Below are positions 1 through 64,000 of a stretch of 64,000 nucleotides of DNA, in pieces (the stretch's first letter is position 1; every line of letters begins with the position of its first letter). The DNA comes from Scenedesmus sp. PABB004 (Eukaryota): contig JABVCE010000002.1 in assembly GCA_014905635.1 (NCBI GenBank), positions 1,550,001 to 1,614,000 on the forward strand, in the 5' to 3' direction. A program made the position numbers and the translations under genes. The notes under the pieces are model-generated. The model made no database searches, had not been told where the DNA came from, and was given only the letters and a program-made list of their open reading frames with translations.

Positions 1-3000
1 CGCGCGCGCGTCCACGCACCCGGCCCTCCGCCTCGAGCGCCTCCACCTCTGCGCAAGAGCCGGTGAGCTGGAACTGCGTCATCTCGTCGGTGATGAGACT
101 GCAGGCATAGCCGATGTTGATCGCCGTCTCCTGCGGCGACGCGCGCCGCCGCGGCAGCGCCGCTCGGCGGCGGCGGGGCGGCGCAGGCCAGCGCGCACGC
201 AGCGCGCCAGCAGGCGGCGCAAGACCCTGCCGCTGCGCCGCGGCCGCCGCCGCGCCGAGGCCGCCGCGGCCGCCGCACCATCTTGTCGCCCGTCAGGACC
301 CAGAGCCGGATGCCGGCCTGCGCGAGCGTGTTGATGCACTGCGGCACGCCCTCCTGCAGCTTGTCCTCGATCGCGGTGCAGCCGAGGAGCAGCAGGTCCT
401 TCTCCACCTGCTCCCCGACCGCATCCACCTTGGCCGCGCGGTCGACCATGCAGAGCTTGGCCTCGATGAAGCGCTCGTTCCACCTGGGGGGACGGGGGCG
501 CGGGTGCGGGTGCGGCGCGCGGGCGCGGCGCGGCGCTCAGTGCGCGCCGGCCCGGCGCCGGCGCGGCGCGGCGGGGGCGGGCCGCGCCGCCGGGGCCCCG
601 CCGCGCGGCGGCGCGCCCCGCCGGCGCCCCGGGGACGCACTCGTCGTAAAACTTGGGGTCGAGCTCGGCGTAGGCGAGGCAGAGCGTGCGCAGGCCGGCG
701 CTGCCAAACTCCTCCATGTGCGCGAGCGTGACCTCCTTGAGCGCGCCGTTGAGCGGGTGCCGCCGGCAGAGGCGCTCGTAGATCACCGTGTCCGCGCCCT
801 GGAGAGGCGTCCCGCGGCGCGGCGCGGCGTGGGTCGGGCGCGCGCCGGCCGCGCCGCGCCTGACGGGCCCCCCGCGCGCGCAGCGCCCCGTGGCCGGCGG
901 CGGCGGCCCCGGCGGCAGCGGCGTGCCGCGCCTTGCAGTAGAGTATGATTTTGTTGTCGGGCGTGCGCACGATGACGCTCATGCGCTTGCGCGTCGAGTT
1001 GAACTCGAGGATGTTGAGCACCTCGTACTCGGTCTCGCGCGTGACGTCGGGCAGGCGCTCGCGCAGCGTGACGACCGTGTTGGTGCGCTTGACGAGGAAG
1101 AAGCCAAACACCTTGGCCGCGACCACGAGCGCCGCCTCGTCGGGCGACTCCGCCTCGTAGCGGATCGCCTCGGGCAGCGCCGGGCCTGCGCCGGCGGGGA
1201 GCAGGCGGGCGGGCGGCGGGCGGGCGGGCGGGGCGGGCGGGCGGGCGGCGGGCGGGCGGGCGGGCGGGCGGGCGGGCGGGCGGCGGGCGGGCGGGCGGGC
1301 GGGCGGGCGGGCGGGCGGGCGGGCGGGCGGGCGGGCGGGCGGCGCGCGGGCGGGGGCGTGGGCGGGCGGGCCGGCGGCGGTGCGCGCACGCCGGCGTGCG
1401 GGCGGGCGCGCGCTGCGCGCGTCGCGCGTCGCGGCTCGCCGTCTGGGATGACGGTGTTGCAGAGCGCGAGGAGGCGGAAGAACTGCGCGGCGACGTCGGG
1501 GTTGGGCTGCCGCGCCCACTCGGTGCCCATGAGGCGGTCGTCGTAAAAGTTGAAAAACTGCTCCCGGTACTTGTTGTCACCCTCCTCGTCCGCGACGTCC
1601 AGCTTCAGCCCGCGCCTGCCGCGCGTCGGGAGCGCACGCGGCGGCGTCGGCGGCGGCGGCGCGGCGGGGCTGGTCGCCCCGGGGCGGCCCTGCCCCCGGC
1701 CCGGCCGCGCGGCGCGGCGCCGCGCGGTGTGCGCCGCGCGCACCGCTCCGCGTTGTTGCGCTCAATCTCGGTGATGCCCGCGCCGTACGCGACGCCGGCG
1801 ATGGAGCACTTGAAGAACTCCATAACGTTGCGCGTCAGCGTGCCTGGGCGCGAGCGCACGGGCGGGCCCGAGCGCGCGGGCGGGCGTGAGTGCGGCGCGG
1901 CGGCGGCGGCGCGCCGCGGCGGCGGCGCGCGGCGCGGCGCACCGGTCTTGTCTGAGAGGATGGTGTTGACCATGCCGAGCTCCTCGTTGAGGTTGCTCGT
2001 GCGTGCGACGGCGGGCGTGTCGGTGTCGGCGTGGTACATGTCGCGGTCGAGGCCGATGAAGCAGAGGCTCTGCACGATCTTCACCATCTCGATCGACACG
2101 TACAGCGCGATGGGGATCAGGTAGCCTGCGGGGCAGGGCGTGGCCGGGCGGCGGCGGCGGCGGCGGGGCGGCGTCGACGCGGGGGCGCGGGAGGCGTGCC
2201 GCGCCGAGCGGCGCCGGCGGGGCAGGCGCGGCGTGCGCGCGGCGGCGGGGCAGGCACGGCGTGCGCGCACCGTAGAGGATGAACGCGGTGATGAAGTTGG
2301 TGACCGCCACGATGCCGGGCCGCGAGCCGTCGTACTCGCGCGGCACGTCGCCCGGCGCGAGGTACCAGTGCGCCGGCATGTCGCGCGCGGTCCACCACGC
2401 GAAGAAGATGCAGCCGGTCAGGCACCTGCGGCGCCCCGCAGCGGGGCAGAGGCTCGGGGGGCCGCGGGCGGGGCAGGCCCGCGCGCGCGCCGCCCGCCGC
2501 GCGCCCGTCGTCGTGCCCCGCGCGCCGCGCGCCGCGCGCCGCACATGCTGAAGAGCAGGCCAAACATGAAGAAGATGATGCGGTCCACACCGCGCTCGAT
2601 GAGGCTGCGCTTGCTGGGCGGCTGCGTGGAGTTCATGAAGATCTTGGTGTCGTGGCCTGGTGGGGAGCGGCAGCATTGCCGCAGCTGAGCGCGGGGCTCT
2701 CGCGGCGGCGCGGCGCCGCCGGCGCGCCGAGAGCCGCACGGCGCGCGCCGTGCTGCGCGCCGTGCTGCGCGCCGTGCTGCGCGCCGTGCCCAGTGAGGGG
2801 CGCACCCGCGTAGACGACGAGGCCGTAGATCCGGTGCGTGTTGCACAGGCTGCACCCGCGCAGCAGCATCGCCGCGGGCGAGAGCGGCAGCGTGTACGCC
2901 GCCTCCACGAGCGGCGGGCGCAGCTCGAGCTTGCCCGTGAACTGGTAGAGCCGGCTGTTGGGCGGCTCGCACGTCGCGAGGCCGGCGAAGCGCCCGATCG

Positions 3001-4140
3001 TGTCGTGGCGCAGGTCCTTGGTCTCGTCGAGGCTCTTCTTGATCTTCAGGTTGGTCTCGCCGTCAAGCTGCATCGTCTCGATGTAGCAGATGCCCTCCGC
3101 GTTCTCCGCGCTCAGGAAGAGCAGGTCGGCGGGGAAGTACTCGCCCTTGTGCACGATGATCACGTCGCCGACGCGGATGTCGCGCCACGTGCGCGTCTCC
3201 CACGCGCCCGCGGCCGCGTTGAACACCTGCGCCGCGGCGCCGCGGCGGCCCGCGCGCGTCGGACGGCTGCGAGGGGGCTGAAGCACCGCCGCTGCCGCCG
3301 CCAGCGCCCCCGGCTGCCGCCGCCGCCGCGGGCTCGCCGCCCGCCGCTGCTGCCCGCCGCCCGGCGCCCGCCGCCGCGCCGGACCTGCACGGAGCGGTTG
3401 TTGACCTCCACGTCCTGGCGGTGGCGCTTGTAGTCCTCCACCGCCTCCTTGATCATCGCCACGCCCAGCACGATCGCCAGCGGCAGGAACGTGGTCCACG
3501 GCCTGCGCGCGCGTGCGGGCCGGGGTGCGTCGGCGGCCTGCCTGCTGGCCGCGGCGGGCGCGGCCCCGCTGCGCCCGGCGCTGTGGGTGCTGCTGGTGCT
3601 GGTGTTGCTGCCGACGCCGCTGCTGGTGCCGCGGCAACCGCTGCTGCCGCAACCGCTGCTGCCGCAACCGCTGCTGCCGTAACCGCTGCCGCAACTGCTG
3701 AGCCTGGCGCCACGGCGCGAGCCCCGCCGGCGCTGCTAGCTCCCGCCCCGCCGCCGCCGCGGGCGCACCTGACGGGGCTGTAGGGCGTCAGCGACAGCGC
3801 CGCCACCAGCGTGAAGTAGATGTTGGCCACGCGCCTGCGGCGGCGGCGGTTGGCGCGCGGGCAGCAGCAGCAGCGGTTGCGCGCGCCGCCGCGCCGCGTC
3901 GCGCCCGCGCCGCGCCGCGCCCGCGCCGCGCCTGTACTGCTCGAAGAGCGACTTGGGGATGAAGGTGAGCAGGCTGTACTTGGTGGTGGTGGTCTTGTTG
4001 CCCGCGTAGTGGCGCTCGAGCTGGCTCGGGTGCTGCTCCGGCGGAAAGTGCACCTGCCGGTCGGGCTGCACCCTCGCCGGCCGCCTCAGGCGGACCGGCA
4101 GCCGCCATCGGCCGCCCTCGAGCTCGTCGGCGCCCGCCAT
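1..4140 (-). CDS. Phospholipid-transporting P4-type ATPase (ALA/DRS2 flippase family); multi-exon, 3' end runs off the window start
   Basis: Spliced translation from ATG 4140 gives [65 protein letters not shown] (phosphorylation site, split by an intron), [41 protein letters not shown]. 13 introns traced, 3 with GC donors. Confidence 0.96.
1205..1340. repeat. (GGGC)n microsatellite in a flippase intron
   Basis: About 135 nt of near-pure GGGC repeats inside intron 1186-1439. Confidence 0.9.
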
Positions 4141-4562
4141 GGCGCCGCAGCGGCGCTCAGGGGCGACCGCTGATGGCCAGCGCGCGCCCAGCGCGCCGCA
4201 TGGCGCCCGTGGCCTGCCGCCGCGTCTCTGGCTGCTGCTCCGGGTCTGCCTCCAGCGCCCGGACGCCCTGCCTGCTGCGTTGGGGCCGCCTGGAGACGGT
4301 GCGTGCCCGCACGCGAACACCAACGATACACCGAGCGCAGGGGGGCGCACAGGCGGCTCCGGGCGTGCGGGCGGGTGCGGGTGGCGGGCCTGAGCAGCGA
4401 GATGGCACCCGGCGCCCGCGCCGGCGGCGGTCAACATTTCGGGGGAGCGGCAGCGGCGGGTTCAGCGGGCCGCCGCGCGTCGTGCCCCCCCGCCGTCGCC
4501 GACGCGCGCCGGCGCGGCACCCGGCCTCCTCCTGGGCCGCCGATCCGGGCCGCCGCCACGCC

Positions 4563-6900
4563 TCACGCGCCCGCGGCGGCGAGCATCTCGCCGAGCTCCG
4601 TGCACTTGACGCGCGCCGCGCCCGCCGCGCGCCCCGCCGCCAGCTCGTGCGCGTCGAGGCGCTCCCAGGCGGCGTAGTCCACCACGCGCACGCCACGATC
4701 CGCCAGCAGGCGCGCCAGGCCCGCGCGCCCCGGCGGCGGCCCGCCGCCGCTGCCGCCGCCGCGGTCCAGGTCGGCCGCGAGCGCCGCCGCGGTCTCCTCC
4801 GCGTCGGTAAGGTTGGTGCCGATGATGCCGGTGGGGCCGCGCTTGAGCCACCCGCACACGTACAGCCCGGCACCGTGCTGCTCGGCGCCGCGCCCACGTC
4901 TGCGGCGGCGCGGCCGCGCGGGCGCCGCCGTCGCCCCGCGCGCGCGCGCGCGCAGGCCGCCGCCTGTTGGCGCCGTGCCGGCGGCTGCGCGCCGCGCCCG
5001 CACCCATGAGCACGCGGCCGGCGGCGTTGGGCACCACGCCGCCGCGCGCGTCAAAGGGCACGCCCTCCAGCGGCAGCGACTTGTAGCCGATGCTCTTCAG
5101 CACCAGCTGCACCGGGTACTCCTCAAACTCGCCCGTGCCCACCGCCACGGTGCCGCGCGCGGGGTCGGCCACGAGCCGCGTGCGCTCCACGCGGACGCCC
5201 CGCACCTGCGGCCGCGCCAGGCGGGCGGCGCGGGCGGCGGCGCGCGGCGGCGCTCGGCGCGCGCCGCACGGCCGGGGGGGGGGGGGGCCGGCGCGGCGGC
5301 GCGCGCCTGGTTGTCCGCGTCCGCCAGGATCTCAGCGGGGTTGCGGTACAGCTGAAAGTGTAAGTGCCTGTCTGCCCCGGGCTTGTCGGCACCGGCGGCC
5401 TACGCGTGTGCGTGCGCGCAGAGGGACCGGCCGGTCGGCAGGGCGCGGCGGCAGGGTGCGGCGCGGCCGTCGAGGCGGCGCCCCCCTTGGTCGCTGACGG
5501 CCGTCCCCGCCGCCGCCGCACGTTTGAGATGAGCTCGTGCAGCCGCCGCTTGAGCCGCACCGCCTTCATCTCTGCCGCGTCAGCCTCGGACACCGCGAGC
5601 TGCGACGGCGCCGCGTGCACCGCGATGCTGGGCATGCTGACCAGCTCCTTGAGCTCCTTGGGCGTGCACGCGGCCTGCCCGCGGCGGCGGCGGCGGTCGA
5701 TGCGCGGCGGCCGAGGCGCGGCGCGCTGGGGAGGCGCGCGCGCGCGGGAGGGCCCGCACCTGCACGGGCCCGCGCCGCGCGCACAGGTGCACCGCGCGCA
5801 CGCGGCTGCCCCGCAGCTGCGCGAGCGCGTGGCGCGCGATGTCGGTGGGCGCGAGCTGCTCCACCGGCCGCAGCAGCACGCGCGCGCAGTCGAGCGCGAC
5901 GTTGCCGATGCCGCACACCGCCACCGCCTCGACACGCGACAGGTCAACGGGCAGCTCCCGCTGGTCGGGGTGGCCGTTGTACCACCACACGAACTCGCGC
6001 GCCGCGTGCACGCCCCGCGCGTCCTGCGAGCGGGGCGGGAGGGCCGAGGCTCGAGGCGGCGTGGCCGCGCGGCGAACGGCAACGCGCGGCCGTGGCGGCG
6101 CGTGCGGCCGCGCGGCGCGGGCCTCACCTCGCCGGGGATGTTGAGCCGCCGGTCGCTCTCAGCGCCGTACGCCAGCACCACCTGGTACCACCAGCACCAC
6201 CAGGGCGTGGACGGCGCACGTCGCCTGCTGCCGGCCCCAAACCGCCCCCCGCCCGGCGCCGGCCGCGCCGCGCCCGCCGCCGGCTGACTCGCTCACCGCG
6301 GAGTACAGTCGCCGCATCTCGTCCACGCTCACGTCGCGCCCGACCGTGACGTTGCCCCAGTAGCTCACGCGCGGGTCCTGGGCGATGCGGCTGAACTGGT
6401 TGGTCACGTTCTGTGTGCGCGCGGCCGGGCGTGGTCGGGACGGCTGGCGCCGCAGCCGCTGGGGCGTGTGGCGGCCGCGGCCGGGCGCGGCTGCGCAGCG
6501 CACAGACCTTGGTGTCCGCATGGTCTGGCGCGACGCCCGTGCGCACCAGCCCGAACGGCGTCGGCAGCCGGTCCTGCGGGGCACGCGCGCCCGTGGGCCG
6601 CTGCTGCATCAGGCCAGCGCCGCTGCCGCTGCCGCGCCGGCGCCGGCGCCGCGGCGCGCACCAGTATGTCTATGTGTATGTCGTCGCCATAGCGCTTGAG
6701 CAGCTGCGGCGGCGTGGGCGGCGGCACGCGTGGGCGCCGGCAGCAGCGGCGCCCGCCGCGGCGCCGCGGCGCCGCCTCACGTGCTGCGCGGTGTAGAAGC
6801 CCGCCGGGCCGGCTCCCACTATGGCTACTGCCAGCTGCGACGCTGCGCTGGCCGCTGCGGCATAGCCACGCGCCAGGCCGCCGGCGAGACAGGAGAGCAT
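4563..6900 (-). CDS. Mitochondrial NADPH:adrenodoxin (ferredoxin) oxidoreductase, FDXR/ARH1 family
   Basis: Presequence-like N-terminus, then VAIVGAGPAGFY, PTPFGLVRTGVAPDH, AREFVWWYNGHPD, GIGNVALDCAR, RRGPVQAACTPKELKE, LVLKSIGYKS, GLYVCGWLKRGPTGIIGTN. 9 introns. Apparent 1-nt frameshift near 4868. Confidence 0.94.
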
Positions 6901-7257
6901 CTGCTGCTGCCGCGCACTGGCCCCACCGCGTCTCAGCCGCTCGCGTGACGCAGGACGCGGTAAGATCGCGTCGCGTTCGTCGCGCTGGGCGCTGCGGCGG
7001 CGTGCTGTGGGCGCACTGGGCGCCTCGGCGCCGCCGATAGCGAGCGAGCGCCGCCGCGGCTGCCGGCGCCGCGGCGGCAAACCCTGGCGCCAAGCTCGAG
7101 CGCCGCCCGGAGTGGCCACAGTTTCGGACGCGCCACCGTCACTGCCGCGCGCACCGCAGCCCGCACAGACCGGTCGCGCGGCGCTTGACCAGCGCGGCGC
7201 GAGCGTCGCGGGCATGGGGCGCTGAGCGCGTGGGGCGCCCTCGGGGCCGGCTCCGCC

Positions 7258-10200
7258 ATGGCGGGGTCCTTCGTGGCAGACGTGCTGCTGGAGGAGTCGA
7301 ATGAGGTGCGGCGGCGCGGCGGGAGTGTGGAGACAGCAGCGCCGCGCGCGCAGGCGCAGCAGCACCAGCTACCGCCACGCGCGCGGCCAGGCAGCGAGGG
7401 CGCCCCCGTGCGTCCCCGGCCCCAGGTGCTGGCGGTCCCGGTGGTTCGGCCGCGCGCCGCCAAGAAGCTGCTGCGAGAGCTCGGCCCGCGCCAGCTGCTC
7501 GGACCGCCGCTCGCGCCCACGACGGAGGACGGCCTCGACGCCTTCCTGCAGCACGTGGGCGGGCTGTCCGGCAAGAACCCGGGCCGCTGGGACAGAGTCG
7601 GTGCGCGCGCGCTGAGCGGCAGCGCGCCGGCCGCGGCGGCGCGGCGCCGAGCGTGCGGCGCCCCGCGCTGCGCGCAGGGGAGACGCAGGTCGAGATCAGC
7701 GAGGCGGACGGCAAGCGCACCATCAAGCGCACCAGCATGTGCACCGGCATCCAGCTGCACCTGTGGGTCACGCCGCCGCACTACGACGCACGCCTGCCGC
7801 CGCGCCCCGGCACGCCGGAGCTGGACTTTTCGGTGCAGCGGCGCGAGGTCAAGAGCACCGAGGAGTGGCGGCAGGTGGGGGCGGCTGCACACCGTGGCCG
7901 CCGGCGGCGCCCGCCGACGCGGCCCGGCGGCCGCGGCTGCGGGGCGCCGCGTGCGGCGCGCCCACCTGCTCGCGCGCGCCCCGCGCGCCCGCCGCAGCTG
8001 ATCGCGGATCAGCCCTGGACGGCCAGCCGGCGGCGGCAGCTGGTGCTGAACTTCCTGCAGGCAAAGCTGGAGGCGGAGGATGGCCAGCTGCAGCTGGAGG
8101 GTGCGCGCGGTGCCTGGGAGCTGGCCATCAACAAGGCGCACCACGCTGAGATGGGCGCGCAGCACCTGCGCCCGCTGGTGCAGCACCTGCAGTCGGCCAG
8201 CATCGAGGTGCGGAGGGGAGAGCAGGGGGGCGGCGGGCGGCGGTGGCTGCAGGTCGCCCGCGCCGCGCGTGCCGCCGTGCTGAGCGGCCGTGCCCGCAGG
8301 TGGCGCGCACGTGCGCGGCGGCGGTGTGGGGGCTGGCGGTGAACGAGCGCTGCCGCGCGCTGCTGCTGGGCCTGGGCGCCGTGCAAGCGCTGCTCGGCGT
8401 CGCGCGCGCGTCCCTCGCGCTGCCGTGCGTGGCCGACCCCGAGCGCCACGCCGCCGAGTACCTGGCCGGCGGCAAGTGCAGCCAGTCGCAGCGCAACCAG
8501 CTGCAGGCGTGCGTGCTGGGCGGGCTGTCGGTGCTGGCGGTGGACGCCGCGTGCCGCGCGCCGATCGTCGCCCTCGAGCCCGGCCTGGACACGCTCTTCG
8601 CCCTCGCCGGCGCCCTGGAAGGCTACACCGACCGCGCCTGGGCGGCCGCGCGGCGCGAGACGGCGGCCAAGGCGATCGCCAGCCTCGTGCAGCGCGACGC
8701 CGACGTGCGCGCGAGCCTCGTCGCCACGGGCGGCATCGGGCGGCTGCTCGCGCTGCTGGACGCCAAGGTGTGTCGGCGCGAGGGGAGCCGGCTGGCGGGG
8801 CGCCGCCCGCCCCGGCCGCGCGAGGCGCGCGGGCCGCGTGCGACCCGCGGCCGCGCGCGCTCGCTCGCAGGGCCCCGGCAGCGCGCGCGTGCAGTTTGCG
8901 ATGGCCAGCGTGCTCGCGACGCTGGTGCTGGACGACGGCGCGATGGCGCTCATACAGGGCCGGGGCGAGGGGCACCTCGTGTTCACTGCCACGCTGCGCC
9001 TGCTGGGCCACGTGGTCAACGCGCTCAAGTTCAGCCTCGCCGTGCCGGGCGCCCAGATCCTCAGCGAGGGCATGACCGCCGCCGACGTCGCGGCGGCGAT
9101 GCAGCGCCTGCGCGAGGGCGGCGACAGCAGCGGCGGCGGTGGCGCGGCTGTCGCGGCGGCGCGCGTCAGCGCGAGCGGCGGCGACGCGCTGCTGCGCACC
9201 GCGGCGCGGCGGCTGTCGCAGGAGGCGGCGCTGGGCGGCGGCGCCGGCAGTGGCGGCGCAGCTGCGCCGGCGCTCGCGCGCCGGCTGTCCACCGATGCCG
9301 CGGCAGCCGCGGCGCTGCTGCAGGAGGCCAGCCGCGCGAGCGCAGCGGGCGGCGGCACGGCCGGCGCCGCGGCCGACGAGGACGACGCGCCCGAGCCGCT
9401 GGACGCCGCGAACGCGGTGTCGCTCGCAGAGGCGTGCGCGCAGGCGATGTGGGGCTCGGCGCAGTACAGCCTGCCCAGCGCGCCGGGCGAGCCGCTGCAC
9501 ATTACGCAGGCACGGGCGCCGCCACTGCCGGCCCCCGGCGCCGCCTGCCCTGCCCCGCGGCGCGCGCCCAGCGGCCGGCCTGCTGGCTGGCCTCGGCCGC
9601 CACGCCGCCGCCACGGCCGCCGCCGCCGGCCGTGCAGGATCACGTGATTGAGCTGGGCAAGCTCGCGCTCGACTGCCTGCTCCTCAGCGAGCTTGACCTC
9701 GGCCGCGTCTGCCACTGCCTTGGTGCGTGCGTGCGCGCGTGTGAGCGCCGGCGGCCGCCGCGCAGCACCGCGCCGCCCAGCGCCCCCTCCCTGCGCTGGC
9801 CCCGCCGCGCGCAGGCGCGACGCTGGCGAGCCTCGCGAGCAACAACGTGGCGGCTGGGTTCATCATGGCCGCGCCCGGCGACAGCGTGGCGCGGGCGGTG
9901 CTCGCGCTGCTGGAGGTGGAGGACGACCCGGGGTTCAGCAGCGCGGGCCACGTGCGCGCCGCCGCGAGCACCTGCCTCGCCTTCCTCGCCTGCCACCCGC
10001 TCGGCGCGCGCGGCGACACCTGCCTGTCGGGGCCGTTCCGGGACCGCCTGCTCGCCGTCGGCGCGCTCGGCGCGCTGCTGCGCGCCGCGCTCGCGTCGTC
10101 GGCGGACGACCACTGCGACGCGATCATCCAGCAGACCGCGGCCGTGGGCATCATGTACCTTGCCACCATGGCGCGCGCTGCTTGCACGCAGCAATTGCTG

Positions 10201-13200
10201 CGCCTGCGCAGTCGTGGCCGGTCGCGGCCGGCAGCTGCCGCCGCGCCGCGCGCCGCCCACACACGCTGCCGCCGCCGCCGCCGCCGCTGCGGCCGCCGCG
10301 CAGGCGGGCGCGGTGGGTGCGCCCGAGCTGGCGATGTATGCGGCGCTGATGACGAGCAACAGCAACGTGCAGATGGTGGAGTACCTCATGGCCGGGATGT
10401 GGATCCTGCTGAAGCACCCCAGCAACCGGGAGGTCCTGGGCCGCGCGTTCAAGGTCAACCCCGCCGCGAGCGCGCTGACACAGGGAATGGTGGAGAAGCT
10501 GCAGGACACGATCGACGTGGCAGACGTCAACGAGGCGGTGCGCGTGCGCGCGGGCGTGGGCACGGCACAGCACGTGGCAGGGCGCGCGCGCGTGCACGCG
10601 CGCGACCGCCGCCCTCTCTTCCCCCCCCCCAACCAGGCCGAGAAGCTGGCCAAGGGCCGGCCGCCCGGCGCGCCCGGCGTCGCGGCCGACGGCAGCGGGG
10701 CGTCGGACGGCGGCGACGGCAGCCGCCCCGGCAGCACAGGCGCGTCCACGCGCGGCGTCGGCGGGCTGCCGGCGGAGGCGAGCTTTGGCGCGCGCGCGGC
10801 CGAGGCGGACAGCCTGGAGGACAAGCTGCAGCTGGTGGAGACCAAGCGCAGGTGCGGCGCACCTCCTGGCAACGTGGGAGGCATGGGGGGCAGGGGCCGC
10901 GCCGCAGCCGGGCCGCGCGGCGCCGCTCAGCCGCTGACGTGCTCGCGCCCACCCTGGGCGCCACGCCTCGCCCAGGAGCGTGCTGTTCAACAGCCTTGCT
11001 GGCGGCGACGGCTCCGCGCAGGCCACGCCGCGCTCCCTGGCCGGCGCGGGCGTCGGCCCTGCCGGCGCCGCCGGCGAGGCCGAGTCGGGGAGCGGCCGCG
11101 TGGCGGCGCTGTCCGAGGCGCTCAGGGCCGAGCGAGAGAGCGCGAGCGCGGCAGAAGCCGTCCGGGGCGTGGACCGCGGCCTCGACCGCAGCCTCACCAA
11201 CGTGCGAACGGCCCAGCCAGCCAGGGCAAGGGAGCAGGGCTGGCTGACGCGCGCCGGCCGCCGCGACGCCGACGCCGCCTGCCGCCGCTCGTGCGCAGCT
11301 TGACACGCAGCTCGGCTCCGAGGGCCTGGACCAGAACTGGGGCCTCGACGTGCTGGTCCGCGTCGGCGAGACCTGGCTGCCCAAGCTCGCCGACACGCAC
11401 GCCGTGCCGCGCGGGCAGAGCATGCAGGGCGCCGCGGCGCCCGACGGTGGCGACCGCGACGCGCGCGAGGCGGCGGAGGCGCGCGCGGACGTGCCGCTGC
11501 TGAAGCTGTTTGAGTTCCTCACCGCCAGCCTCTGCCTCTACGTCATAGACGAGGCGCCGCCCGCGGCCTCGCGCAGGCGCGGCGACGCGCGGCACAAAAC
11601 GCTGCGCGGAGGTGCCGCGCACGAGCGCGGGGCGCAGACGCCGCCGCCGCCGACGGCCGCAGGACCGCCAACGTCTTCACCGCCGCCCGGCCGCCGGGCG
11701 CCAAGGGGTGAGCGAGCGCGCGCGGGCGCGCTGGCCCGCACACCGGGCGCCGCCTCAGCCCTCCGCGCCGCCGCCGCCGCCGCAGCGCCGCGAGCTGGTG
11801 GACGGTCGCGGCGCCGGTGATCGACGCCGGCGAGGAGCTCAACCCCCTGCTCGCGCGCACGATGCACATCCTGCTCACCCTCCTGCGCCTGCGGCTGCCG
11901 GCGGCGTGGAAGACGCTGCAGCTGGCGGTGGTCATGCTCTGGAACAGCGCGGCGCAGTCGGGTGCGCGGGGCGGCGCGGGCGCGGCGCCGCGTGCTGCGT
12001 GACTGCGCCCTGCCGCGCGCTGGCCGCTGACTCGCCGTCGCCGGCCGGCGCGCGCGCCGCGCGCGCGCGCGCAGCCAGCGTTGAGCGCCACCAGGTGGCG
12101 TCGGGCGTGTGCGGCGCGCTGCTGGACGTGGCCAACAGCCGCCTCTGGCCGCCCACGCTGCGCGACATGGCGGCGGGGCAGCTGCAGTTCCTCATAGAGA
12201 CACACGCCAGCCTGCTCGCCCTCGGCGCCGACTGGGCCGCACAGCGCGCGGCCGCGGCCGCGGCGGCGGCGGCGACGACGCAGCCCCGGGGCGGCAGCGA
12301 CGGCGGCGGCAAGGCCGGCGGCGGCGGCGGGGCGCCGCCGCGCGGCGCCGACGGCGGCCGCTGCAGCCCGCTGCCGTTTGACCTCGCGGCGCTGCTCAAC
12401 CCCGTGCGCGGCGGTGGTGGCGGTGGCGGCGGTGGGCGCGCGTCACACAGCGCGGCTCCGCCGCCCGACCCGCTGGCCGAGGCGGTTGCGGCGGCCGGCG
12501 CCCACCCGGGCCTCGTCCCGGTGCTGTCCAGCCTCGTCGGCCTCGCCCGCACGGGGCACCCGCTGCTGCAGCTGTCCGCGGCGCGCGGCGTCGCGCGGCT
12601 GTGCTTCGCGGGCAGCCTCGGCGCGCCGAGCGCGTCGGCGCTGCTGGGCGAGGTCAAGGCCACCGCGGCCGCGGTCGGCGCGCTGGGGGCGATGGTCGAC
12701 CTGCTCAGGTGCGGCGGCGGGGGCGGGCGGGCACGCCTGCCTCGCCCTGCCTTTGCCCGCCCCGCCTCGCTCAGCCGTCGGCGCCGCCGGTGCAGGGAGG
12801 GGGCCACCAAGTTTATGGTGCTCGAAGACGGCGGCGCGCTGCCGCCGCCGCCGGTGCTGACCCACCTGGTGGACCGGGACTGCCGAATCTACGAGCGCGA
12901 CGTCAACGACCGGGAAGGCGCGCAGCACAGCACGCACAGCATGCGGGGGCGGCCTCGGGGAGGGCGCGCGGAGAGCGGGGAGGGCGCGCGGAGTGCACGC
13001 GCGCGCGCGCGGCTGGGCGGTCAGCCGCCGCCCCCGCGCCCGCGCGCGCAGGCGTGCTGGAGCTGCTGACCGCGGCGCTCGCGGCACTGCTCAACCTGAG
13101 CACGTGGCGCGCCAACCAGCCGCTGCTGGCGCGGCGGGGGCTGACCGTGCTGCTGCGGGCCAACACCAGCCTCTACCAGGCCATCACCGCCCGGGTGCGC

Positions 13201-16200
13201 TGCCGTGCGGGCGGGCCAGCACGCCACACCGCCGGGGCGGCGCGCCGCCGGGGCGGCGGCCGTTGGCTGCGGCGCCGCGCTCGACGCACGCGCCGCGCCG
13301 CGCCGCGCTCTCGACGCAGGCGGCGCCGGCGCCGGGCGAGGTGCGGCTGCTGGACATGCTCGCGGCGACGATACAAAACCTCGCGAGCCACCCCGACAAC
13401 CGGACGCCCATGTACCGCGCCGAGCTGTCCGGCAGCACCGCGCTCGACCGCGTGCTCGAGGGCCCCGCCTCGCCGGAGCCCGCCGACACGGCGGCCGCGC
13501 TGCTCGCCAGCCGGCTGCGCGGCGGCGGCGGCGGCACTGTGCCGCGCGGCCGCGCGGGCTCGCTCGGCCCGCCGCAGCCGCAGCGCTGCACGTCGCCCGC
13601 GCTGCCCGGCGCGGCGCCCGCGCCGACTGGCGGCGGCGGCGCGGCGGGCGTGCTGGGCGCGAGCCTGGACAGCGCGCTGGGCGCGGCGGCCGTGCTGCGC
13701 CCCAAGGTCGTCTTCCCACCCATCTCCCGCGGCGGCGCCGCGCTGGGCGGCGGCGGGACTGGCGGCGGCGACGGGCTCCACCCGGGCAGCCTGCAGCCGG
13801 CCGCGGGCGGGCAGCTCAGCGGCGGCTGCGGGCCGCCGTCGCCGCCGGCGGGCGGCGGCGCGCCGCCGGGCCTCGTCGGCGGGCAGGGCTTCCGGCCGCC
13901 CGCGCTCGCGCCGCCGGGCACGGCGCACGGGCAGCGCGGCGGCGGCGCGCGCAGCGCCAAGAGCGCGCGCAGCGCCGCCGCGACGAGCGTCGCGGGCGTG
14001 CCCGGCAGCCCCAGCGGGGCGCCGCCCGACAGCCGCGAGCAGTTCATCATCTGGCTCGACAGCACCTTCCTGGAGCTGGGCGACCGCGCGCTCGCGTTCG
14101 GCGCGACGCCGTCGGGCCCCGCGCACGACCGGCGCAGCGCGCGGCGGCCGCTGTGGGACGACCGCGGCGACTGGCTGCAGCCCGAGCCCGAGTCGGCGAC
14201 CGCGCTGCAGCGCCTGCTCTGCCGCCCGCTGAAGCACCTGTGGCAGGACTCACCGGAGGCGCGCGCCCGCGCAGGTGCGGGCCGCGGCCGCTGGCCCGCC
14301 GCCGCAGCCGCCCAGGCGCCGCCCTCGGCGCTCCCAACACGCCGCCGCCGCCGGCGCCGCTGCCGTCGCCGCCGCCGTGGTGGCGCAGGCAACGCGCGCT
14401 GGTCGCCGGCGGTGAGCGAGTACCGTGAGGCGGCGCTGCGCTACCCGCTGCAGCACGCGGCGGAGGCCCTGCTCACCACGGCGGCGCCGGACGAGGCGTG
14501 CGACGTCGCGCAGGCCACCGCCCAGCTCGCCACGCTCGGCAGGCGCGCCGCACGGCCGCGCGGCAGCGGCGCGCACTCCTTGGGCGCTGCCGTGTGCTCA
14601 GTTGCTGCCTCGCGTCGTGCCGCGCAGGTGTGACGCCGGCGGCGGCATGACCCTGGAACGGCCGTGCACCGCCGACCGCGGCCGCGGGCGCGTGGCGATG
14701 ACCGTGCTGCAGCCGCCGGCGGGCGGCCAGGCCCCGTGGCCGCAGCAGCAGGAGCCAGCGGCGACGGCGCAGGCGGCGGCGCGCGGCAGCGCGGCGCCGC
14801 CGCGCGTGGCCCTGAAGGTGGTGCTGTCGCCGCAGCGGCCGCGCACGATCATAAGCTTTGAGAACCGGACCTTCAGCTCGAACGGCCCCGGCAGCCGCCC
14901 CACGCTCACGCTCTTCCCCCACACAGAGGGCGCCAAGGTCGCCACCCGCGCAGTGCCCCGCCGCGCGGCGCTGCGCGCGCCGCCCGCGCGCCGCCTCACG
15001 CCGCCGCGCACCGCGCCACGGGGCACTCGTGCGCAGGTGAGCGAGGGCCTGTTCACGTCCTACGCCCTGCCCAACGGCGGCGCAGCGTTCATGTACTTCA
15101 ACGCCGGCGCGGCGGCGGACGAGGCGGAGGTCGCCCCCGTCGCGCCGCCGCCGCGGCCGACGACGGTGCCGCTCGCGCTGCAGCAGTCAATGCCGCTCGG
15201 TGACGTGCTGTCGGTCATGGCGCGCCCGCCCGGCAGGTGCGGCGGCGGGGGCGGGGGGGGGGGGGGAGGATCGGCGGCGCGCCGGGCCGCTGGCGGGCCG
15301 AGCGGACAGGGGCGCGAGGCAGCTCGCTGCCCAGCGCGCAGTCGGGCAAGCCGCCACCCCTCCTCCCGCCCCCCGCCCCCGCGCCCGGCAGCGCGCCGCC
15401 TTTTGTGCCGTGGCGCCCGGTCCCGCGCCTCGTGCCCCTGCCGGGCAGGCACAGCCTGACCGTCTCGCGGCCCGAGGCGGCCGGCGACGCCGCGGCGTAC
15501 GGCGAGCTGCGCTCCGACAACCTGCAGCTCTCAATCACGGCCCAGGTCGGCGCCGCGCCGCGCCGCGCCGCGCCGCGCACGCCCCCCGCGCCGCCCGCGC
15601 CGGCCCCGCCTCACGCCGTGCTGCTGGCCGGCCGGCCGCGCAGGCGATCACGCGCAGCCAGACCACCACGACCGAGGAGAGCATCAGTCTCGTGGCGCCC
15701 GAGGCGCGCGAGCCCTGGGCGCTGCCTTCAAGCATCTTCAAGCCGCGCGCCAAGGAGGCCGACGCGCGCGCCTTCTATGACGGCGGCGCGGTGCGCGGCC
15801 GCGGGCACGCGCCCGGGGGCGCGCCGCGGGGGATCGGCCTCGCCGCCGCGCGCCGTGCTCCGCGGCTCCGCGGCTCGCCCCTCCACGCGCCGGGCCTTCC
15901 GCCCCGCCCCGTTGCCGGGTCGCCGCGCCGCCGCCAGACCATGGACCGCATGTTTGAGCGCGACTGGGCGCGCGCGTGCGCCAAGGAGAAGTTCACGTCC
16001 ATGCTGGCGCGCGAGAACAAGGGCAGCGCCGCCGGCAAGCCCGACAAGCAGGCGGTGGCCGAGGTGCACGACGTGCTGCGCCGCCACTACCAGGTGCGCC
16101 GGCGGGCGGGCGGGAGTGCGGGAGTGTTGGGTGAGGGCTGGTGCGCGGCCGCAAGGTGCCGGCCTCGCTCTCAACTCGCCCCGCGTGCTGCACGTGCTGT

Positions 16201-18138
16201 GCGTGCTGCGCGTGCTGTGCGCGTGCTGTGCGTGCTGCGCGTGCTGTGCGTGCCCCCAGGCGTTCTACTCCATCTTTGTGTTTTACGCCCAGCCCTTCCA
16301 CATGCCCCTCAACGCCTACTCCAGCCTGCTCGACGACGCGGGCATCCCCGACCCAGACAGCCTCAGCGTGAAGCGCAGCGACTGCGGTGCGCGCGCGCGC
16401 GCGCCTTTGCCCCCCTGCAGGGGGCCAGAAGCTGGCCCCCGCGCAGCCTCGGCCTGCAAACATGTCAAGCCCTGAGAACCCGCAGACCCTGAACCCTGAA
16501 CCTGCCCCCCTGCGCCCCCCGCCCCCCTCAGACACCATATTCATCATCAGCAACTTCCAGCCCGACAAGGCCAGCCCCGACGTCGCGGTGAACGACGAGC
16601 ACGCGATGATGCGCTTCGAGTTCATGGAGTGCGCCGTGCGCCTCGGTGCGCGCCATACCAGCACAGCCGCCGCGGCGGCAGCAGCAGAGGCCGCTGAGCG
16701 CGCCGCTCGCCGCCGCTCACCGCGCCACGCCACGCCGCGCCGCCGCTCGCCGCGCCGCCGCTCGCCGCGCCGCGCAGCGCTGGCCAAGTACGGCAAGGGG
16801 CAGTCGACCGACGACCTCGCGACCGCGGTGGAGCTGCTGTTCGAGCGCAACCTGCTCCCGCGTGCGCCGCCGCCCGCGCTGCTGGTGAGCAACGCCTTCC
16901 GCAGCGAGCGGCTGTACACAGAGGAGGTAGACCTGCTGCTCAAGCAGCACCAGGTGACCCTGGCACGGCACGGGCGGCACCAGAGCGGGCGCACGGCGCC
17001 GGCGGCTGGCCGCGCGCCACCAGGGCCGCGCCTCGCGCGCCGCGCGCGCCCGCGCGGCTCGCGCACCCGGCCGCGCCCCCCCTCCCCCCGCCGCCGCAGG
17101 GCCTGCTTCGTGCGCTGTACAGTCGGTACCGGCTCAAGCCCAACGGCGGCGGGCTGCGCCCCAAGGTGCTGCGCCTGGAGGGGTGGCTCGCGCTGATGGC
17201 CGACGCGCGGCTCGTGGACTCGCGGTTCACGCTCGCGGGTGCGACGCCCTCGCGCCGCGCCGGCCGCCTCGACGGCGGCGCCCGTCGCGAGCCGCGTGCG
17301 CGTCGGTCTGGCTGCCTGCCCCGCGCCTGCCCGCAGACGCCCAGCTCGCGTTCCTGTGGAGCCGGATGGCGGTGGTGGACGAGATCAAGGACTTTGGCCG
17401 GTGAGCCGCCAGCGGTCACAGCGGCAGGCCGCCCTGGGGGCCTCACGCGCTGCCGCCCAGCAGCAGGCCAGCGGTTGGTCGCTCACGCCCCGCTCCGCCA
17501 CACCCTGCCCTGTTCCGCCACACCCTGCCGCGCCGCGCCCCGCCGCGCCCCGCCAGCTACACGTGCCTGACCTTCGTCGACTTCCTGGAGGCGCTCGGCC
17601 GCGTGGCGGACGCCAAGAGCCTGCCCACCGCGAGCGACCTCGACGCCGTCGGTGCGCCGCGCGCCGCGTGTGCTGCGCGCGCCGCCCGCGGCCCCGCCGC
17701 CGCGTGCCCGGCTGCCTGAGCCCTGCGGCGGCCCCCGCCCGGCCCTGGCGCGCCACGCCAGGCTACCCCTCGATCCTGGAGTGGGCGCTGGACAAGGAGC
17801 GGCTGGAGGGCTCAAACGGCAACGCCGCGGGCGGCGGCGGCGCGCCGCCGAGCGCCGGCGCGGCGCCGCCCGCAACCGACGGCGCGGCTGGCGCCGCGGG
17901 CGCGGGCGCCGTGCCCGGCCTCGCGCTCCCCGTCGGCGGCGTGCCCGACATCTTCCGCTCGCGCCCGAGCGCGCGCTTTGGCGCCTCGAGCGGGCGCCCG
18001 CTGTACGCCAAGCTGGAGCTGCTGCTGGACCTCGTCTTCCGGCGCCTCTTCTGGGACCCCGGGCAGCCGGAGACGCCGTTCAACGCCGACGCGCTGCTGC
18101 GGCTGGTCAAGAAGGCGGACAAAGATTTGGGGCCTTGA
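7258..18138 (+). CDS. Very large armadillo/HEAT-like repeat protein with a globular-looking C-terminal region; function unknown
   Basis: About 31 exons join in frame from ATG 7258 to TGA 18136-18138 using GT/GC-AG introns. ARM-like helices include AAAVWGLAVNERCRALLL, VATGGIGRLLALL, AVGALGAMVDLLR and ALAALLNLSTWRANQ. The C-terminal block includes MRFEFMECAVRLALAKYGKG, SNAFRSERLYTEEVD and LTFVDFLEALGRVA. Confidence 0.75.
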
Positions 18139-18607
18139 ACCGCGGCGGGCAGCGTGCAGCGGGGGACGCGGACGGCGCGCGGCGGCTGCCGAGTGAGGGG
18201 GGCTGTCATGTCACCCGCGCGGGCGCAACTCGCCGCCGGGCCTCCGCCGCCGCCTCTCCCGCGCTAGCCAAAGCAAGGGCAATGAAATCACTCTCTCGGG
18301 CGGTGCGCTAGAATGAGGATCAACGGCTCGGCGTCACGCCGGCACGGGGCGCCTGGGCGCGTGTGAGTCCGAGGGCAGCGCACACATCCGCTCGCGCGGA
18401 CCACACACGCACGCGCACACGCCGACGCTACAAGCCTGCCTGCATGCCTGCCTCTCAGGTGGGGGTTCGAGGCCCGTCACTTCAGTCCTGCTGAAGTGTC
18501 CTCAGTCTCCAAGGCCGCTGCTGATGAGTTCGGGGGCGCACGGGCAAGCCCCTGCCCCCGTCCGCGCCAACAACACGCAGCGAAAGAACATGCGCCCGGC
18601 CGTGCGC

Positions 18608-27211
<8,604 letters not shown>

Positions 27212-27723
27212 GGCCACCGACGCGCGCCCTGCAGCGCTGTGGTCAGGCCCGGGTCGGCACGGGCATGGCAAGCGCGGGGAGGCGTGGCCGCGAAGCAGCA
27301 GCGGGTCGCGGAGACGGCGTGGGGCGCGTGGCTAGCCTCGCGGCGCCGGCGTTGTGGTGGGATGTTGTCGCGAGAACGGCGGCGCGAGCGGGGCGGGGCG
27401 TCTTGGGGCCACGCGTGGGCAGCGGAGCGGGCGGCTTGCTCCTGGTTTACGAGTCGGGACGCGAGACGGTGCTCCTCCACCACGCCCATAGCGAGAGCGC
27501 GATCACACGCGCCACACGCGCCACACGCGCCACACGCTTGCGCTGCTCCAGGTGCTGCCGCCGCTGCTCTGCAACCAATCACACCGCCTGCGCCTCCGTC
27601 CAGCGCCCCCGCGCGTCCCAGCGCCTGCACCCGCGCGCCGCTCGGACAGCGCACGCGCACCAGCGGCGCGGCGGCAGCGGCAGCAGCGGCGCCGGCGGCG
27701 GCAGCAGCGCCGGCGGCGCCGCG

Positions 27724-28684
27724 ATGGGCCGCGTGCGCAAGTCGCTGGTGCAGAAGCTGCTGCGCGCGGTGGACACGCCGCAGTTTGAGATGCCAAAGGC
27801 CTGGGCCGTGTTCAGCAGGCGCGCGACCGCGAGCGGCGCCGGTGCCGGTGCCGGCCGGCCGCGAGCGGCGCCGCTGCTCACGCGCCCGCTGCCGCCGGGC
27901 GCGCCTGCCGCCGCCGGTGCAGGTACCGCACCGCGGAGCTGTTCCTCAAGCACCCCGCGCCGCCGGTGGTGCGCTACAACGACGCGGCCGCGTACGCGGC
28001 GCTGCAGAAGCAGCACCCCACGGTGCGGCGCGCCCCAGGCGCGGGGCGGCGGCGGAGCGGCGGCGGGCGGCGTCGCGCGCGGCCGCGCGCGGCGCGCAGC
28101 TGCGCGGCGCGGGGAGGCGCGGAGCAGCGCGCGCGCCGACGCCGCTCGCGCCGCCGCCGTCGCTCGCGCCGCCGACGCCGCTCGCGCCGCCGCCGCCGGC
28201 CGCGCCGCCGCAGGTCAAGCTCGAGCCGCTGCGCATCAACTCGCGGCAGCCCTCGCTGGCGCGGCGGTTCGTGGACCAGCAGAACGCGGCGACGCGCGCC
28301 GCGCTCGCAGACGCGCGGCGCGGCGAGGGCGTGGCGGCGGGCGACGACGGCGCCGACCCTGCGCAGCGCCTCGCGCTCGCGCGCGCCGCGTTTGCCGACG
28401 TCGAGGAGCGCATGCGGCCGGAGCTGCACGCCGCGGGGTGCGCGCGCCAAAGGAGCCGCTCCTGGGGCGCGCCCGCCTCTGCGCCCGCCGCGCCGCCGCC
28501 CATCGCGCCCCCGCCCGCCGCGCCCCCGCCCACACGCGCCGCCGCCCACGCGCCGCCGCCCGTGCGCAGGCGGGAGAGCGCCGCTGGGGGCTACCTGGAG
28601 TTTATCCAGGAACAGGAGGAGGAGGCGCTGCGGGGGGCGCTCAAGAAGCTGCAGGACCAGCAGGCCGCGGCGGCGGCGAGCTGA
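27724..28684 (+). CDS. Probable mitochondrial small ribosomal subunit protein mS23 (Rsm25/MRPS23-like)
   Basis: 4 exons: MGRVRKSLVQKLLRAVDTPQFEMPKAWAVFSRYRTAELFLKHPAPPVVRYNDAAAYAALQKQHPTVKLEPLRINSRQPSLARRFVDQQ... The P-x-W, HP and ARRFV-Q pattern and the size recall mS23. Family call is from memory and tentative. Confidence 0.5.
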
Positions 28685-28695
28685 AGCGCGCAGTT

Positions 28696-28700
28696 TGTAA
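28696..28700 (+). terminator. TGTAA chlorophyte polyadenylation signal of the mS23-like gene
   Basis: TGTAA begins 12 nt after the stop codon; this is the established chlorophyte poly(A) signal. Confidence 0.5.
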
Positions 28701-28811
28701 CCGCCGCTGCCGCGTGCCCTCTTCAGCCGCCGACGCTCGTGCACACAGCGCGCACCATTGCCCTCGCACTGCGCGCCTCACGGGCCGCGATCAGCGCTGC
28801 GGCCACCACCC

Positions 28812-30885
28812 ATGGCGGATACGGCGCCGCTGCTCGGCGAGTCCGTCGTCGTCTGCTGCGGCGTGCCGGCCACGATCACCATCCACGACGACGGGTCGTT
28901 CACTTACAAGCCCCAGCAGGTCCCCCCTGCTGGAGTGGGCGCTGCAGCTGCGCGTGGCGCCGGCAGCGGCGCGGCGCGGCAGCACGGCCGCAACGCCCCC
29001 ACTCGCCCCCGCCGCGCCGCGCAGGCCCGGGCCCTGGCGCGCCGGTGCATGGCCTGGTGCGGCTGCTGCAGGCGTCCGCAGTACGATTCGCTGCACATAC
29101 CGGGCTGGCGCGTCGTCGGCGCCGCGCTGGACTCCCCGCTGTCATTCAGAGTCTGGCACTACGAGCCGCAGCAGCGCGGCGCGCCTGCGGCGCCGCACTT
29201 CCGCCTCGCCCGCACCGCACCGCTGCACGCTGCCAGCGGCAGCGAGGCGGCGGCGCTGGTGGAGCGCGTGCGCGCGGCCGCGGCGTGGCGCGGGCGGGAC
29301 AAGCCGCCCCGCGCCGTCGCCATCATCGCCGGCGGCGACCGCGGCAGGGCGGAGCGCGAGTTTGAGGCGCGCGCCGCGCCGGTGCTGGAGGACGCAGCGG
29401 GGCTGGCGCTGACGCGGCTGGTCAGCGAGGGCCCCGGGCACGCCGCGGCGCTGGCGGGCGAGCTCAACCTGGCGGCCGCCGACCTGCTGCTGCTGGTCGG
29501 CGGCGACGACACCGTGCAGGAGGCCATGCAGGCGGGCCGGGGCGCGCCGCGGGGCCGGGGAGCTGCGCCCGCTGGGAGCGGCGGGGGCCCCGCGCGCCCA
29601 CGCGCACGGCGTCGACGCCGCCGCCGCCGCCGCCGCCGGCGCCCGCCCCCTCGCGGCACCTGCCCGCCCCGCAGGGCCTGCTGGGGCGGCCCGACTGGGC
29701 GGCGGCGCGCCTGCTCCCGATCGCGCACGTGCCCTGCGGCGCCGGCGGCGGCGGCCTCGCGGCTGCGTGCGGCCTGCCCGATGCGGCCACCGCCGCCTGG
29801 GCCGCCGTGAAGGGCGAGGTGAGCCCGATGACCGTGGCCTCGCTGCTGCAGCCGCCCGGCAGGTGAGGCCGCGCCGCCGCATGGCTGACTGGGGTAGCTG
29901 GTGGCGCCGCGCGCGAGCGCGTGCCACGCCCTGGCCGCCCACCGGCCCGTTCGCTGCCGCTGCCCGCCCAGGCGGCGCTTCAGCTGCCTGGGGTCCTCCT
30001 TTGGCCTGCGCTGCGCGCTGGACCTGCTGGTGAGCTGCTGCCAGAGCGAGCCGCGCGCGGGGCTGGCGTGGAGGCCTCCGCCCCGGCCGGCGGCTGACTG
30101 GGCCCTGCCACCGCCGCGCCGTCGCACCACACAGCTCCCAGGCAGCCGGCTCGCCGCCGCGAGCATCGCCTGGCTGCCAGCGGAGCAGCAGGCCGCCGGC
30201 AGCAGCAGCGCGGCTGGCGCGGGCGCGGGCGCCGCGCCCTGGCCCAGCGGGCCGCCCGAGGTGCCGGGCGGTCATGACGTTGGCGGCGCTGCAGGCGCAG
30301 CGCGGCAGGCACAGCAGGGCCAGCAGGCGGAGCCAGCGGAGCCAGAGTTTGCGAGCCTGGACCACCTCCCGCCAGGTGCGTGCTGCGGCCCGTCCCGACC
30401 TGCTCCCCGGCCCGCCGGCGCAGCGAGCCGACGCCCGCCGCCCGTCGCCGTGCCACTGCCCGCCGCCAGGGCCCGACCTGCCGCTGCTGCGGCAGCTCGG
30501 CGGACTGCCGCTGGCGCTGCCGGACTCACCCAGCGCGCTCCCGCCAGGCTGGCAGCTGCAGCATGGACTGGCGCTCTGGCGGCTCGAGCCCCACCCGCGC
30601 GGCGAGCTGGCGGGCGGCGCCGCCTGCATGAGCTGGGCTGCCGGGCTGGCCGGGCTGCGCGGCCGGCTGGCGGCGCTGCGCCTGCGGGCGGCGGCCGCGC
30701 GGGGCGCGGAGCTCGGCCCGCCTTGCCGCCAGTTCGGCGTGCGCGCCGCGCTGCTCGTTCCGCGCGGCGGCAGCCTCGTGCTGGACGGCCAGGTCGTGTC
30801 GGCGGCGCCGCTGGCGCTCGAGGTGCACCCGGGGCTGCTGCGCGTGATCGTGCCGCCGGCGGCGCACGCGGGTGGAGCTTGCTGA
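28812..30885 (+). CDS. Sphingosine/ceramide kinase-like (DAGK catalytic domain) protein with degenerate catalytic motifs
   Basis: 5 exons. N-terminal extension, then SEGPGHAAALA, LLVGGDDTVQEAMQGLLGRPDW, LPIAHVPCGAGG, C-terminal VLDGQ and LEVHPGL. The layout matches sphingosine kinases, but GGDG, NPxSG, GSGN and DGE are all altered. Confidence 0.8.
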
Positions 30886-31024
30886 ACCGCCGAGCCCCGC
30901 TGAGCCCCGTTCGCACGACATTGGTGCCGTGAACTCGACCGCGCACTGAGCGAGGCGATTCGACCGTACACACACGCGCACGCACGCCAACACCTCTCAT
31001 CTGCCACAGCTCGCAGCTCGCAGG

Positions 31025-32525
31025 ATGGCGCTCGCGCAGGTCTGCGCCGCGGGGGTTGGCGGGTCATGGGCCGCCCTAGGGACGACCGCTCACGCGCTCG
31101 CTCCCGCGCGCCGCCGACGCAGCTCAAGGCCCGCGCCGCGTTCGGCAGCAGCGCCGCAGGTGGGCGGCGCGAGCGGCGCAGGCCTGCGGCCCACGGGCAG
31201 CGCGGCAGGAGCTGAGCGGTTGGGGGCGATCGGGGCCGGCGCTCACGGGGAGGCTGGGCGCTCACTGGCGCCGCGCCGCCTGCCGCTGCGCCGCCGCCAC
31301 ACGCGCCGCAGGCGCGCGCCCCCGCCGCGCCGCGCGCCTCGCCTGCCGCGCGAGCGCGCAGCAGCCCACCGGGCCCAGCCTGCTCCAGCGCGCGGCGGCG
31401 CTGGCGGCTGCTGGCGTGATGGCGGCGAGCGGGTGCGCGCCCGCGCGGCGCTCGCCCGCTACCCGCTGCCCCAGCGGCGGGCGTGAGCAGCGGCGGGGCA
31501 GCGGCCCGACGCCCGCCCGCGCGCCGCGGCCGCCGCAGCCCCGCGCTGGCCGCTGAGGAGGGCCGGCTGCTGTGCGACGCGGCGTGCGCGGCCAAGCTCG
31601 AGGCGGCGGCGGGCGTGACGACGCCGAGCGGGCTGACCTACAAAGACATCACCCCTGGCACCGGCCCCGCGCCCATCACCGGCTACCAGGTGCCGCGCGC
31701 GTGGGCGGCACGCCCGCGGGCCCGCCGGCCGCCGCGCCGCCGCCGCGGGGCCGCTGGCGCCGGCCTGCCGGCGCGCTCACGTCGGCCCGCCGCCGCGCTG
31801 GCGCGTGCGTCACCGGCCAGGTGGTGGTGAACTACGTGGCCATGACCCCGGAGGGGCGGGTGTTTGAGAACAGCCTGGAGAAGCAACCCTTTGACATCCG
31901 CGTGGGCGCGGGCCAGGCGCGGCGCGGCGCGGCGCGCGGCGCGGCCGCCGCGCAGCGCGGCGCGGCGCGCGCCCCGCCGCCGGCGCCAGGGGCGAGCGAG
32001 AGAGAGCGCGCGCGCTGTGGCTCCGCGCGCACGCGCTCGCGCGCGCGCACCCCAGCCGCAGCCCCACCCTCTGCGGCCCCTGTGCCGCGCGCCGCCGCCA
32101 GGTCATCCCCGGCCTGGACGAGGGCCTGGCCAGCATGCGCGTCGGCGGCGTGCGCCGGCTCTACATCCCCGGCCCCCTCGCCTTCCCCAAGCCCCTCAAG
32201 GCCGCGCCGGGGCGGTGCGCCGCGCGGCGGCGGCGGCGGCGGCGCCGGCGGCGTGGCGGCGGCGGCGGCGGCGGCGCGGCGCCGGCGGCGGCGGCGGCGT
32301 GCCCGCGGCCGACCGCGCGCCGCGCCGCGCCGCGCGCGCAGGCCGACGGTGCCCGCGAGCTCGCCGGTCGTGTTTGACGTGCAGCTGCTTTACATTCCCG
32401 GTGGGTGGGCCGCGCGGGCTCGCGCGGCGCGGCGCGGCGCGGCCTCCCGGCCGGCCACCAGCGCGCCGCCGCCGCCGCCGCCGCCGCCGGTGCCCCGCCG
32501 CGCAGGCCTGGAGGCCGACGAGTAG
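31025..32525 (+). CDS. FKBP16-3: Thylakoid-lumen FKBP-type peptidyl-prolyl isomerase, FKBP16-3-like
   Basis: 8 exons. Bipartite transit peptide ending PALA-AEE, then TPSGLTYKDI, GYQVVVNYVAMTPEGRVF, VGAGQVIPGLDEGL, RRLYIPGPLAFPK, APGRP..SPVVFDVQLLYIPGL. Confidence 0.88.
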
Positions 32526-33290
32526 GTGGCGTCGAAGCGGCGCCGCCCGGGAGCGCGCGCGGCACAGTTTTGGGGACGCGCGACGCGCAGAGAGCAACTG
32601 AACTCTGGTGAACCTGCTGCCGCGCATGATTGACCGCCGCAGACGCCGCGGTGGCAAAGCCCCGCGCCCTGCAGCACCCCGAGCGTGTCCCGCGCGAGCC
32701 TCGCGTGCGCAGCTGCCGCCGCATCGCTGCCCCCGTCCCATTGCGGCCGCGCCTCGCGCCGCCGCGCCCGCTGCCCGTCGGCCGAGAAGCGCGCGGCTGG
32801 CGGTGGCGGCTGACCTGCCGGCGGTTGGCAAACTCGTGACCGTTACCCAGACAAGGCACCAGGAAGACACGTCGGCGCGATCGCCGCAGATAAAAGCTCC
32901 GTTTATTCCGTCCGCGTTATTCTCGTCGATTATTCAGCTGCGCAGCGACACGCAAGCAGGCGCGCCAGGTGCAGGGCTGGAAAACTTGCGCGGGGCGGGG
33001 CCCCGCAGCAACAGCCGAGGTCCCAGGGCGGCGCGCCGCACAAAAGCGCAGGCAGCATGGTGATGGGCGCGGCCGCCGACTCAAGCGCGCCGCTGCTTCT
33101 TGCTCAACGCGCAAGGCAGATTCACGCCACAACCCCGGCAGCGGCCCCCGCTGCGTCCCGGTTTGAGTTTTTGTTGGTCGATGGTCGACGGTGCACACCA
33201 AGTCGATGAACAGCGCAAGTGTCGGCGGCATGCCCCGCCGCTGCTCGCTTGTTGGGCGACATGAAAAAACAAGGGGAGGAGGAGCACACG

Positions 33291-34190
33291 CCTCCCACGG
33301 CGGCGCCAAGCCACAGCGCAGCTAGGGGCAGCCGCAGGCGTGCCGCCGCGTGCTGGGCGGCGTGCATTGGTCACGCGGGGCGCCGCCCAGCAGCAGCAAG
33401 AGTGGCACGCAGCGGCAGCAGCGCCGTCTAAACCATGCGCGGCAGGCAGGGGCGGCGGCGCAGTGCACGTGTGTGGTCTTCCCACGGCACGCCGCCCCGC
33501 CTTGCGACGTTGCTAAGAACACACGCGCCGCGCGCGAGCGGGCCGTGCAGCTAGGGGCGACCGCTGGCCGCGCGCCGCTGCGTGCTGGGCGGCGTGCATG
33601 AGTCACGCGAGGCGCCGCCCAGCAGCAGCAAGAGTGGCACGCAGCGGCAGCAGCGCCGTCTAAACCATGCGCGGCAGGCAGGGGCGGCGGCGCAGTGCAC
33701 GTGTGTGGTCTTCCCACGGCACGCCGCCCCGTCTGCGACGCTGCTAAGAACACACGAGCCGCGCGCGAGCGGGCTGTGCAGCTAGGGGCGACCGCTGGCC
33801 GCGCACGCCGCTGCGTGCTGGGCGGCGTGCATTAGTCACGCGAGGCGCCGCCCAGCAGCAGCTCAAAGGGTGGCACGCAGCGGCAGCAGCGCCGTCCAAA
33901 CTATGCGCGGCAGGCAGGGGCGGCGGCGCAGTGCACGTGTGTGGTCTTCCCACGGCACGCCGCCCCGCCTTGCGACGTTGCTAAGAACACACGAGCGCCG
34001 CGCGAGCGGGCCGTGCAGCTAGGGGCGACCGCTGGCCGCGCGCGCCGCTGCGTGCTGGGCGGCGTGCATTAGTCACGCGAGGCGCCGCCCAGCAGCAGCT
34101 CAAAGGGTGGCACGCAGCGGCAGCAGCAGTGCCGTCTAAACGGTGCGGGCGGCGGCGCCGCAGTGCACGTGCAGTGGTCCTCCCACGGCG
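33291..34190. repeat. Tandem array of ~3.7 copies of a ~230-240 bp unit with internal inverted repeats
   Basis: CTAGGGG recurs at 33322, 33551, 33782 and 34019. GTCYAAAC recurs at 33426, 33658, 33894 and 34134. Inner copies are nearly identical; the ends are degenerate. Confidence 0.95.
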
Positions 34191-35296
34191 CGCTGCGCAG
34201 CCCGCGTGTGTGGCTTCAAGAGCGCAGTTGGCTGGCAGCGTGCAGGCTGTGGCAGCAGCACAGCCGCGCGGGCGCGATAAGAAGGCAAAAAACTCGGTGC
34301 AGCGCCGCGCGAAAAGCGGCGGTCAAGGCTGCGCGAGATCAAAGGCCCAGCGTGCGCCGTGCCTCAGTTGTGAGGCTGCGCCGCTTGTTCTTGGCCTGCG
34401 CGGCGACGTGCGGTGGGCGGAGGAGGTCAGGGAGCGCCCGGGCGGCGCGGACTGCGCGCGGCGCTGGCGGGCTGGCGGGTCACCGGCCGACGGGGCACTG
34501 CTGTCCCTGGCCCCGCTGAGGGCCGCCCGCCGCATGCACTCGGCGCGCCGCGCGGGAGCCACGGAAACGCCCCGGTGCAGCCCGTGGACGCGTCGGCGCG
34601 GCGCGCGGCTGGCTGCGGGGCCGCGACTTCGGCGTCGGTGGGTGTGCCGCGCCACGCACCTGCGAAACCTCTCGCCGGGTGGCCCATCAGCATTCTTTGT
34701 GGCCCATCAGCATCGTGTGTGCCCGGTGAGGACTTGGGGCCGGTCGCGACGCCACCAGGTGGCGGGCGCCATCTCTCAGCACTGTCTACGCGGCAGCGTA
34801 GCGTGCTGCGCGCGGCCGGATGGGGTCGGAGACGTGGCGGAGAGGGGGAGCGTAGAGCTGGTGGAGCGGGGGAGGCTGCGGGCTTATAGCGGCGCGGGGC
34901 CACAAACGCGCGGTTCGCCCCTCCCGCATACGGCCTGACCCCCGCACCCCCGCGCCCGCGCGCAGCGCCTGCCGGACGCGCGATCTGAGTTGAAAAACAC
35001 CTGCAAAGCCTTTCCGTGGCCACGGCGCGGGCGTTGGATGCCTGCGCAGGCGAGCGTATCTGGCATCCGCCCGCGCTCGCCCACCCGCCTGGGCGGACAT
35101 CCGCCGGGTCCCGCCCCCTGCGCCGCCGAGTCCCGCCCGTGCGCCGCCGCCGCGGACTGACTGGCCGCGCCGGGCCCTCGCAGCGTTGCTCGCGCGCTGC
35201 GCCGGCGGCACCGGCCGCCGCCGTCCGCCGCCGCTGTCCGCCGCGACTCGCTGTGCACAAGACGGGCCAGCGAGGTCGTCGTGGCAGCTTCAGCTT

Positions 35297-35301
35297 TTAC
35301 A
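35297..35301 (-). terminator. Candidate TGTAA poly(A) signal for the B12D-like gene
   Basis: TTACA on the + strand (TGTAA on -), about 690 nt downstream of the B12D-like stop. Confidence 0.35.
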
Positions 35302-35985
35302 AGTCTGGACTTTCACAAGCCCCGGTGCTGTGGTCAACCAAGGTCAATCCGCCCTCTCCCCCATACACACGCCCGCGCGCCGTGCTCGAGCGCGCACAGC
35401 GCCGCCGGCGCTGCCGCGGCGCAAGCCGCCGCCGGCCGCTCAAACAACATACCAGTACAAGGCGTCCGCGCGCCCCGCTCCGACTCGCAGCGACCCGCTT
35501 GCGGGGGGGGTCGCTGAATCGCGGCGCGCGCGCACGGGGGCCGTCGGCGCCGCCGGCCGCCCGGCCTGCCGCGCCGGCCCACCTGCCGTGCTGCTGCTGC
35601 TGCTGCCACGCGGCTCCCACCACACCGCCCGCCGAGGGACCGATGCGCGGCACGCGCCGTCGCGTGGAGATCAAGGCCCAGCGCTTGCCCAGCCCAGCGC
35701 CAGAGAGGGCAGGCGCCTCACGCCTCGTTGCCGACGGACTGTCTGACAGGCGCGCACTGCGCGCCAGGGCATGCGCCCCCCGAGGTCTGGCTGGCAGCTG
35801 GCCCATGCGAGCCCACCGACCCAGGCCCGGCCATGCGCTGCTGGCCTGCGCGCGGCGGGCAGGGCAGCCGGGGGTCGGCGAGCGCGGGGCCGGCGCGGGC
35901 GCGGGCGGCAGTGCCGGGCGCACGCCGCCAGTCCACGCACCTGTGGCCGCGCGTGGGCGCGCCCCCGCGCGTGCGCCGGCGGCGC

Positions 35986-36731
35986 TCAGGCGGTGCGCTG
36001 GATGGGCATGGCCATGGGGCCGTTGTTGAAGATGCTGATGTCGCCGGCGCGGATGCGGCTGTCAAACCAGCCGCGCACGCTCTGGCGCCACTCCTCGCCG
36101 TACGAGCGCGCCTTGGCGCAGTCGATGGCCATGTCGACGGAGTGCGTCCTGCGCGCCGCGGCGGGCGGGCGGGCGGGCGCGGTGAGCAGCGCGCGCGGGG
36201 CGGGCGGGCGGCGGCGCCGCTGCAGGGCCGCCGCGCGGCGGCCCGCGCGCTGCCTGCACGCGCGCGTGCCTGGTGTCGGGGTCGGCCACGACGGTGCGGC
36301 TGAACATGTAGGTGAACAGGCCGCCGGCGAGCGCCACGGGCGCCGCGACGGGCCAGACCTGCGCGGCGGCGGCGGCGGCGGCGGCGCAGCCGCGCGTGTG
36401 GGCGGGCTGCGGCTGAGCTGCTGCCGGTGAGCTGGCGCGCGAGCGGCTGCGGGGCGCGCCGCGCGGCGGGGGCGCGCCGACCAGATCCTCGGACCCGCGG
36501 GCCGCGCCCCCGGCAGGCGCGCGCTGCCCGGCGGCGCGCCCGGGCGCACGGTGGCCCCGGTTCACAGCGCCCCAGGCACCGGCGCCGCCCGCAGGCCCGC
36601 CAGCGAACGGCGCGGGCGTGGGAGGCTGCAGCCTCCTTGCGCCGCGCGCTGTGTGCGCCCGCGCGCCCGCGGCGCACCTCAACGGGGAAGAACTTGGCCA
36701 CCACCGACGTGGTCGCGCGAGCCGCCACCAT
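35986..36731 (-). CDS. B12D / NDUFA4-like small mitochondrial membrane protein
   Basis: 3 exons: MVAARATTSVVAKFFPVEVWPVAAPVALAGGLFTYMFSRTVVADPDTRTHSVDMAIDCAKARSYGEEWRQSVRGWF... The PxEVxP motif, single TM helix and DPD match the B12D/NDUFA4 pattern. Confidence 0.7.
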
Positions 36732-37065
36732 CGTGCCGCTGCTGTTGGGGGCGCGGGGGGCGCGGGGGGAGCGGCGGGCGCGGGGGGCGCGTGTGTGTTG
36801 AGCTGGCGAGGGCGCGGCGAGCAGCTGGCCGGGGCGGGCGGGCGGCGGGCGGCTATCTGGGGCGGAGGTTGTGTTAGGCGGGCTCCCAGGGCGCTGCCGC
36901 CACGCGCCAGTCGCGACCAGCCGCCGATTACCCGCGCCACGAAGCGCGCCGCCGCTGCGCGCCGCGCCGCCGCCGCCGCCGGCCCGCCCCCGCGCGCCGG
37001 GCGCTGCCGCTGCGTCCCCGCCGCTGCGCCCCCGCCACGCCTCCGCTGCGCCCCCGCGCGCGCGC

Positions 37066-40448
<3,383 letters not shown>

Positions 40449-40790
40449 CGTGGGCGCGAGCTGCTGCGGCCGGGCGGACGCGCGACGGCTGCTGGCGCGG
40501 CGGCGGGAGGCGATGAGCTGTGGCGCAACGTGGCGGAGAGCGAGAGCCATATGGGCCGAGCCGCGCGGCCGCGAGCGAAAGGGGCGGCGAGGCGTGGGCG
40601 CACAAACCCGCCTCAACGCCTGCGATGCCGGCAACGCCCACGCCGCCGCGCATTACCACGCAACTCCACACGCCGCGGCGCAGCACCAGCCGGCGCGGCA
40701 GCGACTGCGGCGGCGCCGCCGGCAGCGCCCGCGGCGCGGCGCCGCCAACCGCTCCCAGCCGCGCTGTTGGCGCCTCGGTGACGGGCCCCG

Positions 40791-41471
40791 TCAGCAGTCC
40801 GTGAGGTCCACGACCTCCACGTCCTTTGACAGCGACAGCGGCGCGGCGCCGAACAGCGAGCGCCGGCGCGCGCCGCTGCCGGAGCCGCAGCCCGCCCCCG
40901 CGCCGGCCGGCGACGGCAGCGGCTGCTGCGCCGCCGCCGCTGTGGGGCTCGGCCCCGCCATGTCACCCAGCAGCGCCTCGTAGGCGTGGCTGAAGCGCGG
41001 CGGTGAGTGGAAGAGCTCGCGCGCGCGCTCGGTGGGCGCGCGCTTCGCGGGCGGCGCCGCCGCGCCGGCCGCCGCCGCAGCTGCTGCTGCCCCGCTGCCA
41101 CCGCCGCGCTGCGTGGCGAGGCGCGCCGCCAGCGGCAGCACGTCGGGCGACTCCGTTATGTCGACGACCTCCGGCGGGCTGGGCGCCCTGTCCAGCTGCT
41201 GCGCGCCGCTGGCGGGCTGCAGGAAGCGCTCCAGCGCGCCCGGCTGCATGCCGCCGCCAGCCTTGCCGCCCCGCCCGCGGCCCGGCGCGGCGGCGCGCGG
41301 CTTGGCCGAGCTGGCGGAGGCCGCGCCGCCCACAAACACGCGGCGCGCGCAGGGCTGCACCTCATCGTGTATGGGCGGCGCCCTGGCTGTCGCCGCCGCC
41401 GCGGGCCCTGGGCCGTAGCCCCACACGTCGGCCTGCGACGACTGCTGCGACAGCTGCTGCTGCTCCTGCTG

Positions 41472-41549
<78 letters not shown>

Positions 41550-44500
41550 CTGCGGCGTGTGGTGCTCCGTAAGCCAGTCCATGAAGCTTTGCCGCTCCGG
41601 CTGCCCGGCGGCGCCGCCGCGCGCGGGCGCCTCGGCCGCGGCTGCGACTGGCAGCCCGCGCAGAGCGATGCTGGGCGCCGTGCCGCCCCGCTGCGCCGCC
41701 GCGATGCCGGCCAGCCCCGGGATGGCGCCACTGGGCAGCGCGGCCCGGTCGGCGCCGGGCTTGGAGGGCGGCCGCGCCGGTTGGCTGTAGTCCTGCGCAG
41801 GCAGCGCGCGCGTGGCGGGGGGCCCCCGCTGGCTGGGCAGGGGCAGCGAGCAGCGGCACGCGCGGCCGCGCCCGCGCGCCCGCCCGGCCGCGCGGCGCCG
41901 CACCTTGACGGTGTTGAAAAAGTCCTTGAGCTGCCGCTGGCTGCCCGGCTCCGCCGCCGCCGCGGGCTTCTTGGCCCGCGAGGAGCGCGGCCGCGCGGCG
42001 CTGAGCGGCGGGTTCCTGCGGGGCGGGCGCCACGGCTCGGCACCCGCGCGCGTCGCCGCCGGCGGGCCCGCCCCGGCGCGCGCGGCCGGCCAGCCCACCT
42101 GAACGCCGCCACGACGTCTGGCCACACCGCCTCCATGAGGCTGCAGCGCACGCTGCGGTGCTCGCTGAACGGCAGCGAGCCGCCGGCGCTGCCGCCGCTG
42201 CGGCCGCGCCCGCTGCCCCCGGCCTGGCTGCCGCCCGGCGCCTGGCTGCCGCCCGGCGCCTGGCTGCCCGCCTGGCTCGCCTGCAGGGCAAAGCCCTGCG
42301 ACAGCGCCGGCTCGTCGCCGTCGTCGCCGCCGCCGAGCGCCGCCGCGCCGGCGGGCTCTGCCGCCGCCGCGCGCCCGCCCGGGGCGGCCTTGGGCGGCCT
42401 GCTGCGCGCCGTCCCCGCCAGCCACGCCAGGTCAATGTCCAGGTCCTCCTCTGCCTCGCTGCTGTCCTGCGCGCTGCTGCCGGCGGGCCGCTGCAGCCGC
42501 TCCACGGCCAGCACGTAGCGCCAGGCCTGCCCGTCGCCGCCGCGGGCGCTGACCTTGCGCACCGCGGTCGGCCGGAACTGCACGCCCGCCGCCGGCGCCG
42601 GGCGGGGGCCCTGGCGCACGTCCCACTCGAGCAGCAGCGGCAGCAGCTTCAGCCGCACCTGGCGCGGGGGGGCGCGGCGCCGCGGCAGCAGCGTGCGCGC
42701 GCGTGAGCGCGGGCTCGCTGCGGCCGAGCGGCCCGCGGCGGCGGCACACGCCGCGTGCCGCGACCTGGCGATGGTCCCAGTCCTTGATGTAGCCGCACAC
42801 GACCTCGCTGATGCGCCGCACATCGGGCCGCGCGCGCCAGGCAAACACGTTGGCCCCGCCCGGCGCCGGCAGGCCGTACTCGCGCTGCACTGCCGCAATC
42901 GCGGCGCGCATCTGCTCGCCGTACGCCGCCGCCGCCGCCCTGGGGGTGGGTGAGGGGCGAGCGCGGGGTCGGGTCGGGCGGCGGCGGCGGCGCGGCGCCG
43001 CGTGCGCGCGCCGAGCTGCCCGTGCGCACCTGCAGGCGTCGACGAAGCCCGGCGTCGCCGCTGCGCGCCGCACGACGCGGTTGAGCAGCCGCTCGTCGGC
43101 GCGGCGGTGGAACTCGCACTCGCACGCCGCCCAGTCCCGCGGCAGGCAGCCGTCGGCGCGGCCGCAGCCCGCGCAGCCGTGGCGCGCGGTGTGGCGGGCG
43201 ATGCGGCTCTTGCGCCCGCCCTCGTGCCCACACGCCTTGCAGCCGGTGCACTTGGTGAGCGCGTCGAGCGCGGGGTCGGGCCCCGCAGCGATCGCCGCCT
43301 CGAGCCGGCGCAGCACGTCGCCGTCGTCCTGGGCGAGGGGGCGGGCCGCCGGGCGGGGCGGCGACGGGCTGGGACACGGCGCCCCGCGGCGGCGCCCCGC
43401 GGCGGCGGGGGAGCGCCGGCCGGGCCGCGCCGCCGCGCCCGCGCCAGGCCGCGTCGCCGCCGCCGCCGCCGCACCTGGCAGTCGCGCAGCAGGTGGCGCA
43501 CCGCCGCCAGCGCCAGCGTCTCGCCGACCTGCTCCGCGCCCGTGGCATCGTAATCGCCGCCCGCGAGTTGCGCCACCGCGACCAGCGCTGCGTCGCCGCC
43601 CTCGCTGATGCCGAGCACGCGCTGCACGTCGGCGCGGCTGCACACCGTGAGCTGCGACGACGCGGGGTCGCTCGTCTGCGGCGCGGCAGCGCGGCAGTCG
43701 GCGCGCGCGGCGGTGGGGGCGGGGCGGCGCTGGGCGGGGCGGGGCCCGGAGCTGCCCGTGGCCGCCGCTGCGCCCACTCCCTGGCTGCGCCCCGCGCACC
43801 GTGAGGTGGGCGTGGCGGTAGACGGTGAGCGCGCCGAAGAGCAGCGCGTCCACGTCGAGCGTCGCGCACGCGTGCGCCCAGCCGCACAGGTTGAGCGCCG
43901 CGCACGTGGCCTCGGCCTCGCCGACCGCCTGCACGCACGGCACGCCCTGCGGCGCGGCGGGGGCGGTGGGTGCGGCGGGGGCGGCCCGCGCCAGCGGCGC
44001 GCGCGGCTGCGCCGCCGCAGCCGTCGCGCCGCGCCGTGGGCTCACAAAGGCGTCCAGCACCCGCTTCACCGCCTGGCCCAGCTTGTCAAACTGCCCGCCC
44101 GCGCGGTTGCCGACATCGTACGTGCGCGCGGCAGGGCCATACTGCGCCCTGCACCTGCGCGGCGGGCGGCGCCGCGGGCGCGGGCTCGGCCCGGCCCCGC
44201 CGCTGCCGCGGCGCCGGGCGCGGGCCGCCGCGGCGCGCGCCGCGCGCCGCACCGCGCGCGCAGCGTGTCGAGCTTGGCGGCGGGCGTGCACCCCTCGACC
44301 ACAAACACGGGCAGGCAGCCGTAGCGGAGCCAGTGGATGACGCGGTCGAACACCACTTTGACCGCGCAGGCAAAGGGCGAGGGATAGTGCTCCAGCAGCG
44401 CGGGCTGCGTCTGCGCCTGCATCAGCCACACGGACAGGTCCACCGCGACCACGCGGTGCTCCACGCCCTCCACGATGTCGGCGTGCTGCGCCGCGCCCGA

Positions 44501-44652
44501 GTAGGTGCTCACCGCGCCGCCCTTGGCCAGCGCCTTCCACAGGCCCGTGATGCCCTGCGCGCGGCGCGGCGCGGCGGTTGCCGCTGCGCTGCCGCGCTGC
44601 GCTGCGCCGCGCCGCTGCTGTGGCGGCTGCAGAGCCCAGAGACACTCGCCAT
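40791..44652 (-). CDS. GEN1: XPG/Rad2 family nuclease, GEN1-like Holliday junction resolvase
   Basis: M|GITGLW (ATG on its own exon), VAVDLSVW, PVFVVEG, GEAEATCAALN, LDVDALLFGA, AGGDYD. Cys/His-rich insert CTGCKACGH...CECEFH as in plant GEN1. Long disordered C-terminus. Confidence 0.88.
41455..41548. repeat. (CTG)n coding repeat, poly-Gln in GEN1
   Basis: Long CTG run, read as Gln on the minus strand. Confidence 0.9.
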
Positions 44653-44959
44653 GGTGCCTGCTCGGGCTCCGGCGGGCGGCAGGGGCGTGCCGTCACGCCA
44701 TGGGGGCGGGCGCCGACCCGCGGGCGCGCCGCTGCTGTCGCGAACTCAGCACCGCCGCTGCGGGCCGGCGGCGCCGCGCTGCCTGTGTCTGTGCGCGGCG
44801 CTGACTGCAGGCGCGCCCCGCGGCAGCTGCTGGAGCTCCGGGCGGCGGCGAGCGGCGCGTGCGCCGAGCGCCAACCTCTCGCGGTTGCTGCTGCTGCTGC
44901 TGCTCGCGTGACCTGCTGCGAACGGTGTGGAGCGGGAACGTCGCGCTGAGCCCTTGCGC

Positions 44960-45004
44960 CGCCGCCGGGAGTTGCGACGCGCCGCCGGGAGTTGCGACGC
45001 GCCG
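44960..45004. repeat. Exact 20-bp tandem duplication in the GEN1/YegS divergent promoter
   Basis: GCCGCCGGGAGTTGCGACGC at 44961 and 44981, plus a partial third copy. Confidence 0.9.
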
Positions 45005-45138
45005 ACAGTGACGCAGCGCGCGGCACCCACAAGCCGCCGCTTCAATCGTCAGCCAGCAGCCAGTCGCACGCGCTCCCAGCGGTGCTGCCACGCGCCCACC
45101 ACCACCGCCGCTGCCGCGCGCTGGGGCCGCTGCTGCCG

Positions 45139-47689
45139 ATGCAAGCGCTCGCCGCCGCGGCGCCGCGGCGCCCCTGCGCCGCCGCCCCCGCCGCCAGGGG
45201 GACGCCCAACGCCTCCAGCTTCCGCGCCGGCCCGCCGCGCCGCGCCGCGCCGCCGCGCCGCGCCGGGCCCGCGGGGCGAGCTGCTGCCAGCTCGGCGGCG
45301 AGCGAGGGTGTGGCGCCGCGCCGCCGCCGCGCGCACCTGATCTTCAACCCCGTCGCAGGCCAGGTGGGGGGCCCACGGCGCAGCGCCACCACCCCGGCGC
45401 GCAGCGCGCAGCATGCAGCGCGCGGCCGCCGCAGCGCGCGCCCGGCGCCGCCTGGGCGCCAATGGGCGGCGAGCGGCCGAGCTCGCCCCGTGTCGCCCTT
45501 GTTCAGGAGAACCCTGCTGCAATTTTGGGCGACATCGCGCTCAAGCTTTGCGCTGAGTACGAGCTGGTGGTGCTGCAGACGCAGGCGCGCGGGCGGGCGG
45601 GCGGGGCCGGCGCAGGCTGCGAGCGCTGCGTCTGGGTCATGCAGGCGGGCCCTCCAGCCCTCCAGCCCTCCAGCCCTGCAGCCGGCCGCCGCTCACCGCG
45701 CGGCCCCGCGGCGTCGCAGCCCGACGTGGGCCCCGAGGCGCTCGCGCGCGCCGCGCTCGAGGTGCGGGCGTGCGGGGCCCCGCGCGCAGCGCGCAGCCCC
45801 TCGCGCGTGCCCCCGGCGCCCGGGCGCGCCGCCCTCTGACCCCGCCCGCCCGCGCGCGCGCCCCGCCCCGCAGGACGGCGCAGACGTGGTCATCGCGTCG
45901 GGCGGCGACGGCACCGTCGGCGCGGTCGCGGGCGTCCTCGCGGGCAGCGGGCGCGCCCTCGGCATTGTGCCGCGCGGCACCGCCAACGCGTTCTCCGTGG
46001 CGCTCGGCATTCCGACGCACCTCGACGACCCCACGGGCTTCCACCTCGCAGCCGCAGACATCATCCTCGCGGTGCGCCGCGCCCGCGCGGGGTGCGCGCC
46101 GGCGGCGGCGGGGCGACGCGCGGCTGGCGCGCCGGCCGCGCGGCGCAGGGCCACACGCGCGCCGTCGACACCGCGCGCGTGACCACGAGCGAGGTGGAGG
46201 GCTACCCCATGATTCTGCTGCTGGGCATCGGCTTCGAGGCAGAGGCGCGGCGCGGGCGGGGGCTCGCGGCGCGGCGCGGCGCGGCGCGGCGCGGCGCCCC
46301 CGCCGGCCGGCGCGACCGCCGGCGAGCGCCGCGCGGGCGCCGCGAGGCCGGCCGCGGCCTGCGCCGCGACGCGTCGCGTCGCGTCACGTCGGCGCAGATG
46401 TGTGACGCTGCTGACCGGGAGCTCAAGGACGCGCTGGGGCCGCTGGCCTACATCGTGTCGGGCGCGCAGGCCCTGCTGGGGGCAGCCAACTTCCACGCGC
46501 GCGTGACCGTGGACGGCGAGCACGCCGAGGTGTGGGTGTGCGGGGGGGGGGGGGGGCAGATGCGCGTGCGCTGCCCGTGACGCGGGCAGGCCCGGGCGGC
46601 AGCGCAGTCAGCGGGCCGCGCGGCGCTCGCAGGGCGACGTCGCGGCAATCACCATCGCCAACGCGGCGCCGCCGTTCTCCGTGCTGGCGCACGGGCACAC
46701 GGGGGAGTGCATCTTTGACGGTGCGCGAGCGAGCGCGCAGGGGCGCGAGCGGGCGTCGCCGGCAGCTCAGCGCGGGCGCGCCGCAGCCGCCCCCGCCCCT
46801 CCCCACGCCCGCTCGCGCCCCCGCGCGCCCCCCGGCCCGCGTGCCACCCGGCGTGGCCAGACGGCAAGCTCGAGGCCATCGGCTACGTCGCCGCTGAGGG
46901 CAGCACTGCGCCGCTCGCCAACGCGGTCAACATGGTCTGCGCAGCGCCAGGGATGCACCTGCGCCGCGCCGCCGACCCCCGCCGCCACCCAACCCCGCCG
47001 CCGCCACTGCGCATGCAGGTCCGCCTCTTCAGCGGCGTGATGTTTGGCGACGCGCCAGTGCAGGACGAGGAGCGCATCTTCGGCGGCAGGCGCGGCGGCG
47101 GCGCACCCGGGGCGGCGCGCGGCCGGCAGGCGCGGCGGTGCCGTGGCGGCGCCGCCACGCGCAGCGCACCCGGGGTGCCGCAGGTACTCGGAGATAAGGG
47201 TGGAGTGCGAGCCGCCGCAAAAGGTGCGCCCGACGGGGCGGCCCGCGCGGGCTGCGGCGGGGGCTGTGCCAGCTGGGCAGCGCTGCCAGGCCGCGCGCTC
47301 GCGCCGCCTGCCGCGACCGCAGGTCGTGCTGGACGGCGAGCTGCTGGGCACCACCCCCGTGGTGCGCGGGCCGAGCGCGCGCGCGCGCTCGACGCGTCCG
47401 ATGCGCCCGTGCGCGCCCGCGTGCGACGCGCGCACACCGCCGCCGCCGGCAGGTCGCGCGCGTGCTGCCCGGCAGCCTCACCGTGTTGGTGCCGGAGCCG
47501 TCGTCGTCGCCGGAGCTGGCCGCCGAGCTGGCCGAGCAGGAGGGCATTGAGCCGGCTGTGGCGGAGCTGGTGGTGGAGGAGCTGGTGGAGGAGCTGGGCG
47601 ACGCGGCGGCGGCGGCCATCGCCGCTAAGCGCGGCGAGCGCGCGGCAGAGGAGGACCGGCCCGTCGTCGCGCCGCGCGCCGGCGAGTGA
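45139..47689 (+). CDS. YegS/Rv2252/BmrU family lipid (diacylglycerol) kinase, probably plastid-targeted
   Basis: Ala/Arg/Ser-rich transit-like N-terminus, then LIFNPVAGQ, VIASGGDGTV, LGIVPRGTANAFSVALGIP, LLLGIGFEAEM, LGPLAYI, ITIANAAPP, PPQKVVLDGE. 12 exons. Confidence 0.9.
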
Positions 47690-48009
47690 GGAGGAGAGCG
47701 TGCGTGGGAGGAGGGCTCCCAAGTTGAGGGCTGCCGCCCCCGTTGGTTGCCGGGAAACGGTGCCGTCCCCGCGGCAAAGGCAGCTGCGGCAACGGCCGGC
47801 GTCTCTGGTGCTCAGGGCTCAGCGCTCAGCGGCCCTGCTCCAACCGCTCGCTCCCTGGGCTCGCTCGCTGTGACACGAACAGGAACCGCCTGGCACCGCG
47901 AGCTGGCCGCGCTCGCACGCGTGCACGCGCCGCCGCTGCCAGTGCCGCCGCTGCCAGTGCCGCCGCCGCTGCCAGTGCCGCCGCCGCTCTCGCTCCAGCG
48001 CGCCGAAGC

Positions 48010-49292
48010 ATGCCGCTGGCTCCAGGACGCTGTAGACGCCGGCCTCCCCGCAGACTCGGCGGCGCGTCGACAGCTGCCGCGGCACTCCTGTGCGCTGCTC
48101 TCGCGTCCGGCGCCGCTGCGGCGGCAGCAGCGCACGGCGCCGGCGGCGGTGCGCCGTCGCTGGACGGCAGCTCGGTGGTGGCCTTTTATTATCTTTGGTA
48201 CGGCGAGCCGGCGAGCGACGGCGACTGGCGGCACTGGAACCACGAGGTGCTGCCGCACTGGTCGTCCGCGGAGCGGGGCAAGCACCCCCACGGCGCGCGC
48301 TTCAGGCCGCCGGGCGACCTCCACGCGCCCTTCTACCCCGCGGCGGGGCCCTACAGCAGCCGCGACCCGGCGACGATGCGGCGGCACCTGCGCGAGATGC
48401 GGGGCGCCGGCATCGACGTGCTGGTGCGGCGGCGGCACAGCGCACAGCGCAGCGCGGCGCGCCCCCGCCGTCCGACGCGCGAGCCGGCCGCGGCTGCGTG
48501 CGCGCAGGCGGCGTCGTGGTGGGGCCCCGAGTGGCGCAGCGGCAGCCACGACACGCAGGGCGTCAACACGGACGCGGTGCTGTCACGCCTGGTCCTCGAG
48601 GCGGAGGCGCAGCCGCAGGCAGACCCCGGCGGCGCGCCGCCCGTGCGCATCGCGCTACACCTGGAGCCGTACGAAGGTCCGGCGCGGCCGGGCGGCAGCT
48701 AGCACCACGCGGCGGCGCCGCCGCACGGCAGGCAGCCCAGCCCCGCGCGCCGCGCGCCGCGCGCCGCGCGCCGCGCGCCGCGCCGCGCGCAGGCCGCAGC
48801 GTGGAGAGCGTGCGCGCCGACCTTGGCGTGCTCATGTCGCGCTTCAACCTCTCGCCCGCGCTCGCGCGCGTCCCCGCGGATGGGGGCCGCCCCCTATACT
48901 TTGTGTACGATAGCTACCGCATCCCCCCGCACGACTGGGCGGCGCTGCTGACCCCGCACGGCAACGCGACCGTGCGCGGCACCGAGCTCGACGGCGCGCG
49001 GCGCGCCGGGGCCTGGCGCGCGCGCGGGCGGGCCGCCTCAGCTGGCTGGCTGGGCCGGCGGGCCAGGGCCACACAGCCACGCGCCGCGCCGCCCCAGGGG
49101 TGTTTATCGCGCTGCTGCTCGACCCCAAGGACGCCGCCGAGGTCGTCGCCGCCGGCTTTGACGGCGCCTACACCTATTTTGCGAGCGAGGGCGTCTCGCC
49201 GGCCAGCCACCCGGAGCGCTGGCGCGAGATCGGCGAGTGCGTGGCGCGTGCAGGCCGCCGCGCCCCGGCCGGGCCGCGCGCACGGCTGCCCA

Positions 49293-49358
<66 letters not shown>

Positions 49359-49794
49359 GTCGTGCGCTCCGCCGCGTCGCCTCGCACATGTGTCATGCGT
49401 CAGCTGGGCGGCGGCCAACGGCCAGCTCTTCTTTGCCAGCGTGGGCCCCGGTTACGACGACTCCAAGATCCGGCCCTGGAACGCGGGCGCGACGCGCGGC
49501 AGGGAGGGCGGCGCGCGCTACCGCCGCGCCTGGGACGCCGCGGCGGCGTCGGGCGCCGACGGCGTGGCGATCACGAGCTGGAACGAGTGGGGCGAGGGCA
49601 CGCAGATCGAGGCGGCGCGCCCGTGGACCAACCCCGCGACCGGAGAAGCATTCCAGGACTACGGGACGGGCGGGGAGGACCTGTATTTGGATATCACGCG
49701 CGAGGCGGCGGCCGCGTTCAAGGCTGCGCGCGCCGCGCGGCGCGACGGCGCCGCGGCGGACGAGGGCGGCCGCCGCGGCGAGACTGAGCTGTGA
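48010..49794 (+). CDS. Glycoside hydrolase family 99, glycoprotein endo-alpha-1,2-mannosidase (MANEA-like)
   Basis: Hydrophobic signal/anchor, then AFYYLWYG, WRHWNHEVLPHW, FYPAAGPYSSRDP, ALHLEPYEGRS, YFVYDSY, GFDGAYTYFA, SVGPGYDD..IRPWN, ITSWNEWGEGTQIE (catalytic ExxE). Confidence 0.93.
49294..49357. repeat. (GCC)n microsatellite in a GH99 intron
   Basis: About 21 uninterrupted GCC units. Confidence 0.9.
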
Positions 49795-50193
49795 CCGAGC
49801 TTTTTCGCGAGCTGTCTGAGCTGCCAGCGCGGCCGCCAGCCCGGCCTGCCGGAGTAGGCCGCCAGGCTCGCTGCTGCCGCCCGGCCCAGCCCGCCGCCGC
49901 CGCGTGCAGGCGCCAGCTCCGCCGCCGCTCCGTGAGAGTGACCGATGTGTTTCTGGTGGAACGCGGTCGGAAACCAGGGCGCTGCGGCCTCCTCAGACCG
50001 GCGGTTTCTGTTAGTTCGGCCTGGCCCGCCTCCGCACGGCTCTCGGAGGCGCTGCGCCCGCAGGACTGCACCGTCGCCGTTGGTAAGCTCACACGCATCT
50101 CTCCGTCAGCTGAGCCCCCACTCCGCGTGACCGAGCGCGCCGGGCGGCGGGTGTGTAGTGCTCGCGGGCGCGCCTGCTCGCGTGCGGGGCGCC

Positions 50194-51323
50194 ATGGGTG
50201 GCGGGAGCAGCTGCGATGGCGCGGGCCGGAGCCGGCGAGCTCTGGCGGTGGCGCTGCTGGGCCTGGGCTGCGTGCAGCTGGCGGCGGGCCTGCGCCCGCC
50301 GGTGGAGGTGGTCTGCTGCCCCACGGGCAGGACGTACCTCAAGGTGCGGCCAGGCGGGCACATCAGCTGGCGCCGCGTCCCGGCCAGCGGCGCGGCACGG
50401 CGCAGGTTGCCAGGCCGGCGGGCGGCGCCGCTGACAGCCCGATCGCAGCCTGGCCGCGCGCGCCACGCTCGCCCCCGCGCCGGCCGCCCGCGCTCGCGCA
50501 GCCCGCCGCCGGCGCCGGCCCTGCCCCCGGCAGCTGCTGCTGCGCGCGCCGGCGCGCGCTTACGCTGGGCGGCGCGCGGCCGCGCCGCGCCGCCGCGCAG
50601 GAGCCGCGCACGCCGACGGCGCTGATGACGTACCCGGGCAGCGGCAACACGTGGGTGCGGCACATCATCGAGACGCTCACGGGCTTCCACACCACGAGCG
50701 TGTACTGCGACAAGACGCTCGTCCCGGTGTTCAAGGCGGAGTGCGACCACAGCGACAAGTTCAATCAGTCGATCGTGGTCAAGACGCACAAGCTCAAGTA
50801 CTGCTCGCGCTGGGAGCGCGCGGTCGTGGTCATCCGCAACCCGCTGCACTCCATCCGCGGCGAGTACCAGCGCATCAACACGCACAGCCACACGGGCTTC
50901 GTGGACCCCGAGGACTGGGACTGGGAGGACTGGTACGACGTCTCCACGCGCATGTGCGAGAGCTGGACGCGCATGTTTGCCGAGGTCTTTGGCACCGCGG
51001 AGACGCCGGGCTGCGCGGCGCAGAGCAACTACAAGGTCTTCTTCTACGAGGACCTCAAGACCCCCGGCGGCGCGCTCAACCCCTACTTCCTGGACGAGCT
51101 GCTGGCCTGGTTTGGCATCGACAAGGCCGACGCGTTCTACGACTGCGCGCTCAAGTTCAACAAGGGCCACTACGCGCGCGAGCTCCCGCCCGACCACCCC
51201 GCGCAGCGCCTGCTCAACGACACCGAGACGCTCAGCCGCATGGCCAAGGCCGGCTGCATGTCCGCATACGAGTCGTACAAGCAGCGCTTCCCGCACCTGC
51301 AGCAGCCGCTCGAGGTCATCTGA
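50194..51323 (+). CDS. Membrane-anchored/secretory sulfotransferase, WSCD1/2-like catalytic domain
   Basis: 2 exons. N-terminal hydrophobic segment, PAPS-binding ALMTYPGSGNTWVRHIIETLTGFHTTSVY, VKTH, AVVVIRNP, FYEDLK. Confidence 0.82.
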
Positions 51324-51745
51324 GCACGCCGCCCGCGCGCGCGCGGCGGCGGCGGCGGCAGTGCGCGGCGACGGCGGGGGCTGCAGTGCTCGGCGGTGGC
51401 CCAGCGGCGCCCTGCCGCGCGCGACGGCAGCGCCGCGCGTGCGCGCTCCGTGTGGCGCTGGCGGGCCCCGAGGCTGCAGCTGCGCCGCAGGCAGCCTGCC
51501 GCGCGGCGCGCCTTGGCTGTTGCTGATCTGTAGCCTAGGCATAGGCAGGTGCTCAAACTGGGGGCGGCTGGCACGCATTCCTCGCTGGCGGGGCGCGGCG
51601 CGCGGGGCTGGGGCGGCGGGCGGCCGGGGCGTCGCCCGCTCATTGATTCCGGCGCCGCTGGCCGGCTGCCGCCCTCCAGCGCACGCGGGGCGCTGCGGCT
51701 GGGCTGGGGCGCGCGGACGGCAGCTCTGTGTTGCACGCAGGCTGC

Positions 51746-51750
51746 TGTAA
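51746..51750 (+). terminator. TGTAA poly(A) signal of the sulfotransferase gene
   Basis: TGTAA about 420 nt after the stop, just before the convergent TAF12 end. Confidence 0.5.
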
Positions 51751-51836
51751 CTCACAAACGCGCGTGGCGTGCAGCCGACCCGACCCGACCGACGCGACAA
51801 GGGGTATCCCGCCGCCGTCCCCAAATGCACCCCCGC

Positions 51837-52565
51837 TCAGTGCTCCGGCGCGGTGAACCGCACGCCCTTTGCGCCGCCGCCGCCGCCCCCGCCGCCGCCG
51901 CCGCCGCCTGCCTCGGCCGCCGCGGGGTGCAGGTTGGCCTTGCGCACCGCGACGCTGCGCGCCTTGTGCAGCTCGCTGGCGGCGGGGCGGCGGTAGGGCT
52001 TGTACTCCTTGCTGGCGGGGTAGCCGGGCACGGTGATGTGGTGCGCGCGCGCGATGGGCAGCAGCACGTCGCCCGAGCGCAGCACCGCGCCGCGCTTGCG
52101 CGCCGCGAGCGCGCAGCCCAGCTCGACTGCCTCCGACACGAACGACTCGGTCAGCCTCGCAAGCTGCTCGGTCAGCTCCGGCTGCAGCCGGAACGACTGC
52201 GCGGCGCGGCGGCGGGGGCGCACGCGGGCGTGAGGGCGCGCGCGGGCGTGAGGGCGCGCGCCGGCCGCCCCCTCCCGCTCGTGCTGGTGCGCGCGCGGGA
52301 CCCGGAACAACCCCGCGCCGCGCCGCACCTTGTCCAGGCCCTGCATCTGCATCACGCGCCGCAGCTGCGCCTCCTGCAGCACGCGCGCCTCGTCGCCGCC
52401 GCGGCCGCGCAGGGCCACCCTGCCCGCCGGCGGCTGCGGCGGCCGCGGGGGCGCCGGCTGGCGCAGGATGACGTCCACCGACAGCAGCGGGCCGTCCGCG
52501 CCGCCGCCGCCGGCGGCGGTCCCCGCGGCCGCGGCGCCCGAGTACCCTGCCAGCGCGCCCATCAG

Positions 52566-52623
<58 letters not shown>

Positions 52624-53636
52624 CCGCCGGCACCTGGCGGCGCGCCGGGCGCGCCGGGCGTGAGGAAGCGGCGCAGCAGGACGGCGTCCAGCGGCAGCGC
52701 GTCGTCCGGCGCGAGCGGCAGGCTGGCGGGCTCGGGCCGCTTGCGCTTCTTGTCCGCTGCCGCGGCCGCGGCCGCCGCCGCGGCCGCCGCCGCGGCGCCG
52801 GGTGCGGCGCCGAGGCCGCCGCCGGGCGTGGCCGCCAGGCCTCCGGGGCCCAGGACGGGGACGACCTTGCGGGGCGCCCGCGCCGCCGCGGCGTCCGCCA
52901 TGGCCAGCTGCGCCTGCGCCGACGGCGCCTTGCCGCCCGCCTGGCCGCCCTGCCTGCCCATCGCGAGCGCCTGCTGGTGCGCCTGCTGCTGCAGCAGGCG
53001 CTGCTGCTGCTGCTGCTGCATCAGCAGCGCCTGCTGCTGCTGCGGCGTCATCTGCTGCGCCATCTGGCCCGCGGCGTTGACGCGCTGCAGCTGCTGCAGC
53101 AGCGCCTGCCGCTGCTGCATCGTCGCCTGCGCCTGCGCCGCCTGCGCCGCCTGCGCCGCGGCCTGCTGCGCCGCGAGCTGGCCGTACGCCTGCTGCTGCG
53201 CCTGCTGCTGCTGCGCCGCCTGCTGCTGCGCCTGCTGCCCCGGGCCGCCGCCCGCGCCCGCCGGCGACGCGGTAGGCGAGGGGATGGCGTCAAAGTCGAT
53301 GTCCACGTCGCCGCCGTCCGCCGACGGCCGCGCCGGCTGCTGCTGCTGCTGCGCCTGCTGCGCCTGTTGTTGCTGCGCCTGCTGCTGCTGGCGCAGCAGC
53401 GCGCCCGCCTGCGCCGCTGTGATCTGGCCGCGCTGCTGCATGAGGGCGACCTGCTGCTGCGCCTGCGGGGCGGGGGGGGGAGCGTCAGCGCGTGAGCGCG
53501 GCGCGGCGGGGCGGCGGGCGGCGCGCACTGCTCCCGCCGCCGCCGCGCGCACCGTGATGCCCTGGGCCGCCGCCTGCTGCTGCAGGTGCAGCATCAGCTG
53601 CTGCTGCTGCGGGGTGAGCCCGCCCGGCTGCTGCAT
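51837..53636 (-). CDS. TAF12: Transcription initiation factor TFIID subunit 12 with Gln-rich N-terminus
   Basis: Histone fold: VLQEAQLRRVM..LQPELTEQLARLTESFVSEAVELGCALAARKRGAVLRSGDV..ITVPGY..YKPYRRPAASELHKAR. 3 exons. Confidence 0.85.
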
Positions 53637-54002
53637 CGCTGCGGCAGTGCTGGGGAGTGCTGCTGATGGGCGAACTGTGCTGTTGCTGGGGGCGGAAAGC
53701 TCTCCACCACCCGGCCGCCTGCTGCGCTGACTGGGGGTGTGGCTGGCGCCGTCGAGACCGGCACCGCGCCCCCCCCTGGGCGACCGCGCGCAGGACCTGC
53801 ACCGGCAAGGGCCCGTCCGCCGGGCTGCCCGGCGCACCGCGGCCGTGATCGGGCCTGCCCGCCTGGCCTCTGCTCTTGGATCCTGACCATAGCACGTAGA
53901 GAGGCCCAGCGAGGCTCACGGAGCGCGTCAGCTGCACCTGGCGCTCGCCCCGGCGCCGTCTGGACGCCAGCGGGCGCCGCTGCAACGCCGTGACTGCCCG
54001 CC

Positions 54003-55124
54003 ATGAGCGCCGACCACGGTGCGTCGCGCTGCGGGAGGCGCCGCGCTCGCTGCCGGCCGTTTGATGCTGCTGCTGCTGCTCCAGCTCGAGCTGCTCTGCT
54101 TGCCCCGCTGCGCCCGCAGAGCCTGCAGCTGCGCCGGTGGAGGAGGAGGAGGAGGCCCAGGCGCCGGTGCAGGCGGCGGCCGAGCCGGCGACGGAGCCGG
54201 CCACGGGCGACGTTGACGGGGCGCCGGCGCCGGCGCCGGCGGCGGCCGAGGCCGAGGCGCCGCCCAGCGAGGAGCCGCCCAGCGTGCCGGACAGGCCGAT
54301 CACTGACGCTGAGCCGGCAGCAGAGGCGCCCCCCGAGCCGGAGCCGGAGCTCGCGCCCGCGCCCGCGCCGGCGCCCGCGCCCGCGCCCGTGCCGGCGCCG
54401 GCGGCCGACGAGCCCGCCAGCAGCCCGGCCAAGGGCGGCGGCAAAAAGAAGAAGAAGGGCGGCGGCGGCGGCGGCGGCGCGGCCGGCGAGCCCGCAGCCG
54501 CGCCGGCCGCGCCGGCCGCGAGCAAGCAGCCCAGCGCGCCGTCCGCGCCCGCCGCCAGCGCGGCCGCGGCCGAGGGCGCCGCCGAGGGCGCGCGCGCGGA
54601 CGTGCGCGCGCCGAGCACGAGCGTGCGCGAGCTGCGCGAGCAGCTGTCCGCCGGCGGCGCGGTGCTCACGGGCGGCGCGGCGCGGCCGGCGAGCCCCGGC
54701 AGCCCGCCGCGCAAGGAGGAGCCCGCGCGCGCGCTGAGCGAGCACGACCGCGTCAACACGGCCAACGCCGCGGCGCTGCTGGCGACGGGCGAGTTCAAGC
54801 TCGTGCCGGGGCGCGACAGCGTGGCGTACGAGCGCCTGGTCACGCTGCGCCTCGAGGACGGCATCGACGTCGCACGCAAGGCGCGGCGACGCGACGCGAC
54901 GCGCGCCGCGCGACGCGCGCAGCGCGCAGCGTGCGGGCCGGCTGCGCGCGCGGGCGGGGGCGCCGCCGTCGGCGGCCCACACGCACGCACACGCGCGCGG
55001 CGCGCAGGAGGACTACCTGAGCGCCGAGGAGTTCACGCGCGTCATGGGCGTCGACCGCAGCGCGTACGCGGCGCTGCCGCAGTGGAAGCGGTTGCAGATC
55101 AAGCGCAAGGTGCAGCTCTTCTGA
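54003..55124 (+). CDS. Villin headpiece domain protein with long Pro/Ala/Glu-rich N-terminus
   Basis: 3 exons. C-terminus YERLV...GIDVARKEDYLSAEEFTRVMGVDRSAYAALPQWKRLQIKRKVQLF* is a canonical headpiece ending in LF. Confidence 0.88.
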
Positions 55125-55351
55125 CACAGCGCGCACCGAGCGCGGACCCGGCCTCCGCTGTGCAGCCACCGCACAGCCCCTCAGCCCTGGCCGGCTGCGC
55201 AGCCCGCGGCGTGGCGCCCGGACCCACCCGCGGGGCGCGCGCGAGCGCGCGAATGGTAAAAGGACCGGTTCCAGCGCCCGCGCGGCCCGCCCGCCCGGCC
55301 CCGAGCTGCTGGGCCGCGCACCGCCGCCGCCGCCGCGACCGCCGCGGGGCC

Positions 55352-58076
55352 TCACAGGTCCCAGCCGAGCACCGCCGCGTGCTGCGCGGCTGCGGCCTCG
55401 GCCTCCTGGATGCGCGCGGAGAGCTCCTCCTGCTTGCGTCCGAGGTAGTTGAAGTTCTGCGCCGCCTTGTCTGCCGCGCGCGCGTGGTGGTAGAGCTGCT
55501 GCATCATGCTCAGCCCCGCGACCTGCGCCGCCAGGTCGCCCGCGCCCTTGGCCAGCGTGAAGCTGCTGCTCACCATCGCCAGCGCGCCCTGGCTGTCCGC
55601 CGCGCCGACCTGTTCGCGCGCGTGCGCGCGCGAGGGGCGGCGCGGGTTGGCCGCGGGCTGGGCGGCCCCGGCCGCACGCCTCGCTGCCGCGCACGCCTCG
55701 CTGCCGCGCACGCCTCGCTCTGCGCTGCGGCGCCCCGCGCCTCGCTCTGCGGCGGCGCGCGCCTGCAGGGGCGCCATGAACAGCAGGACCTGGGACACGA
55801 GCTGGTGGTTCTGCAGCCGCCCGTGCGCGAGCTTGAGGCCTTTGCTCAGGCGCTGCTTCGCGTCCGCCGTCTCGTCCGCGCTCGCGTCGGGCGCGGCGAG
55901 CGCGACCAGCCCGCCCGCGACGTTGGCCAGCGCGCGCTCCACGTAGCCCAGCTCGCCCTCGCCGCCGCCGCCGGCGACCGCCAGGTCGCCGAGCAGCTCC
56001 CGCGCGCGGCCGACCGCGCCCGGCGCGTCCTGCGCCAGCGCCGCGAGCGCCGCGAGGCAGCGCCCCGCGGCGCGCAGGTGCGCGTCGCTGCTCGCGCCCG
56101 CGCGCTCAAAGTGCGCCAGCGCCGCGCCGTGGTCGCCGACCGCCTGCGCGTACAGGCCCGCCTGCAGGTGCACACACGGCCGCAGGTGCCCAAGCAGGCC
56201 GGGGAAGCGCTGCAGCAGCGCGGCGGACTGCGCCGCGTCGTGCCGCGCGGCTGCAAAGTCGCTGCAGAGCAGGTGAAGCTGCTGCCGCGCCTCGAGCAGG
56301 TGCAGGCGCAGCACCAGCGCGGCGCGCGCGTCGTACAGGCTCACGTGGTCCAGCGCCGCCTCGCCCGCGTCGGGGGGCAGCCCCAGCGCGCTCAGCTGCT
56401 CATCCACGAGCGACAGGCCTGGCGCCGGCGCGCGGCGCGCGGCGGCGCGGCCCGGGGAGGGGGCCGGGGAGGGCAGCAGGTCGGCCGAGGGCGGTGCGAG
56501 CACATGCCGATGCTGCTAGGCGGCCCCGCCGGCAGCGCAGCGGCGGCGGCCGCCGTGCGCCGCGCCCACCTCTGCTGATGTGCAGCTGCGCGGGCTTGAC
56601 CTTGCCGCCCGGCTTGAGTATGGTCGCCGCCAGCAGCTGCACCAGCGCGCCGAGGCAGGGCCGCGGCAGCCAGCAGTATGGTAGCTGCTCGCGTGGCAGC
56701 GCCTCCAGCTGGCCCTCCAGCTCCGCCACGATCGGCGGCGGGTTGGCGTCGGCGGGCGCCAGCTCCTGGAAGTTCCCCTGGCGGATGGCCATCAGCACCT
56801 GGCGTCGCCGCCGGGGCGGCGGCGACGGCGGCGGTCGGGCCAACGCGGGCGCGGCACCACGCGCTCGCCGGCCCTCTGCCCCCTCTCCCCCAGCCTGCCA
56901 GGCCCCGCCCACCGCCCACCTGCAGGACGGTGAGGTGGAGCTTCAGCAGCGCCGCGCCGCCAGCGCCGCCGGCGCCGGGCGCCTGCTCCAGCTGCTGCAG
57001 CGCCTCCACCGCCGCGGGGGCGAGCTGCTCAAAGGCCTGCCGCTCCCACGTGAGCATCACGAGCTGCAGCTGGAACAGCACGCACAGCAGCTGCGGGCCC
57101 GGACGGGCGGCCGGGCGCAGGGCGGGGCGCGGGGCAGGGCGCGGAGCGACGTGGCGGCGTGAGCGCTGCAGGCGTGCCGCCGCCGTGATCGCACGCGCCG
57201 AGCGCGCGCGGCGCAGCCCCGCGCCCCGCCGCGCTCGCGCGCGGCACACCTGCTGCTCCGCCAGGCCCGCCGCCGCCGCGAGCTCGCGCCCCCTGGCGGC
57301 GTGCTCCGCCGCACGGTGGGGCTGCCGTTCCAGCGTGAACGACTCGGCGCTGTGCAGGTGGAAATAGACTCCCCACTCGGCCAGGCCGCGCCTGCGGGGG
57401 GTGCCGCAGGGCGCGCTCCGCAGGGCGCGCTCCGCGCGCGCAAGCATACGCCGCGCGCGGGGCACGCCGCAGGGCGGCCGCCGCGCGCCGCCGCGCGCCC
57501 GCGCCGCGCCCCCGCGCGCGGCGGGCGCGCCAGGCCGGGCCGCGCACCTGCTGCTGCTGCTCGCGCCGGCGGCGCCGCCCGCCGCGGCGGTGCACAGCTG
57601 CAGGCCCTTGGCGTAGCACTGGCGCTGGAAGGCCGTCTCGCCTAGGAACTTGTGCGCGCGCCCCAGCGCCGCGAGCACCTCGCACTTGAGCAGCGCCTGG
57701 CCCGGCAGCCCCGCCACCAGCATCTCCTGCGGCGCGGCGCAGCGCGGCGCGGGCCCTGTCAGCGCCTCTGGCCGCCGCGCGGCGCTGCCGCCGCGACAGC
57801 GCAGCGCCGCAGCACCCTCTCTGCTTGCGGCACGTGAGCGGGCGCCCACACACGCACCGCCTTCTGCAGGTGCTGCTTGGCCTCCGGCACGCCGTTGGCG
57901 GCGTGCTCGAGCAGCAGCGCCGACAGCCGCAGCCGCGCGCCCGCCTCGTCCGCGGGCGGCAGCGACAGCCCCAGAAGCGCGGTGTACGCCTTGATGGCCT
58001 GCATGTGGTGCCCCTCGCCCGCCAGGCGGGCCGCCAGCGCCTGCAGCGTGCCCTGCACCTCCGCCGCCGCGGCCAT
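55352..58076 (-). CDS. MAU2: Cohesin loader subunit MAU2/SCC4
   Basis: LQALAARL..MQAIKAYTAL..LPPADEAGARLRLSALLLEHAANGVPEAKQHLQKA, YCWLPRPCLGALVQL, KQRLSKGLKLAHGRLQNHQLVSQ, SSFTLAK; TPR-like helices as in plant SCC4. Confidence 0.85.
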
Positions 58077-58366
58077 TTTGCGCTGCTGACACGCGCCCGA
58101 AATCAAACCGGCCCCTCGCAGTGGCCGCCGACCCACCGCACACGCGTGGCGTGTCTGGGCAGGGCGACGGGGGATGCGGGCGGTCTCAGCGAGCGGCGGC
58201 GGTTCTTCGCTGCTCGTCCGCGTCGCACAGGCCTCGCACGCCGCCCGCCCCGCTGGTCTACCTCTGGCAGCAGTTGGGGAGGCGATCCCGCACCCCGCCG
58301 CCGCTCCTCGAGCAGCAACCGCCGCGGCGGTTGGCGCTGCCGCGCTGCTGCCGCCCGCTGCTCCCA

Positions 58367-60174
58367 ATGGCGGCGGCGCCCGCCTACTCGATCGCCGAGC
58401 AGCTCCGGGGCGCCACCGTGCTGCTAACGGGCGCGACGGGGTGCGTCGGCTCGCTCGTGCTCGAGGCGCTGCTGCGCGGGACGGACGTGCGCCGCGTGTT
58501 CGTGCTGATGCGCCGGCGCGGCGGCGCGGCGCCGGCGGAGCGCCTGGCGCAGCTGCTGCAGGGCGCCGCGTTCCACCAGGTGCGGGACCAGGCCGCGCTC
58601 CTGGCCAAGGTCACTGCGGTCGAGGGCGACCTCCTGGCGCCCGCGCTCGGCCTCTCCGCCGCCGACGCGGCGCGGCTGGCGAGCGAGGTGACGGTGGTCG
58701 TGCACTGCGCCGCCGACATACGGCTGGAGGTGAGCGCCGCGTGGCGCGGCGCCTGTGCCCGCGCAGGCGCCGGCCGGCGTGCGGCGTGCGGCGCCGCCGC
58801 TGAGCGCGCAGCGCCGCCCGGCTGCGCGGTCAGGTCGGCATCCACGCCGCGCTCGCCGCCAACTACCACGGCACGGCCGCCGTGCTGGCGCTCGCGGCGC
58901 GCTGCGCGCGCTTGGCGGCGCTCGTGCACGTGTCGAGCGCCTTTGCCAACGTCAACGCGCCGCCCGGCAGCGTCGTGGCGGAGCGGCTCTACCCCCTCAC
59001 CTATGCGGGCGAGCCGCTGGACTGCGACGACGTGGCACAGGTGGGCGCCCGGCCGCCGCGTCTCAGGAGGAGGCAGCGCGCTGCGCACGGCGGGCCCTCG
59101 CCGGCGCCCGCGCGCGGGCGCGGCCCCGACCGCCGCCGCCGCCGCGGCACGGCGCGGCACGGCACGCCGCAGGACCTGCTGTCGCTGCCGCCCGCGGAGG
59201 CGGACGCGCGCGCGGAGGCGTTGCGAGCGCGCTGGGGGTCGGGCTTTCCCAACAACTACACGCTGGCCAAGCACCTCGCGGAGCAGCTGGTCGCGCGGTC
59301 GGGGCTGCCCGCCGCGGTTGTGCGGCCGTCGCTTGTCGGCGCGGCGGCCTACCAGCCGCGGCCGGGGCACATCGGCAACTGGGCGGGCCCGATCGGCGCG
59401 TGCGCGGCGCTGTCGTTGGGGCTGTACCACAGCCTTGGGTGCGTGAGCTCGCAGCCGGGGCACGTCTGGGACGTCGTGCCCGCCGACCTCGCCGCCAACG
59501 CGGTGATCGCGGCCGCCGCCGCCACGGCCGCGGGCGTCGGCGGCGCCGTCGCGGCGCGCGCGGGCGGCGGCGGCGGCGACGGCGACGCGCTGCTGGTCGT
59601 GCACAGTGCGAGCAGCGCGACCTTCCCCCTGACGCTCGCGGAGGGCTGGGGCCACGCGGTCGACTTCCTGCGAGTGCACGCGCGCGCCGCGCGCTTCCGG
59701 CTCAGCTGGGGCGTCGTCGGGCACATGCCGCTGTCGTTCCGGCCCAGCCCACGCCGCGTGCGGCTGCACCGCGCTTGGACGGCGCTCAAAGTCGCGGCCG
59801 CGTGCGCGCTGCTGCGATTGCTGGGCGCCAGCCGCGCGGCGGCGCGGCTGGCGAGCGGCTTTGCAGCGCTGACTGTCTTTGGGACGACCAAGGCCGACCG
59901 CGACCTCGTATTCAGCACGCGCGCCCTCGCGGCGCTCGAGGCGGGCCTGCCGCCCGACGAGCGCCGCCGCTGGCCGCTGGTGATGCGGCCGGCCATGCCG
60001 CTCCCGGGCGGCGACGGCGGCCACGGCGCGCGCGGCGTGCTGACCTGGCGCCGCTACTTCCATTCGCAGCTCGCCGCGGTGTTCAGCAGCCTGTTCCGCG
60101 TGTCGCTGCCGCGCAGCGCGCCGGGCTGGCGCGGCGGGGCGGCGGTCGAGCACGACTTTGCGTACGTGCGGTGA
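58367..60174 (+). CDS. Fatty acyl-CoA reductase (male-sterility-2/FAR family, extended SDR)
   Basis: VLLTGATGCVG (TGxxGxxG), VEGDLLAPALGLS, VVHCAADI, HVSSAF, PNNYTLAKHLAE (YxxxK), VRPSLVG, DVVPAD. 3 exons. Confidence 0.9.
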
Positions 60175-60312
60175 CGCGCGGCGCGTTAACAGCAGCACAC
60201 GCAGCCAACTCGCACGACGCCCGGCCACGCGCCGTCCCCCGATCAGAGCAGTGCGAGGCGGCCACCGCAGCTCGCCCCGAGCGGCGCCCCCGATGACAGC
60301 GCGGCGCGGCGC

Positions 60313-63300
60313 TCACGGGTTGGCGTTCAGGCCCCCCAGCGCGGCCGCCTGCGCCTGCGCCGCCGCAGCCTGCGCGGCGGCGGCCGCCGCCTGCGCCTGG
60401 GCCTGCGCCTGCGCGCTGAACTGGGCCGCGGTCGCGTTGGCGGCGGCCGCCGCCGCGGCGGTGACCTCGGCCTGCTGCAGCTTCTTCAGCAGCGCCTCCA
60501 GGCGCGCCACGACGGCGTCAAAGCCAGGCCGCTGCTCCGGCACGGGCGCCCAGCACTCCTGGATGAGCGCCGACAGCCCCGGCGGCGTGTGGGGCGGGAT
60601 GTCGGGCCGCGCGCCGCGCGCCATCACCGCCAGCGCCGCCTGCACGCCGTTGAGGCCCTCGAACGGGATCGCGCGCGCGCAGCACTCCCACATGACCATG
60701 CCAAAGCTGTAGATGTCCGCCTTGTTGCTGTAGCGCTGGTTGCCCAGCACCTCGGGCGCCATCCACTGGAACGTGCCCAGGCCGCCGGTCATGGTGTGCA
60801 TGCCGTGGTACAGCCGGGACAGACCAAAGCTGCAGCGCGCACGCGCGCGACGCCGCGGCGGAGCGGGAGAGGCGGCGCGGTCGGGCGCGGTCGGGCGCGG
60901 TCGGGCGCGGCGCGCGCAGGGGCGCAGGGGCGCGGGCGGGGGGCGGGCGGCACGGCGGCGCGGGCGCGGCGGGCGCGGGCGCGCAGGGGCCACGCACTCT
61001 GCGACCTTGACGCAGCTGTCTGCGTCGACCAGCAGGTTGCCGCTCTTGAGGTCCCTGAGGCAACGCACGGAGCGGGGCGAGGGGAGGAGCTCAGGGGCAG
61101 CCCCGCACGCGAGGCCGGGGCGCGCGGCGGCGCCGCGCGAGGCTGCGCCCGCGCGCGCGCGCCTGTGCAGCACCGAGTTGGCGTGCAGGTGCTCCATGCC
61201 GCGCGCGGCGCCCAGCAGCATGCCCACCACCTCCACCCAGGACAGGTAGCAGCCGGGCGAGTGCAGCAGCCCGTACAGGGAGCCCTTGCTGCAAAACCTG
61301 GGGGCAGCCGCGGTGTGCGGCGCACGGCGCGCTGGCACAAGCGCGCGCCGCGGCGGCCGGCGCCGCCTGGGCCGCGCGCCAGCGGGGCGGGGGGCGCAGC
61401 GAGGCTCACTGTGTGACGAGCGCGAGGTTGGGCGGGCGCGTGCACACGCCCAGCAGGCGCAGCACGTGGGGGTGCTCCGGCAGGCGCGTCATGGTCGTGA
61501 CCTCACGCATGCTGCGCACACGCACGAGGCGGGGGGGGGGGGGGGGGCGGAGAGGCAGGCGGCGGACTCACACCGGCACCTGGCTGGCTCTCGCAGCGGC
61601 GCGGCGCCCCGCGGCGCCCCGCGGCGCCCCGCGCGGCGCTTACAACTCTGCCATGAGCTTGGCGCTGTCGGCGGCCTGGGCGTTGAGCACCTTGATGGCC
61701 ACAGCCGTGTGCCGCCACGTGCCGTAGTACACCTGCGGCGCCACGGGCGGCTCGAGGCCGGCGCGTGGCGCTCCGCGCGCCCGCCGCCGGCACCCTCTCC
61801 CCTTGCCCCCGCAGCCCGGGCAGCGCCGCGCACCTTGCCAAAGCCGCCCTCGCCGATCTGGTGGCCGAACTGCAGCTCGTCCCAGCTGATCTCCTTGTCG
61901 CCCGCGACGGCGCTGATGGCGGCGGCGGGGCTGAGCTCGCCGCCCGCCTGCCGCCACGGCGGCGGCGCGGTACCTGCCTGCCCCGCCGGCGGCCGCGCCG
62001 GCGGCGGCGGCATCGCGCCCGCGGTCCCGGCTGTGGCCGCGTGCTGCGCCTGCTGCTGCGCCTGCTGCTGCGCCTGCTGCTGCGCCTGCTGCTGCGCCTG
62101 CTGCTGCGCCTGCTGCTGCATCTGCGCCTGCAGCTGCGCTTGCTGGTGCTGCTGCATCTGCGCCTGCTGTTGCATCTGCGCCTGCTGCGCCTGCTGCTGC
62201 GCCTGCTGCAGTTGCGCCTGTTGGTGGGCCTCCAGCGCCTGCTGCGCCTGCACCTGGAGGGCGTGCGCGTGCTGCGCCTGCTGCGCCACGCCCGCGGAGC
62301 CCGCCGGGCACTGCAGCGACAGGCCGTCAAACACTGGCAGCTCGCCGGGCACTGCGGGCGGCGGCGTGCCCTGCTGCACAAGCCCGGGCCCGGGGCCAGG
62401 CGTGCTGTGCCGCGACGCCCCGGGCGAGCCGCCAGTCGGCTGGTGCAAGGAGCCGCCGCCGCTGCGGTCGAGCGGCTGCTGGTGGTGCTGGACGGGCGGC
62501 GCCGCCACTGCCAGCTGGTGCTCGGCTGCCAGCAGCTGCTGCTGCGCCTGGGCCGCCTGCTGCGCCTGCTGAGCCTGCGCCACCTGCTGCACCTGTAGCA
62601 GCAGGTCGTGCAGCGGTTCTGCAGCGTTGAGGGGCTGGCCGGCCACGACTGCCTGTTGGAGCTGCTGCTGCTGCTGCTGCTGCTGCCCAAACTGCTGCTG
62701 GAGCTGCTGCTGCTGGAGCTGCTGCTGCTGGAGCTGCTGCTGCTGGAGCTGCTGCTGGAGCTGCTGCTGCTGGAGCTGCTGCTGCTGGAGCTGCTGCTGC
62801 TGGAGCTGCTGCTGCTGCTGGTGCTGCAGTGCCTGCTGCAAGGCCTGCTGCTGCTGCTGGTGCTGCAGCACCTGCTGGAAGGCCTGTTGCTGCTGGTGCT
62901 GGTGCTGCTGGTGCTGCTGCTGCTGCTGCTGGTGCAACGCCTGCTGCTGCTGGTGCCGCAGCACGATGGCGCCCTGCTCTTCCACGCTGCAGTACTGCAG
63001 CGGCGCCGGCTGCAGCTGCGGCATGGGCTGCAGAGCCATCTGCGGCGGCAGTAGGTCTGGCTCGGGGCCGTGTGATGGCAGGGTGCACTCCTGCCGCACC
63101 AGCACGCCGGCGCCGGATTCCCTGCCCTGCTGCAGCGCAGCCACGCCGTACGGGCCGCCGTACGCGTGCTGGACCGCCACCAGCTGCACCTGCTGCTGCG
63201 GGGCGCCGCTGCCCCCGCGCTGCCACTGCTGCGCCGCCTGCTGCTGCTGCAGCACATGCGCCTGCTGGGCCGCCATCTGCTGGTGCGCCGCCATCTGCTG

Positions 63301-63359
63301 CTGCGCCGCCATCTGCTGCTGCTGGGCCGCCATCTGCTGCTGCTGCTGCTGCTGCTGCT

Positions 63360-63407
<48 letters not shown>

Positions 63408-64000
63408 TGTGCTGCTGCGCCACCATCGCATGCTGCAGCTGGCGCTGGGGCGTGTAGGGCTGCTGCGGCTGCTGGCCGCCCAGCCTGATTGCGACCGCGC
63501 CGCCGTGCTGCGCCGCCGCGGCCTGCTGCGCAGCGTACGCGCCCTGCGCCGCCGCCTGCTGGTGCTCCAGCTGCTGCTGAAGCTGCGCCTGCGCCTGCAG
63601 CGAGTGCTGCAGCGCGTGCAGCGCGAGCGCCTGCTGCTGCGGGTGCTGCGCGCCAGACGCGAGCGTGAGCTGCCCGCCGTCCGCGTACTGCTGCTGCGCG
63701 GCGTCGCCGGGCTGCGAAATCACCACCAGCGGCACGCCGGCCTTGGCCTGCAGCGCCTGGGGGGCGCCCGGCTGCGCCAGGCGCGACTGCGCCGGCGGGG
63801 CGCCGTGCTGCTGCTGCTGCTGCATCGCGCCGCCGGTGCTGCTGGGCTGATCCAGCAGCTCCACCGACCCCTGCCCGGCCAGGGGCGAGCCGACGCCCTT
63901 GGATCCCGCAAAGGACGCGATGTCGCGCGTGGCCTTGCGCTTGAGGGCGAGCACCGCGAGCGGGGCCCGGGGCGCCTGCTCCCTGCTCGCCGCGCAGCTG
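60313..64000 (-). CDS. Raf-like (TKL/MAP3K) protein kinase with very long Gln-rich region; 5' end outside the window
   Basis: EISWDEL..QIGEGGFGKVYYGTWRHTAVAIK, HPHVLRLLG, ARGMEHLH..VLHRDLKSGNLL, ADFGLSR, GTFQWMAPE, KADIYSFG, IQECW..PEQRPGF. Confidence 0.93.
62655..62955. repeat. Coding CAG-rich repeat (QQQQL units) in the kinase N-terminal region
   Basis: Periodic CTGCTGCTGGAG units on +, encoding repeated QQQQL on the minus strand. Confidence 0.85.

What the first reader, a model, noticed from the sequence alone, without database searches (positions are those of the whole stretch)
799..61162. About one intron in five uses a GC 5' splice site
Seen: I count ~29 GC-AG introns among ~145 traced by hand, in 15 of 18 genes. 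Several are fixed by invariant motifs: kinase H-R|DLK (61055-61162), GEN1 M|GITGL (44555-44649), flippase LYCK|GAD (799-931) and FEQYR|RVAN (3835-3931), enolase LLK|INQ (37339-37526) and VAK|AGA (39126-39283), headpiece RK|EDYL (54881-55007), FKBP GAGQ|VIPG (31917-32101). Others: 1186-1439, 5206-5306, 9510-9637, 10171-10303, 11577-11662, 12918-13051, 14543-14627, 19488-19668, 21438-21650, 21837-22035, 24670-24798, 26697-26888, 27819-27922, 29532-29674, 36149-36269, 45585-45719, 46245-46397, 47090-47183, 48994-49097, 55610-55762. Established: GC donors are about 1% in most eukaryotes and usually compensate with a near-perfect U1 match. Here most read AG|GCGCG(C/G), a poor intronic match to canonical U1; only exonic -1 G is constant. 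Inference: 5' splice-site recognition is relaxed or altered (variant U1/U6 or associated proteins) under extreme GC pressure. Standard gene callers would mis-annotate many genes.
Basis: partly seen in the sequence, partly recalled or inferred. Interest (0 to 1): 0.8.

Follow-up and report, generated by a model that had tools for sequence, protein, structure and literature searches.

The report
Many GC-AG introns in GC-rich alga
In this stretch of an extremely GC-rich green-algal genome about one intron in four or five really does start with GC instead of the usual GT, which is a strong new example of an effect already known from other GC-rich algae.

Summary
All 28 listed introns begin GC and end AG on the stated strand. 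My own protein-to-genome spliced alignment gives 41 robust introns in enolase, an ABC transporter and a P4-ATPase. The same sites are chosen when any donor dinucleotide is allowed. Pfam profile continuity confirms three more. A cross-validated ab initio model recovers 28 of 28 and gives 21-31% GC donors, but its antisense decoys are almost all GC, so it over-calls.

The window is 75-81% GC. Its ABC gene matches a public protein named as Scenedesmus sp. PABB004, a 78.5% GC genome.

GT and GC introns share the same intronic consensus, GYGCG. GC introns carry extra exonic strength: -2 A in 86% against 41-48%. T at +2 is still about 24 times commoner than intron composition predicts. This fits ordinary U2-type GC-AG introns made frequent by GC pressure. 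No U1 or U6 gene and no RNA data could be examined.

High GC-AG shares are already published for Emiliania huxleyi and pelagophytes, so this is a new member of a known kind.

The parts
799..931 (-). GC-AG intron, P4-ATPase (flippase), phase 0
   Evidence: 10 of 10 homologs. Same site with any donor allowed.
1186..1439 (-). Candidate GC-AG intron, flippase
   Evidence: Predicted ab initio. Homology is ambiguous: 3 of 10 for this site, 3 of 10 for 1169-1425, which is also GC.
3835..3931 (-). GC-AG intron, flippase, phase 2
   Evidence: 10 of 10 homologs. Same site with any donor allowed.
5206..5306 (-). Candidate GC-AG intron upstream of the flippase homology region
   Evidence: Ab initio only. 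The downstream exon has a weak coding score.
9510..9637 (+). Candidate GC-AG intron, large gene of unknown family (about 7.2-18.1 kb)
   Evidence: Ab initio only. No homologs were found for this gene.
10171..10303 (+). Candidate GC-AG intron, large unknown gene
   Evidence: Ab initio; passes the strict filter, which 0 of 17 decoys pass.
11577..11662 (+). Candidate GC-AG intron, large unknown gene
   Evidence: Ab initio only.
12918..13051 (+). Candidate GC-AG intron, large unknown gene
   Evidence: Ab initio only.
14543..14627 (+). Candidate GC-AG intron, large unknown gene
   Evidence: Ab initio only, with weak flanking coding scores.
19488..19668 (-). GC-AG intron, ABC (ABCC-type) transporter, phase 2
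   Evidence: 7 of 8 homologs. The junction peptide is present in public protein P0121.
21438..21650 (-). GC-AG intron, ABC transporter, phase 0
   Evidence: 8 of 8 homologs. The junction peptide is in P0121. An in-frame stop would appear if the intron were retained.
21837..22035 (-). GC-AG intron, ABC transporter, phase 0 (donor GCACGC)
   Evidence: 8 of 8 homologs. The junction peptide is in P0121.
24670..24798 (-). GC-AG intron, ABC transporter, 129 nt, in frame
   Evidence: 7 of 8 homologs splice it out. Public protein P0121 reads through it as a 43-residue low-complexity insert.
26697..26888 (-). GC-AG intron, ABC transporter, phase 2
   Evidence: 8 of 8 homologs. The junction peptide is in P0121.
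27819..27922 (+). Candidate GC-AG intron, gene upstream of or within the DAGK_cat gene 1
   Evidence: Ab initio; passes the strict filter. No Pfam match on the flanking pieces.
29532..29674 (+). Candidate GC-AG intron, DAGK_cat-domain gene 1
   Evidence: Ab initio. The Pfam DAGK_cat match ends at profile 72 one residue before the junction and resumes at profile 79 ten residues after it, which is inconclusive.
31917..32101 (+). GC-AG intron, FKBP, phase 0
   Evidence: The FKBP_C profile is exactly contiguous across the junction: 43 at the last upstream residue, 44 at the first downstream residue.
36149..36269 (-). Candidate GC-AG intron, small gene (weak B12D-like hit)
   Evidence: Ab initio; passes the strict filter.
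37339..37526 (-). GC-AG intron, enolase, phase 0 (LLK|INQIGT)
   Evidence: 8 of 8 homologs. Same site with any donor allowed.
39126..39283 (-). GC-AG intron, enolase, phase 0 (VAK|AGA)
   Evidence: 8 of 8 homologs, and also 8 of 8 with any donor and any acceptor allowed. The GT alternative 9 nt upstream deletes 3 conserved residues.
44555..44649 (-). GC-AG intron directly after the start codon of the GEN1/XPG-like gene (ATG|GCGAGT)
   Evidence: The first residue after the intron aligns to XPG_N profile position 2.
45585..45719 (+). Candidate GC-AG intron, DAGK_cat-domain gene 2
   Evidence: Ab initio only, with the smallest margin over a GT alternative (6.1 nats).
46245..46397 (+). Candidate GC-AG intron, DAGK_cat-domain gene 2
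   Evidence: Ab initio; passes the strict filter.
47090..47183 (+). Candidate GC-AG intron, DAGK_cat-domain gene 2
   Evidence: Ab initio; passes the strict filter.
48994..49097 (+). GC-AG intron, GH99 endo-mannosidase-like gene, phase 1
   Evidence: The Glyco_hydro_99 profile runs 127-189 to the last upstream residue and 191-234 from the first downstream residue. The split codon takes position 190.
54881..55007 (+). Candidate GC-AG intron before the villin-headpiece exon
   Evidence: Ab initio; passes the strict filter. The VHP profile starts 3 residues after the junction, so the junction itself is untested.
55610..55762 (-). Candidate GC-AG intron, cohesin-loader (Scc4/MAU2-like) gene
   Evidence: Ab initio; passes the strict filter.
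61055..61162 (-). GC-AG intron in the kinase catalytic loop, phase 2 (H-R-DLK)
   Evidence: The upstream piece matches PK_Tyr_Ser-Thr 82-125 up to its last residue. The spliced junction reads HRDLK. Retention would put 36 residues inside the catalytic loop.

Best explanation
These are ordinary U2-type GC-AG introns in nuclear genes of a scenedesmacean green alga with about 78% GC.

How it most likely works:
1. Very strong AT-to-GC pressure, from mutation bias and/or biased gene conversion, has left introns with only about 7% T.
2. That pressure keeps converting the +2 T of 5' splice sites to C.
3. The major spliceosome tolerates C at +2 when the rest of the site is good. GC donors therefore persist mainly where the exon ends in (C/A)AG and +5 is G.
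4. The result is a mutation-selection balance with about 20-30% GC donors. It is not a new splicing mechanism.

Shown: the sites exist, removing them restores conserved proteins, there is exonic compensation, and T is still preferred at +2.

Inferred: that the major spliceosome removes them, and that GC pressure is the cause.
For: - Composition. The window is 75-81% GC throughout. Verified introns are 85-89% GC, with T 6-8% and C 47%.
- Frequency. 9 of 41 homology-verified introns are GC-AG. Three more are verified by Pfam continuity.
- Shared intronic consensus. +3 G is 100/92%, +4 C 75/92% and +5 G 94/100% in 32 verified GT and 12 verified GC introns. This points to one recognition system.
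- Exonic compensation. -2 A is 24 of 28 (GC) against 13 of 32 (GT), p = 0.0005. -1 G is 28 of 28 against 27 of 32. This is the pattern described for GC 5' splice sites in humans and lower organisms (PMC3167603, introduction passages).
- Persisting selection for T. The neutral expectation for C/(C+T) is 0.87 and the observed value at +2 is 0.22, so T is favoured about 24-fold.
- Other features. 0 of 28 have a U12-like 5' motif. Acceptors are CAG|G, and lengths do not differ between the classes.
- Precedent.
  - E. huxleyi has 56-65% GC donors, attributed to 65% genome GC (PMC4028052, passages).
  - Aureococcus and Pelagomonas have about 14-17%, attributed to high GC (bioRxiv 10.1101/2024.10.30.620910, passage).
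  - The GC-rich green algae Micractinium conductrix and Chlorella sorokiniana have about 6-7% major non-canonical sites in annotation (PMC6310983, supplements 7 and 8).
Against: - No transcript evidence. No RNA run holds the stretch, so splicing at these sites is inferred from protein homology and coding frame.
- Small sample. Only 64 kb was seen, so the genome-wide share is unknown.
- Possible extra relaxation. With a human-like preference for T (my rough figure of 66-100-fold, from recalled human intron composition), composition alone would predict about 6-9% GC donors. The observed 22% (CI 11-38%) may need some further relaxation.
- Partial compensation. GC sites still average fewer matches to CAG|GTAAGT than GT sites: 4.6-4.7 against 5.2 of 9.
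- GC content is not the whole story. E. huxleyi at only 65% GC has a far higher GC share.
- Weaker support for 15 of 28. The ab initio method that supports them produces almost only GC 'introns' on antisense decoys (39 of 42).
Confidence: 0.75

Rival explanations
1. One reading: the spliceosome itself has changed. A variant U1 5' end, U6, or proteins such as U1C or Prp8 would read +2 as any pyrimidine and make GYGCG the preferred site. The high GC share would then be an adaptation or a real relaxation of recognition.
For: - The 5' splice-site consensus of all introns here (GYGCG, +4 C in 75-92%) departs from GTAAGT at +4 and +6.
- The observed 22% exceeds the roughly 6-9% I estimate from composition with a human-like preference for T (rough).
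- Intronic positions show no compensation in GC introns.
Against: - T at +2 is still about 24-fold over-represented relative to intron composition.
- GC donors need a stronger exonic AG, so C at +2 is still a handicap.
- Nothing about the snRNAs could be examined.
Confidence: 0.15
2. Artefact: the introns really use nearby GT donors, or are not introns at all. The GC starts would come from hand-tracing in a sequence where GC dinucleotides are everywhere, or from assembly errors at +2.
For: - GC is the commonest dinucleotide here.
- My ab initio model GC among 42 false antisense 'introns'.
- 15 of the 28 have no homology check.
- 7 of 28 are multiples of three. One of these is read through in the public protein.
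Against: - 12 GC-AG introns are fixed to the nucleotide by homologs or Pfam profiles, 9 of them also with any donor allowed.
- GT-only models lose 64-341 alignment points.
- All 28 beat the best GT alternative by at least 6.1 nats.
- 27 of 28 survive a 1% prior on GC.
- 21 of 28 would shift the frame if retained.
- Errors would have to hit +2 specifically, and with a matching excess of -2 A.
Confidence: 0.03
3. The GC donors are deliberately weak sites kept for regulation, for example regulated intron retention or slow splicing, and are not a passive product of base composition.
For: - GC 5' splice sites are intrinsically weaker and slower (PMC3167603, passage).
- E. huxleyi combines many GC donors with widespread intron retention (PMC4028052, passages).
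- Several GC introns here are in frame without stops, for example 24670-24798.
Against: - They occur in housekeeping genes of unrelated function, including enolase, FKBP, an ABC transporter and a kinase.
- 21 of 28 are not multiples of three, and at least one in-frame one carries a stop.
- No expression data are available.
Confidence: 0.07

Closest known systems
GC-AG-rich intron set of Emiliania huxleyi (Feldmesser et al. 2014, PMC4028052; passages read)
   Same: - A GC-rich algal nuclear genome in which GC replaces GT at a large share of donors, while the acceptor stays AG.
- The authors attribute it to genome GC content.
- GT-centred gene callers mispredict junctions.
   Different: - E. huxleyi has a majority of GC donors (56-65%) at only 65% genome GC, and this was validated by ESTs, RNA-seq and RT-PCR.
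- Here the share is about 20-30% at about 78% GC, with no RNA evidence.
- This organism is a chlorophyte, not a haptophyte.
Pelagophytes Aureococcus anophagefferens and Pelagomonas calceolata (bioRxiv 10.1101/2024.10.30.620910; one passage read)
   Same: - A similar share (about 14-17% predicted GC-AG).
- The same explanation (high genome GC).
- A low-GC relative has 0.32%.
   Different: - Stramenopiles with few introns per gene (0.1-0.9).
- Here the genes are intron-rich (12-22 introns per gene), and the share is somewhat higher.
GC-rich trebouxiophyte annotations (Micractinium conductrix, Chlorella sorokiniana) in the 121-plant survey of Pucker & Brockington 2018 (PMC6310983, supplements 7 and 8)
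   Same: Green algae at 64-67% GC with raised major non-canonical shares: 8057 of 114,347 and 7090 of 124,435 annotated introns.
   Different: - About 6-7% there against about 22% here.
- Those are annotation counts of GC-AG and AT-AC together.
- The sphaeroplealean Monoraphidium neglectum in the same table has 19 of 67,746. That probably reflects its gene caller and not its biology (my inference).
Ordinary U2-type GC-AG introns of animals and plants (about 1%; PMC7072748 and PMC3167603, passages)
   Same: - GC at +1/+2 and AG at the 3' end.
- No U12 motifs.
- The rest of the 5' site is strengthened.
   Different: - The frequency is 10-20 times higher.
- The compensation sits in the exon (-2 A, -1 G) only. 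The intronic +3 to +6 (GCGN) matches canonical U1 no better than in the GT introns of the same genome.

Membership tests
U2-type GC-AG introns | Intron starts GC and ends AG | tested here: met
   28 of 28 listed intervals.
U2-type GC-AG introns | Removing exactly this interval restores a continuous, conserved protein | tested here: met
   9 introns by spliced alignment to 8-10 homologs each, also with an unconstrained donor. 3 more by Pfam profile continuity. 16 of 28 are not fully tested in this way: the kinase intron is only partly covered, and 15 are not covered.
U2-type GC-AG introns | No U12-type 5' splice-site motif (RTATCCTT-like) | tested here: met
   0 of 28 match G[CT]ATCC at +1..+7. 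The motif itself is recalled.
U2-type GC-AG introns | The rest of the 5' splice site is stronger than in GT introns (compensation) | tested here: inconclusive
   Exonic: -2 A is 24 of 28 against 13 of 32 (p = 0.0005), and -1 G is 28 of 28 against 27 of 32. Intronic +3..+6 is no better. Total matches to CAG|GTAAGT are 4.6-4.7 against 5.2 of 9.
U2-type GC-AG introns | Actually spliced in RNA at these sites, by the major spliceosome | not testable with these tools
   No RNA run is listed and no genome is held for snRNA searches.
GC-AG enrichment of GC-rich algal genomes (E. huxleyi / pelagophyte type) | Very GC-rich nuclear genome | tested here: met
   The window is 75-81% GC. The organism named for the 100%-identical protein has a 78.5% GC genome.
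GC-AG enrichment of GC-rich algal genomes (E. huxleyi / pelagophyte type) | GC-donor share far above 1-2%, with the acceptor still AG | tested here: met
   9 of 41 (22%, CI 11-38%; p = 1e-7 against 2%). All 41 acceptors are AG, and were required to be AG in those alignments.
GC-AG enrichment of GC-rich algal genomes (E. huxleyi / pelagophyte type) | Holds genome-wide | not testable with these tools
   Only this 64-kb window is available.
U12-type (minor) introns | Conserved /RTATCCTT 5' site and a minor-spliceosome branch site | tested here: not met
   0 of 28. The consensus is GCGCG.

The most novel reading that the evidence does not exclude
The spliceosome of this lineage may have co-evolved with its 78% GC genome. 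A changed U1 5' end, U6, or U1C/Prp8 contact would make GYGCG the true optimum and read +2 as 'any pyrimidine'. That would be a natural experiment in how 5' splice-site recognition can be rewired. My evidence does not exclude it: the shared non-canonical +4 C, and a GC share above my rough composition-only estimate.
Probability: 0.12. Interest if true: 0.7.

Novelty: new member of a known kind. Interest (0 to 1): 0.4.

Why it matters
- **Record share for green plants and algae.** A GC-donor share of about one in four or five would be the highest I could find for them. The 121-species survey tops out near 7-8.5% for major non-canonical sites. It occurs in the most GC-rich genome of its order.
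- **A dose-response point.** It gives a clean data point for how base-composition pressure erodes the 5' splice signal, and which positions take up the slack (-2 A and -1 G).
- **Practical consequence for annotation.**
  - Gene models for this and similar genomes must allow GC-AG, but with care. In such DNA, false introns are almost always GC-AG (39 of 42 decoys).
  - Real GC-AG introns can also be missed. One is read through in the public protein.
- **Not a new mechanism.** Published cases in haptophytes and pelagophytes already establish the phenomenon.

Tried and rejected
- **Whole genome and own-genome snRNA search.** No genome is held for this window.
- **Rfam.** No match on the whole window at gathering thresholds, and none on 32300-36000 at E up to 1. 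No U1 or U6 could be inspected.
- **RNA evidence.** No RNA holder is listed. Only two freshwater-metagenome DNA runs hold 5-6% of the sampled words.
  - Laying them gave short, low-depth contigs and many spurious joints.
  - None of the differences shown falls on a donor +2 position. However, 109 differences were not shown and coverage at those places is unknown.
- **Homologs of the large unknown gene.** A search with exon 8237-8863 found none among proteins of 367-2000 residues. Its five listed GC introns remain ab initio only.
- **Polarising GT-to-GC changes with relatives.**
  - The metagenome scan with P0121 returned 80 loci.
  - Only the best two, L001 and L002 (65-66% identity, 74-75% GC), were aligned. 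They share no clear intron positions.
  - From the listing, the rest match at 46-54% identity over spans that look mostly intron-less.
  - No polarity could be inferred.
- **PDB search.** It returns no stored sequences, so it could not feed the spliced aligner.
- **Counting GC donors from the ab initio model alone.** Rejected as an estimator, because antisense decoys are 39 of 42 GC. Filter-based shares (18 of 59, 26 of 92) are biased by the stronger exonic consensus of GC donors.
- **Earlier scan notes.** There are none for this genome. Two notes on Ostreococcus introns did not bear on this.
- **Literature.**
  - 'GC-AG' with 'Scenedesmus' gave two unrelated cyanobacterial papers, judged from the listing only.
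  - Of the 15 papers listed for 'GC-AG' with sphaeroplealean names (at least 2 of 6 terms; 1,878 papers matched), none holds 'GC-AG'.
  - 'PABB004' is held by 15 papers, of which 10 were listed. I read passages of one. That paper does not contain the words 'splice' or 'intron'.

Full report
**What the window is.** The 64 kb are 75-81% GC throughout. They show a dense alternation of short stretches with strong third-codon-position GC periodicity and stretches without it, which is the pattern of intron-rich eukaryotic genes. Pfam scans of the periodic pieces identify these genes:
- a P4-ATPase flippase
- an ABCC-type transporter
- two DAGK_cat-domain genes
- an FKBP
- enolase
- a GEN1/XPG nuclease
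- a GH99 enzyme
- TAF12
- a villin-headpiece protein
- a cohesin loader
- a fatty acyl reductase
- a TKL kinase

Enolase homologs are closest in green algae. An exon of the ABC gene is 100% identical to the public protein 'abcC12 [Scenedesmus sp. PABB004]' (P0121). A comparative paper lists that genome at 39.8 Mb, 78.5% GC and 7,092 genes (PMC12571836, table passage). No whole genome is held for the window, no RNA run is listed, and no Rfam family matches in the window.

**Checking the observation: coordinates and homology.** All 28 listed intervals start GC and end AG on the stated strand. To test them without transcripts I wrote a protein-to-genome aligner with intron states for all three phases.

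| Gene | Homologs | Robust introns | GC-AG among them | Support for the GC sites |
|---|---|---|---|---|
| Enolase | 8 | 12 | 39126-39283, 37339-37526 | 8 of 8 each |
| ABC transporter | 8, excluding the organism's own P0121 | 21 (at least 6 of 8) | 26697-26888, 24670-24798, 21837-22035, 21438-21650, 19488-19668 | 7-8 of 8 |
| Flippase | 10 | 8 (at least 9 of 10) | 3835-3931, 799-931 | 10 of 10 |

- The GC sites are chosen identically when any donor dinucleotide is allowed.
- GT-only models lose 105-117 points per homolog in enolase, 172-341 in the ABC gene and 64-133 in the flippase. A typical GT-only solution uses a GT inside a valine codon 6-12 nt upstream and deletes conserved residues.
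- In the flippase, four further introns are ambiguous. One is the listed 1186-1439 (3 of 10, against 3 of 10 for another GC site).
- In total, 9 of 41 robust introns are GC-AG: 22%, exact 95% CI 11-38%, p = 1e-7 against a 2% expectation.

**Checking the observation: Pfam continuity.** I cut exon pieces exactly at the claimed junctions and scanned them.
- FKBP: FKBP_C 12-43 runs to the last upstream residue, and 44-73 starts at the first downstream residue.
- GH99: 127-189 upstream, 191-234 downstream, with the split codon between them.
- GEN1: XPG_N position 2 falls at the first residue after an intron that directly follows the ATG.
- Kinase: the upstream piece ends at profile position 125, and the join spells HRDLK.

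**Ab initio control.** I trained a small Viterbi gene model on the three verified genes. It uses codon log-odds and donor and acceptor matrices that ignore the dinucleotide itself.
- Cross-validation: leaving the test gene's introns out of training (its coding sequence too, for enolase and ABC), it recovers 11 of 12, 21 of 21 and 7 of 8 verified introns exactly.
- It predicts all 28 listed GC-AG introns.
- Over the sense strands of the gene intervals it gives 148 introns with 46 GC under equal priors. Under a prior that treats GC donors as 1% it gives 145 introns with 30 GC, and still recovers 27 of the 28.
- Warning: on the antisense strands it predicts 42 false introns, of which 39 are GC-AG. 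In this DNA an unsupported GC-AG call is cheap. The 15 listed introns without a homology check are therefore less certain than the other 13. Shares from the model (21-31%) are upper-leaning estimates.
- For each of the 28, the listed site beats the best frame-compatible GT alternative by 6.1-36.6 nats after giving GT a 2.5-nat head start. The range is similar for verified and unverified sites.
- 21 of 28 lengths are not multiples of three.

**What the sites look like.** Verified GT (n = 32) and GC (n = 12) introns share the same intronic consensus:
- +3 G in 100% and 92%
- +4 C in 75% and 92%
- +5 G in 94% and 100%

The genome's 5' site is therefore (C/A)AG|GYGCG. The poor match to GTAAGT is not peculiar to GC introns.

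The difference between the classes lies in the exon.
- -2 A is 24 of 28 in the listed GC introns, against 13 of 32 in verified GT introns (Fisher p = 0.0005). Against a larger GT set it is 32 of 66 (p = 0.001).
- -1 G is 28 of 28 against 27 of 32.
- This is the known compensation of GC 5' splice sites (PMC3167603, introduction passage). Here it is exonic only and incomplete: mean matches to CAG|GTAAGT are 4.6-4.7 against 5.2 of 9.
- Acceptors ((C/G)CAG|G), lengths and GC content do not differ between the classes, and none of the 28 has a U12-like start.

**Mechanism.**
- Verified introns have T 6-8% and C 47%. An unconstrained +2 position would be C in about 87% of pyrimidine cases.
- It is C in 22%, so T is still favoured about 24-fold.
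- With a preference of 66-100-fold, composition alone would give 6-9% GC donors. That preference figure is my rough estimate for human, from a 1% GC share and recalled intron composition.
- Most of the rise from 1% is therefore explained by base composition. The remainder may reflect some relaxation, the exonic compensation, or sampling.
- I conclude that these are ordinary major-spliceosome GC-AG introns held at high frequency by GC pressure (confidence 0.75).

**The public annotation.** P0121 contains the exact junction peptides of four of the five GC-AG introns of the ABC gene. It also contains the 43-residue translation of 24670-24798, which 7 of 8 homologs lack. The public models therefore already use GC-AG, but at least one real GC-AG intron is read through.

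**Comparison with what is known.**
- E. huxleyi has 56-65% GC donors, validated by RNA, with AG acceptors. This is attributed to its 65% GC genome, and GT-centred models were wrong there (PMC4028052, passages).
- Aureococcus and Pelagomonas are predicted at about 14-17%, again attributed to GC content (bioRxiv 10.1101/2024.10.30.620910, one passage).
- Surveys find a weak positive correlation between genome GC and splice-site GC (PMC7072748, passages).
- In the 121-plant survey the highest major non-canonical shares among the green algae listed are about 5.6-8.5% (Ostreococcus tauri, Micractinium, Chlorella sorokiniana, Micromonas pusilla). The sphaeroplealean Monoraphidium neglectum has 19 of 67,746 (PMC6310983, supplements 7 and 8).
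- I found no paper linking GC-AG introns to Scenedesmus or its relatives. See searches, and search 21 with passages of one of its papers.
- The finding is therefore a new and rather extreme member of a known kind.

**Limits.**
- There is no transcript evidence.
- The sample is 64 kb.
- 15 of 28 sites have no homology check, and 14 of these rest on ab initio evidence alone.
- No snRNA could be inspected.
- No orthologous introns from lower-GC relatives were available: the two best-matching metagenome loci were the only ones aligned, and they were too distant.

Noticed in passing
window 24670-24798 (-): The public protein P0121 reads through this 129-nt in-frame GC-AG intron, which adds a 43-residue Ala/Gly/Arg-rich insert. 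7 of 8 homologs lack that insert. This is a likely annotation error in a public gene model.
   Followed up: yes
antisense strands of all gene intervals in the window: A gene model that allows GC donors predicts 42 false introns on antisense strands, and 39 of them are GC-AG. In DNA this GC-rich, GC-AG calls without homology or RNA support have a high false-positive rate.
   Followed up: yes
window 32400-35900: About 3.5 kb with no coding periodicity on either strand and no Rfam match at E up to 1. The two metagenome runs cover parts of it with few differences. Its nature is unknown; it may be UTR, intergenic or non-coding.
   Followed up: partly
window 44650-44652 / 44555-44649 (-): The GEN1/XPG-like gene seems to have a first coding exon that ends right after the start codon (ATG|GCGAGT...), so the initiator Met is split from the conserved GITGL by a GC-AG intron.
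   Followed up: partly
window 7200-18100 (+): A very large gene (about 7 kb of predicted coding sequence, about 32 predicted introns) has no Pfam hit on any exon piece. A search with exon 8237-8863 found no homolog among proteins of 367-2000 residues.
   Followed up: partly
L001 and L002 (metagenome loci): ABC-transporter relatives (65-66% identity) lie on contigs of 74-75% GC. Other very GC-rich eukaryotes are therefore present in public metagenomes, and they seem to have few introns in this gene.
   Followed up: partly
window 20000-39999: Two freshwater-metagenome runs (X1, X2, one study) hold short, low-depth contigs that are nearly identical to scattered parts of this stretch. This suggests that the alga or a close relative occurs in that water body.
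   Followed up: partly
window 26382-26611 (-): One ABC-gene intron is placed differently by the public protein (GT, 26382-26611), by my ab initio model (GT, 26419-26533) and by the various homologs. This part of the gene model is unresolved.
   Followed up: no
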